NCBI GenBank assembly: GCA_027485855.1 | Contig: JAIXQD010000019.1 | Coordinates: 146,256-210,255, forward strand | DNA: 64,000 nucleotides | Origin: Rickettsiales bacterium | GTDB lineage: Bacteria > Pseudomonadota > Alphaproteobacteria > G027485855 | Reading direction: 5' to 3' | Shown here: positions 1 through 64,000 of the stretch, in pieces | Layout of the letters: each line of letters begins with the position of its first letter | Numbering within the stretch: position 1 is the first letter of the stretch | Made by a program: the position numbers and the translations under genes | Notes under the pieces: model-generated | The model's input: only the letters and a program-made list of their open reading frames with translations | Database searches by the model: none | What the model was told of the DNA's origin: nothing

Positions 1-3000
1 ACTCGTGTTACTTGCCCCCAAAACCACACCACCCGTGCCGGTGCAAAGGCCATCACTATTAAGAGCGCAAATACGCCCATAGGAATATATGCTGGTAGAA
101 GCCTGCATTGTAGCTGCATTAAGGCTAGCCCAGGTGCCAGTGGTGCTGCCAATGTTAATGCTGCCACCCGTAATGGCCACAGCATTAGCATTTTGCGTGG
201 CCATGGTGCCAAGGCCAAGGTTGGTGCGTGCAGTAGCAGCGTCGGATGCACCCGTGCCGCCATTAGCCACAGCCACAATCCCAGTCACATTAGCCGCATT
301 GCCGCTAACATTACCCGTAACATTACCGGTGAGGTTACCCGTAATGGTGCCGCTCACGCCAAGATTGCCAGTAATATTGGTGTTAAGCAGGCTGTTGGTG
401 CCTTCATTTTGCAACAACGAGCCCCAGAAATTGATTTTGCGCTGGGTGTTATCGGTGTTGCTGCCAATAATATTTAAACCCGGGGCAAAGGGTGCGGTGC
501 CAATTACACCATCGTTAGCGTCGCCAAAGCCCGAAGTATTAGTAATTCTCATAACATTGCTCACTTCAAAAGCTCTGGCGGGCGTGCTGGTGCCGATACC
601 CACACGGCCACTGGCAGTCAGCCATAAATTGCCACCCGCGCGCACCGAACTATCCACATCCATGCCAAGGCCGATGGCGCTTGTAGTCCAATCAGTGCCG
701 GTGGCGGTACGCAGGGCCCTTATGCCCAGTGAGCTACTATTTGTGCCTGCTAAAAAGCCAATGCTGGCCAGTGCTAGCTCATTGCCCGCCGTGCCGCCCA
801 AACTGCCCGCATTGGTGCGGAAGGTGGTGCTGGCCGCGCCGCCGCCAAGCTCGGTGCCCGTGGTGCTTACATTAAGCCGTGAAGACGCGCCAATTGTGCC
901 AATACCAACATTACCATTGGTGCCAAAATACATACGCGTTGTGGCCGCGCTGTTTTGATATATATAAAAATCGCGTATGCCAGTGGCGGTAACATCCTGG
1001 CCTAATTGCCAATCGCCCGTTTGCACGCTGGCACGGCGGCTGGTGGCATGCGTACTTTCGATAATGTTCAGCGTGGGGCCACCTATAGATGTGTCAGTGT
1101 GCAGCGTAAGGGCGGTACCGCTGGCAACAGTGCCAAATTGTGCGCGCACCGCACCCGCTACAGTAACATTCACTAAGTTAGAAACCGCCAAAACGCTGGT
1201 GGTGCCGCCGGGGTCAGTAATAGAGTTTATCTGGCTCCCCGCCGTGAGACCTAACCAGCCGCTCGTGCCGCAGCCTTCAAACACGCTGCCTGTCCAACGG
1301 ATAGCGCCACGCTTGGCGGCATTACACCCGCCGGCATCATTGGCCACCTGCACCGCGCCATTGACATGCAAACGGCTGTTAGGCGCTGTGTTGCCAACAC
1401 CAAGATTACCGGCGGTGGTGAGTGTCATCAATTCATTCAGGGTATTTTGCGCTGTGGCATTGCCAGCATAAGAGCCAAAACGAATTGCCACGCTATCGCT
1501 GCTGCGGCCATAAAGCGCGGTTGCCCAACCCGTGCTTTGGCTGCCACCACCGCCCAAATGCAATTCAGTACCGAAAGCGTTATCGGTAAAAAGGCGCAAA
1601 CCTGAATTACGGGCTGTGGCCGAACCGTCGGCACCGCTAAAGAGCAAATCGCCACCGACAACATGCAAACGTGCAAATGGCGAGGGCGTGCCAATACCAA
1701 CATTACCTTGCACAATCATGCCATTGGTGGGATGATTATTGGCATAATCATTCCAAACCGTGAGGCCAGCAACTTTTGCATCCTGTGCCTGATTATTGAC
1801 TGTTCGGAAGCCAAAGAAGGTATTGGAATGCAGCGAACCATTAACAACCTCAACACCGCCATCACTGCGGATGGTCATGCGTCTGGTCATGCTGGCAGCA
1901 TCACCCGCGGGTGTGGTTGAAAAGTCAATGCGTGTGGGTTGCGATAAACCCGCCACAAAATTAGCATCGGCATACATAGTCATGTCGGCGACGCCACGCG
2001 GCCAAGTGGACAAAGCACTTTGACCACGATAAATACCCAAAATATCGCCGCTTTGTGGCTGTGTGGGCGAAGACTCGGTGCCACGAGCAAACGTAGCAAT
2101 ATAGTGAGGCACATTGCCGACACCATAATTTGTATTGCTAATAATACCATGGGTTGTGCTGTTAACTGCACCAATAGCGCCGTTAACGCGCGCATTGCCA
2201 TTTATGGTGGTACCACCATTTATAGTGGTGTTACCACTTTGGTCTATCACGACACGGTCTTGGCCTTCGGTGTTAATACGCACAGTGCCGTCGGTGCCGC
2301 TATCGGTCACACTAATGGCGCTATTGCCCTGCGATATCTGGTTAAATGAGTTGGCTACAGCCGCCCACGTGCCATCACCGCGTAAAAACAAATTAGTTTG
2401 ACCCGCCGCTGGCACTGGCACACCACCACGCGTACCTGCCGAACCGGCCGTGGCACCCGTAAAGGGCGGAATTTCAGTGTTAACAAGGCCGCTGACTGTC
2501 CAAGTGCCACTATTGCGGCGAGCAAAGCCATCGCCCGAGACATCGCTAAACAAATTGGTGCGCGCACCCGCAGCTGTGCTGGCGCCCGTACCACCATTAG
2601 CCACTGCCACAACGCCGGTCACGTTGGTTGAGTTACCGGCAAAGTTGCCGCTAAAGTTCATGCTGGTCACATTAAGCGTGCCAATGGTGGCCGTGGTTAT
2701 GGTGCTGGCCGACACAGGCGAGCCCGCCGTACCCAAAGTGGCGCTGCCGCCGGCAATGGTGCCCGACAAAGTGTTGCCGCTTAAAGTACCGCCGCTAATG
2801 GTGGCGCCAGCGGCCGAAAGCGTGCCGCTTAAAGATGGGTTTAATAAGGTGCTGCCGCTTAAGGTGCCGCCCGCAAAGGTGCCAGTCAGCGTGCCACCAC
2901 CTGCTAAGGTTGCGGCGCCACTGGTATTCAGCGTGGCCGCATTTACGTTTACGCGCGATGCTGTTGTACCAATATTAGCACTGCCGCCACCCAGCAAGCT

Positions 3001-4089
3001 GCCGGTTAATGTAGCGCCCGCGCCAGCAGCAATAGTGGCACCGGTAATAGTGGTGGTCCCGGTCTCTGTAACATTCGTAAGCGTGCTGCCACTTAATGTG
3101 CCGCCGGTAAAAGTGCCCGTAAGCGTACCACCCGCGCTAAAAGTAACCGCGCTATTAGCATCAAGCGACGTAAACGCACCCGTGCTGCGTGTGGTGGCGC
3201 CAATAGTTGCCCCGTTAATAGTGCCGCCGGTAAGGGCCACAGCATTAGCATTTTGTGTGGCTACACTGCCCAAACCCAAAGAGGTGCGTGTGGCGGCTAG
3301 ATCGGTCGCTTGGTTGGCGTCAGCGGTAAAAGTGACATTACCGCCAATTTCGACATTTTGCATAAAGCGCGAGTTACCGGCAACGTCAAGCGGGCGTTGC
3401 GGGTCGCTGGTGCCGATACCAACGTTGACAGCGCTGGGATCAACACCAAAATTAATTTTGCTGTCGCTTTGGCTTTGCCACACATTAGCGCGGCTCACCA
3501 CCTGACCCACATTGAGCGACTCTGCGCGGTCATCACCCACAGCGCTGGTATTGGCGCAGGTGGTTTGCAAAACGCCATCAGGACCAGCGGACATCACCAT
3601 CATCGAGGCAGACGAGGCGTTATTGCGCGAGCGGTCCCAGTTACAATAAACATAATAGCGGCCCCATGGGTCGATCTGCTTCACGCCCGCCACTACCGGC
3701 AACACACCCGTACTTGATGGCGTGCTGCCATTTTGAATGGCGCTAATCCAGCCGGCACTGCCAGTTGTTTGACCCGCAACCGATGGCATGCGCGCCGCTT
3801 CACCGCCGGTGGGCCAAGCCGCCGCATCGATGGTGGCGGGGTATTCTAACTGATTAAGCGAGCCATTAAGAAAGGTGCTGGCGGCCAAACTTTGCGATGC
3901 GGCCAGCAACTGATTGCGCACTTGATTTTCGGAGGTGACTTCAACATTACTGCGCAGCACTTGCGTATAACCGCTAAACAGCACCGCGCCACCAATACCT
4001 GCGAGCGCCAAAATATATAAAATAGGCGCGAGCGCAAAACCAGCTCTCATAGCTAATCTGGGCGAGCGGTTATTTTTTATATTGGGCAT
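1..4089 (-). CDS. Edge-truncated giant ORF (>=1363 codons; C-terminus lies outside the window): prepilin-like leader plus pseudopilin (GspG-like) head fused to phage tail-fibre-like repeats
   Basis: Not in the supplied ORF track. I read the plus strand in triplets from nt 1 and found no tta/cta/tca in that frame until cta at 4126-4128, so the minus frame is open from 4125 to 1. ATG at 4089-4087 is preceded by GGAGG (plus cctcc, 4095-4099). N-terminus: MPNIKNNRSPRLAMRAG|FALAPILYILALAGIGG. Pseudopilin-like DPWGRYYVYCNWD...MVMSAGPDG (about 3565-3675). Tail-fibre motifs: NVTG[VI]VAVANGGTGAS (2581-2640 and 241-300), ATQNANAVA[LI]TGG[TS]IN (about 3200-3260 and 140-200), GVPVPAAGQTNLFLRGDGTW (about 2365-2425), and five G[NR][VL]G[IV]G..P...L.V repeats. 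Confidence 0.8.
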   Translation of the reverse strand, partial: MPNIKNNRSPRLAMRAGFALAPILYILALAGIGGAVLFSGYTQVLRSNVEVTSENQVRNQLLAASQSLAASTFLNGSLNQLEYPATIDAAAWPTGGEAARMPSVAGQTTGSAGWISAIQNGSTPSSTGVLPVVAGVKQIDPWGRYYVYCNWDRSRNNASSASMMVMSAGPDGVLQTTCANTSAVGDDRAESLNVGQVVSRANVWQSQSDSKINFGVDPSAVNVGIGTSDPQRPLDVAGNSRFMQNVEIGGNVTFTADANQATDLAATRTSLGLGSVATQNANAVALTGGTINGATIGATTRSTGAFTSLDANSAVTFSAGGTLTGTFTGGTLSGSTLTNVTETGTTTITGATIAAGAGATLTGSLLGGGSANIGTTASRVNVNAATLNTSGAATLAGGGTLTGTFAGGTLSGSTLLNPSLSGTLSAAGATISGGTLSGNTLSGTIAGGSATLGTAGSPVSASTITTATIGTLNVTSMNFSGNFAGNSTNVTGVVAVANGGTGASTAAGARTNLFSDVSGDGFARRNSGTWTVSGLVNTEIPPFTGATAGSAGTRGGVPVPAAGQTNLFLRGDGTWAAVANSFNQISQGNSAISVTDSGTDGTVRINTEGQDRVVIDQSGNTTINGGTTINGNARVNGAIGAVNSTTHGIISNTNYGVGNVPHYIATFARGTESSPTQPQSGDILGIYRGQSALSTWPRGVADMTMYADANFVAGLSQPTRIDFSTTPAGDAASMTRRMTIRSDGGVEVVNGSLHSNTFFGFRTVNNQAQDAKVAGLTVWNDYANNHPTNGMIVQGNVGIGTPSPFARLHVVGGDLLFSGADGSATARNSGLRLFTDNAFGTELHLGGGGSQSTGWATALYGRSSDSVAIRFGSYAGNATAQNTLNELMTLTTAGNLGVGNTAPNSRLHVNGAVQVANDAGGCNAAKRGAIRWTGSVFEGCGTSGWLGLTAGSQINSITDPGGTTSVLAVSNLVNVTVAGAVRAQFGTVASGTALTLHTDTSIGGPTLNIIESTHATSRRASVQTGDWQLGQDVTATGIRDFYIYQNSAATTRMYFGTNGNVGIGTIGASSRLNVSTTGTELGGGAASTTFRTNAGSLGGTAGNELALASIGFLAGTNSSSLGIRALRTATGTDWTTSAIGLGMDVDSSVRAGGNLWLTASGRVGIGTSTPARAFEVSNVMRITNTSGFGDANDGVIGTAPFAPGLNIIGSNTDNTQRKINFWGSLLQNEGTNSLLNTNITGNLGVSGTITGNLTGNVTGNVSGNAANVTGIVAVANGGTGASDAATARTNLGLGTMATQNANAVAITGGSINIGSTTGTWASLNAATMQASTSIYSYGRICALNSDGLCTGTGGVVLGASNTS

Positions 4090-4218
4090 AGGTGCCTCCG
4101 CAGCATTAAAACCAAGCATTAAATTCTAGCTGTAAGATTAGCCGAAACATGTTAACAAACGGGTAAAGATGCAATTGCGTTAATTTACCTTTGCTTAACC
4201 TTAATGGAGTGTTAAGGA

Positions 4219-5418
4219 ATGAAAACCTACCAAACATTAGCGAATTACACCGCCCAAGATGGCGATATTGTCCTGCTGCGCGCCGATTTGAATGTGCCGG
4301 TAAAAGACGGCGCGGTTAGCGACGACACCCGTCTTGTGCGCCTGTTGCCCACGCTTAAAGCCTTGCAAAACAAAGGGGTGCGGGTGGCGATTTTATCGCA
4401 TTTTGGGCGGCCAAAAGGCGTTGATGTCACGCAATCTTTGCGGCCTGTTGCCGCGCATTTAGCGCAATTACTGCATACAAATATTGCTTTTGCCGAAGAC
4501 TGTATTGGTGACGCACCAAAAAATATTTTGGCAAACCTGCCCCAAGGCGGCCTTTGTGTTTTAGAAAATTTGCGTTTTCATGCCGGCGAAGAAAAAAATG
4601 ACCCCGCTTTTGTGCAGCAGCTGGCCGCTTTGGGCACAGTTTTTGTCAATGATGCGTTTTCGGCCAGTCACAGGGCGCATGCCAGTATTGTTGGTTTGGC
4701 GCAGGCTTTACCCGCTTATGCGGGGCTATTGATGGAGGCCGAACTTACCGCGCTAGACAAGGCCCTTGGCACACCAAAGCCGCCGCTATTGGCGCTGGTG
4801 GGTGGCGCCAAAATATCAACGAAGCTTGAATTACTGGGCAATTTAGTTGGTAAAGTGAATATGCTGGCGCTGGGTGGCGGCATGGCCAACACATTTTTAG
4901 CCGCACAGGGCGTGGCCATGGGTAAATCGCTGGTCGAAGCCGATATGTTGCCGCAAGCCCGCGCCATTATGGCCAAAGCGCAAAGCCAAGGCTGCGAAAT
5001 TATTTTGCCCATCGATGGCAGGGTGGCAAAAAGTTTTAGCGCCGATGCGCCACACCACGAAGTGCGCAATGCCGACATTGCCGCCGATGACATGGTGCTG
5101 GATATTGGCCCACAAAGTATTAGGAATATTATCTTAGCAGTACAGCGCGCTAAAACTGTGCTGTGGAATGGCCCCTTAGGCGCTTTTGAACTGCCGCCCT
5201 TTGCCGTGGGCACCATAAAAGTGGCGGAGAGTGTGGCTGAAGCCAGCAAAGCCGGCACGCTTTTAAGCGTGGCCGGTGGCGGCGATACTGTGGCCGCACT
5301 TGAGGCCGCTGGCACCGTGGCGGACTTTAGCTATGTTTCAACCGCGGGCGGCGCCTTTTTAGAATGGCTTGAGGGCAAAGAGCTGCCTGGCATAAGCGCG
5401 CTTATTCACGCCGCTTAG
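4219..5418 (+). CDS. pgk: Phosphoglycerate kinase
   Basis: 399-aa ORF with PGK hallmarks: LLRADLNVPV, ILSHFGRPKG, and C-terminal STAGGAFLEWLEGKELPG. Confidence 0.97.
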   Translation: MKTYQTLANYTAQDGDIVLLRADLNVPVKDGAVSDDTRLVRLLPTLKALQNKGVRVAILSHFGRPKGVDVTQSLRPVAAHLAQLLHTNIAFAEDCIGDAPKNILANLPQGGLCVLENLRFHAGEEKNDPAFVQQLAALGTVFVNDAFSASHRAHASIVGLAQALPAYAGLLMEAELTALDKALGTPKPPLLALVGGAKISTKLELLGNLVGKVNMLALGGGMANTFLAAQGVAMGKSLVEADMLPQARAIMAKAQSQGCEIILPIDGRVAKSFSADAPHHEVRNADIAADDMVLDIGPQSIRNIILAVQRAKTVLWNGPLGAFELPPFAVGTIKVAESVAEASKAGTLLSVAGGGDTVAALEAAGTVADFSYVSTAGGAFLEWLEGKELPGISALIHAA

Positions 5419-6746
5419 TCGATACTGGCTAAAACAGCGCGCAGCTCGGTAAAGATACGGTCAATCTCAGCTTTTTCAATAATAAGGCTGGGCGAGAAAA
5501 CCAATATCTCGGCGGTGGGGCGTATCACAATATCGCGCTCCCACATTTTTAGGAAAGCCTCATAGGCGCGGGTGAGGCCCGTGGTGCCAGCAGCAAATAT
5601 ACGCGGGTCAAGCTCGATAGCGCCAACCAAGCCGATATTACGGATATCAACCACATGCCGTGCATCGCGCAGGCTATGTATGGCCGATTGCCAATAGGGT
5701 GCCAGATTATCGGCCCGCGCAAACAAACCCTCTTGCTCGTAGGTATCGAGCGTGGCCATGGCGGCCGCACAAGCCAGCGGGTGACCGCTATAGGTATAAC
5801 CATGGAAAAAATCTATCTGCGTTTCGGGGCCTTGCATAAATGCCTCGTAAAGCCCACGGCGCAGCAGCACTGCCCCCATCGGCACGGTGCCATTGGTAAT
5901 GCCCTTGGCTACAGTTATCATGTCGGGCGTGACTGCAAATTTCTCGGCGGCGAAGCTGGCGCCCACACGACCAAAGCCAGTTATCACCTCATCAAAAATC
6001 AGCAGCAGGCCGTGCTTATCGCAAATGGCGCGCAGGCGCTCTAGGTAACCCACCGGTGGCACCAAAACGCCCGTGCTGCCCGCCACGGGCTCGACAATCA
6101 CCGCCGCAATGGTGCTGGCATCGTGCAATTGCACCAGACGCTCCAGCTCATCGGCCAGATGCGCGCCCCATTGCGGCTGACTATGACTAAACGCCATATC
6201 GGCGCGGCTATAAGTGTGCGGCAAATGATCGATACCGGGTAAACCCAAGCCAAACATTTTGCGGTTTGGGCTAATGCCGCCCACCGAAATACCGCCAAAG
6301 CCAACGCCATGATAAGCGCGCTCGCGGCCAATAAAACGCTGGCGCTGCCCCTGCCCTTTTTGCCGATGATAGGCCAAAGCCAGTTTTAAGGCCGTATCCA
6401 CCGCTTCAGAGCCTGATGAGGTATAAAACACATGGTCAAGATCGGCAGGCGCCATTTTAGCCAAGCGATGCGCCAGCTCAAATGCTAGCGGGTGCCCCAA
6501 ATGAAAAGTTGGCGCGTAATCAAGCTCGGCCACTTGTTTTTGCACGGCCTCGACGACGCGGCTGGCGCCATGCCCCGCATTGACGCACCATAAGCCGCCA
6601 ATCGCATCAAGCATTTTGTGGCCATCGGCGCTTTCATAATACATGCCCTTGGCTTTAGTAAGCAGGCGTGGCGCGGCCTTAAAATGCTTATTCATGGAGA
6701 AAGGCATAAAAAAAGCATCAAGGCTATTGGGGCGTGGGTGGGTCAT
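5415..6746 (-). CDS. Class-III (omega-amino acid / beta-alanine-pyruvate type) aminotransferase
   Basis: 443 aa with SGSEAVDTALKLA, DEVITGFGR and the PLP-lysine context TVAKGITNG. Its stop overlaps the pgk stop convergently (TTAG). Confidence 0.85.
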   Translation of the reverse strand: MTHPRPNSLDAFFMPFSMNKHFKAAPRLLTKAKGMYYESADGHKMLDAIGGLWCVNAGHGASRVVEAVQKQVAELDYAPTFHLGHPLAFELAHRLAKMAPADLDHVFYTSSGSEAVDTALKLALAYHRQKGQGQRQRFIGRERAYHGVGFGGISVGGISPNRKMFGLGLPGIDHLPHTYSRADMAFSHSQPQWGAHLADELERLVQLHDASTIAAVIVEPVAGSTGVLVPPVGYLERLRAICDKHGLLLIFDEVITGFGRVGASFAAEKFAVTPDMITVAKGITNGTVPMGAVLLRRGLYEAFMQGPETQIDFFHGYTYSGHPLACAAAMATLDTYEQEGLFARADNLAPYWQSAIHSLRDARHVVDIRNIGLVGAIELDPRIFAAGTTGLTRAYEAFLKMWERDIVIRPTAEILVFSPSLIIEKAEIDRIFTELRAVLASID

Positions 6747-6757
6747 GGTCGCTCGGT

Positions 6758-7246
6758 TTAACTGCGGTTGATAATCGGGTTGGGGTCTTGGTCTGTGGGC
6801 GGCGGCAAACGATTAGGGTGCAACAGCACCACGGAGTCGGCCATAAAATCGTGGAGCGTTTGTTTTTTGGCAGTAAACAGTGCCAGCAAAAAACCAAAGG
6901 CAAGGCCAATGCCGCTGACATAAAAACCAAAGCCACGCCACAAAGCGCGACCCAAGGTTAAAGGCTGGCCATCGGTGCCAACCACATAAATGCCCACAAG
7001 GCGCTTACCATAAGTGGCTTGGTGCTTTGAGGCTAAACTAAAACCCATATACAGAATATGCAGCACCGCACCCATGCCATTAATAGGACTATGTTCATAA
7101 GTTAAAAACGGCACATGCAGCAGCACAGCGAGCACACCCAGAAATATCGACACAATAAAGCCATCGAGCAGCATGGCAATAAAACGCCGTGACAGGCTGG
7201 CATAAGGAGGCGGGAAGATATTGGTGCTCGTATTAGGGCTATTCAT
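6758..7246 (-). CDS. RDD-family membrane protein
   Basis: 162 aa with an RRFIAMLLDGFIV RDD-type segment and several hydrophobic helices. Confidence 0.65.
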   Translation of the reverse strand: MNSPNTSTNIFPPPYASLSRRFIAMLLDGFIVSIFLGVLAVLLHVPFLTYEHSPINGMGAVLHILYMGFSLASKHQATYGKRLVGIYVVGTDGQPLTLGRALWRGFGFYVSGIGLAFGFLLALFTAKKQTLHDFMADSVVLLHPNRLPPPTDQDPNPIINRS

Positions 7247-7263
7247 GGCCCTAGTTTAGCGCA

Positions 7264-7304
7264 TAAAAAAAGCGCGGCAAGGTGAACTACACCAAGCCGC
7301 GCCC
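7264..7304 (-). terminator. Rho-independent terminator downstream of rplS
   Basis: On the minus strand, the GCGCGGC...GCCGCGC stem (plus 7296-7302 / 7272-7278) is followed by T7 (plus A-run 7265-7271). Confidence 0.6.
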
Positions 7305-7324
7305 TTAATCGTCAAAAATTATGC

Positions 7325-7720
7325 TTATTCGGCAGCAACCACGGCGCTTGAAGTATCGCGGCTGACCATTTTCTCGGCGATGCGGGCCGACTTACCACGC
7401 AGCGCACGCAGATAATAAAGCTTGGCCCGACGCACTTCGCCGCGGCGCACAACTTCAATGCTCTCAATGCGGGGGCTGAAAAGTGGGAACACGCGCTCCA
7501 CGCCTTCGCCATAGCTGATTTTGCGCACGGTGAAGGAAGACGCCAAGCCACGACCCTTACGGCCAATGCACACGCCTTCAAAGGCCTGAATACGCTCACG
7601 CGTACCTTCAACCACTTTCACATTGACGCGGACGCTATCGCCCGGGCCAAAATTAGGAATATTTTTGGTTGGCATAATTTTTGCCAGTTCGCGCTGCTCA
7701 AATTGCTCAAGACTATTCAT
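7325..7720 (-). CDS. rplS: 50S ribosomal protein L19
   Basis: 131 aa with [26 protein letters not shown]...RRAKLYYLR, which is typical of L19. Sits in the conserved rpsP-rimM-trmD-rplS order. Confidence 0.97.
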
Positions 7721-7920
7721 GACACTATCCTTACTCGATTATGCGGCCGTAACCGCCCATTTATGGTGCGGAGGCAGTAATAAGCATAAAAAGGCCGCTA
7801 AAGCAAAGATTTTTAGCATAAATCGGCCATTTTACTGGTTAATCATGGGTTTAGGGCCACCCCCGCCACCATGGGCACCCCTCGGCCCCCTCTCCGGCAA
7901 GGCGCGCAAAAAGCACCGCG

Positions 7921-8664
7921 CTAGGTTTGGCGGCGATATTTTGCCCATAAATCAGGGCGTTGGCCTTGTGTGTGCTTTTCGGCCTGTTGCTGGCGCCATA
8001 ATTTAATCTCGGCATGGTTGCCCGAAAGCAAAACCGGCGGCACAGCCTGCCCCTGCCATTCAGGCGGGCGGGTGTAGTGCGGATATTCTAGCAGACCCGC
8101 GCTAAAGCTTTCCTCACTGGTGGTGTGGCTATTGCCCAGCACACCCGGCAATAAGCGCACCACGGCTTCAAGCAGCACCATGGCCGCGACCTCGCCGCCC
8201 ATGAGCACGTAATCGCCGATGCTGATTTCCTCGATCGCGTCATGCTCTAATACGCGCTGATCGACGCCCTCATAGCGACCACACAACAACACCAAGCGCG
8301 CACAGCCCGCCAGCTCTTGCGCTAAGCTTTGCGTGAGTGGCCGCCCGCGGGGCGATAGGTAAATAGTCCTTCTGGGTGTGGCGGGCTTTGGCAGGGAGGC
8401 TCGCGCCTGTGCCAAGGCCGCGCTGAGCACATCGGCGCGCAACACCATGCCGGCGCCGCCACCATAGGGCGTATCATCAACATTTTTATGAGCCCCCACG
8501 CCAAAATCGCGAAGGTTGGTGGTCGCCAAATGCCATAGCCCATCTTGCAGAGCCTTACCCGCCAGCGACACACCCAACAGCCCCGGAAACGCCTCGGGGA
8601 AAAGTGTGATGATATTGGCCGCCAAAAGCGGCGGGGCGCTAAGCGGGTGATTCATCGCGCTCAT
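7921..8664 (-). CDS. trmD: tRNA (guanine37-N1)-methyltransferase
   Basis: TrmD motifs GRYEGVDQRV and SIGDYVLMGGE. The ORF track extends to 8724. An internal Met (8664 or 8655) is more likely because the longer form overlaps rimM. Confidence 0.92.
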   Translation of the reverse strand: MSAMNHPLSAPPLLAANIITLFPEAFPGLLGVSLAGKALQDGLWHLATTNLRDFGVGAHKNVDDTPYGGGAGMVLRADVLSAALAQARASLPKPATPRRTIYLSPRGRPLTQSLAQELAGCARLVLLCGRYEGVDQRVLEHDAIEEISIGDYVLMGGEVAAMVLLEAVVRLLPGVLGNSHTTSEESFSAGLLEYPHYTRPPEWQGQAVPPVLLSGNHAEIKLWRQQQAEKHTQGQRPDLWAKYRRQT

Positions 8665-9157
8665 CAACAAAAACGGGAAGGTTGATAATAATGCGCCCTG
8701 CTGCCAAATCGACCGCGGTGACAATGTTATTATTATAGGGCAACAGCATTTCAGCCTTGCCGCTGATATTCATAATAAGGCCTGCACCATAATCATCGAA
8801 GGCTGTGAGCTTGCCCAAAATATCGCCCGTGGTGCTTACCGCCAATAAACCGATTAAATCGGCACGGTAAAACTGCCCCTTGGGCAAAGGCGGCAATTTA
8901 TCACGGGGCGCATAAAGCCGCTCGCCGCGCAAAGCCATGGCGGCATCACGCGTGGTAACACCAGACACAAAAGCCACAACACTACGCGCCGGCGCCATCA
9001 CTTGCGTTATGGTAAAAAAATGCCCTGCCGCATTTTGTAAAGGCGACAGGGCAATTAAATCGGCGGGCTGTGTGGCAAAGCTATTCAGCTTGACGGCGCC
9101 ACGCACCCCATGCACACCCACAATCTCGGCCATCAGGATAAGTGCGGATGTGGCCAC
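8639..9157 (-). CDS. rimM: 16S rRNA processing protein RimM
   Basis: 172 aa with the RimM-type N-terminus VGVHGVRGAVKL, located between rpsP and trmD. Confidence 0.9.
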   Translation of the reverse strand: MATSALILMAEIVGVHGVRGAVKLNSFATQPADLIALSPLQNAAGHFFTITQVMAPARSVVAFVSGVTTRDAAMALRGERLYAPRDKLPPLPKGQFYRADLIGLLAVSTTGDILGKLTAFDDYGAGLIMNISGKAEMLLPYNNNIVTAVDLAAGRIIINLPVFVDERDESPA

Positions 9158-9163
9158 GGGTTT

Positions 9164-9517
9164 TTAGCCAGCGGCAGCTTCAGCCGCGGCAGCCGCAGCT
9201 TTAAGACGCTCTTGCGCTTTGGCTTTGGGCGCTGATTTAATCGGCGTGGCATTTTGCAGGGGCTTGGGACCAAGATTAGCCGCATATAAAAATTGTGCCA
9301 CGCGTGGCGAAGGTTGCGCGCCTGAAGCCAGCCAGTGCTTAATGCGCTCGGCATCTAAGGTAACGCGCTGTGGGTTATCGCGCTCTAATTGTGGTTTATA
9401 CACGCCCAGTTTTTCAATGAAGCGGCCATCACGGGGTGCACGGCCATCGGCCACGACAATGTGATAAAAGGGGCGCTTTTTGGCGCCGTGGCGGGTCATA
9501 CGTATTTTTAATGCCAT
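9164..9517 (-). CDS. rpsP: 30S ribosomal protein S16
   Basis: Begins [24 protein letters not shown]. Has an Ala/Lys-rich C-terminal extension. Confidence 0.95.
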
Positions 9518-9519
9518 GA

Positions 9520-10926
9520 TTACTCTCTCCGGTTGGTTTTGTCGCCCATTAGGTTTTTTAGCTGTGCAAGGTTGGCGCCGCCCCCGCCCAGCATGTTCAT
9601 AAGGCCGCCTAAACGGCCTGTTTTGCCCATTTTTTTAACTTGTTTCATCATATCGCGCATTTGCACATATTGTTTGAGCAAGCGATTAATTTCGGCAACA
9701 TCGGTGCCACTACCCAACGCCACGCGCCGTTTGCGCGAGGCATTGAGCAAATCGGGATTACGGCGCTCGGCTTTAGTCATGCTGCTGATAATTGCCTCTT
9801 GCCGCTGGATGATGTTGTTATCAACTTTGGCATCTTGCAGCTTTTGCTTCAGTGCGCCACCACCCGGCATAAAGCCCAGCATGCCCGACAAACCGCCCAT
9901 TTTGCGCATTTGCTTCAGCTGGCTGGCTAAATCATTGAGATCGAACTGGCCAGAAAGGGCTTTTTGCGTCAGCGCCTCGGCCTCGTCCTTGTCAATTTCC
10001 ATTGCGGCTTTCTCAACCAGCGCCACAACATCGCCCATGCCCAAAATACGATTAGCTAAACGCTGCGGATGATAAGCCTCGAGCGCATCCAGTTTTTCGC
10101 CCACACCCAAAAATTTTATTGGCCGCCCCGTGGCTGCGGTTAAGCTGAGTGCCGCGCCTGCCCGTGCATCGCCATCAAGCCTTGTGAGCACCAAGCCCGT
10201 CACGCCAACCGCCTCATGAAAACGCGTGGCCACGCCCAACGCATCTTGTCCGGTCATGGCATCAAGCACCAGTAATTGCTCATGCGGCTTGGCGAGCGCG
10301 CTAATGGCGCTGATTTCGTCCATCAGCTCAGTATCAATCGACAAGCGGCCGGCGCTATCAAGCAGCAGCACATCATAGCCGCCAAGCTGCGCCTCGCTGA
10401 CGGCGCGGGCGGTAATTTGCAATGGCGTTTGGCCAGCAATAATGGGCAGGCTATCAACGCCCACTTGCTGCGCCAATATGGCTAATTGCTCTTGTGCGGC
10501 GGGGCGGCGCGTATCAAGGCTGGCCAGCAAAACCTTTTTGCGCTCCAGCATGCTTAAACGGCGCGCCAACTTGCCGCTGGTGGTAGTTTTACCGCTGCCT
10601 TGCAAGCCCAGCATTAAAATAATCGATGGCGGCGTGGTGTTGAGTGTAAGCGGCACAGCGTCCGTGCCCAGCAGCGCCACCAAATTATCATGCACAATTT
10701 TAATGACTTGCTGCCCCGGCGTAATGCTGCGCAGCACCTCTTGCCCTATGGCGCGCTCTTTAACTTTGTCGATAAAATCTTTAACCACCGGCAAGGCGAC
10801 ATCGGCCTCAAGCAGGGCCACGCGCACCTCGCGCAGCGCATCGACGACATCGGCCTCGCTTAATGCGCCCTTGCGGGACAAACGGCTGAAAACGCCGGTG
10901 AGTTTCTGACTTAAACTTTCAAACAA
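9520..10926 (-). CDS. ffh: Signal recognition particle protein Ffh
   Basis: [11 protein letters not shown]alker A, DTRRPAA, DSAGR, and a Met-rich M domain. The likely start is TTG at 10926, giving (M)FESLSQKL, with GGAG about 10 nt upstream. The ORF track extends to 10950. Confidence 0.95.
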
Positions 10927-11219
10927 AATAGTAAACTCCAAAAAATACACACTACAGAATACAAAAAAACCACAGCATAACGGGGCCAGTGAGCGCCTTG
11001 CGCCGACTGACCGAGCATCCCGCCATCGAGGTTGGTAAGCTTTACTTTAAGTAAGCCCAACATCTTAAGCGCTGTGATGCCAAAGCCCCAAAAAGGGCTA
11101 TAGCAAACCAAATAGAATGATGCTTTTTAACGCTGACAGAGGCCAAAAAGCAAGTATAATCGAAGAGATTTTCTTACTGGCCGGCTTATCCTGATGATTT
11201 ATTTAAAAATTTGTCACAA

Positions 11220-11954
11220 ATGATCCGTTTTAACTCGGTCTCTTTGCGCTATGGGCGCGGGCAGCCGGTGCTGCGCGATGTGTCGTTTAATCTGCCGCCG
11301 CGCTCTTTCCATTTCTTAACGGGGGCCTCGGGGGCGGGTAAAACCAGCCTGTTGCGCCTGATGTATTTGGGCATCAAGCCCAGCCGCGGCCAGCTTTATG
11401 TATTTGAGCGCGAGGTGAGCAGCATTAAGCGCCACGATTTGCCCGCGCTCAAGCGGCGCATTGGCGTGGTTTTTCAAGATTTTCGGCTGATTGAGCATTT
11501 AACCGCGCTTGAAAATGTGATGCTGCCACTGCGCCTTGGCACACAAAACTTAGCTAATAATCTTGGCAATAATCTTGGCGCCGAAGAGCAAAAAATACGC
11601 GAACATGCCAGCGAGCTGTTGCGCTGGGTAGGTTTGGGCAATGCTCTTGCCGCGCATCCGTCCGAGCTGTCGGGCGGGCAGCAGCAGCGCGTGGCCATTG
11701 CGCGGGCTGTTATTAACCGCCCTGACCTGCTCTTGGCCGATGAGCCCACCGGCAATGTCGATGATGCCATTGGCCTGCGCTTGCTGCATTTATTTATTGA
11801 GCTGAATAAGCTTGGCACCACCGTGGTGGTCGCCACACATAACCAACAGCTGTTAGAGCGTTTTGCCAAACCAAGGCTGATATTAGCCGATGGCCGCCTT
11901 ACCATAGAAAAACCGCCAGAAGAAGTACCAGAGCAAATGGCGGGTGAGGCATGA
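11220..11954 (+). CDS. ftsE: Cell-division ABC ATPase FtsE
   Basis: Begins [12 protein letters not shown]. Has GASGAGKTS Walker A, the [14 protein letters not shown] signature and [12 protein letters not shown]. Confidence 0.92.
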
Positions 11955-12847
11955 GGCGCCGCCCGCACAAAGAATGGCAAGATATCCCGCTCGAAGCCGA
12001 CCGCTTTGGCTGGTCGCTCTCCAGCATTATTGGCGTGATGGTGCTGCTGGCAACCTTGGCGCTGGCAGCACAAATGGGGCTGCAGCACATTGCCCATAAA
12101 TGGGAAAATAATCTTTCTGGCCGGTGGACGGTTGAATTACGCCTTTTGCCAGAGTCTTCACCCAGCCTTGAGGCGCGCACCGATGCCGCGCTTAAGCTTT
12201 TGCGCGATAGCGATGTGGTGATTGCCGCAAGCGCACTCAGCCCCACACAAATGCGCAGCCTATTGGGGCCGTGGCTGCAATCGCTGCGCATGCTCGATAC
12301 GCTGCCACTGCCCGTGCTGATTGATGTACAAATCAGAACCGATGCCCAGGCGCTGACCGAGCTTGCCACAAGGCTGCAACAGGCCGTGCCGGGTCTGAGT
12401 ATCGACACCCACAATGCCGCGCTGCATGAGGCACGGCAATTATTGGCGCTGTTGCGGCTTGTGGCTTTTTCTATTCTTATTTTAGTGAGTGCGGCGGCGT
12501 TGCTGGCCGTGGTGCTGGTGGTGCGCGCAGGATTATTGGCACATGCCAATATCATTGCTATTCTTAACATTATGGGCGCGACCGATATTTATATTGCCAA
12601 ACAATTTCAGCTTTATGCTTGGCGCTTGGCACGTCTTGGGGCGGCCATGGGCTTTACCTTGGCCCTGTTGGTGCTGTTGGCCCTATGGGCGCTGCTGCCG
12701 CCTTTAGCCATAACGCAATCGGGCATTGATTGGTTGCAAAGCGCCTTATGGCTGCTGCTGCTTTTGGCTGTGCCGCTGCTGGTGGCAGGTGGCGCGGCGC
12801 TGGTTGGCCGCTTTGCCTGCTTACATCTTTTGGAGCGCAGCGCATGA
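11951..12847 (+). CDS. ftsX: Cell-division permease-like protein FtsX
   Basis: 298 aa with an ATGA overlap onto the ftsE stop. Has an N-terminal TM helix, a periplasmic domain, and three C-terminal TM helices. Confidence 0.85.
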
Positions 12848-13416
12848 GAGGGCGTAAGCGGCGTTTTATTGGCTGGCTGAGCTTAGCGGCACTGCTCTGG
12901 CTCTTGGGGCTGATTGCTTTTGCCACCGATGCCGCCTTGCTTGATGATGTGCCCACCGCCCCGGCCGAGGCCATTATTGTGGTAACGGGTGGCAGTGACC
13001 GCATTGAGCAGGGCTTACAGCTTTTGCAAAGTGGCTATGCGTCGCAATTACTCATATCGGGCGTTGGCGCCACGCCCGAGGATTTAGCCAAGCGCTACGG
13101 CATTGCCCAGCGTTGGCTTGATTGCTGTATCACGCTGGGCACTACCGCCACCGACACGCTCAGCAACGCCACGGAAGCGGCCGATTATGTGCAGCAGCGC
13201 CAATATAAAAGCGTGGCCGTCGTGACCGCGCATTATCATTTGCGCCGCACATTGTGGGAGTTCCGCACGCAAATGCCGCAGATTAAGCTTATAGGCGTTG
13301 CCGTGGCCCCCAAACATGTGCGCATAACCGATTGGTGGCAACAACCCGGAACTGCGCGCCTGCTGGTAGGCGAATATAATAAATTAATTGCCGCTTTTGT
13401 GCGCGGCCTGCTCTGA
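12844..13416 (+). CDS. DUF218/YdcF-family protein
   Basis: ATG overlaps the ftsX stop (ATGA). Has a TM anchor followed by IIVVTGGSDRIEQGL and LLISGV, which are DUF218 signatures. Confidence 0.7.
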   Translation: MRGRKRRFIGWLSLAALLWLLGLIAFATDAALLDDVPTAPAEAIIVVTGGSDRIEQGLQLLQSGYASQLLISGVGATPEDLAKRYGIAQRWLDCCITLGTTATDTLSNATEAADYVQQRQYKSVAVVTAHYHLRRTLWEFRTQMPQIKLIGVAVAPKHVRITDWWQQPGTARLLVGEYNKLIAAFVRGLL

Positions 13417-13429
13417 TAGGAATATATAC

Positions 13430-14206
13430 ATGCAACAAACTCGCCCGCAACTGACGCCCACGGTTATTATCCGCTCGCTGCTGTTTAATACGGCATTTTT
13501 TAGCTTTAATGCGCTTTACTGCTTTGCCATTTTGCCGCTTATTTTAGTGCCACGGCGGCAAATGATGTATGGCGTGTATTTTTACATGCATGCCGTGGCC
13601 TTTTTAGAAAAATATTTGGCTGGCATTACCTATAGCGTTGAAGGGCGCGAGCATTTGCCGACCGACCATAAATTTATTGTGGCGGCTAAACATCAATCAA
13701 CTTGGGAAACGCTTAAGCTGCATATTTTATGGGGCGACATTGCCGTGGTGCTTAAGCGTGAGCTATACGCCATTCCGCTGTGGGGCTGGCTGTGCCGTAA
13801 ATCGCGGCAAATCCCGATTGATCGCGGTGGCAGGGCCGCCGCCATGCGCAGCATGATTGAGGGCGCTAAAAGCTGCATTGCCGAAAACCGCACGATTGTG
13901 ATTTTTCCGCAAGGCACGCGTTTGGGTATTGGCAAATGGCGGCCTTATCGCTCGGGTGTGGCGGTGCTCTATGAGCAATTGCAAGTGCCGATGCTGCCTG
14001 TGGCGCATAATGCCGGCCTCTTTTGGCCGCGCCATAGTTTTTGGAAATATCCAGGCCACATCACCGTGCGCATTTTGCCAGCCATTGCCCCAGGCCTTAA
14101 TGCTGATGCGGCGCTCGCGAAGCTGCAAGCCGTGCTTGAGCCCGTGGCCGAAGAGCTGTCGCTGGCAGCGGGCGGCCCCGCGACTGATTATACCAAAACC
14201 GCCTAA
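13430..14206 (+). CDS. plsC: 1-acyl-sn-glycerol-3-phosphate acyltransferase-like protein
   Basis: Has the AAKHQSTWE (HX4-acidic block) and FPQGTR acyltransferase motifs. The start was chosen at MQQTRPQL. Confidence 0.78.
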   Translation: MQQTRPQLTPTVIIRSLLFNTAFFSFNALYCFAILPLILVPRRQMMYGVYFYMHAVAFLEKYLAGITYSVEGREHLPTDHKFIVAAKHQSTWETLKLHILWGDIAVVLKRELYAIPLWGWLCRKSRQIPIDRGGRAAAMRSMIEGAKSCIAENRTIVIFPQGTRLGIGKWRPYRSGVAVLYEQLQVPMLPVAHNAGLFWPRHSFWKYPGHITVRILPAIAPGLNADAALAKLQAVLEPVAEELSLAAGGPATDYTKTA

Positions 14207-14228
14207 GGGCAGTTTAAACGGCAACGCC

Positions 14229-15011
14229 TTATGGTAATGCGCCAATAAGAGCACTGGCTGCGGGCGAGCTATAGCTGCGGTCAACCAAAATTGCTCTGGG
14301 GCTGGCACCCGCACCATAAAGCTTTTCATTAAGGTCGTTATCAGGCGCTAAGACCGAACCATCGATACTGATGCCGGCAAACAGCCCTTCTGAACGGGCG
14401 AAAGCATACATATCGGCGCTGGCCCCAAGACCTGTTGCCGCTTGTGCACCCGTGCCCAACTGCCCCAGCGCCACATTGCCATCGGCGCCCAAAGTCACCG
14501 AGCGCTCTAAAATGGCATTAAGGCCCTTATCGGTCATGATGGCGATAATAATTTCTGATTGTGAGGCACCCAGCTGCAAGCCATAGGATAATCCACCTAA
14601 GCTATAAAAAGCCGGCGCGCTCCAATTGCCTTGTGCATCACGCGCTAACAGCACACCGCGCCCAAAACGGCCGCCAATGAAAATGCCGGCCTTGACCATA
14701 TCAGGAAAAATTAAAATGGCCTTCGCCCGGCTGGCAAGGTTGAGCAAAGTTGCATAATCCTTGTTGCTGAACATGCTTTCGGCCGTGAGGCGCGATTTCT
14801 CGATGATGTTCTCGGGCTTGCTTGTGGCTGTAATCAGCGTATTGCCCGATGCTGTGCCGCCTGGGGCTGAACTGCCTGAGGCTGAACTGCTGCTGCTGGG
14901 CGCGGTCTCGGTTGCGGGTGGGGTATCATTGCCAAGGCAGCCCGCCAGTAAAAAAACTGCCGCAGCCACGGTCAGTGCATTGAACGAAAAACCTGTCGTC
15001 AGAAAGCGCAT
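14229..15011 (-). CDS. SYLF/Ysc84-domain lipoprotein
   Basis: Has an LLAGC lipobox and the SYLF-type segment GGLSYGLQLGASQSEIIIAIM. An internal Met start avoids overlap with cobS. Confidence 0.65.
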   Translation of the reverse strand: MRFLTTGFSFNALTVAAAVFLLAGCLGNDTPPATETAPSSSSSASGSSAPGGTASGNTLITATSKPENIIEKSRLTAESMFSNKDYATLLNLASRAKAILIFPDMVKAGIFIGGRFGRGVLLARDAQGNWSAPAFYSLGGLSYGLQLGASQSEIIIAIMTDKGLNAILERSVTLGADGNVALGQLGTGAQAATGLGASADMYAFARSEGLFAGISIDGSVLAPDNDLNEKLYGAGASPRAILVDRSYSSPAASALIGALP

Positions 15012-15021
15012 AATATGACTC

Positions 15022-15828
15022 CTATTCAAATTGAACTTGCGCTGCCACAAGCAAAGTTAAAATTGTCGCCTCGCTGATTTGTTGCAAGGCGCCTAATACA
15101 TCGGCATTACCGCCGCCAATTTTTTTCTGCGCATAAAGGGCCACACAAAGAGCCGAGCCAAAAGCCGCACCCAAAGCTAAGGCGGCCTCGGTTGGCTCAA
15201 GCAATAACAAGGTGGCCACAATACCCAGCGCTAGGCTTATCAGCACCACCGCGCCCGATGGGTCACCAATGGGTTGGCTGGTCGGCTCGGCATCCGCTGG
15301 CGGCAGCCAAGCGGCTACGGCGGGCATCATGGCACGCGATAAACAGGCCGCTACCATCCAGCTGGCGAAGACCATTTCAGTGGTGGTGAGATTTGCCACA
15401 GCGTTTATTTTAACCAGCAGCACAGTAAGCAATGCCATCATGCCGGTTGTGCCAAGCGAGTGGTCGCGCATAATGGCCAAGCGCGCTTGCGGATTATTGC
15501 CACCCGCCACGCCATCGACAAAGTCAGCCAGCGCATCTTCGGCGCGGCAGCGGGTGAGCCACGCCAAAGCCACCACGGCTAAAGTTGCAGTCAAAATAGG
15601 CGGCAGCACCATTTCTGCCGCAAGCCAATTTACAAGGGCAGCAAAGGCACCCAAAAACAAACCCACCAACGGAAACCACACCAAAGCCGCGCCATGCTCG
15701 GCCATGGGCACGGCATCTTTGCGGGCAAAGCGCGTTAAAAAGGCCAGCGCCAGCACAAAATCATGGGCGTGGCGGGCAAAAAAGCCGCGCTCAATTTGTG
15801 GAAGGGGCAAAAGTGGCTCGTGCTGCAT
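15022..15828 (-). CDS. cobS: Adenosylcobinamide-GDP ribazoletransferase
   Basis: 268-aa polytopic membrane protein with the N-terminal ALAFLTRF motif typical of CobS. Confidence 0.78.
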   Translation of the reverse strand: MQHEPLLPLPQIERGFFARHAHDFVLALAFLTRFARKDAVPMAEHGAALVWFPLVGLFLGAFAALVNWLAAEMVLPPILTATLAVVALAWLTRCRAEDALADFVDGVAGGNNPQARLAIMRDHSLGTTGMMALLTVLLVKINAVANLTTTEMVFASWMVAACLSRAMMPAVAAWLPPADAEPTSQPIGDPSGAVVLISLALGIVATLLLLEPTEAALALGAAFGSALCVALYAQKKIGGGNADVLGALQQISEATILTLLVAAQVQFE

Positions 15829-15916
15829 ATGTTAGCTATAAGCCAGCTTCGCCCGACAATAAAGCCCCCCATCATCATTACTGGCATTTTTTATTGAGCT
15901 GCGTTACATCATAGCC

Positions 15917-16717
15917 ATGACTGAAGCCAGCCCCGCCCCCAAATTAGCCCCCGCATCTGAACCCAGCGCCGAAATTAGCCGCAAAGAGATTTTTGCGCTG
16001 CTCGCCGAGCTGCCACAAAACGGCACGGCGCCAATAAACGGCGAACTGCCCGAGCTGCAACGTTGGCTGTTTGAACATAGCCTGCGCCCCAACGATATCG
16101 ATTGGCCAAGGCTGGCGCTTTATTTTGGTGCACATGGCACCGATGAAGCCAGTAAAAACAGCCAAGCCTTATTGCAAAATGCCGCCGCCGAAAATGGCGC
16201 CATTTATGCCGTGGCCAGCCAGCTTGAGGCCGATCTACGCCTTTACGAGCTTGATTTAGCCAAGCCCCATGCGGCTAACCCACCCGCTATGACTGAAGAT
16301 GCTGGCCTGCGCGCCATTAGCTACGGCATGCTTGCGGTTGAAAGCGGCCTACATATTATTGCGCTGGCCGCTGATGGCGACGGCACCGCCAAAGCCGCCC
16401 GCCGGCTTGAAGTGGCGCTGGCCACCAGCGATGATGGGCTAAGCACACTTTTTAGCCATGGCGGCACTGAAATTGCCGCGCTGTTTGGCGCCATGCTGGC
16501 CGCACGCTTGGCCAAAATACCCGTTGTGGCCGATGGCGATTCGGCCAGAGCCGCTTTGGCACTGCTGCAAAAAATGGCGCCACAAGCCAGTAGCCATGTG
16601 TGGCTGGTTGATGGCGGGCTTGGCCAACCCGGCTTATGGCATAATCACTACACGCCTTTATTGGCCAGTGCGGCGGCCATCAATATGCTACGCATTGCGG
16701 CCAGAATGCGTAGTTAA
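15917..16717 (+). CDS. Short CobT-like (nicotinate-nucleotide-DMB phosphoribosyltransferase-like) protein
   Basis: 266 aa, divergent from cobS. Has CobT-like blocks (ALYFGAHG, AALFGAMLAARLAKIPVVADG) but is shorter than canonical CobT. Confidence 0.5.
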   Translation: MTEASPAPKLAPASEPSAEISRKEIFALLAELPQNGTAPINGELPELQRWLFEHSLRPNDIDWPRLALYFGAHGTDEASKNSQALLQNAAAENGAIYAVASQLEADLRLYELDLAKPHAANPPAMTEDAGLRAISYGMLAVESGLHIIALAADGDGTAKAARRLEVALATSDDGLSTLFSHGGTEIAALFGAMLAARLAKIPVVADGDSARAALALLQKMAPQASSHVWLVDGGLGQPGLWHNHYTPLLASAAAINMLRIAARMRS

Positions 16718-17161
16718 ATGCGCGGTTAAATGCGCCTGCAAAGCGGCTTGTTGCTTATCGGGCGCATAACGCCATAGCTCGAATGCGGGCGGGCGGGTGC
16801 GCCACAACATCGCTCCTTGCTCGGTCAGTTTTTGCGCCACAACGTCATTGCCGGTAAAAACAAAATGCCGCAAGCCATGGTGCAAACAAGCCATAACCGC
16901 ACCGGCAAAATCAGCACAATCAATTATCAGCGGCACTCTGTGCAAGCGCGGCTGCAAAGCGGCAAACCACAAAGCACCAAGGCTTTGTCCAGCACCAATA
17001 TCGCTGAGCAAAGCTAAGGGCGGCGCTGTCTCATGCGTGACAGCAGCCACCACACACTCGGCCTCGGCCAAAGTGCGAAAAGCGATAAAGCGCGCTGCGT
17101 TATTTGGCAGCGGCCATGGCGGCTGCGGTGTCGAGCATGCGGTTGGAGAAGCCCCATTCAT
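16688..17161 (-). CDS. Hypothetical protein (start uncertain; the annotated 5' end overlaps the gap stop)
   Basis: 157-aa ORF with no motif I recognise. Confidence 0.3.
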   Translation of the reverse strand: MNGASPTACSTPQPPWPLPNNAARFIAFRTLAEAECVVAAVTHETAPPLALLSDIGAGQSLGALWFAALQPRLHRVPLIIDCADFAGAVMACLHHGLRHFVFTGNDVVAQKLTEQGAMLWRTRPPAFELWRYAPDKQQAALQAHLTAHLTTHSGRNA

Positions 17162-18107
17162 TATCGTACCAGCTCAGCACGCGCACTAAACGCCCGTCAA
17201 CCACTTTAGTTTCATTAAGCGCAAAAATGCTTGAATGCGCATCATGGTTGAAATCGGTGCTGACCAGCTCTTCGCGGTAGCAAGCTAAAATGCCGCGCAA
17301 ACTGCCCTTGGCTGCGGCCTCGATAGCATTGTTAATGGCCTCAATGCTGGTATCTTTGGCGGCGACAAACTTAAAATCAACCACCGACACATTAGGCGTT
17401 GGCACCCTGATAGCCGTGCCATCGAGCTTGCCTTGCAGAGCCGGCAAAACCTTGCCAACGGCCTTGGCCGCACCAGTTGAGGTTGGAATCATGTTTAATG
17501 CTGCCGCGCGCGCCCGATGCAAATCGCTATGCATGGTATCAACAATGCGCTGATCGCCTGTGTAACTATGAATAGTAGTCATAAAGCCGCGCTCGATGCC
17601 AACCGCCGCATGCAACACGCTGGCGACAGGGGCCAAGCAATTTGTGGTGCAAGACGCATTAGACACCACCAAATGCTGCGCCGTAAGCGCCGTATGGTTG
17701 ACACCATAAACCACAGTAAGATCTTCCTCGGTGGCGGGGGCCGAAATCAGCACTTTTTTGGCGCCAGCGGTTATATGCTTGCCTGCATCGGCTTTTTTGG
17801 TGAAGCGGCCAGAACACTCAAAGGCAATATCAATTTTATGCTGGCCCCATGGCAATTTTTCGGGATCGTTTATCTGATAGGCTTTAATGCTGCGACCATT
17901 GAGCAGCAGCGCATCGGCCGTGGCGCTCACCTCACCCGCAAAGCGACCATGCACAGAATCATATTTCAGCAAATGGGCGTTGGTGTGGGTGTCGGCCAAA
18001 TCATTGATGGCCACAACTTCTATATCGGTGCGGCCGCTTTCAGCTAAAGCCCGCAACACCAAACGACCAATGCGACCAAACCCATTTATTGCGACACGTA
18101 GACTCAT
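17100..18107 (-). CDS. gap: Glyceraldehyde-3-phosphate dehydrogenase, type I
   Basis: Has NGFGRIGR (NAD binding), the SNASCTTNCLAP active site, and WYDNEWGFSNR. Confidence 0.97.
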   Translation of the reverse strand: MSLRVAINGFGRIGRLVLRALAESGRTDIEVVAINDLADTHTNAHLLKYDSVHGRFAGEVSATADALLLNGRSIKAYQINDPEKLPWGQHKIDIAFECSGRFTKKADAGKHITAGAKKVLISAPATEEDLTVVYGVNHTALTAQHLVVSNASCTTNCLAPVASVLHAAVGIERGFMTTIHSYTGDQRIVDTMHSDLHRARAAALNMIPTSTGAAKAVGKVLPALQGKLDGTAIRVPTPNVSVVDFKFVAAKDTSIEAINNAIEAAAKGSLRGILACYREELVSTDFNHDAHSSIFALNETKVVDGRLVRVLSWYDNEWGFSNRMLDTAAAMAAAK

Positions 18108-18116
18108 CGTAAACCC

Positions 18117-18533
18117 CTAGTTAGTGAAGTAATAATAACAACGAAAGCCGCACACCTCTTCGCTGCGCTGTTCGGCGCAACAAATCGGCCAATTGGCGGT
18201 GCCGGCCATGCCCTTTTTCTTAGGCTCGTAGGAACCTGGTAAAGCGCAGGCTTGATAGGCGCCCTCATATTGGAAATCGACAAAAATATCGGGCTTAAAG
18301 CCATAAATGATTTTTGCGCATTTGCCGGCCTCTTGCACCATAGCCTCGGGGTTTTCATAATCGGTGCAGTTAAAACTAAAGGGGCACGTAGCATCGCCCA
18401 AATTACTGGCGCGGTCACTAAAGGGTGAGATGCTGGTAAAATTAGCCGGCGGCGCTGGCCGCTGCTCGGTCTGCGCCATAGCTTGAGTAAAACCGCTGCA
18501 CAAAAAAACTAAAACAAAAAGAATAAAACGCAT
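18117..18533 (-). CDS. Small secreted Cys-rich protein (last gene of the pil/dot block)
   Basis: Has the signal peptide MRFILFVLVFLCSGFTQAMA and about 10 Cys in the mature part of about 118 aa. No recognisable family. Confidence 0.55.
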   Translation of the reverse strand: MRFILFVLVFLCSGFTQAMAQTEQRPAPPANFTSISPFSDRASNLGDATCPFSFNCTDYENPEAMVQEAGKCAKIIYGFKPDIFVDFQYEGAYQACALPGSYEPKKKGMAGTANWPICCAEQRSEEVCGFRCYYYFTN

Positions 18534-18545
18534 GGGTACATCCTG

Positions 18546-19916
18546 TTAGTTGGCGCGCTCATCACGCAAGGTCGCAATATCGGCCGCTTGTTGCTGCACC
18601 ATATGCCGCAGCTCGGCATTTTGTTGCGATAATTCGCGGATCGCTTCAATGACAGGCGCAATCAGATTGCCAATTTCAACGCCCAGCGTGCCGTTGGTAT
18701 CTATGGCGCGCACCAGCTCGGGGAAGGCTTTGGCCACATCTTGCGCAATCACGCCCATATCTGGCCTTTGCCCGTCTTTCCAAATATAGCTGACGCCCTT
18801 GATGGTCAGTAAGCGTGCTAAGGGCGAATTTATGTCTTCGATATTTTCTTTTAATCGGCCATCTGAGGTATAAACAAATGACGTCGCCTGCAAGGTGCCG
18901 GTAAAGGTGCCATCACCACCAGTAATTGTGCCAGCGGCCATGTTTATATTGCCGCCATTCGTGGCAATGTCGCCAGTATTAACAATGCCGCCATTGGCCA
19001 TGGTGAGCGCACCATTTATAATGGCATTACCACTGACATCGAGTGCGCGTGAGGCCACAGTGCCAGCATTAATAATGCGGCCATCTGCCGCGCTGTTCGA
19101 TTGCATATCGATATTGCCCGCTAAAGTAGAAATTGTGCCGCCATTGGTCAGAATGGGGCCGCCCGCCATGGTGATGCCATTGACGCCAGTAAAGAGTAAG
19201 GTTGTTTCCATAGTGTTGAGCGTTTGGGCTGGGTTATCGCTCACCTCATCGAGGCGGTGCAAATAACGCTGCGAGCTAAAGCCCAAATCAGGCGAGTAAA
19301 AACCCACACTCACCAACCGGCCGCTGATTGTGGCGGCCGCCACACCAAATTGTAAAGAGGCTACACAATAGCCGCTAAATGCACCGCTAATACTATCGGC
19401 CGCACAGCGCAGCGCGGGGTTGGCAAACATAGCGCCGCCCGCGGCACCCATTTGCGTTATCATGCTGCCGAGGCGCTGATCTTCGGGGATACCAAAGCCG
19501 GTGCCATTAACCGTGTAAACTAAAACATCAATACGCGTATCGGTGGTGTTATCCTGACGCCGAATAGCAATACGATAATCTTGCCCCTGCACATTGGTAT
19601 AGGTAAAACCAGGCGGCAAATAATTTTGCAAGGCCGCTGTTGTTTGTGCAGCATCTAAAACTATGGGTGCGGCCGTTGTGAAGCCAGCTGTCGCCACCAG
19701 CACGGTGTATTGCGCTTGAATATATGCCTCGGCCGCTCTGTGCACCATCATGTGCTGAGCGGCCATGGCGCTATCTTGCGCTTGGCGGCCCGCATTGGTG
19801 GTGAGCTGCAAAATAGAGGTAATCACCACGCCCGCCACCGCCAGCACAATGGCCATCTCGACCAACGAAAAACCCGCTTTGCTGAGCGCTAATTTGCTAT
19901 GCCAAAAAGCGCGCAT
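18546..19916 (-). CDS. pilV: PilV-position minor type IV pilin with beta-helical repeats and a tail-fibre intramolecular-chaperone (peptidase S74-like) C-terminus
   Basis: Prepilin N-terminus: SKAG|FSLVEMAIVLAVAGVV. Has a G/N/T/I-rich repeat core. The C-terminus is FVYTSDGRLKENIEDI...GVSYIWKD...GVIAQDV...LIAPVIEAIRELSQQN plus a coiled coil (about 18549-18885). Confidence 0.8.
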   Translation of the reverse strand: MRAFWHSKLALSKAGFSLVEMAIVLAVAGVVITSILQLTTNAGRQAQDSAMAAQHMMVHRAAEAYIQAQYTVLVATAGFTTAAPIVLDAAQTTAALQNYLPPGFTYTNVQGQDYRIAIRRQDNTTDTRIDVLVYTVNGTGFGIPEDQRLGSMITQMGAAGGAMFANPALRCAADSISGAFSGYCVASLQFGVAAATISGRLVSVGFYSPDLGFSSQRYLHRLDEVSDNPAQTLNTMETTLLFTGVNGITMAGGPILTNGGTISTLAGNIDMQSNSAADGRIINAGTVASRALDVSGNAIINGALTMANGGIVNTGDIATNGGNINMAAGTITGGDGTFTGTLQATSFVYTSDGRLKENIEDINSPLARLLTIKGVSYIWKDGQRPDMGVIAQDVAKAFPELVRAIDTNGTLGVEIGNLIAPVIEAIRELSQQNAELRHMVQQQAADIATLRDERAN

Positions 19917-20509
19917 TATGTGCCCCCATCAAGGATTGCCGCTTCGCCAGCTTCAAGCGGTGGTGTAAGCGTGATGCCGCTGACTTCTGATAAATCTATG
20001 TTGCTACTGAGCGCAAAGCCATTGCTGGCGGGGTCGTAGGCAAAAACATCCATGGTGAAGGCCGTGCCGGTATCTTCTAGCATGCCATATTGTACGCTAC
20101 GCCCCATGATACGCTCAAGCTCGCTGACTAAATCGCCACCCAGATATTGCGCAAAATTAGCTTGCGGCTCGCCGTTCGCATCAAGCGTGATAACATTGCT
20201 ATAAGTAAAAGTGTGCCGCGTGCCGCCGCGATTAAACGCCACCGAAAACCATAAATTATTATTGACCCCGCCCGGCCCATAAAGCGGCAAAATTAAAGCG
20301 GGGTCGAGCACTTGCACATCGCCTGGGTTAGCGACAATCACCGGATTTGCCCCAACGGCAGCCATGGCGGATTGATGCCAGCGCACCATTTGCTGGCCAT
20401 AAATTGTGGGTGGGTTAAGGCTTTGCCGCGCTAAAACATCGCTGGTGACTGTAACCAGCACGCCGCTGCTGATGGCAAGCAACAAAGCAATAAAAGCAAC
20501 TGCAAACAT
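19916..20509 (-). CDS. Membrane-anchored pilus-associated protein (possible non-canonical minor pilin)
   Basis: 197 aa with the N-terminus MFAVAFIALLLAISSGVLV. GGAGGG RBS upstream. Shares an ATGA-type 1-nt overlap with the pilV-like start. Confidence 0.5.
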   Translation of the reverse strand: MFAVAFIALLLAISSGVLVTVTSDVLARQSLNPPTIYGQQMVRWHQSAMAAVGANPVIVANPGDVQVLDPALILPLYGPGGVNNNLWFSVAFNRGGTRHTFTYSNVITLDANGEPQANFAQYLGGDLVSELERIMGRSVQYGMLEDTGTAFTMDVFAYDPASNGFALSSNIDLSEVSGITLTPPLEAGEAAILDGGT

Positions 20510-20611
20510 GCTTTATCCCTCCTGCCCGCCAAAAAATAAATGCCCAAAAATAAGCGCTCAAAAATATAAACTGGGCCCAAAAACTTTGCCCGATACCAAA
20601 ATATCAGCACA

Positions 20612-20652
20612 TAAGAAAAAGGCTCGCCACGCATAATATTGTGGCGAGCCTG
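20612..20652 (-). terminator. Hairpin plus T-run immediately after the major pilin gene
   Basis: On the minus strand: AGGCTCGCCAC-aatattatgc-GTGGCGAGCCT followed by TTTTTCTT. Confidence 0.6.
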
Positions 20653-20693
20653 ATAGTTTTACGCAACCAGCAATGCTGCCTTAACAGCAAAGC

Positions 20694-21305
20694 CTAGCGA
20701 ATAAAGAAGCGCCAAACCACATCAGCCGTTGCTGTGCCACAATCGGTGGCAATCGCAGCGGGGCTGAAGGCAGCATCAATAGCGGCTTGGTCGGCAAGAC
20801 CGGCTAAAACAATTTCAGCGCCTGTGCCTGCGGTAATACCAACAAGGCCCACATCGGCGCCAAGGTTGCGGGCGCGCGTGGCCAGCTCAATGCAAGCCGC
20901 ACCCGGAATGCCGGTCATGCTGACGGTGAACTCATTCACCGATGTGCCCGCATCAACCGAAAGCGTGGTAGCACCACCCCAAGCGGTGGTGGCGTTAGTG
21001 GCATCGACAATCATGTCGGCGGGGATAACCCGTGCCGCAATCATCGCCGCCGTATTAAGGCCGGCTGAAGTATTGGAGCCGGCATAAAGATTGCGCACGC
21101 CTTGCACAATTTGCAGCAGCTGCTGGTGACCTTTGGTTTCGCGCATATTTTCGTAAACGCTCGCGGCGGCAATCCAGATACCGCCGACAACCAAGCCAAC
21201 GATGGCCAGCACGATGGCCGCCTCAATGAGGTTAAAACCACGGCGCAGCAGCGACACCGATTTATCTTGGTTCTTCTGCAATTGAACACGAGACAGTAAA
21301 CGCAT
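20694..21305 (-). CDS. pilS: Type IVb major prepilin (PilS-like)
   Basis: Has a 23-aa basic leader ending RRG|FNLIEAAIVLAIVGLVVGG, and a C-terminal Cys pair (AACIEL...ATDCG) consistent with a D-region disulfide. Confidence 0.8.
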   Translation of the reverse strand: MRLLSRVQLQKNQDKSVSLLRRGFNLIEAAIVLAIVGLVVGGIWIAAASVYENMRETKGHQQLLQIVQGVRNLYAGSNTSAGLNTAAMIAARVIPADMIVDATNATTAWGGATTLSVDAGTSVNEFTVSMTGIPGAACIELATRARNLGADVGLVGITAGTGAEIVLAGLADQAAIDAAFSPAAIATDCGTATADVVWRFFIR

Positions 21306-21459
21306 AGCAGCCCCTCATCTAGTTGAATAAAAATCAATTGAAATTACGAATAGCATTATCGCCTGTTAGGGTAAATAAACCTTTAAGCCGTTGCTTGTCG
21401 ATTCATTATATTTATTACGCTATTGTTATGTGCTTTTTACGGCACGGCTAAGATATTGA
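21306..21459 (-). promoter_or_regulatory. AT-rich region upstream of pilS; candidate internal promoter
   Basis: 154-bp gap in an otherwise tightly packed operon. A minus-strand TATAAT lies at 21405-21410 and a GAGGGG RBS precedes the ATG. I found no convincing -35 element. Confidence 0.35.
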
Positions 21460-22536
21460 CTAAAACTTGCCGCCACCACCAGAGCTGAGTGTGGTGGTAA
21501 TGCCCACAATGCTGGATAGGGCCCAAGCAATAATGGCACCCACACAGCCCAAACCAACATAACGCACAATTTGGGCCTGACTGCGTAGTTTATCGATTTG
21601 CTCGCGCATCCACTCATCGGTGACTTTGCGCAGCACATCGGCCACATCCGAACGCTCGGACAGAATTTCTAAATCAAGTGCCAGCTGCGGGTCGGGGAAG
21701 TTGTAGTTGGTTTGCCGCAAAGCCTCACCTAAATTGCGCCCGCGCATCACTTCTTCGCGCGTGGCGGCAATGCGTTGCTTGAGCCACGGGTTAGCCTGCA
21801 CCTCGAGCACTTCTAAGGCACGCTTAAGCGACACTTGCGCTTGCAACAAAGCCGACATGGACAACAAAAACGCACTGCCCTGCCACAAGCGATACCATGA
21901 CCAAGGCGGGAACATATCAAACATCGCACGCACATGCCCGCGCCAAACCGGCATGAGCATGGCAAGGCCAACCATGAGGCCAATAACAAACACCAGCGTC
22001 AGCAAGCCCCATGAGCGAATATAATCGGACACACTGGCAAGGCTGCCCATGCTGGCAATCACTTGTGGTGGGGCCATTTGCCGCATTGGCTCAATCATAT
22101 TGACACCAAACAACCACAACACCGCCCCCAACAGCATCAGCATAAACACCGGATACCCGACGGCTTGAATAATAGCGCCCTTCATTTCTTTGCTGCGGTC
22201 GCCCATTTCAAGAATCTGTTGCATGGCCAGCGCAACTTGCCCCGCTTCTTCGCCCGCTTTTATCATGAACAACTCAGACAGCGGCACCCAGCCCACCATG
22301 GCTTCAGACAGGCTCTCACCCGCACGGTCACGCTCAAACCATTCTTTGAGCGCCAAAGCTGCGGCCTTGCGCGGATAGCGCCCGCGCTCGGTGACATTAT
22401 TGTAAAGCCGCTCAAGACAGCGCGACAGCGCCTCATTCATGGCCATCATGCCTTGCAGCTTGCGATAAATGCGAAAACGCTCGCTGCGATTAAGCCGAAA
22501 ACTGAGCTGCGCCAGACTGCGTGCCGTATCTACCAT
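21460..22536 (-). CDS. pilR: GspF/PilC-family platform protein (PilR-like)
   Basis: 358 aa with the GspF-type topology (three TM segments). Located downstream of the ATPase gene with a 7-nt overlap. Confidence 0.82.
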   Translation of the reverse strand: MVDTARSLAQLSFRLNRSERFRIYRKLQGMMAMNEALSRCLERLYNNVTERGRYPRKAAALALKEWFERDRAGESLSEAMVGWVPLSELFMIKAGEEAGQVALAMQQILEMGDRSKEMKGAIIQAVGYPVFMLMLLGAVLWLFGVNMIEPMRQMAPPQVIASMGSLASVSDYIRSWGLLTLVFVIGLMVGLAMLMPVWRGHVRAMFDMFPPWSWYRLWQGSAFLLSMSALLQAQVSLKRALEVLEVQANPWLKQRIAATREEVMRGRNLGEALRQTNYNFPDPQLALDLEILSERSDVADVLRKVTDEWMREQIDKLRSQAQIVRYVGLGCVGAIIAWALSSIVGITTTLSSGGGGKF

Positions 22537-24458
22537 GAACCCCCCATGCCTAGAAGGCTCTCAACATCTTTAAGGCCGCGATCGCTAATGAGTGGCCCCA
22601 GCTCAAACTCGGCATCTTGTGGGGCAACTTCGCCCTTACGAATTTTATAAAGCGCGTGACCGGCCATGGTAATACCATTAAGGCCATGCGGGCTAAGCCA
22701 GTATTTGCGCGCATCTTCCATGCGGTTTTCAGACAGCAGCGCCATCAGGCGCATATCGGTTTCAATCACCTCGGCCGCAATGGTGCGGCCCACCCGCCCC
22801 TTAAAACAATGGCGGCAGCCCTCAATATTAGGAAAAAATACCTCTGACAGATCGGGCTCGCGCAAGCGGTTGAGCGGGTCGGATAATTCATCGGCTTTGG
22901 GGTCGCGCTCGGCATCAAGCAAGGCCAGCGCGGCCCTGATACGGCGCGCCAAAGGATCAAGCTCGGGGCTATCGGCCACGGCTTTTTTAAGCGGAATGCG
23001 GCAATGCGGGCAAAGCTGACGCATGAGACGCTGACACATCATGCCTTTGACCAAATGATGGTCATAAACCAAATAAGGCTCTAGCCCCAAATCGCGCAGA
23101 CGCTGCGGCACCGCAATGGCCGAATAAACGTGCAAGGTGGTGTACACCTGCCGCCCCGTGAGCGCCAAACGAAACAGAAAATTCGCCGTGGTTAAATCGC
23201 GGGTTTCGCCCAACATCACAATATCGGGGTCAAGGCGCAAGGCCGAGCGCATAATTTCAATGAAGGTTTTTTCGCGCATTTCATCTTTAGCGCTGGCGGC
23301 CACGCCAATTTGCCGCGCCCCTAAAACGCCGCCTTCGGGCGGGTCTTCAATCATAAGGCAGTTCAATTGGTAATTGGTCTCGGCCATGCGCCGATTAAGC
23401 ATCACCCGCAAGGTGGTAGTTTTACCTTGGTTAACCGGGCCGGTAATAATGCGCATACCGCCCGGCGTGTTACGCAAGCTGCGCACCGCCTCCATTTGCT
23501 CGGGCAAAAAACCCAGCTGGTCAACATCGGCCGCCATAAAATTGGCCCCAAAAATATGCAGGCCATCATATTGCAAGCGCATATCAAGATAGCGCCCACC
23601 ATCAGCCAGCGGCATCCATTGGCAGCGCACGCTTAAAATACCATCGGGAAACTGAATAGCATCAAGGCCGCTTTGTGGCACCAGCATGGCCGCCATGGGC
23701 TCTAGCCAATTTGCGGTGGCGCCCGACTGCACCGATGAGTGCGAATAAACCGATGAGAGAAACTGGTCGCCCTCGCGCTGGGTCCAGGTTTCCCACAGGC
23801 GCAAGGCACCATCAACCCGAAACTCAACTTTGGTACGGCCGGCGCTGGCCTCGATGTGAATATCGTTGGCGCCAAACTCTTTGGCTTTTTGCAAAGTCTC
23901 ATTTATTTTACGGCGAACCGAGTTATCATCTTGTTTGCTTGATGAGACGGCACGCTCGGCATAAAAATAGGCCTGCCGAATAATATCGGGCGTCACATAG
24001 GTTGGGTCATTAACCCGAAAACCCTGCCGCCGCGCCGACACCGCAACCGAAGTAATCAGCGGCGAGTTTTTATGGCTTTCTGACACCAGCCACATGCCAC
24101 TATCGAACAACACGCAAAGACCGCGAGAGTCGGGTGCAATTTTGAGCGGCCCATTGGGCGAGGTTAAAACCTGCCCCACAAAAATAATGCGCTTATTGCC
24201 ACCGCCATCGGTGGTCATTTCCTCGGCGGCGCGGTCTGGCTCGGCGACGGGCGCGGCGGCCTCGATGGCGGCTTGTTCTTTGGTTGGCTGTTCTTTGTTA
24301 TCTTTATTGGGATTATTTTTATTGCCGGCGCCGGCCAATGCAGGATTCTTTTTGCGCTCGCCGCTGTTGCTACTGGCTTTTTTTGGGTTAAGCGCGGCCT
24401 TAGCTGATGCCTCGCCACTCATGAGATTGCTCAGTTTTTGCATCAACCCATCAAACAT
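22530..24458 (-). CDS. pilQ: GspE/PilB-family assembly ATPase (PilQ-like in R64 nomenclature)
   Basis: Has Walker A GPVNQGKTTT, DPDIVMLGETRD, and the tetracysteine CPHC...CRHC. The N-terminus is K/N/A-rich and low-complexity. Confidence 0.9.
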   Translation of the reverse strand: MFDGLMQKLSNLMSGEASAKAALNPKKASSNSGERKKNPALAGAGNKNNPNKDNKEQPTKEQAAIEAAAPVAEPDRAAEEMTTDGGGNKRIIFVGQVLTSPNGPLKIAPDSRGLCVLFDSGMWLVSESHKNSPLITSVAVSARRQGFRVNDPTYVTPDIIRQAYFYAERAVSSSKQDDNSVRRKINETLQKAKEFGANDIHIEASAGRTKVEFRVDGALRLWETWTQREGDQFLSSVYSHSSVQSGATANWLEPMAAMLVPQSGLDAIQFPDGILSVRCQWMPLADGGRYLDMRLQYDGLHIFGANFMAADVDQLGFLPEQMEAVRSLRNTPGGMRIITGPVNQGKTTTLRVMLNRRMAETNYQLNCLMIEDPPEGGVLGARQIGVAASAKDEMREKTFIEIMRSALRLDPDIVMLGETRDLTTANFLFRLALTGRQVYTTLHVYSAIAVPQRLRDLGLEPYLVYDHHLVKGMMCQRLMRQLCPHCRIPLKKAVADSPELDPLARRIRAALALLDAERDPKADELSDPLNRLREPDLSEVFFPNIEGCRHCFKGRVGRTIAAEVIETDMRLMALLSENRMEDARKYWLSPHGLNGITMAGHALYKIRKGEVAPQDAEFELGPLISDRGLKDVESLLGMGGSW

Positions 24459-24526
24459 AAATTGCCTATCGGTTGCGAAAAAATTTTATGCGAAAAAGTT
24501 TTAATGGCGCGAGCACCAACCACACG

Positions 24527-25462
24527 CTAATTTTTATCAAGGGTAACGGTTTGCTCTTTGCCCTTACTATTGCGCAAAACTACGCTATCGGCAGAGATGG
24601 ACACAATTTGCTGACCATCAGCCAAACTATCGCCAATGCCGACATTTTTGCGCTCGCCGCCACTGCTGACGGTGGCCCGCAGCGAACCTTCAGCCCCTGA
24701 AATGCGCTCAATTTCAACTTTGCCCTCGGGGTTGCGGCGCGGCGAAATGGTGGGCGCAATATTTGCCGATGAATTAAAAGACGGCGAAATATTGGTGGAA
24801 ACGCTCTGCGGATTTGATGGTGCAGGCGGTGGCGGTAAGGGCGTAAGCGAACTGGCTGGCACTGCCGGAATGCCCGATAAGCCACCCGCGCCACCAAAAG
24901 AGGGGCGAGATTTTTGCTCACGCGCATCACGAATTTTGCTGATCTCAGTAAGTTGTTTTTCAATACTGTTCAAAATCTCAAGGCGCTTTAAGGCGTCTTC
25001 AGCGGCGGCGATATCATCAAGGCTGATGCGCGATTGGTCGTTGCGCAGGCGCTCGAGCACTTTATTGACGGCAGCAATATCTTCGGCCGAGCGCGCTTTA
25101 CTGCCGCCAGCTTGAGCGGTTGCGCTGCCGGTATTAGCACTGCCAGCATTCGGCATGCTGGGCACAGCCCCTTGCGTTGCCAAAGGCTTGCCCGCGCCAT
25201 CAAGCAACACAGCTGAGGCGCTGTTGCTGGCGCTATTATTTGTGCTTGTTACTGTGCTGGGGCTGGCGCTATCGGCAGTTGAATTTTTTTCATCGGTCAG
25301 GCTTGGTGCAGGCGGCGGCAATTTTGCTTGCGGCACCTGGGCTAAAGCCGCGCTGCTCAAAAACGCCAGCAGCGTACAACCACCCAACATTAAAATGAGT
25401 TTATGGCCAATAAGTTGATGGCCAATGAGTTTATGGCTGGGTATGGGTTTAGCGCATTTCAT
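24527..25462 (-). CDS. pilP: PilP-like pilus biogenesis protein
   Basis: Has a signal/TM segment, a long Ser/Ala/Pro linker, and a C-terminal beta domain (RATVSSGGERKNVGIGDSLADGQQIVSISADSVVL). Start chosen at MKCAKP. Confidence 0.6.
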   Translation of the reverse strand: MKCAKPIPSHKLIGHQLIGHKLILMLGGCTLLAFLSSAALAQVPQAKLPPPAPSLTDEKNSTADSASPSTVTSTNNSASNSASAVLLDGAGKPLATQGAVPSMPNAGSANTGSATAQAGGSKARSAEDIAAVNKVLERLRNDQSRISLDDIAAAEDALKRLEILNSIEKQLTEISKIRDAREQKSRPSFGGAGGLSGIPAVPASSLTPLPPPPAPSNPQSVSTNISPSFNSSANIAPTISPRRNPEGKVEIERISGAEGSLRATVSSGGERKNVGIGDSLADGQQIVSISADSVVLRNSKGKEQTVTLDKN

Positions 25463-26702
25463 AAATAACCCCTTCTGTCTTCCACGAACCATTAGACCAG
25501 CTGATGCTTTCAATCACAAAGCCGGGTAGGCCCGCATAGCCTTGCCACTGGTGCCATGGTGCAGTGTCGCTGTTTAAGGTAACTTTTCTCTTAACCCATG
25601 GCGGCGGCGGGGGTGGAGCCGGCTGCCCTTGCCTTGGTGGCGGGGGGGGCGGCTCGACCACAGGTTTAAGCGCGGCCCGCCAGTTGCGCCGCAGGGCAAT
25701 TTGCGTGACATCATCTTTGTTTAAAATAACTTCGGTGCCGCGACGAGTGAGGTTTTCTAAGGTAAATTGGCTATTGGCACGCGATTGGCTATCATCCATG
25801 CGGGCATTGGGCGGCACAATGGCCACGCCCGATGTACGCGACCATTCAACGCTTAAAGTGCGCCCCGCACAGGAAAAAGTGGCCAAATTCCACCCCGCCA
25901 TAACCACCGGCACATTTTTCATGGCTTCGCGGCAGGCAGTCATAAAAATTTCAGGCGATGGGGCATCTTCCCAAACACGCTTGGGCGGCTCGGGCAAATT
26001 GGCCTGTGGCAACAACGTAGAGGGCACAGTTTGCAGCCCTTCGCGCAGCCTTTGCTCGCGGGCCTTTTGGCTATTTCTGCGCTCAAGCGCCACTTGTGCG
26101 GCATCGCGCTCGCGTTGCCATTGCAGGCCAGCATAAGCCAGCCCACCCACCACCAAAACGCCCAGCAGCACAAACAAAATGATATTGCGCGGTATGGTAA
26201 CAGGACGCAAAATACCGCTCGACCGGCCTTGCAACAAGAGCGAGAGCGGCACGGGATCGGCGCCCGGAATGGTCCAGCTATCGGGCGCATAAATACGCTG
26301 CAAGCCGCCCAAGCCAATTTCGTGCATGAGACGCTCACGCGCCTCACGCTCATCGGCATAAAGATGGTCGCCATCGGGCGCAATCAGGTCATCGCGAACA
26401 ACGCAAACCCAATAGCCTTCATCTAAACGAAAAGCGCCAACCCACGAGCCGGGCTGCTGGTCGGCCATGCTGGCAGCACCCGTGGGCATGCCTTGGCGAT
26501 GCCCATAGGATTTTTGCCCTAAACCAAATTGTGCCACCCGGCCACTTTTGGTGGCACCCCTTACGGCAAAATAATCGGCTGGTTGCCCTTGCTGACGGGC
26601 GGCCTCACGCGCGGCTTGTGCCACGCGCCCTGATGGGCTGGGCTGCCAATAAAGGCCAACCGCAAATTTGCGCCGCCCAATGCTGACGACACCGCCCGCC
26701 AT
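25449..26702 (-). CDS. pilO: PilO (type IVb, PilO2-like) protein
   Basis: Has the N-terminus IGRRKFAVGLYWQPS characteristic of R64/PAPI-1 PilO, one central TM helix, and a poly-Pro segment. Confidence 0.7.
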   Translation of the reverse strand: MAGGVVSIGRRKFAVGLYWQPSPSGRVAQAAREAARQQGQPADYFAVRGATKSGRVAQFGLGQKSYGHRQGMPTGAASMADQQPGSWVGAFRLDEGYWVCVVRDDLIAPDGDHLYADEREARERLMHEIGLGGLQRIYAPDSWTIPGADPVPLSLLLQGRSSGILRPVTIPRNIILFVLLGVLVVGGLAYAGLQWQRERDAAQVALERRNSQKAREQRLREGLQTVPSTLLPQANLPEPPKRVWEDAPSPEIFMTACREAMKNVPVVMAGWNLATFSCAGRTLSVEWSRTSGVAIVPPNARMDDSQSRANSQFTLENLTRRGTEVILNKDDVTQIALRRNWRAALKPVVEPPPPPPRQGQPAPPPPPPWVKRKVTLNSDTAPWHQWQGYAGLPGFVIESISWSNGSWKTEGVIYEMR

Positions 26703-26705
26703 CGC

Positions 26706-28340
26706 CTAGCCTCGCGATTCAGCAGATGGCTGACCGATATCGACCTCTTGCGGCGTAATCGAGATAAACAACATGCGCCGCGATTCGGTATTAGCATTTC
26801 TGCCGCCCAACAACATGTTAAACGGGCTGCCAACGCCCGAGCGGTCTTGGGTGATGTCGTTTTGATCGACGCCGCTCAGCACCAAAGTTTGCCCACTTTG
26901 CAACATGGCTTGCTGCACAAAAATGCGGCTGGCGGTTTCGGGCAACTGAATAGACGAGCTATTTTGACCCGTGCCCGATGAAAAGGGCTCAATGCCCAGC
27001 AAATCAATCACCGACAGCGAATATTGCAGCAAAATACGGCCATCATCCAAAATGCGCGGCGTGAGCTGCAAAGAATAACCCTGCCGAATAATGCCAGGCT
27101 CAAGTGACGTGCTTTGGAAACTTTGCGAAGTGCTGGTTTCAACACTGGCAAGATAAGCGCGGTCAACACCAATGCGCCGCGTGGCGGGGCGGTTATTCAG
27201 TGTGGTTACGGGCAATTGCGCCACGCGTGACACTTTGCCCTTCGTGGCCAAAGCACGCAATACCGCATCACTGCCCGTGGTCGCGCGGTTGCGCCCCAGA
27301 ATTGTCACGCCAAGCCCGCCCGCGCGTTCGGCGGCTGAAACGCCAGGGATAGTTGCGCCCGTCCACTCAAAGCTGGGGAAGTTGCTGGTTTGCCGCACAA
27401 TGGCGTTTAGGTCGAAGTTGAAATCGACATCGTCGTTGAGATCAAGGCTAAACACCTCAACATTAATGGCCACCTGCTTGGTGAGCTGCACATTTTGGTC
27501 GTCAATAAAACTGGCCACCTGGCGCATGATTTCGGGCGTGGTGATAACCGTAACTGTACCCGTAGACGGCGCCACCTGGAACGAACCCACGCCGCCCAAA
27601 ACGGCCTGCATGGTTTTTTCAAGCTCGCTCCAAAACTCAATTTTAGCGGATAAATCGGCGCTTTGTTTAATGCCGCCACCATTATTACTGGCCGTGGTGC
27701 CGCCGCCTTGCACGCCGCCCTCAAGCTCGCCGGTTAAGCCATCGGTGATTTCAACCGTGCCGGGCATGGAGTAAATGGTAAAAATGCGCGTTTCGAAGCG
27801 CGAGAAAACAATGGCTGCGCCATCATAGCGCCACGACAGACCAAAATTACCCGCCACACGCTCGAGCAAGCCCGACAGCGGGCCTTGCCATTGTATGGGC
27901 ATGGCATCGTTATTATTGGCCGCACCCGCGGCTGGACGTGAAGCACCACCCACAGCGCCCGCTCTTGGGGCGGCGGCCGCAGTATCGGCGCCATCAGCGA
28001 GGCGCACCGGAATGCGGCTTTGCTGGGCGATTTCGTCGGCAATTTCGCGCAAAGTTAATGGCTTTGCCGAAGACAGCACAAACGCATTGGTTGTTTCAAA
28101 GCGCTCGGGCAGGGCTTGGCCACGGCGCGTGCGCACCGCTTTTTGCCCCGTCCACACCTGATCGGTGATTTGCAGCGAATCATGGCGCACGATTTCGGCG
28201 GGGCGCTTGGCGGTATCAACTTCGGTCACGGCCGTTTTTTGCCGCTGCTCAAAATCGCGGTCAAGGCGCTCAGTGTTGCAGGCCGCCAAAGTTGCAGCGG
28301 CCAGAACCAGCGATAGCCCCAGTGATAGGATTTTTTTCAT
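26706..28340 (-). CDS. pilN: Secretin lipoprotein (PilN-like)
   Basis: Begins MKKILSLGLSLVLAAATLAAC (lipobox) and has a C-terminal secretin domain (LVLSGVDQNDITQDRSGVG...LFISITPQ). GGAGAG RBS lies before the ATG at 28340. Confidence 0.85.
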   Translation of the reverse strand: MKKILSLGLSLVLAAATLAACNTERLDRDFEQRQKTAVTEVDTAKRPAEIVRHDSLQITDQVWTGQKAVRTRRGQALPERFETTNAFVLSSAKPLTLREIADEIAQQSRIPVRLADGADTAAAAPRAGAVGGASRPAAGAANNNDAMPIQWQGPLSGLLERVAGNFGLSWRYDGAAIVFSRFETRIFTIYSMPGTVEITDGLTGELEGGVQGGGTTASNNGGGIKQSADLSAKIEFWSELEKTMQAVLGGVGSFQVAPSTGTVTVITTPEIMRQVASFIDDQNVQLTKQVAINVEVFSLDLNDDVDFNFDLNAIVRQTSNFPSFEWTGATIPGVSAAERAGGLGVTILGRNRATTGSDAVLRALATKGKVSRVAQLPVTTLNNRPATRRIGVDRAYLASVETSTSQSFQSTSLEPGIIRQGYSLQLTPRILDDGRILLQYSLSVIDLLGIEPFSSGTGQNSSSIQLPETASRIFVQQAMLQSGQTLVLSGVDQNDITQDRSGVGSPFNMLLGGRNANTESRRMLFISITPQEVDIGQPSAESRG

Positions 28341-28439
28341 ATTGACTCTCCGCTCCACCAAAACCCCGAACCCCCGAAAGAAGCCCCAAAGAAACCCACT
28401 ATAAAACGCACCACAAAGCGCACCATAAAGTTCTGCGGC

Positions 28440-29501
28440 CTAACGGCCATACTGGTTACCGCGCGTGGTAATCACCAACACTGCTTGTCCAGCGGTGCTG
28501 TTTTTATGCAGGCGGCCCATTGGTTGTGGCTCAGCATCAGCTAAGCCTGCCAGCATTTGCCGCAACGCATCTTCATAAGAGCCGGTATAGGCCGAGGTGG
28601 CTTGTAGCGGATAGTCATATTCAGCGTCCCAGCTGAGCTCGACGCCGGCTTTATCCGACCAATTTTGCAACACGCTTTTTAACGTATCGCCGCGCTCGGC
28701 CCGCCACACATATAAAGCTGTGCTGCTGTCGCCCTCAATGGTGGTGGGGCTGGACAGCGCCGCATTTTCGCCCTCGATCAAGAGCGGGGCGGCGTCGCCC
28801 TCAATCACGGCGGCGCCATTAAGCGCATCGGTGCCACTTATTGGCATAGGATTATTTTCATAGGCGGGCAAGACGCCCAAAATGCCCGAGGTGCTGCCGC
28901 CCATAGTCGCTTTAGGCGTAAGCGTCATGGGTGTGGCATCAGGCCCTGTGGCGCTGAGCTGGTCATAGCTGGTGGCGGCCGCGCGTGGTGGCACAAAGGC
29001 CTCACCCGCGCGGGCAATATTGACCATGCCGGTGGCGAAGCTGGCCGACAAACCCACAGATGACAGGCTTTGTTGCAAAACATTTTGCCAGGATTGCCCA
29101 CCACGCCAGCTGACCAGCGTGCCCAAATCAACCGACTCGGCGACCGAAAAACCATGATCGGGCGGCACCACTTGCCGCAACATGGCGCCCAGTGGAATGC
29201 GATTGGCAAAACCCTCTAAGATGGCGCCATCGCTGGCAACACCACTAGCCGAAAGCGCAGGCGCAGTAAGTGGCTGCGGCACAACAGCCATGCTGGGTGA
29301 TGACATAACTGGCGGTAAATTATTTTGCGACCCAGCTAAAGGTAGAGGCTGCGGCAAACGACCAGAGCTGGCATTATTTTGCGCATCAGGCGGCACTAAT
29401 TTAAAACCCGCTTGCGCTGGTGCCACAAGGCAAAGACAAAATAACGCCGCAACAGCACCGCTTAAAAATTTTTGTTTTATGTACATTTTGAAAACAGGCA
29501 T
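28440..29501 (-). CDS. pilL: PilL-like protein with a TcpQ-type C-terminal domain
   Basis: Has a signal peptide and the C-terminus LYVWRAERGDTLKSVLQNWSDKAGVELSWDAEYDYPL, which resembles the PilL/TcpQ family. The start could be 29543, 29501 or 29486. Confidence 0.7.
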   Translation of the reverse strand: MPVFKMYIKQKFLSGAVAALFCLCLVAPAQAGFKLVPPDAQNNASSGRLPQPLPLAGSQNNLPPVMSSPSMAVVPQPLTAPALSASGVASDGAILEGFANRIPLGAMLRQVVPPDHGFSVAESVDLGTLVSWRGGQSWQNVLQQSLSSVGLSASFATGMVNIARAGEAFVPPRAAATSYDQLSATGPDATPMTLTPKATMGGSTSGILGVLPAYENNPMPISGTDALNGAAVIEGDAAPLLIEGENAALSSPTTIEGDSSTALYVWRAERGDTLKSVLQNWSDKAGVELSWDAEYDYPLQATSAYTGSYEDALRQMLAGLADAEPQPMGRLHKNSTAGQAVLVITTRGNQYGR

Positions 29502-29731
29502 GACCACTCCGGCAAAATGTAAAACGCTGTCGCTTGCAAGCACCAGTAAAAGCTGATTCGTGCATGAAAGCAGTTAATATATTGTTTTGACAGAACAGTG
29601 GCTGCCAGACAATGGCTAAAAGCCTTTAGCCCCGATACAGATGTCGCTCGTGACTTAACTGCACCATGCAGCGGGCAAAACCGGCAATCAGAGAGCTGGC
29701 CAGAAAACTGCCCGCAAAAAAGCCGCACAGT

Positions 29732-30004
29732 TTATTTTGCCTGATAATCATACCACCTGCGGATTCTTTGGTGCCGGTGTGCTGGTCGTCGTGCGCCCAA
29801 AAGCCGGCGTCGCACAGCCCGCCATGCGGCATCATAAGCAAGACCGTTTCGCTCGAATAAATAAAATAACAAAGTGCAGAGGCACGCAAAAATAAGAGTG
29901 TAAAGCCTTAAATGCAAAACCAGCAGCAAAAACGGCACGGCTGCGCGCGCATCAAAGCCCAAAAAGCGCACCGGTTTCATACTGTTGCGCCAATGAACAT
30001 CCAT
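29732..30004 (-). CDS. icmT: IcmT/TraK-family small membrane protein
   Basis: 90 aa: HWRNSMKPVRFLGFDARAAVPFLLLVLHLRLYTLIF...FERNGL. This matches the IcmT pattern. Located directly after dotB. Confidence 0.72.
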   Translation of the reverse strand: MDVHWRNSMKPVRFLGFDARAAVPFLLLVLHLRLYTLIFACLCTLLFYLFERNGLAYDAAWRAVRRRLLGARRPAHRHQRIRRWYDYQAK

Positions 30005-31179
30005 CAGTCTAACTCCGCCGAGAGGCCCTTGGATAACAGCAAATACCAGCGCCGCTCGATAAGCCCCTGCTCGAAGGCATTACGGGCGCTGCGCTCCATG
30101 GGGCAGCCCCAATCGGGCACAACGCGCTGAATTTCGTAGGTCCAGCGGTCGATGGGCATATCCAGCATTTTTTCGCGCAGGTTATCGTCAAAAACCATAT
30201 ATTCACGCAGGCCGATGCGCCCGCCACCAATTTTGGGCACCAAGGTTTGCGTCACTACCAAGCGCAAAGTTTCCATCAGCGCCATGGCGCGCTCAAGCCG
30301 CTCGGCTGGCTCAAACACCGAAATCATCCGCCGCACAGTTGCGGCAACGCCAATGGTGTGTGCGGTTGAATAAACTGTGTGGCCCGTTTGCGCGGCCTCA
30401 ATGGCGGCCGACACGGTTTCACGGTCGCGGGCCTCACCCACCATAATAATACTGGGCTTACGCCGCAAAGCATTGCGTACACCGGCAGCAAAATTGGGCA
30501 AATGGCGCGGGATTTCGCTTTGCGAAACAAGACTGCGCGGGCTGCTGATGCTGTCATAAACATATTCGATGGGGGCTTCGTAAGTCAGCAGCTTGCCGCA
30601 GCCTTGCGGGCGCTCAACCAACATACGACAGCCCGCGGCCAATAAAGTGGTTTTGCCGCTGCCCGTGGGCCCCGTGACTAAAACCAAACCTTGCCGTGGC
30701 GCCCAATTTTCGATGATGTCTTTTTCAATACCTAAATCCAATAAAGTGGGCGGCAGATTAGGCAAGGTGCGCAAGGTGACTTGCACAGCATCTCTGCCAC
30801 GCGACAACACCGCCGTGATATTCACCCGAAAGCGGATGCGCGTATTGCGGTCGGTTTTTATTTCGTAGGATAAATCAAGGTCGCGGCCCGAGGCCAGTTT
30901 GGCCAAAGCATCTGGCCCATAAAGCCGATTGAGCAAGGCGGCCATATCCGCACTATCGAGCGGGCGGCGTGTGCCAACCCGCAAGCCGCCATCAACTTCA
31001 ATCATGAGGGGGCGGTCTGACTGAATGTTGATATCGGAGGCGCGCTCGCGCACCGACCACAGCAACATACTATCAACGAGATCTTCGCGTAAACGCGGCG
31101 GCTCATCGGGCCAGAAAACGCCGGGCGCTGGCTCGATATCGAGGTCTTTTGGGTCTATTGTTGTGGGGCCGGCAGCCAA
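30004..31179 (-). CDS. dotB: DotB/TraJ-type (PilT-like) hexameric ATPase
   Basis: Has Walker A GPTGSGKTT, RFRVN, MVGEARDRET and STAHT. Follows the dotD-dotC-dotB synteny seen in Legionella and IncI plasmids. Confidence 0.85.
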   Translation of the reverse strand: MAAGPTTIDPKDLDIEPAPGVFWPDEPPRLREDLVDSMLLWSVRERASDINIQSDRPLMIEVDGGLRVGTRRPLDSADMAALLNRLYGPDALAKLASGRDLDLSYEIKTDRNTRIRFRVNITAVLSRGRDAVQVTLRTLPNLPPTLLDLGIEKDIIENWAPRQGLVLVTGPTGSGKTTLLAAGCRMLVERPQGCGKLLTYEAPIEYVYDSISSPRSLVSQSEIPRHLPNFAAGVRNALRRKPSIIMVGEARDRETVSAAIEAAQTGHTVYSTAHTIGVAATVRRMISVFEPAERLERAMALMETLRLVVTQTLVPKIGGGRIGLREYMVFDDNLREKMLDMPIDRWTYEIQRVVPDWGCPMERSARNAFEQGLIERRWYLLLSKGLSAELD

Positions 31180-32072
31180 CGCTCGCTCCGCGTGTTGAAT
31201 TGTGGCTGACCCGTGATGGTCACAGCGCGATCACCCACACGCATTTCAGTGCCATCACCCGACACGCCGCGCTCTTCTAACAGCGCAAAAGGCTCGCTAA
31301 TCATGCCTTGCTGCAATAATTCGCGGTAACGCACCATGCCGACAAAGTCGGCGGTCAAGCGGTCGAGATCGGCTTGAAAAACCTCATCGGCCTGAGTGCG
31401 GCCAGCTTCCCAGCCTTGGCGCAGATATTTTTGCCAAAGAATTTTTTCCTCGGCATTTTTGGGCAGCAATAAATCGGGCGGCGGCAAAACCTTACCCCAA
31501 TCGCGCTCTAAATAGAGACGCCAATCACGGGCGGCCGTGACAATACGCGCTTGCCGATTAATTTTAAGCACGCGCTCGGCCGTGGCTGCCGCTTGCCCGC
31601 CCGCTGTGACTAACACGGCACGCTGCGCCTCACTTACTACGGGCGGCTCAATGAGCAAGCCAGATGGCGCTTGCACCAAAAGCTGCCGAAAATCGAAGGT
31701 GCGGCTGAGCGCGCTATCTTGCTCGGCTAAGCGGCGCTGAATTTCGAAGGTGCGCAACGCCAAGCCAGCCCGTGCGCCATAAGATAAAGCGGCCTCGCGC
31801 AGGCCATCGGTGCGGATTTGCAAACCCATAGTGTTGCCAATCGTGCTTTCATCGGTGCCGCGGCGCTCAAGATTAAGCATATCAACCAGCGCAGGCGGTG
31901 GCGGTGAAGGCTCAACCACATTGGGCGTATCAAGAACATCTTGTGCCTGTGCCACCATGGGCGCGGCAAACAGTAAAGCCGCCAGCAGCAGCGCCAGAAT
32001 AGTTGGCTGCAGTTTTTTAGAGGCTGTTTTTGGCAACATAGCGAATTTCAATAGCATTGCGGTTGGGGTCAA
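31155..32072 (-). CDS. dotC: DotC/TraI(IncI)-family outer-membrane-associated protein
   Basis: About 300 aa with a signal peptide (LLAALLFAAPMVAQA). The call rests on size and its position between dotD and dotB. The true start is probably an internal Met (32057 or 32039). Confidence 0.7.
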   Translation of the reverse strand: MTPTAMLLKFAMLPKTASKKLQPTILALLLAALLFAAPMVAQAQDVLDTPNVVEPSPPPPALVDMLNLERRGTDESTIGNTMGLQIRTDGLREAALSYGARAGLALRTFEIQRRLAEQDSALSRTFDFRQLLVQAPSGLLIEPPVVSEAQRAVLVTAGGQAAATAERVLKINRQARIVTAARDWRLYLERDWGKVLPPPDLLLPKNAEEKILWQKYLRQGWEAGRTQADEVFQADLDRLTADFVGMVRYRELLQQGMISEPFALLEERGVSGDGTEMRVGDRAVTITGQPQFNTRSERWLPAPQQ

Positions 32073-32514
32073 CAGTGAGATCGCCCTGATTGGTTATCTG
32101 CAAGCCAACATCGCGCAAGACATGCACCAGCGGTTGCTCATAAGCATCGATATTGACCACCACCGGCACGGGCGGACGCGAGCCTAAAGTGCGATAGCTA
32201 TAGCCTGCGCGCATGGCCAATAACTCGGCAATTTGCTCGGCAGGCCCGCTCCAACGAATAGTTGTGGGCGTTTGCAAGGCGCTGGGCGCTGAAGCCACAT
32301 CATCAAAGGCGGTGGGCATGGGCGGCGTGCGGGTTTGCTCAACGCGCGAAATAGTTTGCAAGGCTGTCGCCGCTTTATTAGCGGCCTCTGCTATACGCAG
32401 CGACACCGAATCGGCCGCAGCCAAAGTGGGTGTGGGTGGCGGGCGACGCGCATTAGGATTGGCGCAAGCGACCAATGCTAATAACAGCGGCAGTAAAATA
32501 ATGTGGCGCATCAA
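32017..32514 (-). CDS. dotD: DotD/TraH(IncI)-family lipoprotein
   Basis: 165 aa with the lipobox LLALVAC. Size and position are typical of DotD. Confidence 0.72.
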   Translation of the reverse strand: MMRHIILLPLLLALVACANPNARRPPPTPTLAAADSVSLRIAEAANKAATALQTISRVEQTRTPPMPTAFDDVASAPSALQTPTTIRWSGPAEQIAELLAMRAGYSYRTLGSRPPVPVVVNIDAYEQPLVHVLRDVGLQITNQGDLTVDPNRNAIEIRYVAKNSL

Positions 32515-32643
32515 AGCTTCCTTACAAAATTTTTCTTATAGACAAAAGATAAAGCAAAACACCCAACTTGGCTATGCCCTCGCAGCAACACCTCGCCATT
32601 ACTTAAGCTTACCATGCCTCAACACCATCATGACTCACTGGCG

Positions 32644-32919
32644 CTACTTGCTATAAAGCCAAGCAAAACCAGCCAGCGTTGCGGCAGGCAGTAATTTTAT
32701 TAACCCGCTAATGTAACGACCCTCTATTACATCAACCACAGCCAGCATAAAAACCCCGCCCGATGCCAAGCCAAAAATAATCACACCGGGTGGTAGGCCC
32801 AGCCATAATTTATTTTTGGCCGCCGTAAGGCCACCAAGACCCGCAAGGCCTTGTGGTTTTTTGCTGACCATGGCGGGCGGCGCGGCACTGGTTTTTTGCG
32901 GCAGGTTTTTATCGGTCAT
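32644..32919 (-). CDS. Small two-TM membrane protein
   Basis: 91 aa with two hydrophobic helices. No recognisable family. Confidence 0.45.
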   Translation of the reverse strand: MTDKNLPQKTSAAPPAMVSKKPQGLAGLGGLTAAKNKLWLGLPPGVIIFGLASGGVFMLAVVDVIEGRYISGLIKLLPAATLAGFAWLYSK

Positions 32920-32934
32920 GCTTTTGTGGCTCCG

Positions 32935-33867
32935 CTATTGAACTTTTACCGGTGGCGGCAAATCGGCAATGATTTGGCTGATTTGCTCGGGCACGCCATC
33001 AACCACTTTCACCACGCCTGCTCTATCGCGATAAACAATATAAGGCGTTGATGGCAGTTTCCACCGATCGAACAAAGCGCGATTAGAAATAACTTTTTGC
33101 AAACCGGGTAAGGGCGGGTTATCGGTGAGACCATCAAGCTTGCCATCGACAATGCGGTTCCAGCCGGCTTCTTTGTCGGCCATTTCAAGCCAATGGGCGG
33201 CAATATTGCGCGAGCGCTCGCCCAAAATATCCACCGGCACGAGGCGCAATTTCACGCTGCCCGCTTTCAGGTAAGGCTCGGCAAATTGCCCCCAAGCTTT
33301 TTTGCAGTGACGGCAGAGTGGGTCAACCACCATGGTCAGTTCTGGCGCATTGGCTTGGCCAATAGTCACGCCGTGCGCTGCCACGAGTTCGCGTAAAAGT
33401 TTTTCACCTGGCGAGACCGCCGCCGCACTCAGTTTTTGCTGACGCAACACATCGTCTTTGACTTGGCCGAAGGCATCTTGCATCTGGTTCATGCCTTGCT
33501 GAAACAAGGCCGCCACACGCGGGTCGCTATCGCGCAAGCGCTGCAATTGCTGGGCGGTGACCAGCTCGTCCTTATCGTTATAAAGCGCGCCATTCATCAG
33601 ACCGCGGCGGTCGGGCGTGGCGTAAAGGATTTGAATATTATCGTCGCGCTGCAATAAAAATCCGGGCATGCCATACTCATCGCCCAGATAAAAAACATTG
33701 GTGCCCGGCTGCACCATTTTTTCAATGAGCGCTTGGGCGGTGGGGTCGGGCTTGCCGAGTGCCGCGCCAGCCAAAGGGTTATCGGCCGTTTGTGCCATGG
33801 CCATAACCGGCAGCAAGAGGCCGAACAACAAAGCCAGAAAAGAAACGGGCAATAAACGCTTAACCAT
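32935..33867 (-). CDS. Periplasmic DsbC/TrbB-like thiol:disulfide interchange protein
   Basis: Has a signal peptide and the thioredoxin-fold CxxC motif VVDPLCRHCKKAW. Confidence 0.75.
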   Translation of the reverse strand: MVKRLLPVSFLALLFGLLLPVMAMAQTADNPLAGAALGKPDPTAQALIEKMVQPGTNVFYLGDEYGMPGFLLQRDDNIQILYATPDRRGLMNGALYNDKDELVTAQQLQRLRDSDPRVAALFQQGMNQMQDAFGQVKDDVLRQQKLSAAAVSPGEKLLRELVAAHGVTIGQANAPELTMVVDPLCRHCKKAWGQFAEPYLKAGSVKLRLVPVDILGERSRNIAAHWLEMADKEAGWNRIVDGKLDGLTDNPPLPGLQKVISNRALFDRWKLPSTPYIVYRDRAGVVKVVDGVPEQISQIIADLPPPVKVQ

Positions 33868-33899
33868 GGCTGCACCCCTTAGGAAAATTATCTGATACC

Positions 33900-34394
33900 T
33901 TACCGCATCGCCAAAACTTGACCATTGACTGAACGCTCGGGCGCAATTTTGCTGACTGGCCCCACTGAAGTTGTTGGGGGGTAGTCTTTAATCAGCCCCT
34001 TGCGCTGCATGGCCAAAACAACCTTACGCGCATAGGCATAACCCAATTGTGGCGTGGCCGAATGGTAACGGGCAAAGCCGCCAAAAACCGAGCCGGTGCT
34101 TTTTATGTGCGTTTTCAAAATCCATGCCGCGACATGGGTATTGACGCATGGATCATCGCGCACCCAAGCCCGCGCGGTGCGCTCATCGACCTCCCACATT
34201 TTTGCAAGCTGCGGCAACCACACAGTGTTGATTTGCATGGGGCCTAAATCGTAGGTGCCGTTAGTATTAGGCCCCACCTCTTGCCCAACTCTGCCGCCCT
34301 CAACTTGATAAATGCCCACCAAATAGGCGGGCTCAAAGCTATAGAGCTGCGCTGCTGCAACAATACATGCCGCAAGTGTAGAGACAACGCCCAT
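33900..34394 (-). CDS. SLT-domain lytic transglycosylase (VirB1 / R64 PilT-like)
   Basis: Has IYQVEGGRVG (catalytic Glu context) and YDLGPMQINTVWL. Confidence 0.85.
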   Translation of the reverse strand: MGVVSTLAACIVAAAQLYSFEPAYLVGIYQVEGGRVGQEVGPNTNGTYDLGPMQINTVWLPQLAKMWEVDERTARAWVRDDPCVNTHVAAWILKTHIKSTGSVFGGFARYHSATPQLGYAYARKVVLAMQRKGLIKDYPPTTSVGPVSKIAPERSVNGQVLAMR

Positions 34395-34396
34395 GG

Positions 34397-35260
34397 CTAG
34401 CTTAACCCCGTATCATCAAGCTGGGCTGTGGCGGGCGGATCAACATAAGCCGCAAGCGTAGCCAGCATTGCCATGCGCTGATCAAATAATTGCCAGACAC
34501 GCTGCATCGGCACGACATTGCCATGCTGGGTGAAATAAGCCGCCCGCTCTTCTGGGTTCATATAGAGCAAGCGATCGGCCTCGGCATAATGGCTTTCAGT
34601 GTAGAGCTGGCCTGCGGCTTTTAAAAAACTATAGGCCAATGTCCGCCATTCGGCAGCAGAGCAACCGGCAGGCGCCAAGGCGCGGGTAAGTTGGTCGGTG
34701 GCCAGCACCAAACGCTCGGCAATGTCGGCAAGCAGGGCATGCTCTTGCCGGTTAAAGGCATATTGCGCAACTGCGCCCACCACCGGCGATAAAGCCTCAA
34801 GCATGCGCGCCCTAAAGGTGGCCAAACTATTGGCAGGCACATCATCATCGGCGCTGTGCAGCTGGGGTAATTTTTGCTCTAGCTTGAGCAGCAGGGCCAC
34901 GACAGCATCGGCCTCGGCCATCTCAAGCGGGCGGCCCGACGCACGATAATGTGCGGCAACGCATTGGCTGGCGGCACCCGTCACCGCCCAACGCGCCCAA
35001 TCATCGGCACCTTGACCAGACGCACCCAAATTTGCGGCAATGCTCTCGCTGAGTTGTGCAACACGATCGGCCAGCTCTTCAATGGTGTTGCTGGCATTGG
35101 CGATGGTAGCTTCATCTTGCCCGGCGGTGGGCGACACCTCACACACAGCGGCCAAGAGCGGCGCTGCCAGTTTTTGCAACATGGCCGTCAGCGCCCGCAG
35201 GCGCAGCGTGTCGGCCGAGATTGCGGTGTCTATATTTTGCGAGGGGGCGGGCGCGGTCAT
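34397..35260 (-). CDS. Hypothetical cytoplasmic protein
   Basis: 287 aa, helical and Ala/Leu-rich, with no signal peptide. No recognisable family. Confidence 0.45.
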   Translation of the reverse strand: MTAPAPSQNIDTAISADTLRLRALTAMLQKLAAPLLAAVCEVSPTAGQDEATIANASNTIEELADRVAQLSESIAANLGASGQGADDWARWAVTGAASQCVAAHYRASGRPLEMAEADAVVALLLKLEQKLPQLHSADDDVPANSLATFRARMLEALSPVVGAVAQYAFNRQEHALLADIAERLVLATDQLTRALAPAGCSAAEWRTLAYSFLKAAGQLYTESHYAEADRLLYMNPEERAAYFTQHGNVVPMQRVWQLFDQRMAMLATLAAYVDPPATAQLDDTGLS

Positions 35261-35266
35261 AGAGCT

Positions 35267-35836
35267 TTATCTTTTGTCTGGAATAAGGGGAGCAGTTGCA
35301 GGAGCTGGCACAGAAGAGGGTGTTGTGGCTTGTGGGGCACGCAAACGCGCCAGCTCTTTTTCGCTGCTACGATATTGGCACAAACCATAGCTAAGGCTGC
35401 CATTGCTGCCGCCTTGCTCATCGGCAGTGGCCGTATTGCAGGCCGCATCACGCGCCGCGACAAATTTATCAAAAGCCGCTTGTACGGCAGGGTCGATTTT
35501 TATGGCTGTGCCATCAGTGGGCTTTTGCTCGGTGGGTTTTTGCTGAGTGGGGCTGTGCATCGATTGCATCTGCGCTAACAGCACAGCATCAAGCTTGGCG
35601 CCTTCTTCGAAAATGCAATCGGTTTGGGCTAAAATATTTTCTAGCTGTTCGCAGCGGCTTAAATTGGGGGCTTTGCTATTGGCTGCCTCGGATGCTGCGG
35701 GTGCAGCCTTTGCGGCCACGGGCGCTGCTGTTTGCGAATGCGCCGGCAGCACAAAGGTCGCCGTGATAAGGCCAAATAAGGCCAAGGCGGTGATAAGCAA
35801 GCGCATGCGCATGATGCTCTTTTTTTGCTGTTGCAT
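35267..35836 (-). CDS. Periplasmic DUF1311/LprI-like protein; candidate immunity protein for the upstream lysozyme-like tail
   Basis: Has a signal peptide and a DUF1311-like Cys pattern: CEQLENILAQTDC...FVAARDAAC...GSNGSLSYGLC...ELARL. Its RBS AGGAGG lies inside the last codons of the upstream gene, with the ATG 3 nt after the stop. Confidence 0.55.
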   Translation of the reverse strand: MQQQKKSIMRMRLLITALALFGLITATFVLPAHSQTAAPVAAKAAPAASEAANSKAPNLSRCEQLENILAQTDCIFEEGAKLDAVLLAQMQSMHSPTQQKPTEQKPTDGTAIKIDPAVQAAFDKFVAARDAACNTATADEQGGSNGSLSYGLCQYRSSEKELARLRAPQATTPSSVPAPATAPLIPDKR

Positions 35837-35839
35837 GAC

Positions 35840-38137
35840 TTAGCCTCCTGGTCTTGTTGGCGCTGCGGGTGCTGCAGCCGGACAGCTTGCCCGAACAATA
35901 TCCTCAATCTCGCGGGTGTAGCGCCCCTGACAGGCCGATGACCACCCACCTGTTGCCGCAGAGCAATACCCACCCCGCGAACGATACAATGCCCGCAATT
36001 GCGATTCAATGTCCATTGAGCGCCAATTGGGGTTTTCGCGCTCAAATTTGCTGAGCAAGGCGCCAACATTACCATGCTGCACGCCAATTGACCACATGGC
36101 CTGCTGCACACGAATATCATTCATATCCCAGCCACCCTGCCGGCGGAAATTATTAACGGCGTTACCGTAATTAACCCGCCTGATATATTCGTGCTGCATT
36201 TCGGCAAAATTGGGGTCGTTGATAGATTTCCATGCATTTTCAAAGGCGCGCCACGTTGTGGGGGTTGAGCCACGGCCATTATTGGGCGGCAAGAGCGGCT
36301 CAAGCCTTTGCCGAACCGGTGAATTGGCCGGAAGGCCCCGCACAAAAGCATGTACACTGCCCGCGGCGCCAGCCAATTGATAGCTCCCAAAAGACTTGCC
36401 GCCACGATCGCGCAAAGCCGCAGCATCGGAATTGACCGAGTTTGGATTGCCGTTCGATTCATAGCGAGCGGTAATCGTGCCAAGGCGGCATGCATCAATA
36501 GGTAAGCCACTGCCACTGCCCGGCCCCGTGAAGAAATCAAAGCCCTCGGGCACGCGCGCCAAAGCACCCAAAGCAAAATCGATATATTCGACATCAGCCA
36601 TCACGCCATTTTCGTCGGGCACATCAAAGACCGAGCCATAGCCTTTAGGCAAAGGCCGCTGCACGGGCTGTGCCCCCGCAGGTAAAACGGGATGCGGAAT
36701 ACGTTTTTTATCGGCCGACATCAGCGTGGCCTCAAGCAGCATGATTTGTTCAATCAGCTGGTTTTTGCGCCATTTAAGCTGATTAAGCGTGCCGAGGCTT
36801 TGATTGATATAACGCAATTTCACTGTGTCCGGCGCGGACGACGCGGCAATGTGCCACCTTGTGCTGAAACGCTCAGAAAACATCAATTCCATAATTTTAT
36901 GCTCGGACAACATCACATTATCCGGAATGGTATAGCCGGCTTCTTTCATCATGCCGCGCCCCCAAGTGAGAATACCCTCGGTGCTGCCGGCTTGGGGTGC
37001 CACCGGCATACGGCGCGCAATAATTTGCTGGCAGGTATAAAAAGCCAGCTGATTGCTGGCCTGCCAGCCACGCAATTTCATCAGATAGACCGGATTGGCG
37101 TTGGCTAAATTACCGCGCACCGGATCAAGCACGGTGGGCAGTACCACATTATCGCAATAAGCTTTGGCGGCCGCGCGCGCCCAGTCAGGCTGCTCGCCCG
37201 CCGCTTGCTGGCGCAAACGCAAAATATCATGCACCAGAATGGAGCGCGGATTTATATCCATATCGGGCAAAGCACCATTGATTTCTTTTGCATCAGCGCC
37301 ACGACAGCGCGGGTCTTGCGGGTTGGTGCTTTTACAATCTTGGAAAGAATGCATGCGGTCTTCGAAGCGCTTATTCACATCGGCCAACATGCCACGCGCT
37401 GCGGCAATTTCGCGCGCGGGCTGGCTAGAGCTAGATTGACCAGAGCTAGTTTGGCCAGAGCGAGACTGGCCTGCGGCGGGTGCTGCACCTGCCGGAGCTG
37501 CGGCCACTGCCGAAGCTGGATTTGCGCTAGCTGGGTTTGCAGATGCGCCACCCACTCTGCTAACGCCGCCACTATTGCCGCCACTATTGCCGCCACCCAG
37601 CGAGGCCGCCACTTGCTGCATACGCTCGGCGCTACTATCTTGCGTGCGATTAAGCAAACGATCTTCGGCTGACGCTGCCAGCAACGCTGCTTGCATTACG
37701 GTATTAGTTTCAACGGCGGCTAAATCGCGCTGGCCAGAGGCCACAACACAGCCTTGCCGACCCACATCGGGTGCAAATTTTTCGGCCACATCCATTTTGG
37801 CGCGGCGCTGTAAATTTTCGTATTTATTTTGAATTTCGGCGTTGGCAATTTTGCCCTTAACTTGTGCGCGCAATTGCTCGGCGGTGATATCGGCCGTAGC
37901 ACCCGCGCTTTTTAGATATTGCATTAAAGCCGCAAACACCGTTTGCAATATGGTGGCAACGCCGCCAATAGCCACACCGGTTGCCGCCATGGGAGCTGCG
38001 GCCGCATTACATTCGGCTTCAGCGGGGGGACATTGTACAACAGCCATCGACGCACGCACTGGCACAAGCACCAGCACGCCCGCCAAAATCATATGGCGAG
38101 TAAGCCTCATAATATTAAGCTTACGGCTTGATTGCAC
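35840..38137 (-). CDS. Paralogue A: shared N-domain plus a C-terminal lysozyme/SLT-superfamily-like domain
   Basis: GTG start with AAGGAG 5 nt upstream. Has a signal peptide, then a hydrophobic segment. The N-domain is very similar (by eye) to paralogue B. The C-terminal tail of about 221 aa (35843-36505) has ARYESNGNPNSVNS...GGKSFGSYQL, which resembles the E-S...N-P...G..G..Q pattern of SLT/VgrG3-type muramidases. Confidence 0.75.
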   Translation of the reverse strand: MQSSRKLNIMRLTRHMILAGVLVLVPVRASMAVVQCPPAEAECNAAAAPMAATGVAIGGVATILQTVFAALMQYLKSAGATADITAEQLRAQVKGKIANAEIQNKYENLQRRAKMDVAEKFAPDVGRQGCVVASGQRDLAAVETNTVMQAALLAASAEDRLLNRTQDSSAERMQQVAASLGGGNSGGNSGGVSRVGGASANPASANPASAVAAAPAGAAPAAGQSRSGQTSSGQSSSSQPAREIAAARGMLADVNKRFEDRMHSFQDCKSTNPQDPRCRGADAKEINGALPDMDINPRSILVHDILRLRQQAAGEQPDWARAAAKAYCDNVVLPTVLDPVRGNLANANPVYLMKLRGWQASNQLAFYTCQQIIARRMPVAPQAGSTEGILTWGRGMMKEAGYTIPDNVMLSEHKIMELMFSERFSTRWHIAASSAPDTVKLRYINQSLGTLNQLKWRKNQLIEQIMLLEATLMSADKKRIPHPVLPAGAQPVQRPLPKGYGSVFDVPDENGVMADVEYIDFALGALARVPEGFDFFTGPGSGSGLPIDACRLGTITARYESNGNPNSVNSDAAALRDRGGKSFGSYQLAGAAGSVHAFVRGLPANSPVRQRLEPLLPPNNGRGSTPTTWRAFENAWKSINDPNFAEMQHEYIRRVNYGNAVNNFRRQGGWDMNDIRVQQAMWSIGVQHGNVGALLSKFERENPNWRSMDIESQLRALYRSRGGYCSAATGGWSSACQGRYTREIEDIVRASCPAAAPAAPTRPGG

Positions 38138-38163
38138 AAATGCTCCTTATCGGTTTGTTGTCA

Positions 38164-38547
38164 CTACTGTGTTAATTTATCAAATAACTTAAGTGCGGTT
38201 TCTCGCGGCACGCCATTGCTACGCAAAACGCTTTCGCTGGGCACGCCGCCATCAAAATACAGCACCGACCATTTGCCCTTATCTTGCTTAAGTACAAATG
38301 GACCCGCCGACACTTCGTCCTGCCAATAGCCCGATACATAAGGCGGCACCGAGCGGCTAACACTAATTTCCATGCCGGCAACCTTACCGGGATTAAGCAA
38401 GCCCTCGGCCACGGCTTGCATTTTTTGGTCGGCCGCTTCAACACCCGCTGGTAATTTTGCCGGCGCGCTTTGGGCGGCATTACCGATGCCAAACACCGTT
38501 AAAACCAAAACCAAGAACGAGCCAAAAAAGATGCGCTTATGTTTCAT
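38164..38547 (-). CDS. Small periplasmic protein; candidate immunity protein for the upstream CHAP tail
   Basis: 127 aa with the signal peptide MKHKRIFFGSFLVLVLTVFGIGNAAQS. The ATG lies 8 nt after the upstream stop, with a GGTAGGAGA RBS. Confidence 0.5.
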   Translation of the reverse strand: MKHKRIFFGSFLVLVLTVFGIGNAAQSAPAKLPAGVEAADQKMQAVAEGLLNPGKVAGMEISVSRSVPPYVSGYWQDEVSAGPFVLKQDKGKWSVLYFDGGVPSESVLRSNGVPRETALKLFDKLTQ

Positions 38548-38555
38548 AGTGTCTC

Positions 38556-40541
38556 CTACCCACGGGGCCGATAAATTTGTGTGGCACCACCAAACCTGTT
38601 AAAATAGCCATTACGTGCCAAGCCCACATTGGCACCGCGCCCATTATTATTATAGGCCAGCGTGCAGCCCACATTGGCGCAAATGCCCACATGGCTATAC
38701 ATACGGCCGCCCACCACACCACGTATCATCACAATATCGCCGGGCTGCGCTTGTCCGGGGCTGACGCGTGTGCCACCGCCACTTTGTAAATAATTCTGCA
38801 TGCCGGCCACGCTGAGCGTGCCACCGGGAGGAATCATGCTGCGCCCCGATGCGGCCAGCAAATAATTGACATATTGGGCGCAGCCAAGGTTGCCCGTATA
38901 GGCAGGGCCGCACACCACCGCACCATTACGGCCGCTGGTGCAGTTAGTCGCATCGGCATAGCCACCCGGAATGGGCCGCCCCACTAAAGATTGCGCAAGC
39001 GCCATAAGATCGTTGCTGACAACTTGAATGCCAGATAGGCCGCCGCCGCCCTCGGCAACATCGCCGCCCGTGCCATCAAAATCAATATTATCGCCTTGCA
39101 GTTCGGCAAAAGAGGCTTCGGCTAAATCAAAATCGACATAGCGCACATCGTCGTTCACGCCATCCGCATTGACATCTAAATCAAGAATCTCGCCAACACC
39201 CGTGGGCAGCGGTAAGCTGGTGGGAGTTGCACCTGGCGCTAATTGTGGCAGTGGTATTTTGTTTTTATCGCTGGATAAAATGCTCGCTTCGAGCAGGCCA
39301 AGTTGCTCAAGCAGTTCGTGCTTGCGCCATTTCAGCTGATTATAAGTGCCAAATGTTTGGCTGATATAACGCAGTTTTACACTGTCAGGGGCGCTGGCGG
39401 CGGCGATATTCCAGCTGGTGCTGAAGCGCTCACGAAACAGCAATTCCATAATTTTATGCTCGGACAACACAGCATCGGCCGGAATATCATAGCCAAATTC
39501 TTGCATCAGCGCCTTGCCCCAGTTCAGCGGGCTTGCAGCATTGCCGCCCGCTTCGGCCGAAATGGGCATGCGCCGTGCGGCAATCTGCGCGCAAACATGC
39601 CCCGCCAGCTGTTTGGCCGCCTGCCAGCCGCGCAGTTTCATCATGTAAACCGGATTGGCGTTGGCCAAATTGCCCCGCACCGGATCCAGCGTGACGGGCA
39701 ATATCACATTTTCGCAATAGGTGAGCGCGGCCAGCTTGGCCCAATCGGGCTCGCTTGGGTTTTGATAGCGCAGGCGCAAAATATCGTGCGTTAAAATAGT
39801 GCGCGGCATAATATCAAAATCGGCCAAGGCACCATCGGTGCATTCAGTGTTTTTGGGGTCGGTGTTTTTACAATTTTGGAAATTGAGCATGCGTTTTTCA
39901 AAGCGCTCATTCACATCGGCCAGCATGCCACGCGCGGCGGCCACCTCGGCGCAGGCACTGTCATTATCGGCTGCCGCCGGAATATCAAGCCCCAATAAAC
40001 GAGCCGTTTGGCGCAAGCGCTCATGCGCCGAGCCGCAATCACGATTAACCAGGCGGTCTTCGACCGCAGCTTCAATCGGCACGGCTTGCAGCGCCGAGTT
40101 ATTTTCGGCCGCCATCAGCGCTTGCTGACCCGAGGCCGCAACACAGCTTTGCCGGCCAACATCCGGCGTGAAATTTTGCGCAACCTGCATTTTGGCTTCG
40201 CGCTGCATGTTTTCGTAACTTGCCTGATTTTCGGCATTGGCGATTTTTGCACTGACTTGCGCACTGAGCTGCTGCGCCGATACTTCGGCCGTGCTGCCCG
40301 CGCTTTCTAAAAACTGCATAATAGCCACAAAGGCTGCTTGAATGGCTGTGGCCACCGCAGTCAAAGCGCCACCCACAGCAACAGTGGGTGCAATGGCCGC
40401 AGCACAACCAGGGCAAGTATCCATCGCGGCGCTGGCCTGTGCGGCGCGCGGCGGCAGGGCCAGCCCCACCACCAACAGCAACGCCATCACGCCAAAACGG
40501 CAGCGCGCCATACGAGTACCTGCGCCAGCAAGAGACAGCAT
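38556..40541 (-). CDS. Paralogue B: shared N-domain plus a C-terminal CHAP/NlpC-P60-like domain
   Basis: ATG at 40541 has AAGGAGG 8 nt upstream. The ORF-track start at 40712 would overlap paralogue C. The C-terminal 150 aa (38559-39008) has GCAQYVNYLL (Cys nucleophile context) and GDIVMIRG...YSHVGIC (His), which is a CHAP/NlpC-P60 arrangement. Confidence 0.75.
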   Translation of the reverse strand: MLSLAGAGTRMARCRFGVMALLLVVGLALPPRAAQASAAMDTCPGCAAAIAPTVAVGGALTAVATAIQAAFVAIMQFLESAGSTAEVSAQQLSAQVSAKIANAENQASYENMQREAKMQVAQNFTPDVGRQSCVAASGQQALMAAENNSALQAVPIEAAVEDRLVNRDCGSAHERLRQTARLLGLDIPAAADNDSACAEVAAARGMLADVNERFEKRMLNFQNCKNTDPKNTECTDGALADFDIMPRTILTHDILRLRYQNPSEPDWAKLAALTYCENVILPVTLDPVRGNLANANPVYMMKLRGWQAAKQLAGHVCAQIAARRMPISAEAGGNAASPLNWGKALMQEFGYDIPADAVLSEHKIMELLFRERFSTSWNIAAASAPDSVKLRYISQTFGTYNQLKWRKHELLEQLGLLEASILSSDKNKIPLPQLAPGATPTSLPLPTGVGEILDLDVNADGVNDDVRYVDFDLAEASFAELQGDNIDFDGTGGDVAEGGGGLSGIQVVSNDLMALAQSLVGRPIPGGYADATNCTSGRNGAVVCGPAYTGNLGCAQYVNYLLAASGRSMIPPGGTLSVAGMQNYLQSGGGTRVSPGQAQPGDIVMIRGVVGGRMYSHVGICANVGCTLAYNNNGRGANVGLARNGYFNRFGGATQIYRPRG

Positions 40542-40560
40542 TGATAAGTGCCTCCTTTGC

Positions 40561-41820
40561 TTATTTTTCCCACGGCGCTTTCGCCGATGTGGGCGTGGCA
40601 CCCGCGGGCAAGACCGGCGGATTATCCTGCAACACAGCCGAAAGCTGCGCTGCACGCAACATAGCCAAACGCTCGAGCATTTCATATTCGCGCCACTCTT
40701 GCTGCGAGACAAACGCCAAAGACTGGTTGATAGAGGTCAGCATGTCTTTCGGTTCGCTATTGGCGTAAAAGGCCACATCCTTGAAAATATCGTAGTAAAG
40801 CGTGCGCAAAATATCTTGCTCTGAAGCATTTTCCGGCACGGTGCGGCCAACACGGGCGGCAATGGTTTTGCCCCATTCAAGCCTGCTGGTATCAACTGGT
40901 GCGCCACCGCGCGTCACTTCGTTGGCGGGCGTGCGCGTGGTCATTATGTCAAGGCAGACGAGATCGACCAAGCTGAGGCGCGCATCCACACCACGACGCT
41001 GCATGTGATAGACCCGACCTTGCGGGCTATTCAGCAACTGGCCCGTGACGGGATCAGGCACAACGGGGTCTTTGATGTGGCTACAAAAAAGCTGAGCTGC
41101 GCCCACATGGCCATCATCGCCCGAGCCCAAATTATCGGACAGCAGAATATCGGCGCGAATATCGGTGTTTCTCTTGTTGGGGTCATCTTGGCAGCGTGGA
41201 TTTTTGGGGTCAACCTGATCGCAATCAAGATAGCCGCCCTTGGCCAAAGCGACCACACTGGCCGACGCATCGGCCTGCGTGCCGCGCTGGGCGGGGCCTG
41301 CAGCATTAGTGCTGCGCTTTAATGCATTGCCACGAGCCACACTGGCTAAAAAGCGCGTATTGGCTGCCGCTGCTGTTGCCGCTTGCGCACCCGATGCGCG
41401 CACGCACGCATCTTTATTGGTGGATGGGGCATATTGCTGCGCCACCCGCATTTTGGCTTCGCGCTGCAGATTTTCAAAATCATTCTGAATTTTGGCATTG
41501 GCTATTTTAGCGTCAATTTGTGCTTGCAACTGCACCGCCGAAACTTTGGCCGTGCTGCCCGCGCTGGTGATAAAACTGAGCATCAGCTGCATAGCAGTGA
41601 TAGCGGCAGTTAACACGCCTGTGACCGCAGCACCAACAGCCGTAACCGCGCCCACCAACGCTTGCGCTTGTGCCACTTGCGGCGTGCCAAACAACAAAGC
41701 ACCCGCCAGCAACAAAGTGGCCGCGCCCCTGCCTAAAGACCCCAAGGGATTTTTTCGCGGATTTTTTTGCGGATTTTGCCGCCGATTTTGCCCCGCGCTA
41801 TTTTGCATAAGCTGGTGCAT
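40561..41820 (-). CDS. Paralogue C: the shared N-domain only, with no enzymatic tail
   Basis: 419 aa. Aligns by eye with A and B: SAGSTAKVSAVQLQAQIDAKIANAKIQNDFENLQREAKMRVAQ matches SAG[AS]TA[DE][IV][ST]A[EQ]QL..QV..KIANAE.QN.YEN[LM]QR.AKM.VA. Ends just after the shared LPAGATP junction. Confidence 0.7.
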   Translation of the reverse strand: MHQLMQNSAGQNRRQNPQKNPRKNPLGSLGRGAATLLLAGALLFGTPQVAQAQALVGAVTAVGAAVTGVLTAAITAMQLMLSFITSAGSTAKVSAVQLQAQIDAKIANAKIQNDFENLQREAKMRVAQQYAPSTNKDACVRASGAQAATAAAANTRFLASVARGNALKRSTNAAGPAQRGTQADASASVVALAKGGYLDCDQVDPKNPRCQDDPNKRNTDIRADILLSDNLGSGDDGHVGAAQLFCSHIKDPVVPDPVTGQLLNSPQGRVYHMQRRGVDARLSLVDLVCLDIMTTRTPANEVTRGGAPVDTSRLEWGKTIAARVGRTVPENASEQDILRTLYYDIFKDVAFYANSEPKDMLTSINQSLAFVSQQEWREYEMLERLAMLRAAQLSAVLQDNPPVLPAGATPTSAKAPWEK

Positions 41821-42890
41821 TAGTTACCCCCTCGCGGCGCAAAGGGCGAGGTTATACCCGGCACCCGTGTTGTGCCTATCTCCTTATCGGTATCTCTCGT
41901 GCGGAACTGGAAGGTCACGCCACGCGAAGGCATATTGGCATTGCGTGCTTCAAGGCTGCGTGGGTCCATAATATCTTGTGCCGAAAGATCGACGCCAAAA
42001 ATGCGCGCCCCACGGAACAGGCCGCTAATATCGCCGCCATCACGCAGCGGCGCCCAGCCATCACAGAAACCACCATGCACATTACCGAGCTGATTAAGGT
42101 CAGGGCCGATATTGAGAAAATCTAACCCAGGAATGCAAATTGAATTGGCGATAAAATCAACCGCCATTTGAAGGGCCTGACAGGCCGCATTAATGACCGC
42201 ATCAATGATTTGTTTGAAAATCATATCGGCCAGCGCGCGCACTAAACCCAGCGGGTCGCTCAAAATTTTAATGAGGTCGAAAGCCGCAAACATTTTCACG
42301 AGGCAAAAGCGGTCTTCGATTTTTCGGGGGCCCTCGCCTAAGGCGTTCATATTGGCCGCCAAGGCGTTGGTGGCTTGCGCTTCGCTGCCGGCGACAATGG
42401 CATCTTGAATAGGGTCTAAGCAATCTTCGGTGGACATGGCTTTTGCAGCGGCATTGCCATAATCGGTTGCGGCCTTATTGGCTTTATCGCTGCCAGGCAC
42501 ACCTGGCACTGGCCCCGAACCTGTCATTTGTGCGGCAGCTTTATCAAGCGCGCTGCTCAGCTCTTTGGGGTTGGTTACTTCGCTGGCTGTTGGCACGGGC
42601 GATGGGTCGGGGTCGGTTGTGCCCGTATTGCCGCCCGTATTGCCACCCGTGTTACCAGTTGTGGTAATATTTGCCGTACCGCGCGAATTACCGGTTGTTA
42701 TGCCATCAGCAATAAAAGGCGGCTCATCCGCAGGATTCACCGGAACCCGCGGATTAGATATAACTGGCGCTGCAGGTGCGGCAACGCCGCCACCAATCAC
42801 TCGGTCTGGTGTGGCAATAGCAGGCGAGATCCCAAATACAAATAACGCGCAGAGCAACGCAAAGGTCAGAATAAATGAGCGTAGCAACAT
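41820..42890 (-). CDS. Secreted ORFan with a G/N/T-rich linker and a Cys-containing helical C-domain
   Basis: Start chosen at MLLRSFILTFALLCALFVFG (GGAGAGG RBS). Its stop overlaps the paralogue C start (TAATG). Confidence 0.55.
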   Translation of the reverse strand: MLLRSFILTFALLCALFVFGISPAIATPDRVIGGGVAAPAAPVISNPRVPVNPADEPPFIADGITTGNSRGTANITTTGNTGGNTGGNTGTTDPDPSPVPTASEVTNPKELSSALDKAAAQMTGSGPVPGVPGSDKANKAATDYGNAAAKAMSTEDCLDPIQDAIVAGSEAQATNALAANMNALGEGPRKIEDRFCLVKMFAAFDLIKILSDPLGLVRALADMIFKQIIDAVINAACQALQMAVDFIANSICIPGLDFLNIGPDLNQLGNVHGGFCDGWAPLRDGGDISGLFRGARIFGVDLSAQDIMDPRSLEARNANMPSRGVTFQFRTRDTDKEIGTTRVPGITSPFAPRGGN

Positions 42891-43025
42891 GGGCCTCTCC
42901 CGATTCTTCACACGATTCTTCACACAATTATTCATTGGCGCGCGAAATTTAAACATTTAGCCTTACATTTATGGCTGATTATGCTTAAAGCAACCTTAAT
43001 TGTTTTGCAGCCGTTTTTATACAGC

Positions 43026-43613
43026 TTATTGCGGCGCAACTGGCACCGCAGATTTGGGTGCAAGACGGTCGGCATTGGCTGTGCGCCAGTCTTTAATAAA
43101 GGCGCTGATAAGGCCAGAGAAGTTTTTAGAAACTTCTGCCCGGTTATTTTGCACACTGGTGCGCACCAAACCGCCGCGCTCCCAGTAATTAACCGTAATT
43201 GTTTTGCGCCGTGCATTGGGCGGCAAGCGCACCGTGTGCGCCGCTTGCGCCGACAAAGAGAGCCAAGCCACACACTCGAGCGGGGCAGATTTTACCACCG
43301 CCAAAACCGGAAACAGGGTGAGGCGCAGCACATCGGCCTTTTGTGGAGGGGCCGTGCGCGCATCATAGGCCGCCAGCATTTCGCCATGTAAAGTAACACG
43401 CATGGCCTCGGCCACTTCTTGGGCTGAAACAAGGCAATCTTCGGCGTTACCGACTGGACGCAAGGTTAAATCGGCCATGGCCAGCTCGCTGACACCCCAT
43501 AAAGGCGGCAAGGTGCGATCGCGGGCCGAGGGTTGCGAGGTTCCCTCTTGCGCCCAAGCGGGCAGGGCAAACAACACAAGCAGTATCAATGTATAAAAAC
43601 CAAGCCCGCGCAT
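43026..43613 (-). CDS. Secreted ORFan (first gene after dksA)
   Basis: 195 aa with the signal peptide LILLVLFALPAWAQE. No recognisable family. Confidence 0.5.
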   Translation of the reverse strand: MRGLGFYTLILLVLFALPAWAQEGTSQPSARDRTLPPLWGVSELAMADLTLRPVGNAEDCLVSAQEVAEAMRVTLHGEMLAAYDARTAPPQKADVLRLTLFPVLAVVKSAPLECVAWLSLSAQAAHTVRLPPNARRKTITVNYWERGGLVRTSVQNNRAEVSKNFSGLISAFIKDWRTANADRLAPKSAVPVAPQ

Positions 43614-43622
43614 AAGATTGGC

Positions 43623-44063
43623 CTATTCGCGCTCGTCGCGCTTGGTGCGCTCGCGCCGCTCGTGCCGCTCTTGCGCTTCAAGGCTGAGTGTGGCGATTGG
43701 CCGCGCATCAAGGCGTTTTACGCCAATGGGGTCGCCGGTTTCTTCGCAATAGCCATAGCTGCCATCTTCAACGCGCAGCAAGGCTTCTTCAATTTTGCCC
43801 AATAATTTGCGCTCGCGATCGCGGGTGCGAAACTCAAGACCAAGGCTGGTTTCGGCGCTGGCTCTATCGGCGATATCGGGCTCTTGCATGCCGCCGCCAT
43901 CAATATTTTCGAGCGTGTCATGCGATTGCTGCAAAAGCTCTTCTTTCCAGAGCATCAGTTTTTGCCGGAAGAACTCAAGCATCATCGGGTTCATGTAGGG
44001 CTCTTTTTCGCTGGGGCGATAATCGGGCGGCAATTGCGGCGGCAAAATTTTAGTGGCGGTCAT
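43623..44063 (-). CDS. dksA: RNA polymerase-binding transcription factor DksA
   Basis: 146 aa with a coiled-coil region containing DIADRASAE (DxxDxA tip). The zinc-finger region is YGYCEETGDPIGVKRLDARP. It appears to retain only part of the four-Cys motif. Confidence 0.9.
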   Translation of the reverse strand: MTATKILPPQLPPDYRPSEKEPYMNPMMLEFFRQKLMLWKEELLQQSHDTLENIDGGGMQEPDIADRASAETSLGLEFRTRDRERKLLGKIEEALLRVEDGSYGYCEETGDPIGVKRLDARPIATLSLEAQERHERRERTKRDERE

Positions 44064-44126
44064 GGAGGCCTCACAAGATGGTAGGTGCCAAATTATAGAA
44101 AAGCCAAGCGCGTCTGTCTAGCGAGG

Positions 44127-44561
44127 CTATAAGGAATAATGTTTCGCAAGCTCAACTTGAACCCGAAGATCGATATCATCCAACAGTGCACTCATTTCTG
44201 GGTCGGCAAGATCGGGGCGCTTGCTGGCCACCAAGCGTGCCAATTGCAGCAATTTATCGCGCGACAGGCCGCCCATCAGCAGCTGCACGCGCAAATCTTC
44301 GAGGCGGTCGAGCAATTCATTGGCACGCTGCCGCGCCTTGCGCCGGCGCTCGGTTTGCTCATTGATTTCCTGCAAACCAATAAGCCCATCAACGCTTGAG
44401 AGCGGCCCTGCACTTGTGGCTGCAGCCGCGGCACCAGCCTTGCTGCCCGCATCTAAATGCTTGGCAAACTCAACTTTGCTATTGCTGCCACTGCTGGCAT
44501 TGCTTCGGCTGACTGGAGCGCCACTGCGCGTGCCGCCAACGCCGCCTTCAATTTTAGTCAC
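44127..44561 (-). CDS. fliX: Flagellar assembly regulator FliX
   Basis: 144 aa, divergent from flgI as in Caulobacter. The C-terminus LLDDIDLRVQVELAK is FliX-like. GTG start with an AAGGAG RBS. Confidence 0.72.
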   Translation of the reverse strand: MTKIEGGVGGTRSGAPVSRSNASSGSNSKVEFAKHLDAGSKAGAAAAATSAGPLSSVDGLIGLQEINEQTERRRKARQRANELLDRLEDLRVQLLMGGLSRDKLLQLARLVASKRPDLADPEMSALLDDIDLRVQVELAKHYSL

Positions 44562-44669
44562 AATTTTTGCTCCTTACTATGCTTATACACTTAACCGATT
44601 TGGCTTAACAGGGGTTAAACAACACACCACGCTAACTTAATATTCGGCTGATTGTTTCTGCTACAAAAC

Positions 44670-44685
44670 TGGCACGCGGCTTGCA
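44670..44685 (+). promoter_or_regulatory. Sigma-54 (-24/-12) promoter for flgI
   Basis: TGGCAC-gcggc-TTGCA is an exact match to TGGCAC-N5-TTGCW. It lies about 30 nt upstream of the flgI ATG. Confidence 0.7.
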
Positions 44686-44713
44686 TAACACACCCTGCAA
44701 TGTGGAGGGAAAC

Positions 44714-45838
44714 ATGCGAGTGACCATTTTAAAGCGTTTTTTGGCTCTAACTTTAGCGGCGATTTTGGCCATGCCCTCGCCCGCTTTAGCCAACGGCGTG
44801 CGCATAAAAGATATCGCCGATGTTGAGGGCGTGCGCGAAAACCTGATGGTAGGGTATGGTCTTGTTGTTGGCCTGAATGGCACAGGCGATAGTCTTACCA
44901 ACTCGCCCTTCACTGAAAAAAGCTTGATTGGTATGTTAGAGCGCCTTGGCGTGAACACACGCGGCGATAATCTTAAAACTAAAAACGTTGCCGCCGTGAT
45001 GGTAACAGCCATGCTGCCACCTTTTGCCAGCCAAGGCTCAAAAGTAGATGTGACCATTTCGGCCCTTGGTGACGCCAAAAGCCTGTTGGGCGGCACTTTG
45101 CTGGTAACACCGCTCTTAGGTGCCGATGGTGAGGTTTATTCAGTGGCGCAAGGCTCGGTTGCGGTGGGTGGCTTTTCGGCAGAGGGGCAAGGCCAAAGCA
45201 TAACCAAAGGCGTGCCCACATCGGGCCGCATTGCCAGTGGCGCTGTAGTTGAGCGCGAGATTCCGTTTTCTTTGGCCGACCTGCCCTATTTGCGCCTGGC
45301 CTTGCGCAACCCAGATTTTACCACGGCGCGGCGCGTGGCCACAGCCATTAATAAGGGGCTGGGCGCCAATGTGGCACAAGCCCCCGACCCCGCGACCATT
45401 GTTGTTGACCTACCCGCCGACAAACGCGCCGACATGGTGGGGCTCATGACCAAAATAGAGCAAATCACCGTGGTGCCCGACCAGCCGGCTAAAGTGGTTA
45501 TTGATGAGCAATCCGGCACGATTGTTATGGGCGAGAATGTGCGCATCAGCACGGTTGCTATTGCGCAAGGCAACCTCACTATTCGCATTACTGAAACGCC
45601 GCAAGTATCGCAACCCAACGCACTCAGCAGTGGCGGCACCACCACCACCGTGCCGCGCACCGAAGTTTCGGTTGATGAATCGGGCGATAAAAAACTCGGC
45701 ATTGTGCAAAGCAGTGTGAGCTTACAGGATTTGGTGCAAAGCCTGAATACTTTGGGCATTGGCCCACGCGATATGATTGTTATCCTACAATCCATTAAAG
45801 CGGCCGGCGCCTTGCAAGCCGACATTGAGGTGCTGTAA
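44714..45838 (+). CDS. flgI: Flagellar P-ring protein FlgI
   Basis: Begins MRVTILKRFLALTLAAILAMPSPALA (signal peptide), followed by RIKDIADVEGVRENLMVGYGLVVGLNGTGD. GGAGGG RBS. The ORF-track start at 44681 falls inside the promoter. Confidence 0.95.
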   Translation: MRVTILKRFLALTLAAILAMPSPALANGVRIKDIADVEGVRENLMVGYGLVVGLNGTGDSLTNSPFTEKSLIGMLERLGVNTRGDNLKTKNVAAVMVTAMLPPFASQGSKVDVTISALGDAKSLLGGTLLVTPLLGADGEVYSVAQGSVAVGGFSAEGQGQSITKGVPTSGRIASGAVVEREIPFSLADLPYLRLALRNPDFTTARRVATAINKGLGANVAQAPDPATIVVDLPADKRADMVGLMTKIEQITVVPDQPAKVVIDEQSGTIVMGENVRISTVAIAQGNLTIRITETPQVSQPNALSSGGTTTTVPRTEVSVDESGDKKLGIVQSSVSLQDLVQSLNTLGIGPRDMIVILQSIKAAGALQADIEVL

Positions 45839-46200
45839 TGGATGCGCTGGGCAGCCTGCCAAATGTTGAAATTGCGCAAATGCGCGCGCGTAGTGCGCCG
45901 CAAGCGCAAGCAAAGGCAGAGACATCGCCCAGCATTGGCAATTTGCTGGCCAAGCACAAAGCCAGCCCCGAGCAATTACAAAAAATGGCCAAGGACTATG
46001 AAGCCGTTTTTATCACGCAATTACTGCAACCGATGTTTGCCGGCCTTGATACCGACCCAGAGGCCGGTGGCGGCGGCAGCGCCGAAGAAAGCTATCGCGG
46101 CCTCATGCTGCAAGAATATGGCAAAGTTTTTGCCGCCCGCGGTGGCTTAGGCATGACGCCCATTTTGACCAAAGAATTTCTACGGTTACAGGAGAAATAG
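45838..46200 (+). CDS. Rod-binding protein (FlgJ N-domain / CheL-like)
   Basis: 120 aa with the rod-binding motif AKDYEAVFITQLLQPMF. ATGA-type overlap with flgI. Confidence 0.75.
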   Translation: MDALGSLPNVEIAQMRARSAPQAQAKAETSPSIGNLLAKHKASPEQLQKMAKDYEAVFITQLLQPMFAGLDTDPEAGGGGSAEESYRGLMLQEYGKVFAARGGLGMTPILTKEFLRLQEK

Positions 46201-46201
46201 C

Positions 46202-46693
46202 ATGAGCCAAAAGCCAGTGCCGCCACCCGCCCCCACAGCCAATGCCGATGATGCCCTGCTCTATTTAGAAAAGCGCTTGGTGAGCCTTGCTAAAATCGCC
46301 GATGAGCTGGTGGCACTCATGGAAGAGGAAAACATTTTAATTGAGCGCACCAACCCCGAGGCGCTCAACCCACTCGTGAAAAAAAAGCAACTGTTGGTGC
46401 GCGACTATCAAACCGCCATGACCGGCCTTGTTGGCACACCAGAAAGCCGCGCCTTGCTCAGCGAGGCACATCGGCAACATTTGCGCCAGCTCTGTGGCCG
46501 TCTCGATGAAGCCACCACCACCAATGCACTTAAACTAAAAGCGGCGGCCAATGCCAATGAACGCTTGCTGCATATTATTGTGCAAGCGGTTCGGCGCGAG
46601 CAGCAAAGCCTTAATCCTTATAGCGCTGGCAGTAGTCAGCACATTAAGGGCGATAAATCGGCGGGGCCAGTGGCGGTTAATCGTATGCTCTAA
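46202..46693 (+). CDS. Flagellar-cluster protein, possibly FlgN/FlbY-like
   Basis: 163 aa, helical. The call is positional only. Confidence 0.4.
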   Translation: MSQKPVPPPAPTANADDALLYLEKRLVSLAKIADELVALMEEENILIERTNPEALNPLVKKKQLLVRDYQTAMTGLVGTPESRALLSEAHRQHLRQLCGRLDEATTTNALKLKAAANANERLLHIIVQAVRREQQSLNPYSAGSSQHIKGDKSAGPVAVNRML

Positions 46694-46771
46694 AAATTGG
46701 CAGCAGAAATTGGCACCAGTCTTGCACATTCATTTTTAACGGCGCGTAAAAACAACAGAACAGGGTTTACA

Positions 46772-48202
46772 ATGCTCGATATCATCTCTTTGCTTAGCTC
46801 TAACTTTGGCACGGCGACCAAGCCCGAAAAGGCCCGCGAGCGCAGCGAAGATTTTGACGCCCTCTTAGCCCGCGATAGCAAAACCGAGCCCAAGCGTGAT
46901 GTCGCCCGCAATGACATAAGCCCAGACAAAGCCCGCAGCAAAAATATTACAGCGCAAAGCGAGCGTGACGACACGAATGTAAAAGATACACCCGCCGCCA
47001 CCGATGCTGCCGATGCGCCAAAACAAGCCGCGGCAGAAAATGCCGAGCCCGATCAAGAAAAAAACCAAGATGCACCAGCGCAAGATGCGGCGCAAACGGC
47101 CAAAACAGACAACAACCCTTCCGATAAGCCCAAAGCTGCCGATGATGCTGTAGCTTTGGCGCAACCCTTGCTGCCGCCGACTTTGTCGGAGGACAGTAAG
47201 GCAACATCGTCTGCCTTCCCTCAGGTGGACGATGTTGCCGTAACACTTGCGGCCACCACCAGCACCGCCCCCACCAGCGATGCCGCAGCGGACGCCGCAA
47301 CCTTAGCCGCACAAACCGCGCTTGCGGCAGCGGCCACGAAAGACACCGCCAAAGCCGAGGGCGAAAAGCCCAGCGGCAAAGCGCTGGCCGAAAAAACTGC
47401 AACCATTGTTAATACGCAAAGCAAAGCTGTGGCCGCACTTTTAGGCGATGGCGAAGAGAAAAACACCGATAAGCTGAGTGCCGGCAACAAAAAAGACGGC
47501 GAAACAAAAACCGAGCAACGCGCCAGCCCCAATGCGCTGGCACAATTGCAGCCGCAAACACCACCCCCACCACCGCCACAAAATAACGATGCGGCACAAA
47601 TACAGCTTCAACAAGCAATGCAGCCAAAAGCCGAGCTGCAAAAAATGCAAGCGGCCAACAATGCTGCGCCCGAGCATAAGCCACAGCTGACAGTAACCGA
47701 GGCACAAAAGCCGCAGCTTTATGAGCAAACCAGCCAGCTTTCGGGCGCAACACGTGCAGGAAGGCCCGCCCAACTCCCGCATATTCCTGAACAAGTGGCC
47801 GTGGCCTTGCATAAAGCTATCCGCAATGGCGAGGACACGCTCACCTTGCAGTTAAAGCCTGCCGATCTTGGCAAGATTGAAGTGAAGCTCGAATTTGCCG
47901 CCGATGGCCGCGTGCGCGCCACGGTTATGGCCGACAATGCCGTGACACTTGATATGATGCAAAAAGATGCACGCGGTCTTGAGCGCGCCTTGCAAGAGGC
48001 CGGCCTGCGCACCGATGCGGGCTCGCTCTCATTTAATTTGCGCGAGCAAAATCAGCGGCAAACACAAAATGACGGCGATGACAGCCGTGCTGGCTTTGGC
48101 AGATTTAGCACCGGCAATGATAATATTGACGATGGCGCGGCCGAGCTTGCGCATATAGCAACACGCTATGTGGCCCCTGGCCGCATTGATGTACAAGTAT
48201 AG
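46772..48202 (+). CDS. fliK: Hook-length control protein FliK-like
   Basis: Has an Ala/Pro/Lys-rich central region and a C-terminal Flg_hook-type block, LQLKPADLGKIEVKLEFAADGRVRATVMADN. The start is uncertain (TTG 46697 or ATG 46772). Confidence 0.7.
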   Translation: MLDIISLLSSNFGTATKPEKARERSEDFDALLARDSKTEPKRDVARNDISPDKARSKNITAQSERDDTNVKDTPAATDAADAPKQAAAENAEPDQEKNQDAPAQDAAQTAKTDNNPSDKPKAADDAVALAQPLLPPTLSEDSKATSSAFPQVDDVAVTLAATTSTAPTSDAAADAATLAAQTALAAAATKDTAKAEGEKPSGKALAEKTATIVNTQSKAVAALLGDGEEKNTDKLSAGNKKDGETKTEQRASPNALAQLQPQTPPPPPPQNNDAAQIQLQQAMQPKAELQKMQAANNAAPEHKPQLTVTEAQKPQLYEQTSQLSGATRAGRPAQLPHIPEQVAVALHKAIRNGEDTLTLQLKPADLGKIEVKLEFAADGRVRATVMADNAVTLDMMQKDARGLERALQEAGLRTDAGSLSFNLREQNQRQTQNDGDDSRAGFGRFSTGNDNIDDGAAELAHIATRYVAPGRIDVQV

Positions 48203-48211
48203 GAGAGCAGC

Positions 48212-48925
48212 ATGGATCTAAACACAATCAGCAATAATGTGCTTATGGCAAAAAACACTGCCAATAAAGCGCAGCCACAAACGCTTGATACCAGCAGCAA
48301 CACCAAGGATACGCTGAGTAAGCTCAATGCGAATTTTGACTTTTTTCTGAAGATGCTGACCACACAATTACAATATCAGGATCCAACCTCGCCCGCCGAC
48401 CCCAGCGAATTCACCAAGCAATTGGTGCAATATAGCGGCGTTGAGCAACAGGTTTCGACCAATAAAAAACTTGATCAGCTCCTCAGCAAACTTGGCAATA
48501 GCGATGCTGGGGCGTTATTGGGCTATCTGGGCCGCAATGTTGAACTGAGCGGCAGCAGCTTGCCGCTGCAAAATGGCGAAGCGGCCTTCAAATATAAACT
48601 CACCGATGTTGCCAAAGATATAAGTGTCAATGTCACCGACGAAAATGGCATTTTGGTGCGCAGTTTTATTGGCAATAAAGCCGCCGGCACCCATGAAGTA
48701 AAATGGGATGGCAAAGATGATGATGGCCAGCCCATGCCCGATGGTCTTTATAAGCTGCAAATCACCGCCCGCGACAGCAAAGGCCAGATTATGGAGACCA
48801 CACCATCGATTTATGGGCGCGTGACGGGCGTTGAGAATGGCGCCAGCGGCAGCGTGCTTGAAATTATGCGCGGCCTTACCACCACCGGCGATAAGGTGCT
48901 GAGCATTCGTGAGCGCAGCGTATAA
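48212..48925 (+). CDS. flgD: Hook capping/assembly protein FlgD
   Basis: Has NFDFFLKMLTTQLQYQDPTSP and FTKQLVQYSGVEQQ, plus a FlgD Ig-like C-domain. Confidence 0.92.
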   Translation: MDLNTISNNVLMAKNTANKAQPQTLDTSSNTKDTLSKLNANFDFFLKMLTTQLQYQDPTSPADPSEFTKQLVQYSGVEQQVSTNKKLDQLLSKLGNSDAGALLGYLGRNVELSGSSLPLQNGEAAFKYKLTDVAKDISVNVTDENGILVRSFIGNKAAGTHEVKWDGKDDDGQPMPDGLYKLQITARDSKGQIMETTPSIYGRVTGVENGASGSVLEIMRGLTTTGDKVLSIRERSV

Positions 48926-48960
48926 GCCGCGTTTAGTTTTGGGCGTTTAGTTTTGGGCGT

Positions 48961-49659
48961 TTATTGGGCTAAGAGCGGCAATAAATAAGGCACGGCGCGC
49001 TCGGCCATAATTTTGGCGCCCGCGGCATTAGGGTGCAAACCATCGGCTTGATTAAGCGCCGGCTGCATCGCCACCCCTTCTAGCATAAAAGGCCACAGGG
49101 CAATTTTATATTTATCGGCCAGCCTTTGATACATCGGGTCAAAGGCCGCAGCATAGCTTGGGCCCAAATTGCGCGGCGCTTGCATGCCCACCAACAAAAT
49201 TTTGATTTGTTTTTTTTGCAGCGTCTCAATAATGCTGGCCAGATTTTTTTCAGCTTCAGCGGGCGATAAGCCACGCAGCGCATCATTGGCGCCCAAAGCC
49301 AACAGCACAATTTGTGGGTTGCTGGCCAAAGCCCAATCGAGCCTTGCTATGCCGCCGGCTGTTGTTTCGCCCGATACGCCGGCATTTTCGATGCTCACCG
49401 CCCGGCCTTGCGTTTGCAGCAAAGCTTCTAACTGCGCGGGAAACGCCTCTTGCGGGGCAAGGCCATAGCCTGCCGTAAGGCTATCACCAAAGGCCATAAT
49501 TTTTATTGGTGCTTCTGCGTTTACTTGCGCCGTGGCTGGCATGGCATAGCCTCCCCCCAAAAATAACGTGAGCAACAGCAACAATAATTGGACAGAGGCA
49601 CGCAGCGCCCCATATAAAGACTTAGGAGAAAAACCATGATGCATAATGCCGCCCCCCAA
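48961..49659 (-). CDS. tesA: SGNH/GDSL arylesterase-lysophospholipase (TesA-like)
   Basis: Has FGDSLTAGYGL (GDSL block), GANDALRG, and ADGLHPN (DxxH). Divergent from ybbA-ybbP as in E. coli. The exact start is uncertain because its head overlaps the ybbA start. Confidence 0.85.
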   Translation of the reverse strand: MGGGIMHHGFSPKSLYGALRASVQLLLLLLTLFLGGGYAMPATAQVNAEAPIKIMAFGDSLTAGYGLAPQEAFPAQLEALLQTQGRAVSIENAGVSGETTAGGIARLDWALASNPQIVLLALGANDALRGLSPAEAEKNLASIIETLQKKQIKILLVGMQAPRNLGPSYAAAFDPMYQRLADKYKIALWPFMLEGVAMQPALNQADGLHPNAAGAKIMAERAVPYLLPLLAQ

Positions 49660-50343
49660 ATAAACCAGACTGTGTCTGATGCGCTGGTCGAGTTTAAAGA
49701 TATTGGCCTGACCATGGGTGGCACAGGCAGCCCCGTCAATATCCTACGTGAGATAAATCTACAAATAAAATCCGGCGAAACAGTGGCAATTATTGGGCCA
49801 TCGGGCGCGGGCAAAACCAGCTTGCTGATGCTGTTGGGTGGGCTTGAGCAGGCCAGTCACGGCACCATTACTATTGCGGGGCAAAACATCACCAGCCTCA
49901 ATGAAGATGCGCTGGCCCGCTTTAGGCGGCAAAATATTGGCATTGTTTATCAGGCCTTTCACCTTATCCCCAGCATGACCGCGCTTGAAAATGTGGCGCT
50001 GCCCCTAGACCTGCTGGGCGACCCTAACGCCACCACCCGTGCCGAAGAATTGCTGCAAAAAGTGGGGCTGGCGGCAAGACTCACGCATTACCCATCGCAA
50101 TTATCGGGCGGCGAGCAACAGCGTGTGGCGGTGGCGCGGGCCTTGGTTAGTCGGCCGCGCCTGCTTTTGGCCGATGAACCAACCGGCAATCTTGATGCAG
50201 CCAATGGCGAGCAAGTGATTAAGCTGTTATTTGAACTCACCGCCGATTTTGGCAGTAGCTTAGTGCTGGTCACACACGATGCCGCGCTGGCGGCACGCTG
50301 CCAAAGGCAGATACGCATTCGTGATGGTCGGGTTGTGGCATGA
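49636..50343 (+). CDS. ybbA: ABC transporter ATP-binding protein (YbbA/LolD-like)
   Basis: Has [23 protein letters not shown] and [12 protein letters not shown]. Confidence 0.9.
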   Translation: MMHNAAPQINQTVSDALVEFKDIGLTMGGTGSPVNILREINLQIKSGETVAIIGPSGAGKTSLLMLLGGLEQASHGTITIAGQNITSLNEDALARFRRQNIGIVYQAFHLIPSMTALENVALPLDLLGDPNATTRAEELLQKVGLAARLTHYPSQLSGGEQQRVAVARALVSRPRLLLADEPTGNLDAANGEQVIKLLFELTADFGSSLVLVTHDAALAARCQRQIRIRDGRVVA

Positions 50344-52898
50344 GCGGCCTATTCTCGCCCCTCGCCTTTAAACTGGCGCTCCGCGAATTACGCCCGCGCA
50401 TGGGCGGCGGCTGGGGGCATTTGCGTTTATTTATAATTTGTTTGGCGCTGGGCGTGGCGATTATTGCCGCTGTGCTATCCACCACAGCAACCGTGTTGCA
50501 AAGCCTGAAAGCAGATGGCCGCAATATTTTAGGGGGCGATATTTCGGTGCGGGTGTTGTACGAGCCGATTGCCAGCCAAGATTTAAGCTGGCTTGCGCAG
50601 CAAGGGCGTGTAGCACAATTTATTGAAATGCGTAGCCTGGTGCGCAGCCTTGATGAGCAACGCAGCAGCTTGGTTGAGCTTAAAGCCACGGGCGAAAATT
50701 ATCCGCTGACCACAGGGTTTATCTTGGCGCCTGCCTTAGAGTTGCAGCAAGCACTGGCACAAAAAGACGGTATTTATGGCGCGGTGCTTGAAGATACTTT
50801 GCTGACACGTTTATCGATAAAAATTGGCGAGCGCCTCAAAATTGGCACGCTCGAGGTTGAGGTACGCGCCATTGTGCAAGCCGAGCCAGACCGCGCCGGC
50901 AGTGGTAGCTTTGCTTTAGGCCCGCGCTTTATTATCAGCACCGAGGCACTGGCTAAAACGGGGTTGTTGCAGCAAGGCAGTTTGGCTGAATATCATTATC
51001 GGCTGCTGCTGCCGGCAAGCACAGATGTTAGTGCCATGCGCGAGGCAATAAACGCCCGCCCTGCGGCCACAGGCTGGCAAGTGCGCGACCTTGATAATGC
51101 CGCGCCACAGCTGCGCCGCTTTGTTGAGCAATTTGGTATTTTTCTGAGCCTTGTTGGGCTGACCTCACTGTTAATTGGTGGCATTGGCATTGGTAATGCG
51201 GCGCGTGCCTATTTGCTGCACAAGCTGGCGCATCTGGCTATTTTAAAAAGTCTGGGCGCCGAGCAAAAGCTGGTTTTCCTGGTGTTTGGCTGGCAATTTT
51301 TGCTGATGAGCGCGGCGGGTATTTTACTGGGGCTGGGCTTGGGCATTGTCTTGCCGCTTATGGCCGCGCCCGTGTTGCAAAATATTTTGCCACTGCCGCT
51401 CACCATAACGCCGCAGCCCGCAGCCTTATTACAAGCGGCCTTGTTTGGTTTTTTAACCAGCCTTGCCTTTTGTTTGTGGCCATTGGGGCAAGCGGTGCGC
51501 ATCTCGCCGCAGCAATTATTTAGAAGCCTATTGCGCCTGCCGCCCACTTGGCCGCAGCGCAGCTTAATTTTACTCACCGCGCTGGCGGCTTTGGCTTTGG
51601 CCACACTTGCAGTGATGGGCGCCAGCCAAAAAATCTATGCGGTGGCTTTTATTGTCGGCAGCCTTGTGACCTTGCTGCTGTTTCGTTTAATGGCAGCAAT
51701 GCTGGTATGGCTGGCCGCAAATATTGCCAAGCACTTGCCGCGCGCAAGGCAGCTGCATTTGGCGCTGGCTTTGGGCAATCTTTATCGGCCGGGCAATGCT
51801 GTGGGTGTATTATCTCTCAGCTTGGGGCTGGGTCTGACCGCGCTGGTGGCTGTGGGGCAAATAGAGCATAATTTATCGGCACGTTTAGGCAGCTCGCTGC
51901 CAGCAGATAGCCCCAGTTTTTTCTTTGTTGATATTCAGCCACAGCAATTAGCGCCATTTAACGGCCTTATAAACAGCCTGCCTAATGTAACCGGCCTGAA
52001 TGAAGTGCCGTCTTTGCGCGGGCGCATTACCAGCATCAATGGCAAGCCCGCCGAACAAGCGCTCACCGCCGAGCGCCACGCCTGGATGCTGCGCTCGGAT
52101 CGGGGCATTACCTATGCCGCCAAGCCGCCAAAATATAGCGATATTATTGCTGGCCAATGGTGGCCTGAAAATTATCAAGGCCCGCCGCTGATCTCGGTTT
52201 ACAAAGATTTAGCCGAGGCTTTTGGCATTGGTATTGGCGATGAGGTGGGCTTTACTATTTTAGGCCGCAACATCACCGCTAAAATTGGCTCTATCCGCCA
52301 AATTGATTGGAGCACTTTTAACCTGAACTTCACCGTAATTTTTTCGCCCGGCGTTTTAGACAATGCGCCGCATACATGGCTGGCAACGGTGCAAACCACA
52401 ACCGCTGATGCAGACATAGCAGTGCAGCAAGCGGTGATAAACAAGTTTAGCAACATCACCCCCGTGCGCGTTAAAGAAGCGCTGAGTGCCGCACAAAAAC
52501 TTTTGCAGCAAATGGGCATAGCCGTGCAGGTGATTGCGCTATTAACGCTGATAACGGGCGGGCTGGTAATGGCGGGCGCCATGGCGGCCGACCAAAAACG
52601 GCGGCGGCTTGATGCGGTGATTTTAAAAGCCCTCGGCACCACCAGGGGCGATATTTTGCGTATCCTCACCATTGAATTTGCGCTGCTAGGCATAATGGTG
52701 GCCGTGCTTTCAATTGGCCTTGGCACACTTGCGGCCTATGCCACACAAACCTATGTGATGAATATACCCTTTAGCTTTGCGCCAATGGTGGCGCTGGCTG
52801 TGGTGGCTATTGGCTTAGTGTTTGCCTTATGTTTTGGCATTGGCTTATCGCTGCAAATGTTGCGGCAAAAAGTGGCGCCCCTATTACGACACGATTAG
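50340..52898 (+). CDS. ybbP: FtsX-domain ABC permease (YbbP-like, duplicated 4-TM modules)
   Basis: 852 aa with two FtsX-like TM bundles separated by large periplasmic domains. ATGA overlap with ybbA. Confidence 0.85.
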   Translation: MSGLFSPLAFKLALRELRPRMGGGWGHLRLFIICLALGVAIIAAVLSTTATVLQSLKADGRNILGGDISVRVLYEPIASQDLSWLAQQGRVAQFIEMRSLVRSLDEQRSSLVELKATGENYPLTTGFILAPALELQQALAQKDGIYGAVLEDTLLTRLSIKIGERLKIGTLEVEVRAIVQAEPDRAGSGSFALGPRFIISTEALAKTGLLQQGSLAEYHYRLLLPASTDVSAMREAINARPAATGWQVRDLDNAAPQLRRFVEQFGIFLSLVGLTSLLIGGIGIGNAARAYLLHKLAHLAILKSLGAEQKLVFLVFGWQFLLMSAAGILLGLGLGIVLPLMAAPVLQNILPLPLTITPQPAALLQAALFGFLTSLAFCLWPLGQAVRISPQQLFRSLLRLPPTWPQRSLILLTALAALALATLAVMGASQKIYAVAFIVGSLVTLLLFRLMAAMLVWLAANIAKHLPRARQLHLALALGNLYRPGNAVGVLSLSLGLGLTALVAVGQIEHNLSARLGSSLPADSPSFFFVDIQPQQLAPFNGLINSLPNVTGLNEVPSLRGRITSINGKPAEQALTAERHAWMLRSDRGITYAAKPPKYSDIIAGQWWPENYQGPPLISVYKDLAEAFGIGIGDEVGFTILGRNITAKIGSIRQIDWSTFNLNFTVIFSPGVLDNAPHTWLATVQTTTADADIAVQQAVINKFSNITPVRVKEALSAAQKLLQQMGIAVQVIALLTLITGGLVMAGAMAADQKRRRLDAVILKALGTTRGDILRILTIEFALLGIMVAVLSIGLGTLAAYATQTYVMNIPFSFAPMVALAVVAIGLVFALCFGIGLSLQMLRQKVAPLLRHD

Positions 52899-52928
52899 CA
52901 TTACGGCACGATTAACGTTACGCCACGA

Positions 52929-53447
52929 TTAGCGATGATACCCAATAAGCGGGCGGGCCATCATGGGTGCGCTCAACAAAGCCCGACGAATGGCGGCATG
53001 ATCGGCCGCAAGGCGGTTGCCCTCGGCATCGTGCAGGGCATGATGCACCGGATTGCCGCTATGCTGAAAATAATCATGCAGTTTTTGTGCATCAATTTTG
53101 TCGCGCACATTACAGCCGCGAATATTTTGTGGCGCCGACTTACCAACCACGCTGCAAAACAAAATCCAATCGCCCTCATAATCCCAGCAGATATAAATTT
53201 TGTCGGCGGCGAATTGCTGCAACCAGCTATTAAGGCGCTGGGTTAGCTCGTCTTTATTGGCGCAAGCTGCGCCCGGTATTTTGCCCAAAAGCGGCAGCAC
53301 TGTCTCTCTAACAAAGGGGCTGCAATCTTCAGGGTTTACCGGAAGCTCGGCATAAAATTTATGTTGCCCGCACTCGCTGAGCACCCCAAGGCTTATCAGC
53401 TTTTGGAAGGTGAAATCGCTAAATTCGGTATCGATAAACATCAGCAT
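52929..53447 (-). CDS. DEDDh-type 3'-5' exonuclease-like protein
   Basis: Has FIDTEF (ExoI-like) and HHALHDAEGN (H-x4-D ExoIII-like). Confidence 0.55.
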   Translation of the reverse strand: MLMFIDTEFSDFTFQKLISLGVLSECGQHKFYAELPVNPEDCSPFVRETVLPLLGKIPGAACANKDELTQRLNSWLQQFAADKIYICWDYEGDWILFCSVVGKSAPQNIRGCNVRDKIDAQKLHDYFQHSGNPVHHALHDAEGNRLAADHAAIRRALLSAPMMARPLIGYHR

Positions 53448-53596
53448 ATTTTTATTGTGCAGAAATGCGCCGGCAATGCCACAAAATAAAGAGATAAAAT
53501 AAAGGCACAGAATAAAGATATAAAATTAAGGCGGGCATTTGAGCTAAATGTGCCTTGGCCTAGCCCAATCCTTAAAAGAAACAGGCAAAATCAGGA

Positions 53597-53630
53597 CAAA
53601 AAAAAGAGCCGCCCATTGCGGGGCGGCTCA
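53597..53630 (-). terminator. Rho-independent terminator of the giant repeat-protein gene
   Basis: On the minus strand: GAGCCGCCC-cgcaat-GGGCGGCTC followed by T8. Confidence 0.75.
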
Positions 53631-53683
53631 ATTATTGTACCAACTTTTTAGGCGATAGGCCTAAGCCTAAAGCCCCAAGATTT

Positions 53684-56600
53684 TTACCAACCGAAGATAT
53701 TCCAATTAAACCCAGTGTTTGTGTTGGTGTTGCTATTGGAATTGCTGACATTGACGTTGGTGTTATCACCTACGACCGTGTTGCTGTTGGTGTTGGTATT
53801 GCTGACATTGACGTTGGTGTTGCCACCCACGACCGTGTTGCTGTTGCTGTTAGTATTGTTAACGGTGTTGATATTGGAGTTCGTATTGCTATTGGTATTC
53901 GAGCTCGTACTGGTGTTCGAGTTGGTGTTCGTGTTGGTGTTGGTGTTGGTATTCGTATTCATGGGCACGCAAGCGCTGCTGGTGATTTCCCAGTCGCTAT
54001 TGTTACCACACTGACCGCCACGATTGACCACACGCTGCTCAGTCACGCTGCCAACCATACCGTTGGGGCAGGCGCCAAAGCCAGAGCGGGCGCGCACTTC
54101 AGTGCTTTGCACGCAAACCGGTGCGCAAGTGTTGCTGGTCACCGTCCAGTTGCCATTCACGCCACACTGATTGCCCACATTGGTGCTGCGGGTTTCAGTG
54201 ATGGTGCCAGCCTGACCCGAAGGGCAAGGCGTGCTGTTGCGTGTTTCGCTCCCTTCGTTGCAAATCTGCGCGCAGGTGTTGCTGGTGACAGCCCACTCGC
54301 CATTGACACCGCACTGGTTATTGACATTAACCGTGCGACGCTCGCTGATGGTGCCAGCCTGACCAGACGGACATTGCGTGCTGTTGCGGTTTTCGTTGGC
54401 CTGTGCACAGACAATGGGGAAGCGCACATCATCGCAATCACGCTCATTGAAAGCGTTGTTGCCGCAGATGCTATAGCCGCAACCAGCCACATGGACCGAG
54501 ATGGCGACATTGCGTGACTGACCATTATACAAACCATTCAGCGCATTGCTACCAAAGGGGTTGGCCGGGCAATAGCTGGGGCTGTTTGGCGTACGCGTGA
54601 CATCGGTGCTGGTAGTGGGGCCTCTGCCGCCTTCAACAACCAGCAGAACACCCGTGCTGGTAGGCGTGCCTGTGCTTACGGTGTAAGGCGCGGGCTGACC
54701 ACCAAAGACCAGGTCATCGCACGCTGTTTCATTAACCAATGCTAGCGATGTGCCTTGTGGGCCTTCGGCAGATTGTGATGAATGCGGCTCAGCCCAGGCC
54801 ACGCGGTTGGTGACGCAGATTGTGTATGCACAGCCATTGCCACCGCTGCTTACTGCATCAGTTTTGTTGGCGCCTTTCCACAAGCCATTCCAATAGGCAA
54901 GCGGGAATTCGGTCAAAGCTGGTGCGTTGGCAATGATACCGCCGACATTAAAGGGATCGGCGCTGCAATAAGCAGGGTTGTTGTTTGCAGGAACAATCGA
55001 AGCGCCTGTCACCTGACCGCGGTTGCCCGTGATGGTTACAGTGACTGTACCATTATTGCCGGTGGGTGTGCCAACATCAATACCAAGCGGCACGGCCACA
55101 ATAATGGGGGTGCAGGTGTTGGCTGTGACTGTCCACTCACCATTCACGTTGCACTGATTACCCACATTAGTCGTGCGCGTTTCAGTGATGGTGCCAGACT
55201 GACCTGATGGGCAAGGCGTGCTGGTGCGTGTTTCGCTGCCTTGGGTGCAAACCGGGGCGCAGGTGTTGCTGACCACGGCCCACTCACCATTGACGTTGCA
55301 CTGGTTATTAACATTAACCGTACGACGTTCAGTGATGGTGCCAGCCTGACCAGACGGACATTGCGTGCTGGTGCGATCTTCTGTGGCTTGTGCACAGCTA
55401 ATCGGGAAGGTGACTTGGTCGCAATCCGTCTCATCAAATGCGGTGCTGCCGCAAATGTTGTAACTGCACCCGGCGACATGCATCCACACAGGGATATTGC
55501 GTGATTGGCCGTTATACAAACCGTTCAGCGCCGTGCTGCCAAATGGATCGGCGGGGCAATAGCTGGGACTGTTGGGCACGCGTGATACAGCGGTGCTGGT
55601 GGTGGGGCCTCTGCCGCCGCCAACAGTAACCGGAACATTGCTACCCGTGGGTGTGCCAACATCGACCGAGTAAGGCACAGGTGCCGGTGGGAATGCTAAT
55701 GGCCCGCATGATTGCTCGCCCGCATCATTGCTGACACAAACGGCATACACGCAACCCGCAAGGCCGCCAACTGTTGAACTGCTATTCACCGTGGTGCAGA
55801 CACCATTGTTACAATTGGTGCTGGTGGTGTTGATAACCTGCACTGGCGTATTCACAGTCAATGTGCGGCTTTGGTCTTTCCACAGGCCATTCAATGCATT
55901 CAAGGGGAATGGGTTGAATGGGCAAGTGCTGGGGCTATCGCTACGCAGCGCATAAGAGCTGTTGGTAACGGGGCCAATGTCGCCTTTCACATTAAAGGGT
56001 ACCGTTGAACCAGGCTGATAACCGCTGGGTGTGCCCACAGTCAGTCGCAGCGGATCGGTTGGCACGGGGGTGCAAGTGTTGCTCACCGGCGTCCAAGCGC
56101 TGTTGACACCACATTGCGAACCAACATTGGTGGTACGACGCTCGGTCACAGTGCCTTGCTGGCCTGCGGGGCAAGCATCGGTGCGCACGCGCTCTTCGCT
56201 GCCTTCACGGCAAGTTCTGGCGGTGAGCAAATTATCGCAGGCGCGCTCTTGGGCGGTGTTGGTCACGCACACCCAGTAGTTACATGTGCCGATATTCGCA
56301 TTAAGGTTGGTGACACGGCTGGCGCCATTCCACAGACCTTGCAAGGCGCTGGTCGCACCATTGACAAAGGGCTCGGCGGGGCAATCGGCAGGCTCACCAA
56401 AGAAGCGCTCAACCGTAGCTGAGGTCACTGGGTTACGGCCACCGCCAACAGTGGCGGGCACTGTGCGGCCGCTGCCATTATCGTTGGTGGGTGTACCCAG
56501 GTCTAAAGTGAGCGGTGCGGGCGAACCAGGGAAGGACAGCGTATCGCAATCTTCCTGATTTTGGGCGTTGGTGACGCAGGTGCGATAGACGCAGCCGGCC

Positions 56601-58525
56601 AGATTGCCAACCACATTATTTTGACTGCTGGTCACAGTCACTTCACGCTGCTGACCATTCCACAGACCATTCAGCACATTGCTGGCCAATGGGCTGCTGG
56701 CGCAATAAGCCGGATTGCTGCCTGAAGGCACAAAGGTGGCGTTTGTCACAGGGCCATCGCCACCGGTCACGGTGACTGGCACGCGTGCCCCTGGCGTGTT
56801 GCCTGTGGGGGTGCCAACAGTCAGCCTCAGTGGCACTGACACGATGGGTGTGCAAGTGCTGCTGACAATGGACCAAGCGCTATTGACGTTGCACTGGTTG
56901 CCCACATTAAGCGTGCGGCGCTCGGTGATGGTGCCAGTGGTGCCTGCTGCGCAGGGCGTGCTGGTACGATCTTCGGTGCTCTCGGTGCAGATGGGGGCGC
57001 AAGTATTGCTGACCACGGCCCAGTTACCATTGGTGCCGCAGACATTACCAACATTGGTGGTGCGACGCTCGGTGATGGTGCCAGCCTGACCCGTGGGGCA
57101 AGGCGTGCTGGTGCGGTTTTCAGTGCCTTCGGTGCAGACGGGGGCGCAAGTGTTGCTCACCACCGACCAGTTACCATTGGTGCCGCAGACATTACCAACA
57201 TTGATGGTGCGGGTTTCAGTAATGGTGCCAGCCTGACCCGATGGGCAAGGCGTGCTGGTGCGGGTTTGAGTATCTTCGACGCATGCGGGCGGGATGGGCG
57301 CGCAAGTGTTGCTGACCACGGCCCAATCACCATTGACGCCACACACAGTGCCAACATTGGTGGTGCGACGCTCGGTGATGGTGCCTTGCTGACCCGATGG
57401 GCAAGGTGTGCTGGTGCGATCTTCAGTGCCTTCAGTGCAGGCATTGGGGAAACGCAGCGTATCGCAAGCGCTTTCATTGACGCCATTGGTCACGCAAACG
57501 CGCCAAGCGCAATTGGGCTTATTGGTCGAGGCATAGGGGCGTGTTTGGCCAAACCACAAACCATTCAGCGAGGCATTGCCGCTATTGGGGTTGGCAACAT
57601 CGGTATTGCTGCCTTGCGTAAACAAGCTGAGCGTACCGCAATTGCTGGGGTTGTTGTTAATGGGCGTAATCACCGCATTGGTGACCGGCCAGCGATTGCC
57701 GCCAACGATAAAATCAAAGTTGCGGCGGCCTGTGTCGGTTGAGGTTGACGGGCCAGTGATGGTGAGTGTCAAAGGCTGCTGCGGTGAGCAGGTGCTGCCA
57801 GCGAATGTCCATGGGCCGTTAACGCCGCAAACATTGCCAACGCTTGTTGTACGACGCTCGATGACATTGCCGGTTTGACCTTGTGGGCAAGCGCCGATAT
57901 TGCGCGTTTCTTCGTCTTCGACGCATGAGGGCGGAATGGGCGCGCAAGTGTTGCTGACTACCGTCCAAGCGCTGTTCACGCCGCAAACAGTGCCAACATT
58001 AAGGGTGCGACGCTCAGTGATGACACCATTTTCGCCTTGTGGGCATGGTGTTGAGGTGCGGTCTTCGGTGCTGACGGTGCAAGCGTTGCAGCTGCCGGTT
58101 TCGCTGGTCAGCAGCCAGACGCCGCCATCGCAGCTATAATTTGCGGTAAAGCCGTTATTGGTGCCACCACGCAGCGTGGCAAGCTGACCTTTGGCGCCAC
58201 GGGGCAAGGTTTGTGGTGCGCCGCAAATTTGGGTTGTGGCTGAAACGCAGCAAAAATCAACGGTGGTGCCAGCGGGTTGATTATTTTTGAAGGCGTTGAA
58301 ATCATCGGTGGAACCAAAGGACATGGTCAAAAAGCGGGTGCCCGAGCTATTGGTGATAGTGATGCAAGCTTCTCTTGGGCCTTGTGGGTTGCCTGTGCCG
58401 GCCGGACGCTCGCCGACCCAGTTGCGATTGACATAAACAGGAACTCCGTTGCTCTGCGCATAAGCTGTGCCGGCTGTACACAGCACCAAAACAACACTCA
58501 GAGCCTTGAGAATTTGCTTAATCAT
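53684..58525 (-). CDS. 1613-aa secreted repeat protein: 12 four-Cys modules, 8 larger repeat domains and an Asn/Thr-rich tail
   Basis: Has the signal peptide MIKQILKALSVVLVLCTAGTAYA. The module consensus is C.EGTEDRTSTPCPSGQAGTITERRTTNVGN.CG.NG.W.VVSNTC.P. The C-terminus ends in GFNWNIFGW. Confidence 0.85.
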   Translation of the reverse strand: MIKQILKALSVVLVLCTAGTAYAQSNGVPVYVNRNWVGERPAGTGNPQGPREACITITNSSGTRFLTMSFGSTDDFNAFKNNQPAGTTVDFCCVSATTQICGAPQTLPRGAKGQLATLRGGTNNGFTANYSCDGGVWLLTSETGSCNACTVSTEDRTSTPCPQGENGVITERRTLNVGTVCGVNSAWTVVSNTCAPIPPSCVEDEETRNIGACPQGQTGNVIERRTTSVGNVCGVNGPWTFAGSTCSPQQPLTLTITGPSTSTDTGRRNFDFIVGGNRWPVTNAVITPINNNPSNCGTLSLFTQGSNTDVANPNSGNASLNGLWFGQTRPYASTNKPNCAWRVCVTNGVNESACDTLRFPNACTEGTEDRTSTPCPSGQQGTITERRTTNVGTVCGVNGDWAVVSNTCAPIPPACVEDTQTRTSTPCPSGQAGTITETRTINVGNVCGTNGNWSVVSNTCAPVCTEGTENRTSTPCPTGQAGTITERRTTNVGNVCGTNGNWAVVSNTCAPICTESTEDRTSTPCAAGTTGTITERRTLNVGNQCNVNSAWSIVSSTCTPIVSVPLRLTVGTPTGNTPGARVPVTVTGGDGPVTNATFVPSGSNPAYCASSPLASNVLNGLWNGQQREVTVTSSQNNVVGNLAGCVYRTCVTNAQNQEDCDTLSFPGSPAPLTLDLGTPTNDNGSGRTVPATVGGGRNPVTSATVERFFGEPADCPAEPFVNGATSALQGLWNGASRVTNLNANIGTCNYWVCVTNTAQERACDNLLTARTCREGSEERVRTDACPAGQQGTVTERRTTNVGSQCGVNSAWTPVSNTCTPVPTDPLRLTVGTPSGYQPGSTVPFNVKGDIGPVTNSSYALRSDSPSTCPFNPFPLNALNGLWKDQSRTLTVNTPVQVINTTSTNCNNGVCTTVNSSSTVGGLAGCVYAVCVSNDAGEQSCGPLAFPPAPVPYSVDVGTPTGSNVPVTVGGGRGPTTSTAVSRVPNSPSYCPADPFGSTALNGLYNGQSRNIPVWMHVAGCSYNICGSTAFDETDCDQVTFPISCAQATEDRTSTQCPSGQAGTITERRTVNVNNQCNVNGEWAVVSNTCAPVCTQGSETRTSTPCPSGQSGTITETRTTNVGNQCNVNGEWTVTANTCTPIIVAVPLGIDVGTPTGNNGTVTVTITGNRGQVTGASIVPANNNPAYCSADPFNVGGIIANAPALTEFPLAYWNGLWKGANKTDAVSSGGNGCAYTICVTNRVAWAEPHSSQSAEGPQGTSLALVNETACDDLVFGGQPAPYTVSTGTPTSTGVLLVVEGGRGPTTSTDVTRTPNSPSYCPANPFGSNALNGLYNGQSRNVAISVHVAGCGYSICGNNAFNERDCDDVRFPIVCAQANENRNSTQCPSGQAGTISERRTVNVNNQCGVNGEWAVTSNTCAQICNEGSETRNSTPCPSGQAGTITETRSTNVGNQCGVNGNWTVTSNTCAPVCVQSTEVRARSGFGACPNGMVGSVTEQRVVNRGGQCGNNSDWEITSSACVPMNTNTNTNTNTNTNSNTSTSSNTNSNTNSNINTVNNTNSNSNTVVGGNTNVNVSNTNTNSNTVVGDNTNVNVSNSNSNTNTNTGFNWNIFGW
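53687..53959 (-). repeat. Coding imperfect hexanucleotide (AAC-ACC/AGC)n microsatellite plus a tandem duplication of about 60 nt
   Basis: Encodes NTNTNTNTNTNSNTSTSSNTNSNTNSN...NSNTVVGGNTNVNVSNTN / NSNTVVGDNTNVNVSNSN. Confidence 0.8.
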
Positions 58526-58970
58526 TTTTATGTCCTTTGCAACATTGGGTTATATTTTTAAGGGCCATACGCTTCAATTACCTAAAACAAGGGGGGGCTA
58601 AATATACCAGCCCTTGCAATGCGCATAGCTCTGCCAAAAAAATGGCCACACGGGGTTTTATACACTATTTTTCCGGAAGTGTAATACTTTCGTGTGGGGA
58701 CGTTATAAAAAAGTGCAAGACCCTGCAATTTTGGCATGAATGAACCCAATAAGCCGAAGATTGGTCGGAAATAATCGTCCTATCTTTGACAGCAACGCAT
58801 TAAAGAGGCGTAAATTAAAGCCATGCGGCGGCTTTTTGCTAAAAATTGCGCAATTATGGTTAATGGCGCTTAATTTATATTGCCCCCAACGCGTCCGGCC
58901 AAGAACGATTACACCTAAGAGCCTTTTGTTTTTTGCAAAAATTTTGGACTGTTTCTGTTATGATGTTTGT

Positions 58971-59249
58971 ATGTTTTATTTAATTATACTTGGCATTGCC
59001 GTTATGCTGGCGTGGGCAGAGGCTAAAGACTCTTATCGCAATCCGTGGCTGCATGCTGGTATGGCGCTGCTGTTTCCGCCCTTATGTTTTATTGTTTTTT
59101 TATTGCCGCGTCTGTCGCCGCCTGCTCCTGCTGTTTTGCCGCAAGATAATGACTATCCCGCGCAAGCAGTGCCGCTGTTTCAAACGCAGTTAGCCAGCGG
59201 CGCGTTAGCCGTGACCACGCCTCAATCTCGCAATAACCAAAATGCTTAA
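58971..59249 (+). CDS. Small two-TM membrane protein (start uncertain)
   Basis: MFYLIILGIAVMLAWAE...LLFPPLCFIVFLLP. The upstream part of the 169-aa ORF-track model looks non-coding. Confidence 0.35.
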   Translation: MFYLIILGIAVMLAWAEAKDSYRNPWLHAGMALLFPPLCFIVFLLPRLSPPAPAVLPQDNDYPAQAVPLFQTQLASGALAVTTPQSRNNQNA

Positions 59250-59262
59250 ATAAGCTGCGGGT

Positions 59263-60867
59263 TTAACTAATGCGCAGTAATTGCCAGCGCCAAAGGCAAG
59301 GCTGCTGTGCTGTGTGCCGTAGCGACACCAGCAAATGCTGGTTAGCCTCGACCGTGCCACCGCTGCAATAGAGGCCAGTTTCAAGGCTTAACTGCGCTTG
59401 CAGCATGGTCTGATGATGCTCTTTATTATGGTCGGGCACAATCTGCCAGTGCCAAATCTGCCCATCGGGCATTGCTAAGATACAGCGCTGATTTTCTGTA
59501 TCTAATGATAATTTTATTTTTGGCGCAAAGTGCCAGCGCCAAGCAACCAGTAAACTGGGCGCACCCCCAACATCTTGCAGCGGCTGTAAACGCTCCTCGC
59601 CGGAAAGGCAGGTGCCCTCATGATTTAGGCTTAAGCTGCGCGCCACACGATAACCAAAATTATCGGCATACCCATCATGGCTGACATCAAGCCTTTGCCC
59701 ACCTGCTTCAGCACTGCGAGTCACAATCGGTGGCAGGGGTGGCTCGTGCAGGTTGTTGTCTTTAAGCGGGAAGGCGTTGGTATCATCAAGGCAAATGGTG
59801 CTGTGCGCCGCCGTGGTGGCAAGCGCTTGCGCATAAGAGCTGTGATAATCGCCCGCACTTTTTGGGTGCACGCCGCTATTCACAATAAGCCGTTCGGTGC
59901 CAAGACTAAACTCAAAGGCCAAGGTGCTGGCATGGGGCCAGCCCTGTTGTGGTGGCAAACCGCAATCGATAATCGCCACGGCCGCGCCCGCACCTAAACG
60001 CTGCCAGCCACCCAATAAAAGTTGCGGCACAGTTTTAGCACTATGTGCGGCATGCGCTAAAACGGCATCGATGAGCACGGCATCCGTTGCCATGCTGCTG
60101 CCCGCGCCATGAAACAGCGCAAGGCCACCATCGCCATGACGCAAACTGCGCAAGGCCGGTGCTGCTTGATGAATGGCTTGATCAAGCCGGCTGGGTGCCG
60201 CAAGCCGCGCTTGGCGCAGATTAAGCCGTATTTCTACCAGATGCCGTAATATCAGCAATAAATCTTGTGGGTTGCGCGAGGCCGGCGCGCCATCGGGCAG
60301 CAGCAACTGATTAAGCGCATGCGGCAAAAGTTGCAGCCCCAAATGCGTGCAATATTCAAGCCCACGCAAAGCCAGCCCCGCATAAATTAAGGCGCGCACC
60401 ACATCAAGCTGCGGCAGACCTGGGCTGGCACTATTGTAAGTTTGCGCCAAATGACGCGCCTGCATCCATAAGGCCGCCAGCGGCATGGGCGCATAATCGG
60501 CAAAGCACAAACCATGCGCCAGACGTTGCGCTAAAATATCGGGGTGCCACAAAGTGGGGCTAAAGCGCCCATGGCTTTGCCACCATTGCTGCACCAGTAA
60601 TTGCGCTTGTTGTTTTGCCGCAAGGCTGCCTTCGGCGCGCAAATCGCGCAGGAAAGCAAATTGATGAAGCGGTGAATTTTCCGGCCATTCGGCAGGCGAG
60701 ATAGGGTTATCTAAAAGCGGCGCTGCTGCATCGGCCCTACCCGGCCATGGGTCGGACGGCATATGTGCAGATAAACCCGTGGCACCTGCGGCAAGCCAGC
60801 TTTGATAAAAGCCTGATTGAAAAATTGGCCGCAACCAATGTGCGGGTAAGGCTGCCAGCAACGCCAT
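59263..60867 (-). CDS. Heparinase II/III-like family protein
   Basis: ATG at 60867 overlaps the rpe stop (TAATG). Its size and position downstream of rsmB-rpe match the heparinase II/III-like genes common in alphaproteobacteria. The ORF-track start at 60975 lies inside rpe. Confidence 0.65.
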   Translation of the reverse strand: MALLAALPAHWLRPIFQSGFYQSWLAAGATGLSAHMPSDPWPGRADAAAPLLDNPISPAEWPENSPLHQFAFLRDLRAEGSLAAKQQAQLLVQQWWQSHGRFSPTLWHPDILAQRLAHGLCFADYAPMPLAALWMQARHLAQTYNSASPGLPQLDVVRALIYAGLALRGLEYCTHLGLQLLPHALNQLLLPDGAPASRNPQDLLLILRHLVEIRLNLRQARLAAPSRLDQAIHQAAPALRSLRHGDGGLALFHGAGSSMATDAVLIDAVLAHAAHSAKTVPQLLLGGWQRLGAGAAVAIIDCGLPPQQGWPHASTLAFEFSLGTERLIVNSGVHPKSAGDYHSSYAQALATTAAHSTICLDDTNAFPLKDNNLHEPPLPPIVTRSAEAGGQRLDVSHDGYADNFGYRVARSLSLNHEGTCLSGEERLQPLQDVGGAPSLLVAWRWHFAPKIKLSLDTENQRCILAMPDGQIWHWQIVPDHNKEHHQTMLQAQLSLETGLYCSGGTVEANQHLLVSLRHTAQQPCLWRWQLLRIS

Positions 60868-61538
60868 TAGCCAGCGCCTTGCTGGCGGAGTGCGGCGATA
60901 TTTTGCGCATAATGGGTGGCACCACCCTGCACTAAAGCTGTGCCGGCCACCAGCACATCGGTGCCTGCCGCACAAAGGCTGCGCGCATTGGCAAGATTAA
61001 CGCCGCCATCAACCACAATGGCGACAGGCTGTGTGGTGCTATTCAGCATCTGACGCAAGGCAGTAATTTTTGCCTCTAGCGGAATATAATCCTGCCCGCC
61101 AAAGCCTGGGTTGACAGTCATGACTAAAACCAAATCTAATAAAGGCAGCACATGCGCCAAACTATCGATGCTGGTGGCCGGATTAAGCGCCACACCGGCT
61201 TTTTTACCGAGCGATTTTATCAGTTGCAGCGAGCGGTGCAGATGCGGCCCCGCTTCTGGGTGAATGGTGATATGGTCGGCACCCGCTGCGGCAAAGGCCG
61301 GAATTAAACCATCGACCGGCGCAATCATCAGGTGCACATCGAAGGGTTTTTGGCTAAAGGGGCGCAGCGCTTTCACCATTTGCGGGCCAAAAGTGAGGTT
61401 TGGCACAAAATGGCCGTCCATCACATCAAGATGCAGCCAATCAGCGCCGGCGGCATCGAGCGCGCGCACTTCTGCGCCAAGCTGGGCAAAATCGTAAGCC
61501 AGCAAAGAGGGCGCGATGAGTGGTGAGTAAGCAGACAT
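60867..61538 (-). CDS. rpe: Ribulose-phosphate 3-epimerase
   Basis: Has LHLDVMDGHFVPN, DVHLM, and MTVNPGFGGQ. Confidence 0.95.
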   Translation of the reverse strand: MSAYSPLIAPSLLAYDFAQLGAEVRALDAAGADWLHLDVMDGHFVPNLTFGPQMVKALRPFSQKPFDVHLMIAPVDGLIPAFAAAGADHITIHPEAGPHLHRSLQLIKSLGKKAGVALNPATSIDSLAHVLPLLDLVLVMTVNPGFGGQDYIPLEAKITALRQMLNSTTQPVAIVVDGGVNLANARSLCAAGTDVLVAGTALVQGGATHYAQNIAALRQQGAG

Positions 61539-61655
61539 GGCGCAAGTTTAGCCGCTCTTATCGATTCTGCCCAGAGTAACTAAAGAGTGAATCTAAGAGA
61601 CGAATCTGGGGGGCGAATCTGGGGCAGGCTTAGTTCTTTTGACTAATGTTTTTGA

Positions 61656-62957
61656 CTAATGCTTTTTGAGGCGCGCGGCATAAAAACCATCGCAGCCGAT
61701 TTGTTCTGCCAATAAATCGGGGCGGGTGTGCAACTCGCCCAAAGGCGTTAAAAACGCCGTGCGCCCGTCAATTTCGGCGGGCATAATCGGGCTGCGGCTA
61801 AAATTAGGGTGTTGCGCTAAAAAGGCCGCAATTTGCTGCGCGCCCTCCTCGGGCTGCAAAGAGCAGACCGCATAAACCAAGCTGCCACCTTGTGCCACAA
61901 AACCAGCAGCGCGTTTAAGCAAAGCCTGCTGCATGGCACACAAGCGGGTGATGTCGGCCGCGCTTTTCAGCCATGGCAAATCTGGGTGACGGCGAATAAT
62001 GCCAGTGCCGCTGCAAGGCGCATCGAGCAACACCGCATCAAAAGTCTTGCTTGGCGTCCAAGCCAGCGCATCGGCACACACCACATCGGCCGAAAGTTTG
62101 AGTCTGGCCATATTTTGCTGCAAACGCTGCAAACGCGGTGCCGAATTATCAAGCGCGGTTACAGTGGCGCCCTGCTGCGCGAGCCACGCGGTTTTGCCGC
62201 CAGGGGCCGCGCATAAATCTAAGACCGCTTGGCCTTGTTGTGCTGGCACACAGCGCGCCACCAGTTGGGCGGCGTAATCTTGCACCCACCAATCGCCATC
62301 GCTAAAGCCGGCCAGTTCTTCGACAAGGCCGGCTTGTGTTAAGCGCACACTATGCTCGGCCAAAACTGTGCCGCCCAAAATTTGCGCCCATTCTGTTGCT
62401 GGTTTTTTGGTGGTGAGATCAAGCGGCGCTTCTTGCTGCAAGGCTTGCAGCAAATTGCGCGCTGCGGGCTCGCCATAGGCCTGAACCCAGCTTTGCCACA
62501 GCCATTCGGGCATATTAAGCCGCGCATCGAGTGCGGCAAAACTGGCCGATTGCTCGCTGGCCCTGCGCAACACCGCATTGACCAGCCCTTTTAGCCCCTG
62601 CTCTTTTGCGCCTAACAGGCCCACGGTTTGGCTGACTGCCGCATGTGCAGGCGTTTTAAGCAACAATAATTGCGCCACGCCCAAGCGCAAAATCAGCCAA
62701 ACAGAATCAGGAATTTTATCCGGCTCGCGCAGAAGCTTACGCAGCAACGCATCAATCTGGCCGATATGGCGTAATGTGCTGGCGGCCAGCAGGCGGGCAA
62801 AGCCGCGCTCGCGAGCAGGCAAAGCCGCATAGCTGGCCGTAGCCAAGGATTCATCCAGCGCCTGCCGCTGCACTAAAACCGCATGCAGCAGACGCAAGGC
62901 CTCGATGCGAGCGGGCGATGCAGTTGGCGTATTGGTTGCTGCCCCGCCGCGCACCAC
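61656..62957 (-). CDS. rsmB: 16S rRNA (cytosine967-C5)-methyltransferase
   Basis: Has a NusB-like N-domain and the SAM methyltransferase core VLDLCAAPGGKT, DAPCSGTG, and LVYAVCS. Confidence 0.9.
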   Translation of the reverse strand: MVRGGAATNTPTASPARIEALRLLHAVLVQRQALDESLATASYAALPARERGFARLLAASTLRHIGQIDALLRKLLREPDKIPDSVWLILRLGVAQLLLLKTPAHAAVSQTVGLLGAKEQGLKGLVNAVLRRASEQSASFAALDARLNMPEWLWQSWVQAYGEPAARNLLQALQQEAPLDLTTKKPATEWAQILGGTVLAEHSVRLTQAGLVEELAGFSDGDWWVQDYAAQLVARCVPAQQGQAVLDLCAAPGGKTAWLAQQGATVTALDNSAPRLQRLQQNMARLKLSADVVCADALAWTPSKTFDAVLLDAPCSGTGIIRRHPDLPWLKSAADITRLCAMQQALLKRAAGFVAQGGSLVYAVCSLQPEEGAQQIAAFLAQHPNFSRSPIMPAEIDGRTAFLTPLGELHTRPDLLAEQIGCDGFYAARLKKH

Positions 62958-63914
62958 TTAGCCCCAGGGCCCCGAGCGACGCTGAATGGGCAGGCTCTTT
63001 TGCGCATTTTTTGGCCGCACAACTGGGCTTTGCTCTGGCGCACGCTGCGCTATGGGGCTGGCGGCATCGGCAGCATTTTGTTGCGCCATTTCCATAAGCC
63101 GTGCAATGCGGTTTTCAGCCTTAGGGTGCGTAGAAAACAAGCCGTCAATTTTATGCGCATGCAGCGGGTTGATAATAAACATATGCGCCGTGGCGGGGTT
63201 GGCCTCGGCTGCGTGATTATCAATTTGCTTAGCAGCACCGCTGATTTTATTGAGCGCACTGGCCAAGGCCTCGGGCTTGCCATGAATTTCGGCGCCGACG
63301 CGGTCGGCCTCATATTCGCGGGTGCGGCTAATGGCCATTTGCACCACAACGGCCGCAATGGGTGCCACAATAGCCATCAGCAAAACGCCCATCGCGCCCA
63401 TGGGCGACTCGCGATTGCCACCAAACCACATGGCAAAATTACCAATGCTCGACAAAGCGCCCGCCATAGTGGCGGTCACCGTCATAATAAGCGTGTCACG
63501 GTTTTTGATGTGCGCCAGCTCGTGTGCCATAACGGCGGCCACTTCATCGCGGTTGAGTGTTTGCAACAAGCCAGTGGTGGCTGCAACCGCACCCTTTTGT
63601 GGATTGCGCCCCGTGGCAAAAGCATTGGGTTGGCTTTGCTCAATCAGATACACTTTGGGCATGGGCAATTGGGCTTTTTGCGCCAGATCTTGCACCATGT
63701 TGTAAAATTCGGGCGCGGTTTGTGCATCAACCTGCTTGGCGTTATACATACGCAGCACAATTTTATCCGAGTGCCAATAAGCGACAAAGTTGGTAATAGC
63801 CGCAATGCCCAGCGCAATGCCAAGACCGGCCGCACCGCCCAGCATAAAGCCAACGCCGCCAAATAATGCGGTCATACCGGCCAACAACATAAAAGTTTTT
63901 ACAATGCCCTTCAT
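62958..63914 (-). CDS. htpX: M48 zinc metalloprotease HtpX
   Basis: Has the [10 protein letters not shown] zinc motif and four TM segments. The stop abuts the rsmB start. Confidence 0.93.
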
Positions 63915-64000
63915 CGTGACCTCCCTTTGGTTTTGTGTATTTCGCTCTTATATGTGGCGGTGACGAACAAAAGTGCAAGCAAAACCGGAAAAAGACCAAA

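Follow-up and report, generated by a model that had tools for sequence, protein, structure and literature searches.

The window (the whole 64,000-nucleotide stretch of DNA analysed here) opens within a giant gene. Its product has an unusual pilin-like front end, followed by a very long fibre and a phage-type self-cleaving trimerisation domain. The protein is probably a giant adhesin borne by a pilus-like filament, and its first 217 residues define a family that is undescribed. With somewhat more confidence than doubt, we read the gene as encoding a giant modular pseudopilin.

Extent of the gene and its fibre

The minus frame is free of stop codons from position 4125 to base 1, and at 55% G+C, with a stop frequency of about 0.039 per codon, a run of 1375 stop-free codons would arise by chance with a probability of about 1e-24. 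A sequence-only reading of this DNA had proposed a giant minus-strand gene that was missing from the open reading frame (ORF) list. The gene was borne out and its absence from the list was confirmed, although the cause is trivial, because the list covers only ORFs that are complete within the stretch. An NCBI protein of 3284 aa, P0034, agrees with the window translation at 1363 of 1363 positions, and the 306,152-bp contig that carries it also has the pgk, gap, rplS, rpsP and PilV-like proteins of the window. The codons after 1363 lie beyond the window edge, and the gene is intact. The coordinates of the features are collected in Table 1.

Table 1. Features of the giant gene and of the pilus genes in the window
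Feature	Position	Strand	Basis
Giant gene, 5' part (4089 nt, aa 1-1363 of 3284 codons)	1..4089	-	Open frame, identity with P0034, shared NCBI contig
Shine-Dalgarno sequence GGAGG	4095..4099	-	Read directly; 5-nt spacer to ATG 4089-4087
Basic leader (MPNIKNNRSPRLAMRAG, aa 1-17); its last residue is the invariant Gly(-1)	4039..4089	-	Family alignment
Predicted alpha-1 helix, aa 18-70	3880..4038	-	AF2, conservation, pilin alignments
Head of the N-terminal domain, aa 71-217 (variable loop, beta strands)	3439..3879	-	Alignment, secondary structure
GspG-like block DPWGRYYVYCNWD...MVMSAGPDG, aa 140-172	3574..3672	-	Sub-threshold T2SSG, hhalign
Gly/Thr/Ser/Asn-rich stalk, first 1146 residues, aa 218-1363	1..3438	-	Motifs in translation
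PilV-position minor pilin (GFSLVE signal, C-terminal Peptidase_S74 tail-fibre module)	18546..19916	-	N_methyl, TIGR02532, PHROG tail-fibre families
Type IVb pilus genes of R64 type (PilS pilin, T2SSF platform, T2SSE ATPase, PilO, secretin, TcpQ-like)	20694..29543	-	Domain matches

The stalk of P0034 amounts to about 2900 residues overall and is repetitive and beta-rich. Within the window it carries the motif GGTGAS..ARTNLGLG..ATQNANAVAITGG (DNA near 261, 2595 and 3290), the further motifs G.VP.P..FLRGDGTW and GNVGIGT..P..RLHV, and a 77-nt direct DNA repeat (154-230 and 3214-3290). These motifs, like the leader, the Pro at +5 and the DPWGRYYVYCNWD...MVMSAGPDG block, had all been listed by the sequence-only reading, and every one was recovered in its place. 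That reading had also predicted a peptidase S74 chaperone at the C-terminus beyond the window, and the full product indeed ends in Peptidase_S74 (PF13884; aa 3134-3184, E 1.2e-12, 48.3 bits against a cut-off of 22). The Ser-Lys motif SDxxxK, as defined for S74 (PMC10769870), reads S3134-D-A-T-L-K3139.

The N-terminal domain and its family

The family was represented by 559 cluster representatives at E<=1e-3 and by 141 at E<=1e-30, and the hosts at the latter threshold are all uncultured Alphaproteobacteria, some of them labelled Micavibrio. Its proteins reach 5301 aa and share only 30-45% identity, and the domain lies at or near the N-terminus in every full-length match. The N-terminus is the most conserved part of this large family and keeps the pilin hallmarks Gly-1, Phe+1, Gly+14 and Tyr+24. 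In the giant protein, the junction between leader and mature part is MPNIKNNRSPRLAMRAG|FALAPILY. Among 50 family members, Gly(-1) and Gly(+14) are invariant (50/50 each), Phe(+1) occurs in 48 and Tyr(+24) in 42, an Arg precedes at -2 or -3 in most, and only hydrophobic or small residues occupy +1 to +21. Position +5 is Pro in 43 members, Ala in five, Met in one and Thr in one; Glu was found in none of the 50. Conservation is 3.2 bits per column at aa 21-40, and the hydrophobic half of alpha-1 (aa 18-40, the first 23 residues of the helix) equals the best motif of the head. This pattern of conserved hallmark positions is unlike that of ordinary signal peptides or anchors, which supports a pilin module. 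The leader is mostly 5-50 aa long in the family; a sub-clade has an extension of 140-198 aa ahead of Gly-Phe, which far exceeds any known prepilin leader and counts against the pseudopilin reading.

The AF2 model (pLDDT 86) has a helix at residues 20-70 (block pLDDT 94-97) followed by six or seven beta strands, and this 50-residue helix, together with the family hallmarks, supports the view that the N-terminus is other than an ordinary signal anchor. When the family profile was compared with the PDB, it matched type IV pilins alone, at E 0.1 and 0.26 (each weak individually) and with the alignments in register; the alpha-1 region aligned in register with Geobacter PilA-N and with EpsG. An hhalign comparison of the leader and alpha-1N with GspG gave E 0.0027, which is again individually weak. 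Conversely, Foldseek searches of the PDB with two models found neither a pilin nor any other significant fold match. Of the homology and fold checks that the sequence-only reading had proposed for this region, the profile comparison gave these individually weak pilin and GspG matches, and the Foldseek search gave no pilin fold with either model. The window protein has no match to N_methyl (PF07963) or TIGR02532, and N_methyl was absent from the Pfam matches of all 50 members at E<=10.

The head (aa 71-217) matched no Pfam family and nothing in Foldseek; its Cys149 and Cys178 are invariant in the family alignment. The resemblance of the DPWGRYYVYCNWD...MVMSAGPDG block, whose DPWG lies at 3672, to the GspG core was upheld, with DPWG-x-Y-x-Y ... 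S-x-G-x-DG in the same order. T2SSG (PF08334) was the only recurrent Pfam match, appearing in 11 of the 50 members with a best E of 0.0018, and all of these fall below its gathering threshold of 21 bits; the window protein itself had no T2SSG match even at E 0.1. The family motif aligns to T2SSG profile positions 66-105, and an hhalign comparison of the family alignment with four solved GspG sequences covered 31 columns at 35% identity (E 6.4e-4, likewise weak individually). This match and that of the leader and alpha-1N are colinear, and the GspG-like motif falls on two predicted strands (147-150 and 161-167).

Genomic context and competing explanations

No filament-assembly genes flank the window gene itself, and the neighbours looked at in 41 genome loci are housekeeping genes. 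Of 87 loci, some of them duplicated between collections, only L003/L045, L047, L059, L078 and L079 have a type IV filament gene at a distance of 10 kb or less, and this scarcity counts against the pseudopilin reading. PilS-type pilin genes lie 1-9 kb from family members in L003, L047 and L059 (in L059 in the order pilS, an HTH gene, then the member), and L078 has a prepilin-peptidase-like gene and a GspE/PilB-type ATPase gene 3 kb upstream of the member. The metagenomic locus L079, on an unrelated contig of 62% G+C, is an operon of, in this order, a T2SSE ATPase (E 9.6e-78), a T2SSF platform (E 5.8e-15), two proteins of about 200 aa and an S74-bearing family member; the weight of this locus is lessened in that its member is the most divergent one (30% identity). 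Both small proteins start with (K/R)G|FAIGPIL, with the same Pro+5, and are matched by the family HMM at E 2e-7 and 7e-5. No A24 peptidase gene was found among the window ORFs scanned, despite the PilS and PilV prepilins encoded there, so that the genome probably has a peptidase gene at another place.

The N-terminus may instead be only an export or anchor device that resembles a prepilin signal, with no pilus involved, an explanation that we take seriously but consider rather unlikely. It would be either a signal anchor that stays uncleaved or a Sec signal that signal peptidase I cuts near GIGGA|VLF, and the conserved 200-residue domain would dock the fibre to an envelope component, as proposed for the N-domain of the MAT fibres of Bdellovibrio. 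The Foldseek result, the absence of N_methyl and TIGR02532 matches and of Glu5, the small residues (G-x-A/G) after the first 15-17 hydrophobic residues and the lack of pilus genes near most loci all agree with such a device; the same genomes also hold further giant fibres that start with a plain Sec signal and have another conserved N-domain, a plan on which the MAT fibres are built (PMC10769870). However, it is difficult to reconcile with a conservation of about 3.2 bits per column that includes the invariant Gly-Phe and Gly+14 and the near-invariant Tyr+24, or with a helix predicted to run on to residue 70. That the only PDB matches are pilins in register, that T2SSG matches recur, and that the small L079 proteins share this N-terminus beside T2SSE and T2SSF likewise argue for the pseudopilin reading.

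Could the giant protein serve the R64-type thin pilus (18.5-29.5 kb) as an alternative tip adhesin that picks conjugation recipients as shufflon-variable PilV does, as the sequence-only reading suggested? Apart from the thin-pilus cluster, no type IV filament machinery was seen in the window; the cluster adjoins TraJ/TraI/DotD-type transfer genes, and the PilS-type genes near members at three loci would fit this role. The PilV-position gene had been credited with the same architecture as the giant gene, and this stood for the succession of pilin N-terminus, fibre and S74 (41% identical to that of the giant, with the Ser-Lys motif SDGRLK), but its N-terminus is canonical. The thin pilus thereby already owns a Glu5 minor pilin, 13 kb of housekeeping genes (pgk to gap) intervene between the giant gene and the cluster 14 kb away, and in most genomes the family occurs in conserved housekeeping synteny, not beside transfer genes. 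Shufflon-like inverted repeats were absent from 1-4200, with one 16-nt pair near the PilV-position gene, and the L079 operon suggests that Pro5 pilins have a machinery of their own; we therefore regard the thin-pilus role as improbable. Far less credible is the idea that the protein, instead of being a cellular surface protein, forms the tail fibre of some prophage, tailocin or contractile injection system. The C-terminal S74 domain does match PHROG tail-fibre families, and the GGTGA..NLG motif is common to a solved phage tail fibre (7z47_D, matching aa 1235-1299 at E 1.2e-5). One relative bears the NCBI name 'tail fiber domain-containing protein'. Yet aa 219-1363 matched only 2 of 50,697 phage genomes, that single tail fibre over 65 residues and one PHROG of unknown function (phrog_4302, aa 542-579). 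The sequence-only reading, which saw phage tail-fibre repeats over 1000 aa and more, therefore put this point too strongly; its motifs are present, but a phage origin of the stalk was not supported. Moreover, the N-domain had no relatives in 2.9 million viral contigs or in BFVD, no phage genes flank the gene in the window or in the loci with neighbours examined, and virion fibres do not have a membrane-spanning N-terminus with a basic leader.

The proposed modular pseudopilin among known systems

Raynaud et al. (2021; PMC8179133) catalogued modular type IV pilins, including the architecture IPR012902-IPR030392, in which a pilin signal is combined with S74; they took the S74 module for a peptidase, not a fibre-trimerisation device. 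The PilV-position gene of the window is a plain member of this architecture. The giant protein resembles it in having a pilin-type N-terminal module, a non-pilus module, an S74 end and an expected place at the tip, but differs in having Pro rather than Glu at +5 and no IPR012902/PF07963 match, so that such pilin surveys would miss its N-terminus; at 3284 aa it also exceeds the largest modular pilin cited there (860 aa). With GspG (T2SSG, PF08334; 3fu1, 3gn9, 5wda, 3g20) it shares the Gly-Phe junction, the hydrophobic alpha-1N, Gly+14 and the order of the core block. Unlike GspG, which is about 140 aa long and has no appended module, it lacks Glu5 and has a loop between helix and motif about 40 residues longer, and its matches remain below the Pfam cut-off and find no counterpart in Foldseek. 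R64/IncI PilV, in which the C-terminal part of a PilS-type thin-pilus minor pilin determines the cell bound, is about 450 aa long, stands last in the pil operon and owes its diversity to the Rci recombinase and to sfx repeats; none of these applies to the giant gene.

The MAT fibres (Caulton et al. 2024, PMC10769870) resemble the predicted fibre: they form multi-copy families of long, trimeric, tail-fibre-like adhesins in a predatory bacterium, with a conserved N-domain and variable C-terminal parts, and many end in S74 with SDxxxK. As described, they differ in that an ordinary signal peptide precedes the N-domain, which is beta-rich, 130 aa long and has no known partner; at about 800-1000 aa they are also shorter, and they belong to another phylum. 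CofB and TcpB (PMC6048534, PMC5207764), type IVb minor pilins that initiate the tip as homotrimers, have a pilin domain followed by beta-rich homotrimerising domains; in type IVb pili the CofB homotrimer occupies the tip (PMC6048534). CofB differs from the giant protein in its canonical type IVb pilin fold and in having its gene within the pilus operon; it is without an S74 chaperone and carries an appendage of two domains rather than about 2900 residues. CofB and TcpB nevertheless provide a precedent for three pilin modules bearing one trimeric appendage.

According to the pseudopilin reading, the leader would remain cytoplasmic, the helix would insert in the inner membrane and everything beyond it would lie outside, and a prepilin peptidase would cleave after Gly17. 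Three chains would then trimerise from the C-terminus and the S74 chaperone would cleave itself off before Ser3134, since this is the established behaviour of S74 domains, leaving a trimeric fibre. If each residue adds 0.7 A, as in the Bdellovibrio fibre Bd3182 (PMC10769870), this fibre would measure about 0.2 um. The three pilin modules may prime or cap a type IV filament in the manner of the CofB trimer. At the tip no further subunit follows, and the tip pseudopilin GspK is also without Glu5, so that Pro at +5 would be tolerated there. The filament may belong to a dedicated system whose pilins all have Pro+5, as in L079, or may be a PilS-type type IVb pilus; as it grew, it would push the fibre through the secretin. 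A fibre of 3 x 3100 residues would have to fold in the periplasm and pass the secretin, which speaks against the pseudopilin reading. The product of these steps would be a long-reach adhesin, and its target is probably another cell, because several relatives occur in MAGs labelled Micavibrio, an epibiotic predator.

The giant gene and its full-length product

Translation showed that the minus strand of the window is free of stop codons from position 4125 to base 1, as the sequence-only reading had claimed, and by our own arithmetic 1375 stop-free codons would arise by chance at 55% G+C with a probability of about 1e-24. The ATG start of the giant gene lies 5 nt downstream of a GGAGG sequence, and the absence of the gene from the ORF list, which had also been pointed out, is due solely to the omission from that list of ORFs running off an end. 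The reported motifs were found in the product: a leader ending in AG immediately before F, then FALAPILY with proline at +5 (numbered from Phe18, the first residue after the predicted prepilin cut), DPWGRYYVYCNWD...MVMSAGPDG, GGTGAS..ARTNLGLG..ATQNANAVAITGG, G.VP.P..FLRGDGTW, and GNVGIGT..P..RLHV in several copies. Pfam, NCBIfam and PHROGs gave nothing useful with the window fragment of the product. Among the profile-search matches described in the next section, the database protein P0034 (3284 aa) proved identical to the window translation at 1363 of 1363 positions, and it shares a 306,152-bp NCBI contig with the window's pgk, gap, rplS, rpsP, PilV-like and PilQ-like proteins. We therefore conclude that the giant gene is intact and about 9.85 kb long; the match across all of these residues disposes of a possible frameshift at the locus.

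The C-terminus of P0034 carries the Peptidase_S74 domain that had been predicted (aa 3134-3184, E 1.2e-12), in which S3134-D-A-T-L-K3139 fits SDxxxK, the S74 motif (PMC10769870). PHROG tail-fibre families matched P0034 in its C-terminal part only, and residues 1650-3100 consist of long internal repeats. The stalk encoded in the window (aa 219-1363) matched 2 of 50,697 phage genomes, and aa 1235-1299 matched one solved phage tail fibre (7z47_D, E 1.2e-5). The proposed likeness to phage fibres is thus clear for the S74 module and extends to the stalk at the level of motifs only. We considered and rejected a phage origin, as the N-terminal domain had no relatives in viral contigs and the stalk almost none in phage genomes. 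Within the giant gene, two copies of a 77-nt direct repeat, 77% identical and 3060 nt apart, encode ATQNANAVA(I/L)TGG and could be a substrate for in-frame recombination of the stalk.

Coordinates of the features discussed, in the window or in the locus named
Feature	Location	Strand	Remark
Giant gene	window 1-4089	-	aa 1-1363 of 3284
ATG start of the giant gene	window 4089-4087	-
GGAGG	window 4099-4095	-
77-nt direct repeat	window 154-230 / 3214-3290
PilV-position gene	window 18546-19916	-
R64-type thin-pilus set and transfer genes	window 18546-32514		
SLT transglycosylase	window 33900-34394
VgrG3-like protein	window 35840-38137	-	765 aa
Neighbours of the VgrG3-like gene	window 38556-43613		several ORFs without a Pfam family
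Second giant ORF	window 53684-58525	-	1613 aa
L079 operon	L079:2802-13093		tight, same-strand
Conserved DUF2336 and apt upstream (example)	L044:6755-9816
HTH gene	L059:920-1417		separate ORF
HTH gene	L078:4525-5301		separate ORF
Other large protein downstream of a member	L044:15745-25505		at least 4592 aa
Other large protein downstream of a member	L009:13570-14792
Other large protein downstream of a member	L013:16826-19237 and 20310-20621

The N-terminal domain and its relatives

A whole-protein search with the giant recovered 17 distant giant proteins, 12 of which have the N-domain (relatives of the first 217 aa) or its DPWG motif. With the N-domain alone as query, a word-indexed search gave two fragments only, and an exhaustive profile search was needed; starting from an alignment of 11 sequences, it yielded 559 cluster representatives at E<=1e-3, 141 of them at <=1e-30. 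The domain stands at or near the N-terminus in every full-length match, in proteins of up to 5301 aa. Scanning one genome per species gave 41 loci with the N-domain, all in MAGs that bear the label Alphaproteobacteria, Rhodospirillaceae, Rhodomicrobium, Pseudomonadota, Micavibrio or 'Bdellovibrionales' (where NCBI places Micavibrio), and three copies occur in one MAG (L036, L037, L040). Nothing else is more than 70% identical to the window's Ffh, and its named relatives bear the same labels. No Pfam family was assigned to the N-domain in any member scanned, and no published description of the family was found in the literature.

In 50 diverse members, conservation was high at Gly(-1) (50/50), Phe(+1) (48/50), Gly(+14) (50/50) and Tyr(+24) (42/50), which we take to be hallmark positions in PilE/PAK-type pilins. 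Arginine dominates at -2 and -3, and position +5 is occupied by proline in 43 members and by glutamate in none of the 50. Conservation of the N-terminal segment amounts to 3.2 bits per column, compared with 3.4 for the best head motif. AF2 run on the 50-sequence alignment (pLDDT 86, pTM 0.75) predicted an unbroken helix from 20 to 70 followed by strands, and Cys149 and Cys178 are invariant in the family, as expected of an exported head domain.

When the 50-sequence profile was compared with 177,635 PDB sequences, the only two matches, both weak, were Geobacter PilA-N pilins (E 0.1 and 0.26), whose Gly-Phe junction and Gly14 are in register with those of the family; the 11-sequence profile detected only a coincidental DPWG in an antibody. 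T2SSG was the sole Pfam family with matches in two or more members (11 of 50, best E 0.0018). The matched region, DPWG..SAGxDG against profile positions 66-105, was placed by a Pfam rescan of ten members, used solely for that purpose, which gave one T2SSG match. By hhalign, this block of the family aligned with four aligned GspG sequences from PDB (E 6.4e-4) and the leader plus alpha-1N with EpsG (E 0.0027), the two matches standing in the correct order. Taken singly, each of these sequence similarities to pilins or GspG is weak. N_methyl models matched neither the window protein nor the 50 members. Foldseek found no match below E 1 when both AF2 models were compared with PDB and the better model with BFVD, and a pilin fold is therefore not claimed. 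Tad pili are common in Alphaproteobacteria; a TadG/CpaL-type minor pilin was rejected, Pfam 'Tad' (PF13400) being absent from the matches of all 50 members.

Genomic settings

The giant gene is divergent from pgk, which is followed by an aminotransferase gene, rplS, trmD, rimM, rpsP, ffh, ftsEX and gap; a promoter scan of the 129-bp spacer shared with pgk found nothing. The thin-pilus genes of the window encode, in order, a TcpQ-like protein, secretin, PilO, T2SSE, T2SSF, PilS, a 197-aa product without assignment and the PilV-position pilin, which combines N_methyl with an S74 tail-fibre module. They adjoin genes for a TraJ/DotB-like ATPase, TraI (T4SS_TraI, E 4.5e-76) and DotD, and the whole region lies between gap and the flagellar genes flgI, fliK and flgD. 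No Peptidase_A24 was present among the window ORFs scanned, which makes it probable that another part of the genome encodes the prepilin peptidase required by PilS and PilV. Shufflon-like repeats were found at neither the giant gene nor the PilV-position gene; a link of the giant to R64-type recipient recognition, which had been suggested and could still exist, draws no support from position or repeats. The transfer-gene region also encodes a protein with a C-terminal T6SS VgrG3-like domain (E 1.5e-19) and an SLT transglycosylase. The second giant ORF is unrelated to the giant fibre gene; it has an ordinary signal peptide, many Cys-rich repeats (TEDRTSTPCPSGQAGTITERRT.NVGN.CG.NG.W..VSNTC) and an Asn/Thr/Ser low-complexity tail.

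The conserved neighbours in the 41 genome loci are housekeeping genes (DUF2336 protein, apt, D-Ala-D-Ala carboxypeptidase, leuS, rpsD, cheY/cheZ), and nothing pilus-related was found downstream of family members in complete loci. DUF2336 and adenine phosphoribosyltransferase genes are conserved directly upstream in 20 loci (L003-L039), with cheY-cheZ in some; the window giant gene is without this synteny and adjoins pgk instead. A metagenome scan added 43 loci, and overall type IV filament genes lie nearby in five distinct loci (L079, L078, L003/L045, L047 and L059). The L079 operon, on a metagenomic contig of 62% G+C, has dnaB on one side and the gene of an MmeI-type restriction enzyme on the other. 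It encodes, in this order, a secreted Ig-like protein, the T2SSE ATPase (E 9.6e-78), the T2SSF platform (E 5.8e-15), two products without assignment, two proteins of about 200 aa and a 1037-aa family member with the family N-domain and S74 at its end. The small proteins begin with EKG followed by FAIGPILLIV and ERG followed by FAIGPILMVI, their N-termini are matched by the family HMM (E 2e-7 and 7e-5), and all the pilin-like proteins of the operon have proline at +5. Neither a secretin nor a peptidase gene was seen within it. In L078, a prepilin-peptidase-like gene (identified by eye) and a GspE/PilB-type ATPase gene lie 3 kb upstream of the member; in L003/L045, L047 and L059, a canonical PilS-type pilin is encoded 1-9 kb upstream, the order in L059 being pilS, HTH gene, family member.

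A helix-turn-helix protein is encoded directly upstream of some members, as in L059 and L078. In P0008, P0010, P0011, P0026, P0029, P0044 and P0159 it is fused in frame, giving 'leaders' of 140-198 aa before Gly-Phe, with HTH_23 at E 2.5e-10 in P0159 and weak HTH_50 in the other fused proteins. Because the HTH is a separate ORF in L059 and L078, the database fusions may be real or gene-calling read-through; the protein may act as a dedicated regulator, may be a genuine fusion partner or may reflect such read-through. Other large proteins are encoded directly downstream of members in L044, L009 and L013. Their Sec signal is of the ordinary kind, and their conserved N-terminal block, C(T/S)xPxGxAGDxI(Y/F)SSxxNxM.YCNGTxW, differs from that of the family; such genomes therefore encode giant fibres of at least two classes, which differ in the N-terminal module.

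A candidate giant pseudopilin

The best reading of the giant is a giant modular pseudopilin; its domain composition is shown, whereas cleavage, trimerization, tip location, export route and target are inferred. GspK, the tip pseudopilin, is without Glu5, and by analogy the absence of Glu5 in the giant fits a tip position. The pilin module would insert into the inner membrane, with a cut after Gly17. Trimerization of three chains would start at the S74 end, and loss of the chaperone by cleavage would follow. The three pilin modules would cap or prime a filament like CofB, a homotrimer that does so (PMC6048534), and filament growth would carry the fibre outside; scaling from Bd3182, with 782 residues and about 550 A (PMC10769870), would make it about 0.2 um long. 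The main rival holds that the N-terminus is a look-alike signal or anchor with a docking domain, on the plan of MAT fibres. The L079 operon is the strongest single argument that the family N-terminus belongs to type IV filament subunits; about a quarter of the probability stays with the rival, as the pilin fold is unconfirmed and pilus neighbours are absent from most loci.

Raynaud et al. catalogued modular pilins, including the architecture IPR012902-IPR030392 (pilin + S74), and took the S74 part for a peptidase (PMC8179133). The PilV-position gene falls squarely within this architecture, whereas the giant has a Pro5 N-terminus beyond detection by such surveys, its own head-domain family and a far larger size, and is therefore not filed under PF07963 or PF08334. 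Micavibrio aeruginosavorus ARL-13 is reported to have a type II secretion system annotated without GspC, G, H and K (PMC3189940); non-canonical pseudopilins of the Pro5 kind might fill this gap. ARL-13 was not among the loci found for the N-domain family.

We suggest tentatively, and with more doubt than confidence, a so far unrecognised type IV filament branch in which every pilin has proline at +5, exemplified by the complete set in L079, which combines an ATPase and a platform with two small Pro5 pilins and one Pro5 fibre-pilin. The branch would extrude S74-matured trimeric tail-fibre adhesins of 1000-5000 residues in uncultured Alphaproteobacteria (labelled Micavibrio in some cases), and by these adhesins the cells would reach for others and bind them. 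Glu5 is regarded as near-universal among type IV pilins, where it serves assembly, and pilin surveys based on motifs (N_methyl, IPR012902, PilFind-type rules) rely on it. If the proposal is true, several hundred Pro5 proteins with the other hallmarks, together with L079, would mean that such surveys overlook one class of type IV filament subunits, and the modular-pilin idea would stretch beyond appended domains a few hundred residues long to cover fibres of 3000-5000 residues. It would also raise the question of how a trimer nucleated C-terminally by an S74 chaperone exits through a pilus machine. We know of no established attachment factors of epibiotic predators; because its carriers include relatives of such predators, the N-domain family is a candidate counterpart of the Bdellovibrio MAT fibres, one in which the surface anchor could be identified. 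If the Pro5 filament branch is real, its carriers would bind other cells with what is in effect a phage tail fibre on a pilus.

What the first reader, a model, noticed from the sequence alone, without database searches (positions are those of the whole stretch)
18117..43613. A 25.5-kb one-directional block between dksA and gap combines a type IVb pilus set with only four Dot/Icm genes and has no DNA-transfer or mobility genes
All 24 ORFs run on the minus strand. Gaps are mostly 0-30 nt and many junctions are overlapping stop/start pairs. The order is two ORFans, the three paralogues with coupled small genes, a cytoplasmic ORFan, SLT, a DsbC-like gene, a small membrane protein, dotD-dotC-dotB-icmT, pilL-N-O-P-Q-R-S, a membrane protein, pilV-like, and a Cys-rich protein. 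In IncI plasmids (R64) and Legionella, traH/I/J/K (dotD/C/B/icmT) come with about 20 further genes: DotA, DotG/H/F, DotO, DotL/M and, on plasmids, a relaxase. None of these is contiguous here, because housekeeping genes flank both sides. I see no integrase, transposase, tRNA or flanking direct repeats, so this looks like a chromosomally fixed module rather than an ICE. A machine made of the PilN secretin, the PilQ ATPase, the PilR platform, DotC/DotD lipoproteins, a PilT-like DotB and IcmT is not a described secretion-system type, as far as I know.
Basis: partly seen in the sequence, partly recalled or inferred. Interest (0 to 1): 0.85.

Follow-up and report, generated by a model that had tools for sequence, protein, structure and literature searches.

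The report
One arm of a split T4BSS
This gene block is probably not a new minimal secretion machine but one half of a Legionella/IncI-type type IVB secretion system joined to its thin-pilus genes, in a relative of the predatory bacterium Micavibrio; its unusual feature is that two channel-tip (IcmX-like) proteins carry cell-wall-cutting enzymes.

Summary
The layout is real: 25 minus-strand ORFs (18117-43613) sit between dksA and gap, with no tRNA, mobility genes, flanking repeats or GC anomaly.

"Only four Dot/Icm genes" is wrong. The three paralogues are TraW/IcmX homologues, so the block holds seven T4BSS genes.

The order dotD-dotC-dotB-icmT-pilL…pilV is a known MPF_I layout (Pseudomonas plasmid pND6-2).

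All 20 related chromosomal loci come from Micavibrio or Micavibrio-like/unclassified alphaproteobacterial MAGs. Where enough context was available (L026/L006, L022, L012), the same genes continue upstream into further T4BSS genes. L026/L006 carries dotG, traQ, dotN, dotO, dotM and dotL. L022 has dotO, dotM and dotL, and L012 has dotL. The window matches L022 from g24 onward and breaks just after dotL.

The block is therefore most likely one arm of a relaxase-less T4BSS plus type IVb pilus.

The new feature: two IcmX-like proteins end in peptidoglycan hydrolases (VgrG3C-like, and probably CHAP/NlpC-P60). Each is followed by a small signal-peptide gene, a possible immunity protein. Relatives show similar fusions. 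This suggests a T4BSS aimed at bacterial prey, which is untested.

The parts
43026..43613 (-). g25, 195 aa, signal peptide; first gene of the block, no homologue found
   Evidence: no family; starts 9 nt after the dksA stop
41820..42956 (-). g24, 378 aa, N-terminal hydrophobic segment; conserved unknown that sits between dotL and the first IcmX-like gene in relative L022
   Evidence: BLASTP to the L022 325-aa gene, E = 1.9e-15; no Pfam or NCBIfam hit
40561..41820 (-). g23, 419 aa, TraW/IcmX-like paralogue 1 (core domain only)
   Evidence: paralogy; family profile against IncI TraW E = 3e-8, hhalign 91.8%; against Legionella IcmX E = 2.5e-5; best Foldseek hit 9NGY DotA-IcmX protochannel; tblastn to Acetobacter MPF_I plasmids E = 1e-6
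38556..40541 (-). g22, 661 aa (the longest ORF would reach 40712), TraW/IcmX-like paralogue 2 with a probable C-terminal CHAP/NlpC-P60 peptidoglycan amidase/endopeptidase
   Evidence: 52-60% identity to g20 over the core; C-terminal 221 aa: CHAP E = 2.8e-4 and NlpC/P60 E = 4.6e-3, both below Pfam cut-off; the database gene call is 661 aa
38164..38547 (-). g21, 127 aa, signal peptide; putative immunity protein for g22
   Evidence: position 8 nt after g22; N-terminal signal-like sequence; no family hit; role inferred
35840..38137 (-). g20, 765 aa, TraW/IcmX-like paralogue 3 with a C-terminal VgrG3C-like peptidoglycan hydrolase
   Evidence: Pfam T6SS_VgrG3-like_C, residues 552-699, E = 1.5e-19; PDB 4NOO/4NSO VgrG3C E = 2.4e-6, with the YES and D-GG-S-G-YQ motifs aligned
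35267..35836 (-). g19, 189 aa, signal peptide; putative immunity protein for g20
   Evidence: 3 nt after g20; weak LprI lysozyme-inhibitor hit E = 0.002, below cut-off; role inferred
34397..35260 (-). g18, 287 aa, cytoplasmic; conserved unknown that always precedes SLT in relatives
   Evidence: 44-73% identity in L003, L005, L006, L007, L008, L012 and L022, weaker in L014 and L018; no family hit
33900..34394 (-). g17, lytic transglycosylase (SLT)
   Evidence: Pfam SLT E = 1.8e-6; homologous to the SLT on the Acetobacter MPF_I plasmid and to the IncI pil-region transglycosylase
32935..33867 (-). g16, periplasmic DsbG/DsbC-like thiol:disulfide isomerase
   Evidence: NCBIfam DsbG E = 7e-28, below cut-off; conserved in relatives
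32644..32919 (-). g15, 91 aa, two hydrophobic segments; conserved small membrane protein
   Evidence: homologues in 10 relatives' loci plus L022; hydropathy
32017..32514 (-). DotD/TraH lipoprotein
   Evidence: Pfam DotD E = 8.7e-30; NCBIfam DotD E = 4.8e-29
31155..32072 (-). DotC/TraI (start codon uncertain)
   Evidence: Pfam T4SS_TraI E = 4.5e-76; 50-67% identity to 20 Micavibrio-like loci
30004..31179 (-). DotB (PilT-family ATPase)
   Evidence: NCBIfam DotB 404 bits against TraJ 245 bits; 49.5% identity to Legionella adelaidensis DotB against 33% to IncI TraJ
29732..30004 (-). IcmT/TraK
   Evidence: NCBIfam IcmT_TraK 82.6 bits, above the cut-off of 40
28440..29543 (-). PilL-like (TcpQ domain)
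   Evidence: Pfam TcpQ E = 1.5e-14; homologous to the pND6-2 TcpQ-family gene
26706..28361 (-). PilN secretin
   Evidence: Pfam Secretin; pND6-2 PilN E = 6e-61
25449..26702 (-). PilO (type IVb)
   Evidence: Pfam PAP_PilO E = 2.2e-30
24527..25513 (-). PilP-like (start codon uncertain)
   Evidence: NCBIfam pilP_fam E = 2.7e-5, below cut-off
22530..24458 (-). PilQ assembly ATPase
   Evidence: Pfam T2SSE E = 2.5e-55
21460..22536 (-). PilR platform protein
   Evidence: Pfam T2SSF E = 1.6e-23
20694..21305 (-). PilS type IVb major prepilin
   Evidence: Pfam PilS E = 4e-14 and Bundlin E = 3e-9; the leader ends RRG|FNLIEA
20620..20651 (.). perfect 12-bp palindromic hairpin in the 184-nt gap after pilS (possible attenuator)
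   Evidence: terminator-like sites overall are not above the shuffle expectation
19916..20509 (-). g3, 197 aa, one N-terminal hydrophobic segment; unknown
18546..19916 (-). PilV-like minor prepilin with a C-terminal Peptidase_S74 intramolecular-chaperone domain (phage tail-fibre type)
   Evidence: Pfam Peptidase_S74 E = 1.9e-15 and N_methyl; pND6-2 PilV E = 4.9e-13
18117..18533 (-). g1, 138 aa, secreted Cys-rich protein; unknown

Best explanation
The block is the downstream two-thirds of a chromosomal, relaxase-less type IVB secretion system (Dot/Icm / MPF_I lineage) joined to an IncI-type type IVb thin-pilus operon. The organism is an uncultured alphaproteobacterium related to the epibiotic predator Micavibrio.

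Shown by homology:
- DotC and DotD are outer-membrane core lipoproteins.
- DotB is the PilT-family ATPase.
- IcmT is the small inner-membrane component.
- The three tandem TraW/IcmX homologues correspond to the VirB5-like subunit that, with DotA, forms the central protochannel in Legionella.
- PilL, N, O, P, Q, R, S and V form the thin-pilus set.
- SLT and a DsbG-like isomerase are assembly helpers.

Inferred from relatives: the remaining core genes (dotI/H/G, traQ, dotN/O/M/L, dotA) lie at another locus of this genome. A rearrangement cut the ancestral roughly 45-kb cluster just downstream of dotL.

Inferred mechanism: the thin pilus, tipped by a PilV-like adhesin with a tail-fibre-type domain, captures a target bacterium. 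The T4BSS then docks. Two of the IcmX-like subunits carry peptidoglycan hydrolases (a VgrG3C-like muramidase and a probable CHAP/NlpC-P60 enzyme) that breach the target's wall. The small periplasmic proteins encoded right after them protect the producer. Substrates are proteins, not DNA.
For: Same gene order on a known system: pND6-2 has DotD-TraI-TraJ-IcmT-(2 genes)-TcpQ/PilL-PilN-PilO-PilP-PilQ-PilR-PilS-ATPase-PilV, with DotG/H/I elsewhere. The window's Pil proteins match pND6-2 best.

Relatives:
- A DotC scan gave 20 loci, all Micavibrio or Micavibrio-like/unclassified alphaproteobacterial MAGs, including the M. aeruginosavorus chromosome. NCBI files Micavibrio under Bdellovibrionales, which explains the MAG names.
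- Synteny g18-SLT-DsbG-small-DotD-C-B-IcmT-PilL..R is seen across these loci.
- L026/L006 is one contiguous one-strand cluster: DotG (partial), x, TraQ-like, x, x, IcmJ/DotN, a 1031-aa Walker-A ATPase 40% identical to the plasmid TraU/DotO-position protein, DotM, x, DotL, four secreted proteins, then the window's gene order.
- L022 has DotO, DotM, DotL, a g24-like gene, three IcmX-like genes (one Pesticin-fused, one NlpC/P60+CHAP-fused, each followed by a small gene), g18, SLT, DsbG, small, DotD....
- L012 has a coupling protein upstream.
- L025 has DotH and two DotI genes next to two TraW-like genes.
- M. aeruginosavorus L014 has two IcmX-like genes and a DotI-like gene nearby.
- DotL/IcmO orthologues are abundant in such MAGs.

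Published survey: MacSyFinder found the relaxase-less pT4SSi type in seven marine Micavibrionales (PMC9418006).

TraW/IcmX identity.

Hydrolase domains. Across the family, members are fused to CHAP, NlpC/P60, M23, VgrG3C or Pesticin.

Role of DotA-IcmX: bioRxiv 10.1101/2025.06.23.660953 and PMC12857230.

No relaxase appears in the window or in the roughly 40 kb of L026+L006.
Against: - The rest of this genome could not be examined. No DotL hit carried the window's contig length among the 120 listed. The presence of the other arm here is therefore inferred, not seen.
- No DotA homologue was identified in any relative's locus I read.
- Similarity to Legionella IcmX itself is weak (hhalign 54%, Foldseek TM 0.29).
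- The CHAP/NlpC-P60 call for g22 is below Pfam cut-offs, and its structure model failed (pLDDT 36).
- The immunity role of g19 and g21 rests on position, signal peptides and one sub-threshold LprI hit.
- M. aeruginosavorus IcmX-like proteins carry no hydrolase domain, so the fusions are not universal.
- The predatory lifestyle of this organism is inferred from relatedness only.
- The hydrolases could instead serve the machine's own passage through the producer's wall.
Confidence: 0.72

Rival explanations
1. One reading: the genome has no other T4BSS genes. A type IVb pilus machine has recruited DotB, DotC, DotD, IcmT (and IcmX-like proteins) to form a self-contained hybrid secretion or pilus apparatus. 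DotB might act as a retraction ATPase and DotC/DotD as secretin-associated lipoproteins.
For: None of DotG/H/I/N/O/M/L or TraQ is in the 64-kb window. All block ORFs are intact and tightly packed. The traHIJK-pil juxtaposition is conserved from plasmids to Micavibrio-like chromosomes, which could reflect functional coupling. The 2011 M. aeruginosavorus genome paper reported no T4SS (PMC3189940).
Against: Every relative with enough context has further T4BSS genes adjacent or nearby, including M. aeruginosavorus itself with a DotI-like gene. The window is collinear with L022 up to a breakpoint just after dotL, the signature of a rearrangement rather than a designed minimal set. In Legionella, IcmX works with DotA and DotB docks on DotO, and both partners are absent from the block. 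A survey found complete pT4SSi systems in Micavibrionales.
Confidence: 0.1
2. Decaying remnant: a rearrangement separated this arm from the rest of a T4BSS that has since been lost. Only the type IVb pilus, and perhaps the hydrolases, still function, and the Dot genes are on their way to becoming pseudogenes.
For: The cluster is truncated relative to L022 and L026. Cluster composition varies among relatives: L003 and L014 lack adjacent pilN-S.
Against: All seven T4BSS genes are full-length, with no frameshifts or stops. They keep 50-76% identity to orthologues and score well against family models. Overlapping start/stop junctions are preserved.
Confidence: 0.08
3. Arm of an IncI-like conjugation system or ICE that transfers DNA, with the relaxase, oriT and integrase elsewhere.
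For: The closest plasmid homologues of DotC and the TraW-like genes are on conjugative MPF_I plasmids with MOBP relaxases. Thin pili serve liquid mating in IncI plasmids (established knowledge for R64).
Against: The 64-kb window has no relaxase, integrase, tRNA, repeats or GC shift, and none appears in about 40 kb of the complete cluster in L026/L006 or in L022. DotB, DotN and DotM match Legionella-type models better than plasmid ones. Micavibrionales systems were typed as relaxase-less pT4SSi. Plasmid homologues are only 33-42% identical.
Confidence: 0.05
4. Same split T4BSS, but the hydrolase domains on the IcmX-like proteins only remodel the producer's own wall for machine assembly (a VirB1-like role). 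The target is a eukaryotic host rather than bacteria.
For: T4SS loci commonly encode wall hydrolases for assembly. Known Dot/Icm systems target eukaryotes. The lifestyle of this uncultured organism is unknown.
Against: A dedicated SLT is already present. The VgrG3C domain is known as an antibacterial effector with a cognate immunity protein (PDB 4NOO). Each hydrolase-bearing paralogue is followed by a small signal-peptide gene, here and in L022. The hydrolase type varies among relatives in the manner of a polymorphic toxin. The lineage includes a proven bacterial predator.
Confidence: 0.15

Closest known systems
MPF_I plasmid pND6-2 of Pseudomonas putida (NC_018746), traH-I-J-K + pilL-V arm
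   Same: Same gene order and strand: DotD/TraH, TraI/DotC, TraJ/DotB, IcmT/TraK, TcpQ-family PilL, PilN, PilO, PilP, PilQ, PilR, PilS, PilV. The other T4BSS genes (DotG/H/I) sit at a separate locus. The window's Pil proteins are most similar to these.
   Different: pND6-2 is a plasmid with replication and partition genes. It has ParM and one more gene between icmT and pilL, and an extra PilT-like ATPase before pilV. No TraW-hydrolase fusions were seen in the part read. Identity is only about 40%.
IncI1/IncK plasmid (R64-type) tra/pil region
   Same: Thin-pilus genes lie adjacent to traE-K. TraW, TraY, TraU and the rest are part of the same system. TraW is homologous to the window's paralogues.
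   Different: The order is pil then tra. IncI also has a prepilin peptidase, PilM, the rci shufflon, a relaxase (nikB) and exclusion genes. TraW is single-copy with no hydrolase domain. TraJ is only 33% identical to the window's DotB.
Legionella Dot/Icm T4BSS, region I (dotD-dotC-dotB / dotA-icmV / icmW-icmX)
   Same: dotD-dotC-dotB are adjacent and near icmX. DotB is 49.5% identical. DotD and DotB match Legionella-type models best. Both are relaxase-less protein secretion systems split over several loci.
   Different: Legionella has no linked type IVb pilus, one IcmX with no hydrolase fusion, DotA/IcmV/IcmW in the same region, icmT in region II, and eukaryotic targets.
Vibrio cholerae T6SS spike VgrG3 with immunity protein TsiV3
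   Same: The same peptidoglycan-hydrolase domain is fused to the C-terminus of a structural tip protein of a secretion machine and followed by a periplasmic immunity gene.
   Different: The carrier is a T6SS spike, not a T4BSS IcmX-like protein. g19 shows no detectable similarity to TsiV3.
Bacteria-killing T4ASS of Xanthomonadales (X-T4SS; Xanthomonas, Stenotrophomonas)
   Same: A type IV secretion system used against bacteria, with wall-degrading effectors paired with immunity proteins (PMC6759196 and PMC11253643, listed).
   Different: That is a VirB/D4 type IVA machine. Its effectors are separate proteins with a C-terminal XVIPCD signal recruited by VirD4, not fusions to a machine subunit, and it has no type IVb pilus.

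Membership tests
Type IVB secretion system (Dot/Icm; MPF_I) | DotC/TraI and DotD/TraH outer-membrane lipoproteins | tested here: met
   Pfam T4SS_TraI E = 4.5e-76 and DotD E = 8.7e-30; NCBIfam DotD
Type IVB secretion system (Dot/Icm; MPF_I) | DotB/TraJ ATPase and IcmT/TraK | tested here: met
   NCBIfam DotB 404 bits (best model, though below the equivalog cut-off of 463); IcmT_TraK 82.6 bits, above the cut-off of 40
Type IVB secretion system (Dot/Icm; MPF_I) | TraW/IcmX (VirB5-analogue) | tested here: met
   family profile against IncI TraW E = 3e-8, hhalign 91.8%; against IcmX E = 2.5e-5; Foldseek top hit is the DotA-IcmX protochannel; relatives carry Pfam TraW-like (weak)
Type IVB secretion system (Dot/Icm; MPF_I) | VirB4-family ATPase DotO/TraU and coupling protein DotL with DotM/DotN | tested here: not met
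   Absent from the 64-kb window (tblastn) but present next to the same genes in relatives L022, L026 and L012. Not testable for the rest of this genome.
Type IVB secretion system (Dot/Icm; MPF_I) | DotG/DotH/DotF core, DotI, and DotA/TraY | tested here: not met
   DotG, DotH and DotI queries gave no hit in the window. DotF was not queried. No multi-pass large membrane protein lies in the block. DotG/H/I are seen in relatives L025, L026 and L014. DotA was not identified in any locus read.
IncI-type type IVb thin pilus (R64 Pil) | PilL, PilN secretin, PilO, PilP, PilQ ATPase, PilR platform | tested here: met
IncI-type type IVb thin pilus (R64 Pil) | Type IVb major prepilin PilS and minor prepilin/adhesin PilV with G|F..E cleavage motif | tested here: met
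   Pfam PilS/Bundlin and N_methyl; sequences RRG|FNLIEA and KAG|FSLVEM; homology to pND6-2 PilV
IncI-type type IVb thin pilus (R64 Pil) | Dedicated prepilin peptidase (PilU), PilM, and rci shufflon for PilV switching | tested here: not met
   No peptidase A24, PilM or recombinase in the window, whereas the IncI plasmid has them. A peptidase elsewhere in the genome is likely but was not testable.
Integrative conjugative element / conjugative system | Relaxase, oriT, integrase, attachment repeats, tRNA target, compositional shift | tested here: not met
   oriT itself is not testable by sequence alone.
Polymorphic peptidoglycan-hydrolase toxin with immunity protein | Recognisable hydrolase domain with catalytic motif on a shared carrier domain | tested here: met
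   g20: VgrG3C domain E = 1.5e-19 with the Glu and Asp motif positions aligned. g22: CHAP/NlpC-P60 only sub-threshold. The family shows CHAP, NlpC/P60, M23, VgrG3C and Pesticin fusions.
Polymorphic peptidoglycan-hydrolase toxin with immunity protein | Cognate immunity protein that neutralises the toxin | tested here: inconclusive
   Small signal-peptide genes directly follow g20 and g22, and the two fused paralogues in L022. There is only a sub-threshold LprI hit for g19. Binding and protection are not testable with these tools.

The most novel reading that the evidence does not exclude
Micavibrio-type predators use a chromosomal Dot/Icm-like T4BSS, guided by a type IVb thin pilus, as their prey-attack device. 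The IcmX-like channel-tip subunits have been multiplied and armed with interchangeable peptidoglycan hydrolases, each with its own immunity protein, to drill through the prey wall. This would be the first T4BSS aimed at bacteria, and the first case of enzymatic 'warheads' fused to a VirB5-analogue, as VgrG3 carries one on the T6SS spike. The still more radical reading, that this genome has only this arm and it works as a self-contained hybrid machine, is not excluded; I give it about 0.1.
Probability: 0.35. Interest if true: 0.8.

Novelty: new variant of a known kind. Interest (0 to 1): 0.55.

Why it matters
How epibiotic predators such as Micavibrio attach to, breach and drain their prey is unknown. 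A 2025 review calls the junction's molecular basis unknown (PMC12428579). [quoted passage not shown]

These data show that the Micavibrio lineage, including M. aeruginosavorus itself, carries T4BSS genes linked to a type IVb pilus. In several members the IcmX-like subunits carry wall-degrading domains.

This gives a concrete, testable candidate for the predation apparatus in a culturable organism. It would also extend T4BSS biology from eukaryotic hosts and conjugation to bacterial killing.

For the finding as submitted, the practical lesson is the opposite. A partial Dot/Icm set next to pil genes is the normal layout of one arm of an MPF_I system and not evidence of a new machine.

Tried and rejected
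- Word-indexed protein search with the paralogue core found only the window's own two genes. The exhaustive HMM search was needed.
- Sequence search of PDB with the g22 C-terminus found nothing. PDB search with the family profile did not reach IcmX.
- BLASTP of the g22 C-terminus against the NlpC/P60-fused relative P0015 matched only a short QPGD..HVGI motif. phmmer among family members gave nothing.
- The single-sequence AlphaFold model of the g22 C-terminus was unusable (pLDDT 36), so no fold search was run on it.
- NCBIfam and Pfam gave nothing for g1, g3, g15, g18, g21, g24 and g25.
- Looking up the window's own contig to read the rest of the genome failed twice. R64 itself (AP005147) is not in the plasmid collection, so I used an IncK plasmid instead. 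Pasternak 2014 (PMC3930308) is not held.
- I looked for the window's contig length (306,152) among DotL hits as a fingerprint for a second locus and found none in the 120 listed. This is inconclusive.
- Flanking direct repeats were rejected as chance. Promoter and terminator scans were at shuffle expectation.
- I considered an ICE and a conventional conjugation arm and rejected both for lack of any mobility or relaxase gene, here and in the relatives' full clusters.

Full report
**What is in the sequence**

The interval 18117-43613 holds 25 consecutive minus-strand ORFs. Of the 24 internal junctions, 17 are 32 nt or shorter and 7 of those overlap. gap (17100-18107) starts 9 nt after the last gene. 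dksA (43623-44063) ends 9 nt before the first, with fliX and flgI beyond it.

In transcription order the block reads as follows:

| Genes | Identity |
|---|---|
| g25 | 195 aa, secreted, no homologue |
| g24 | 378 aa |
| g23, g22, g20 | three paralogues (419, 661 and 765 aa) |
| g21, g19 | small signal-peptide genes after the second and third paralogue |
| g18 | cytoplasmic, 287 aa |
| g17, g16, g15 | SLT, DsbG-like isomerase, 91-aa membrane protein |
| g14-g11 | DotD, DotC/TraI, DotB, IcmT/TraK |
| g10-g4 | PilL (TcpQ domain), PilN secretin, PilO, PilP, PilQ, PilR, PilS prepilin |
| g3 | 197 aa |
| g2 | PilV-like prepilin |
| g1 | secreted Cys-rich, 138 aa |

The window has no tRNA and no compositional shift. 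It has no flanking repeats beyond chance. Every other sizeable ORF is housekeeping, flagellar or unknown. None is an integrase, transposase, relaxase or prepilin peptidase.

**The three paralogues are TraW/IcmX homologues**

- They share a core of about 420-500 aa with no Pfam or NCBIfam match.
- A word-indexed search found only the window's own two genes. An exhaustive profile search of 1.84 billion representatives found 23 remote relatives.
- Several of those relatives carry a precomputed, weak Pfam "TraW-like" hit.
- g23 hits a hypothetical protein on Acetobacter MPF_I conjugative plasmids (E = 1e-6).
- The family profile aligns over nearly its full length with annotated IncI TraW (E = 3e-8; hhalign 91.8%). 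It aligns more weakly with Legionella IcmX (E = 2.5e-5; hhalign 54%).
- An AlphaFold model of g23 (pLDDT 68) has one credible PDB match, the DotA-IcmX protochannel 9NGY (E = 1.6e-3, probability 1.00, TM 0.29). The next hit is a thousand-fold worse.

IcmX is the VirB5-analogue that, with DotA, forms the central channel of the Dot/Icm machine. The block therefore holds seven T4BSS genes, not four.

**The tra-pil juxtaposition is a known layout**

Pseudomonas plasmid pND6-2 (typed MPF_I) carries DotD/TraH, TraI, TraJ, IcmT, two genes, then TcpQ-family PilL, PilN, PilO, PilP, PilQ, PilR, PilS, an ATPase and PilV. This is the same order and strand as the window. Its DotG/H/I lie elsewhere on the plasmid. 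The window's Pil proteins are most similar to these. IncI/K plasmids also place pil next to traE-K.

The nearest plasmid DotC homologues (about 42%) are on Acetobacter and Kozakia plasmids. The one I inspected (pAPA01-020) is conjugative with a MOBP relaxase. DotB is closer to Legionella DotB (49.5%) than to IncI TraJ (33%).

**Relatives show the rest of the machine**

A genome scan with DotC returned 20 loci at 50-67% identity. All come from Micavibrio or from MAGs labelled Alphaproteobacteria, Pseudomonadota/Proteobacteria, Rhodospirillaceae, Bdellovibrionales or Pseudobdellovibrionaceae. They include the complete M. aeruginosavorus HCB189 chromosome. NCBI taxonomy files Micavibrio under Bdellovibrionales, which explains those names. 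The core order g18-SLT-DsbG-small-DotD-DotC-DotB-IcmT-PilL…PilR recurs across them.

- **L026/L006 (same genome).** One strand carries DotG (partial), an unknown, a TraQ-like protein, two small paralogues, IcmJ/DotN and a 1031-aa Walker-A ATPase. This ATPase is 40% identical to the ATP-binding protein at the TraU/DotO position of the Acetobacter plasmid. After it come DotM, a small gene, DotL, four secreted proteins, and then the window's order through PilR.
- **L022.** This locus has DotO, DotM, DotL, a g24 homologue (E = 2e-15) and three tandem IcmX-like genes. One of these is fused to a Pesticin lysozyme and one to NlpC/P60+CHAP, and each is followed by a small gene. g18, SLT, DsbG, the small gene and DotD follow. 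The window is thus collinear with L022 from g24 onward and stops where dotL would be.
- **L012.** A coupling protein sits at the same upstream position.
- **L025.** DotH and two DotI genes lie beside two TraW-like genes.
- **M. aeruginosavorus (L014).** It has two IcmX-like genes and a DotI-like gene close to its DotD-C-B-IcmT-PilL cluster. This is despite the 2011 statement that it has no type IV secretion system.

DotL/IcmO orthologues are numerous in such MAGs. A published survey typed relaxase-less pT4SSi systems in seven marine Micavibrionales. No relaxase appears in about 40 kb of L026+L006.

**Position in the genome**

The closest Gap proteins are 81% and 79% identical. The second lies on the same 916-kb contig as L022, about 300 kb from its T4BSS. 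Both have other neighbours, tkt and a ParA-like gene respectively. The dksA-gap location is therefore specific to this lineage. That fits a rearrangement that separated the arm from dotL and the genes upstream of it.

**What could not be done**

The window's own contig is masked in the look-up tools. I could not check whether dotI…dotL and dotA lie elsewhere in this genome. The split-system reading rests on four points:

- relatives carry the other T4BSS genes;
- the window is collinear with L022 up to a breakpoint just after dotL;
- all seven T4BSS genes in the block are intact;
- DotB is known to depend on DotO, and IcmX on DotA.

I put it at about 0.7-0.75, the self-contained hybrid at about 0.1, and a decaying remnant or a conjugative arm lower.

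**The unusual part**

- g20 ends in a VgrG3C-type peptidoglycan hydrolase (Pfam E = 1.5e-19; PDB 4NOO E = 2.4e-6, with the YES and D-GG-S-G-YQ motifs aligned).
- The g22 C-terminus gives sub-threshold CHAP and NlpC/P60 hits over the same stretch, which contains a Cys…His pair. Its structure model failed.
- Each is followed within 3-8 nt by a small signal-peptide gene. g19 has a weak lysozyme-inhibitor (LprI) hit.
- Across the family, the IcmX-like core is fused to CHAP, NlpC/P60, M23, VgrG3C or Pesticin domains.

This is the pattern of polymorphic wall-degrading toxins with immunity proteins, carried here on a structural subunit of the channel, much as VgrG3 carries the same domain on the T6SS spike. 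In a lineage that contains a proven epibiotic predator, this suggests a T4BSS aimed at bacteria, with the thin pilus capturing prey. The PilV-like pilin has a phage tail-fibre-type S74 chaperone domain. Literature searches found no description of such a system.

The idea is inferred and untested. The hydrolases could instead serve self-assembly, and M. aeruginosavorus lacks the fusions.

**Verdict**

The interpretation as a new type of secretion system is not supported. The block is best read as a new variant of a known kind: one arm of a chromosomal T4BSS plus type IVb pilus cluster in the Micavibrio lineage, with hydrolase-armed IcmX paralogues as the feature worth following up.

Noticed in passing
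window 18546-19916 (-): The PilV-like minor prepilin ends in a Peptidase_S74 intramolecular-chaperone domain (E = 1.9e-15), preceded by a Gly/Asn/Thr-rich repeat region. This is the architecture of trimeric phage tail fibres and endosialidases, and is unusual on a pilin. It may be the target-recognition adhesin, taking the place of the IncI shufflon.
   Followed up: partly
L014 (Micavibrio aeruginosavorus HCB189 chromosome, NZ_CP195303.1) 6723-13933, 17514-20077, 20508-20804: The cultured predator carries DsbG-like, g18-like, SLT, DotD, DotC, DotB, IcmT, PilL, two TraW/IcmX-like genes and a DotI-like gene. The 2011 genome paper reported no evidence of a type IV secretion system. Here pilN-S are not adjacent.
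   Followed up: partly
window 1-4119 (-) and 53684-58525 (-): Two very large ORFs have no Pfam hit at all: at least 1373 aa (runs off the window start) and 1613 aa (with a signal peptide). They could be adhesins or secreted factors of this organism.
   Followed up: no
window 20620-20651: A perfect 12-bp-stem palindrome lies in the 184-nt gap right after the major pilin gene pilS. It may be an attenuator that sets the pilin-to-minor-pilin ratio. Terminator-like sites overall are not enriched over shuffles.
   Followed up: no
window 44092-44120 (-): The best sigma-70-like match in the region (TAGACA-17-TATAAT, 11 of 12) lies upstream of dksA. The block's first gene starts only 9 nt after the dksA stop, so the block may be read through from the dksA promoter.
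   Followed up: no
window 38556-40712 (-): The longest ORF for paralogue g22 (718 aa, TTG start) would overlap g23 by 152 nt. The database gene call is 661 aa, starting at 40541. Start codons of DotC, DotD and PilP are likewise uncertain: they show apparent overlaps of 25-65 nt, and the 305-aa DotC product is not on record.
   Followed up: partly
L008 129-4576; L026 3337-4206: Another relative has three tandem paralogues of about 490 aa upstream of g18. Their N-termini (CxxC plus an Ala/Val-rich hydrophobic stretch) resemble the window's IcmX-like proteins, but they match the family profile only marginally (E = 3e-5 to 1e-3). L026 has a tandem pair of 134- and 140-aa paralogues between the TraQ-like gene and DotN.
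   Followed up: partly
window 59263-60975 (-): A heparinase II/III-like C-terminal domain protein (E = 3.5e-40) lies in an otherwise housekeeping neighbourhood.
   Followed up: no

Follow-up and report, generated by a model that had tools for sequence, protein, structure and literature searches.

An uncultivated, alphaproteobacterium-like organism, classed as such solely from relatives of its SRP54, carries on its chromosome an R64-style type IVb pilus operon (PilL/N/O/P/Q/R/S) linked to dotD-dotC-dotB-like genes. The product of the last pilin gene in this operon probably gives the pilus an adhesive tip that is three-stranded and phage-like. In the reading we favor, to which we give a probability of roughly 0.6, this product is a minor pilin in the position of PilV which is made into a trimer by its own chaperone, cleaves itself and caps the pilus with an adhesive fibre. 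The protein (hereafter the target) is a three-part fusion of a PilV-family pilin module, a fibre of 7-residue repeats and a phage-type S74/ICA chaperone, laid out as follows in the window, i.e., the whole 64,000-nucleotide (64-kb) stretch of DNA analysed:

18546..19916, minus strand: whole gene, encoding a prepilin of the PilV family that ends in a tail-fibre/S74 module (456 aa, 47.8 kDa, ATG start)
19872..19916, minus strand: leader peptide MRAFWHSKLALSKAG, residues 1-15, with predicted removal by a prepilin peptidase between G15 and F16
19197..19871, minus strand: pilin module, residues 16-240, with an alpha1 helix (18-68), a beta-sheet head to ~207 and a PilV-type linker
18867..19196, minus strand: fibre segment, residues 241-350, made of Gly/Asn/Thr/Ile-rich 7-residue repeats and ending at the predicted cleavage site between T350 and S351
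18549..18866, minus strand: S74/ICA intramolecular chaperone, residues 351-456, with the catalytic pair S351 and K356, a beta 'cutter' core and, at the C-terminal end, a predicted coiled-coil helix (415-455)

A plus-strand reading of 18546-19916 was rejected, its frame being crowded with stop codons; the open reading frame lies on the minus strand.

The pilin module and its operon

The N-terminus of the target (MRAFWHSKLALSKAG↓FSLVEMAIVLAVAG, the arrow marking the cleavage site) is a class III pilin signal, G15↓F16...E20, in which a brief polar leader, closed by Gly, precedes a hydrophobic helix of about 20 residues with Glu at position +5. TIGR02532 (IV_pilin_GFxxxE) scores 20.8 bits on it, above the cutoff of 16.3, and the Pfam profile N_methyl 19.9 bits, slightly under its cutoff of 21.2. 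Within the family described below, G15 is kept in 107 of 110 sequences, F16 in 105 and E20 in all 110, and the site G↓F-x-L-[VI]-E is also that of the neighbouring PilS-like pilin. In silico, the AF2 monomer model adopts the lollipop pilin fold, a helix (18-68) packed on a beta-sheet head whose strands extend to residue 207 (over residues 20-207, pLDDT is for the most part >90), and the family profile, compared with the PDB, matches solved type IV pilins at its N-terminus, through alpha1. Together with the pilus operon, these features bear out the original prediction, which had called the protein a type IV pilin with a class III signal. The identity of a T2SS pseudopilin was rejected, weak GspH/GspG matches spanning the N-terminal helix only, far below cutoff. 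No prepilin peptidase was found in the window, either by tblastn with a Tad-type A24 enzyme or by searching the ORFs of at least 100 aa for the motif GxGD[VI]K, and the enzyme must hence be encoded elsewhere.

The surrounding genes, all on the minus strand, are:

18117..18533, minus strand: conserved small Cys-rich secreted protein (138 aa), adjoining the pilin gene
19916..20509, minus strand: conserved membrane-anchored partner (~195 aa), whose stop codon overlaps the target start codon by one base
20694..29543, minus strand: remainder of the type IVb pilus operon, from PilS-like to PilL/TcpQ-like
20694-21305, minus strand: PilS-like major pilin
21460-22536, minus strand: PilR/T2SSF
22530-24458, minus strand: PilQ/T2SSE ATPase
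24527-25513, minus strand: PilP-like protein
25449-26702, minus strand: PilO
26706-28361, minus strand: PilN secretin (TIGR02520, 299.9 bits, above cutoff)
28440-29543, minus strand: PilL/TcpQ-like protein
30004..32514, minus strand: type IVB secretion genes adjoining the pilus operon
30004-31179, minus strand: DotB/TraJ ATPase
31155-32072, minus strand: TraI/DotC-like protein
32017-32514, minus strand: DotD

The same gene order is found in two related loci, L081 (with IcmT upstream) and L083, and partly in a third one, L022, and in all four loci the pilin-S74 gene consistently follows that of the major pilin. The ~195-aa gene occupies the same place in L081 and L083, its similarity to the window protein being weak (E=7e-5); in L022, a match to the N-terminus of the ~195-aa gene of L083 is located upstream. 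The 138-aa Cys-rich protein is homologous (E ~1e-9) to 124-aa proteins flanking PilV-S74 in L081 and L083, where they are encoded on the strand opposite to PilV-S74, and no homologue was detected beside the L022 gene. Neither neighbour of the target matched any Pfam, NCBIfam or PHROG family, and the Cys-rich protein has no similarity to CofJ or TcpF. A GAPDH gene lies less than 0.5 kb beyond the small Cys-rich gene. The window yielded neither a relaxase nor a coupling protein, no phage genes lie near the target, and the GC content is uniform.

The place of the target in this operon is the one held by PilV, minor pilin and tip adhesin of the conjugative type IVb thin pili of R64 and TP114 (IncI1/IncI2) and of PAPI-1, after PilS in PilL-N-O-P-Q-R-S and beside I-type/Dot-Icm-type genes. 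Residues 10-326 align to annotated PilV tip adhesins on plasmids with 24-30% identity over ~300 residues (tblastn, down to 1e-8), the pairwise comparison with PilV of Ralstonia pRMAN01 giving E=1e-14, and the two groups share the linker Y-L-x-R...L-N-T-M-x-T (within the family of the target, R221 is invariant and N234 is kept in 99/110) as well as the first Gly-rich repeats. The Pfam profile Shufflon_N (PF04917) has no match in the target at E<=1 and matches 23 of the 100 family members scanned, the best at 3e-24. In PilV, the C-terminal domain is a recipient-specific adhesin which sets target-cell specificity (PMC9045228). Where shufflon PilVs carry switchable ends, the target carries the fibre and S74 module (241-456), which the one canonical PilV checked, that of pRMAN01, lacks; in the plasmid collection, no pilin-S74 fusion was found, none of the 90 matching records covering at least 80% of the query. 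A shufflon was searched for and not found: only short, weak repeats, with no convincing inverted or direct ones, occur in 16500-21500, and the locus has neither repeated recombination sites nor alternative C-terminal cassettes. PilV proteins without a shufflon exist, as in PAPI-1, and this absence therefore excludes the shufflon subtype and not the PilV family. Judged by sequence, the target is homologous to PilV, and its operon is of the R64 type with type IVB secretion genes next to it, a more informative frame than that of the original prediction, which had looked to the trimeric tip pilins CofB and TcpB.

CofB is a trimer at the tip of a T4b pilus, where it docks CofJ (cited in PMC8179133). 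CofB (ETEC CFA/III) and TcpB (Vibrio cholerae) prime and cap their pili; like the target, they are large type IVb minor pilins with additional C-terminal domains and with a small secreted protein encoded nearby, and the homotrimer they form at the tip is what we propose for the target. No CofB or TcpB chain was among the PDB sequence or fold matches of the target or its family, and the analogy is hence functional only. CofB and TcpB are not known to have a self-cleaving chaperone, whereas trimerisation of the target would be driven by a removable one.

The fibre segment and its chaperone

Peptidase_S74 (PF13884) matches residues 351-403 over its full length (profile positions 1-58/58; E=1.9e-15, 57.3 bits for a cutoff of 22), from the serine that opens the motif S-D-G-R-L-K (S351). 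Residues 351-456 are modelled in silico as an ICA fold (pLDDT 89-97), for which Foldseek retrieved the MyRF ICA (7dc3; E=4e-5, TM (target) 0.63, prob 1.0) and the endoNF chaperone (3gw6; prob 0.96-0.99). Against the PDB, the family profile matched the chaperone of phage S16 gp37 (6f45, 3e-18), the tail fibre 8jov (5e-16), MyRF (7dc3, 2e-9) and GA-1 (3gud, 1e-5). These matches confirm the S74 domain that the original prediction had placed at about residues 345-456, and the peptides quoted there are all present. As far as the original prediction could be checked in silico, all of its parts were borne out.

The Ser and Lys on which self-cleavage would depend are strictly conserved, S351 and K356, like D352, each being found in 110/110 family members. 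According to HMM alignment to 7dc3 and 6f45, S351/K356 is the canonical i/i+5 Ser/Lys dyad, equivalent to S911/K916 in endoNF and S587/K592 in MyRF (PMC8326128). The C-terminal helix (415-455) is predicted with pLDDT >90 and has a conserved a/d heptad core (419/422/426/429/N433/436/440/443), N433 being kept in 107/110. In ICA domains, a Ser-Lys cleavage N-terminal to the Ser occurs in the trimer, driven by the C-terminal triple coiled coil, and leaves a stable triple-beta-helix trimer (PMC8326128). In MyRF, mass spectrometry located the cut between P586 and S587 (PMC8326128), in agreement with the cut before the Ser expected at the outset; in the target, cleavage between T350 and S351 would give, by size calculation, a 34.4 kDa pilin-fibre and an 11.7 kDa chaperone. 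The target thus matches the S74/ICA domains (MEROPS S74) of the phage K1F endosialidase, the GA-1 neck appendage, the T5/S16 tail fibres and eukaryotic MyRF by Pfam, fold and PDB profile, and shares with them the dyad, the C-terminal heptad helix and the terminal position behind a repeat stalk. Its cargo is a membrane-anchored type IV pilin, whereas theirs is a virion protein or a transcription factor and, unlike in phages and MyRF, folding would have to take place in the periplasm while N-terminal helices tether the subunits.

Upstream of the chaperone, residues 241-348 are rich in G (19%), A (14%), T (13%), I (11%) and N (11%), and the repeat I-x-x-x-G-G-x recurs at exactly 7 residues (I248/255/262/269 and I317/324/331/F338), 7 being also the best offset in self-comparison. 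The segment is 75 to 242 aa long in the family. The module 241-456 has counterparts in 302 phage records and in 22 PHROGs, the latter almost all of the 'tail' category, and the PHROG matches always involve the extreme C-terminus of the phage profile and start at target residues 217-351. On this profile evidence, the residues preceding the chaperone share homology with the C-termini of phage tail fibres, in line with the original prediction. In the AF2 monomer model, residues 210-345 are unstructured (pLDDT 48-76), which would fit an obligate trimer and, equally, disorder. We predict that the segment forms a trimeric beta-helical stalk.

The pilin-S74 family and its published record

Co-occurrence of the prepilin motif with Peptidase_S74, suggested as a check of the original prediction, is widespread: an exhaustive HMMER search recovered the architecture from at least 110 clusters (50% identity), all of which keep the pilin Glu+5 and the S74 Ser/Lys dyad. 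Because it recurs on this scale with such invariant residues, the two-domain layout is, from the sequences, far beyond chance. The relatives of the target, at least 110 and well diverged (27-38% identity), keep both halves and the catalytic residues; in the domain census of 100 of them that yielded the 23/100 for Shufflon_N, Peptidase_S74 was found in 100/100 and N_methyl in 98/100 (E<=0.01). A word-indexed search found 3 relatives with the protein and 5 with the family profile, which would wrongly suggest an orphan. In a scan of a genome collection with the family alignment, the top 80 hits were dominated by S74-only proteins (Bdellovibrio, CPR, Bacteroidota), L022 being the sole full-length pilin-S74 locus among these best 80. 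Many non-pilin bacterial proteins carry the fibre and S74 module behind ordinary signal peptides (e.g., P0091, P0098, P0128). Members of the family are named 'tail fiber domain-containing protein' in databases.

Exactly the domain pair of the target, IPR012902-IPR030392, was listed by Raynaud et al. (PNAS 2021) in 29 InterPro proteins as the sixth commonest modular-pilin architecture (PMC8179133, supplementary file 2), with seven further proteins having YadA-like head repeats between both domains (PMC8179133). It was read there as a 'predicted peptidase', 'peptidase activity' being a possible new pilus function (PMC8179133), and was listed without experiments and without a link to PilV, type IVB systems, trimerisation or self-removal (PMC8179133). 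The family is hence large, listed in databases and unstudied. As for the newness claimed in the original prediction, the architecture itself is neither unique to the target nor new, having been listed in 2021; what holds is that the listing went no further than 'peptidase'.

Proposed assembly of the tip, alternatives and significance

From the domain identities, the conserved residues and the operon context, we infer a course of assembly in which the order of events is a guess. The pilus is of the R64-type type IVb kind and would accompany a type IVB system of the Dot/Icm type, for secretion or for conjugation. The prepilin would enter the inner membrane and be cut between G15 and F16 by the prepilin peptidase encoded elsewhere, after which the C-terminal coiled coil of the chaperone would gather three membrane-anchored subunits in the periplasm. 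The repeat segment, templated by the chaperone, would then fold into a trimeric, SDS-stable beta-helical fibre, and once the trimer is correct the S351/K356 dyad would cut between T350 and S351 and free the chaperone, the new C-terminus of the pilin-fibre becoming its distal end. If it stayed uncleaved, a trimeric tip with its three chaperones might be too large to pass the secretin. [quoted passage not shown]

The best-surviving alternative, which we consider unlikely, is that the trimeric tip mainly primes assembly and docks the neighbouring Cys-rich protein (18117-18533) as the true ligand-binder or effector. The homology of this protein to those flanking PilV-S74 in L081 and L083 and the CofB-CofJ precedent (cited in PMC8179133), to which TcpB-TcpF is likened, speak for such an adapter. 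However, the neighbourhood of the L022 gene yielded no homologue of this partner, whose gene runs on the opposite strand in both L081 and L083, and its sequence resembles neither CofJ nor TcpF nor any family. Moreover, in phage fibres using an intramolecular chaperone (IMC), the fibre itself binds the receptor.

Less probable still is a surface or secreted fibre outside any true pilus, in which the pilin-like N-terminus would be an anchor or export signal and the pilus machinery, or a short pseudopilus, would extrude or anchor the fibre. The non-pilin proteins with the same module behind ordinary signal peptides and the 'tail fiber' label would suit this idea, but Glu+5 and G↓FTLxE are invariant or nearly so in the family, which indicates filament assembly, and the homology to the PilV pilin head and the fixed gene position after the major pilin also stand against it.

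That the S74 domain is a working peptidase displayed by the pilus to cut external substrates, as the 'peptidase activity' of Raynaud et al. (PMC8179133) and the invariant catalytic Ser and Lys could suggest, appears very improbable: every characterised S74/ICA domain is reported to cleave its own chain only, in the trimer (PMC8326128), the domain would be detached from the pilin after the self-cut, and it invariably forms the very end of the protein and follows a fibre-like repeat, just as it does in phage fibres. A prophage remnant or tail gene, or a functionless chance fusion, to which the C-terminal half points by being most similar to phage tail proteins, is effectively refuted by the maintenance of both halves and of the catalytic residues across the diverged family; an intact ORF, the synteny conserved in L081 and L083, the lack of phage neighbours and the uniform GC content also stand against it.

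The reading of the target as a PilV-type tip pilin with a self-removing chaperone corrects the sole published reading of the pilin-S74 architecture and joins two literatures that have been unconnected, those of phage receptor-binding fibres and of conjugative or secretion-associated pili. The reasons for the trimeric state of tip minor pilins and the way in which they nucleate filaments are active questions in the field, and a removable chaperone offers a concrete, testable route to a trimeric type IVb tip pilin. In addition, the label 'tail fiber domain-containing protein' masks what is a part of a pilus and could lead to too many prophage calls, while a self-cleaving, SDS-stable trimeric tip would suit the engineering of the recipient range of conjugative delivery vectors.

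More broadly, with the chances for and against about balanced, type IVB systems of uncultivated Proteobacteria may put a genuine phage receptor-binding fibre on their pili, folded in the periplasm on membrane-tethered pilins by a self-removing phage chaperone, as a fixed alternative to the shufflon. If so, the pilus would be nucleated by C-to-N trimerisation under the action of the chaperone, and a tip complex would include both conserved neighbours, the ~195-aa and the Cys-rich protein, as dedicated parts. The finding suggests that a phage-type module can set the target-cell choice of type IVB systems: the range of target cells would be determined by a fixed fibre and chaperone module in place of a shufflon, and phages and pilus-bearing transfer systems would share one pool of exchangeable receptor-binding modules.

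Domain architecture and kinship of the minor pilin

The gene is a single intact ORF of 456 aa with an ATG start on the minus strand (18546..19916); a plus-strand reading of this interval was ruled out, as stops occur throughout the frame. The protein begins with MRAFWHSKLALSKAG, followed after the prepilin cleavage site by FSLVEMAIVLAVAG, and the class III signal of the original prediction was recovered there by TIGR02532 (prepilin cleavage/methylation, NCBIfam; 20.8 bits, cutoff 16.3), Pfam N_methyl falling slightly under its cutoff (19.9 vs 21.2 bits). The S74 assignment of the C-terminus was likewise borne out: Pfam Peptidase_S74 covers residues 351-403 over its full profile length (E=1.9e-15, 57.3 bits, cutoff 22), and the S-D-G-R-L-K motif starts at S351. 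Between both parts, where G/N/T/I-rich repeats had been noticed, residues 241-348 are indeed rich in Gly/Ala/Thr/Ile/Asn and contain exact 7-residue repeats I-x-x-x-G-G-x (Ile 248, 255, 262 and 269; I317, I324, I331 and F338), 7 being also the best self-similarity offset.

Structural comparisons identify the same two halves, a pilin and an S74 chaperone. In an AlphaFold2 monomer model based on a 110-sequence family alignment (mean pLDDT 81), the pilin module (helix 18-68, beta-sheet head up to ~207) and the C-terminal domain 351-456, whose terminal helix spans 40 residues, are confident; residues 210-345 have low confidence and no secondary structure, which is how an obligately intertwined trimer would look as a monomer, and how disorder would look too. 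Foldseek searches of the PDB with this model returned the MyRF intramolecular chaperone domain (7dc3, E=4e-5, prob 1.0, TM 0.63 on the target) and that of endosialidase (3gw6, prob 0.96-0.99). In agreement, the family profile searched against PDB sequences matched the phage S16 gp37 fibre end (6f45, 3e-18), a tail fibre (8jov, 5e-16), MyRF (7dc3, 2e-9) and the GA-1 neck appendage chaperone (3gud, 1e-5), and its N-terminal part matched several type IV pilins, TcpA among them.

Among 72,556 plasmids searched by tblastn, residues ~10-326 share 24-30% identity with genes from plasmids of Pseudomonas, Ralstonia, Cupriavidus, Acetobacter, Citrobacter and Salmonella, whose annotation reads 'shufflon system plasmid conjugative transfer pilus tip adhesin PilV'. 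Residues 351-442 match, separately, genes annotated 'tail fiber domain-containing', and none of the 90 matching records holds both halves. Pairwise, PilV of Ralstonia pRMAN01 (512 aa, Shufflon_N) aligns at E=1e-14 over the pilin head, the conserved linker Y-L-x-R...L-N-x-M-x-T and the first Gly-rich repeats, but lacks the S74 domain. From these alignments, we regard the protein as a PilV homologue. While the PilV C-terminus of IncI plasmids is a switchable, recipient-specific adhesin (PMC9045228), the one described here is a fixed fibre+S74 module; no shufflon-type repeats were found near the gene, and the Pfam search gave no Shufflon_N match on the protein itself.

Regarding this module, residues 241-456 match 302 phage genomes, 37 of which cover at least 80% of it, with 33.5% identity to cyanomyophage 'baseplate wedge initiator' genes. 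The protein also matches 22 PHROG families, nearly all of the 'tail' category, each match falling at the very C-terminus of the phage profile and starting anywhere between residues 217 and 351 of the pilin. Judged by sequence, the module is thus phage-fibre-like past the chaperone itself.

A family of pilins with a phage-type chaperone

A word-indexed search had suggested an orphan, a status overturned by an exhaustive HMMER scan of 1.84 billion representatives, which yielded dozens of end-to-end relatives (query ~10-445, 430-530 aa long, 27-38% identity). The protein belongs to a sizeable, uncharacterised family. Among 110 aligned relatives with a pilin signal, E20 (the pilin Glu+5), R221, S351, D352, K356, G388, Q392 and P399 are invariant and G15, F16, T17 and L18 are conserved at 90% or more. 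A Pfam scan of 100 relatives found Peptidase_S74 in 100, N_methyl in 98 and Shufflon_N in 23. From the PilV linker to the Ser, the fibre measures 75-242 residues across the family, a variation expected of a repeat stalk. Relatives are named 'tail fiber domain-containing protein' in MAGs labelled Bdellovibrionales, Alphaproteobacteria and Pseudomonadota; other public names are 'prepilin-type N-terminal cleavage/methylation domain-containing protein' and 'pseudopilin PulG'.

The 200-residue module is also shared by numerous bacterial proteins that are not pilins and have ordinary signal peptides. Fibre+S74 proteins without a pilin N-terminus are very common in Bdellovibrionota, candidate-phyla-radiation bacteria (Gracilibacteria, SR1, Paceibacterota), DPANN archaea and Bacteroidota (GTDB loci L001-L080); among the search matches they are often short, with ordinary signal peptides, as though the phage chaperone had been put to use on cell surfaces outside phages.

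Operon and genome setting

The gene is the final pilin gene of a minus-strand type IVb pilus operon.

Genes accompanying the minor pilin gene
18117-18533, minus strand: 138-aa protein, first gene downstream of the minor pilin; carries a signal peptide and eight Cys
19916-20509, minus strand: 197-aa protein with one N-terminal hydrophobic helix; stop codon overlaps the pilin start codon by one base
pilus operon, minus strand: PilS/bundlin-type major pilin, cleavage site G/F-x-L-[VI]-E (slash, cut) as in the minor pilin
pilus operon, minus strand: T2SSE ATPase and T2SSF platform protein
pilus operon, minus strand: PilO and PilP-like protein
pilus operon, minus strand: PilN-family type IVb secretin (TIGR02520, 299.9 bits, over cutoff)
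pilus operon, minus strand: TcpQ/PilL-like protein
32935-33867: DsbG-like protein, beside the VgrG3-like-domain gene
33900-34394: lytic transglycosylase, beside the VgrG3-like-domain gene

Directly upstream of the operon lie DotB/TraJ, TraI/DotC-like and DotD genes, then those for the lytic transglycosylase and the DsbG-like protein, an arrangement matching the IncI (R64) thin-pilus region. As no relaxase or coupling protein was seen in the window, the linked type IVB system could serve either conjugation or effector translocation. The flanking housekeeping genes (PGK, SRP54, GAPDH, FlgI, FliK-like protein, RsmB) and a uniform GC of 54-55% indicate that the cluster is chromosomal. The closest relatives of SRP54 are at most 70% identical, the named ones nearly all being Alphaproteobacteria MAGs, and the proteins of the window, which come from a metagenome-type contig, are singletons.

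In two relatives with readable contigs (L081, L083), gene order is the same: PilL, secretin, PilO, x, ATPase, platform, PilS, a ~195-aa gene and PilV-S74, with an IcmT gene preceding the operon in one of them. The ~195-aa gene occupies the slot of the 197-aa neighbour, which has no pilin cleavage motif and no family match; in a third locus, from a GTDB MAG (L022), the region upstream of PilV-S74 matches the N-terminus of the L083 gene, and a 159-aa hypothetical gene stands ahead of the canonical pilV of pRMAN01. The 138-aa Cys-rich protein is homologous (E ~1e-9) to 124-aa proteins flanking PilV-S74 in L081 and L083, which are encoded there on the opposite strand. Pfam, NCBIfam and PHROG gave no match for the 138-aa protein, which could be a CofJ/TcpF-like secreted tip partner.

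Two prepilins with an identical cleavage motif are encoded in the window; no prepilin peptidase was found in these 64 kb, either as GxGD[VI]K in ORFs of at least 100 aa or by tblastn with an A24 peptidase. R64 has its own prepilin peptidase, PilU. In L081, a complete Tad/Flp locus (12493-20262: Flp, A24 peptidase, RcpC, secretin, CpaD, ATPase, two TadB/C-like) comes right after the PilV-S74 operon, which places two type IV filament systems side by side; the A24 gene of L081 is solely in the Tad/Flp locus.

Within the Dot/Icm-like block, the C-terminal domain of a 765-aa protein (35840-38137, minus strand) resembles T6SS VgrG3 (PF21277, 71 bits), which is unexpected in a type IVB cluster. Upstream of this gene and of the dotD/C/B-like block, four successive minus-strand ORFs (38556-43613; 718, 419, 378 and 195 aa) have no Pfam match, the three largest no NCBIfam match either, and may be very divergent type IVB components. 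A 1613-aa ORF (53684-58525, minus strand) has no Pfam or NCBIfam match at the thresholds used.

Proposed mechanism and alternatives

S74 intramolecular chaperones trimerise, chiefly via a C-terminal triple coiled coil, and aid folding of the upstream triple beta-helix; their Ser-Lys dyad (endoNF S911/K916; MyRF S587/K592) cuts in the trimer only, just N-terminal to the Ser (between P586 and S587 in MyRF), freeing the chaperone and leaving a kinetically stable trimer (PMC8326128). The dyad of the pilin (S351/K356) has the same spacing as in endoNF and MyRF, and the a/d core of its terminal helix is conserved (419, 422, 426, 429, N433, 436, 440, 443; L429, N433 and L436 are each shared by 107 or more of the 110 relatives). 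With domain identities, conservation and context established, these features predict that the leader would be cut off between G15 and F16; from there we infer that three membrane-anchored subunits would trimerise in the periplasm, the 7-residue-repeat stalk would fold, and cleavage between T350 and S351 would yield a pilin-fibre of 34.4 kDa and a separate chaperone of 11.7 kDa. Since a type IV pilus grows at its base, a pilin trimer that is formed beforehand and starts assembly ends at the tip, where this trimer would sit. TcpB is one of two precedents for a trimeric type IVb tip pilin. The other, CofB, is the cited one, to which the secreted CofJ protein docks (PMC8179133).

The tip could also act as an adapter that holds the adjacent secreted Cys-rich protein in CofB-CofJ style, which is compatible with this model. 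A displayed trans-acting protease is an unlikely reading, since the domain would sever itself from the pilin that carries it. A surface fibre outside any pilus is improbable, Glu+5 being invariant and the place in the operon fixed. A prophage remnant, despite the phage likeness of the module, is excluded by family conservation and context.

Full-text literature searches combining S74 or intramolecular chaperone with pilin, PilV or type IV pilus turned up no study of such a protein except a survey of 'modular pilins' in InterPro (Raynaud et al., PNAS 2021, PMC8179133). [quoted passage not shown] The domain pair is thus already catalogued. The searchable literature contains no description of it as a PilV variant in type IVB-associated pili, of the chaperone/trimer reading or of the conserved neighbours.

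The original prediction was supported at each point that could be tested. In phage fibres such as T5 pb1, departure of the chaperone exposes the receptor-binding end. By analogy with PilV and phage fibres, the fibre would bind a surface structure on the type IVB system's target cell. The most fitting description of the protein is a new variation on the PilV/type IVb tip-pilin theme, with a borrowed phage fibre and a chaperone predicted to remove itself.
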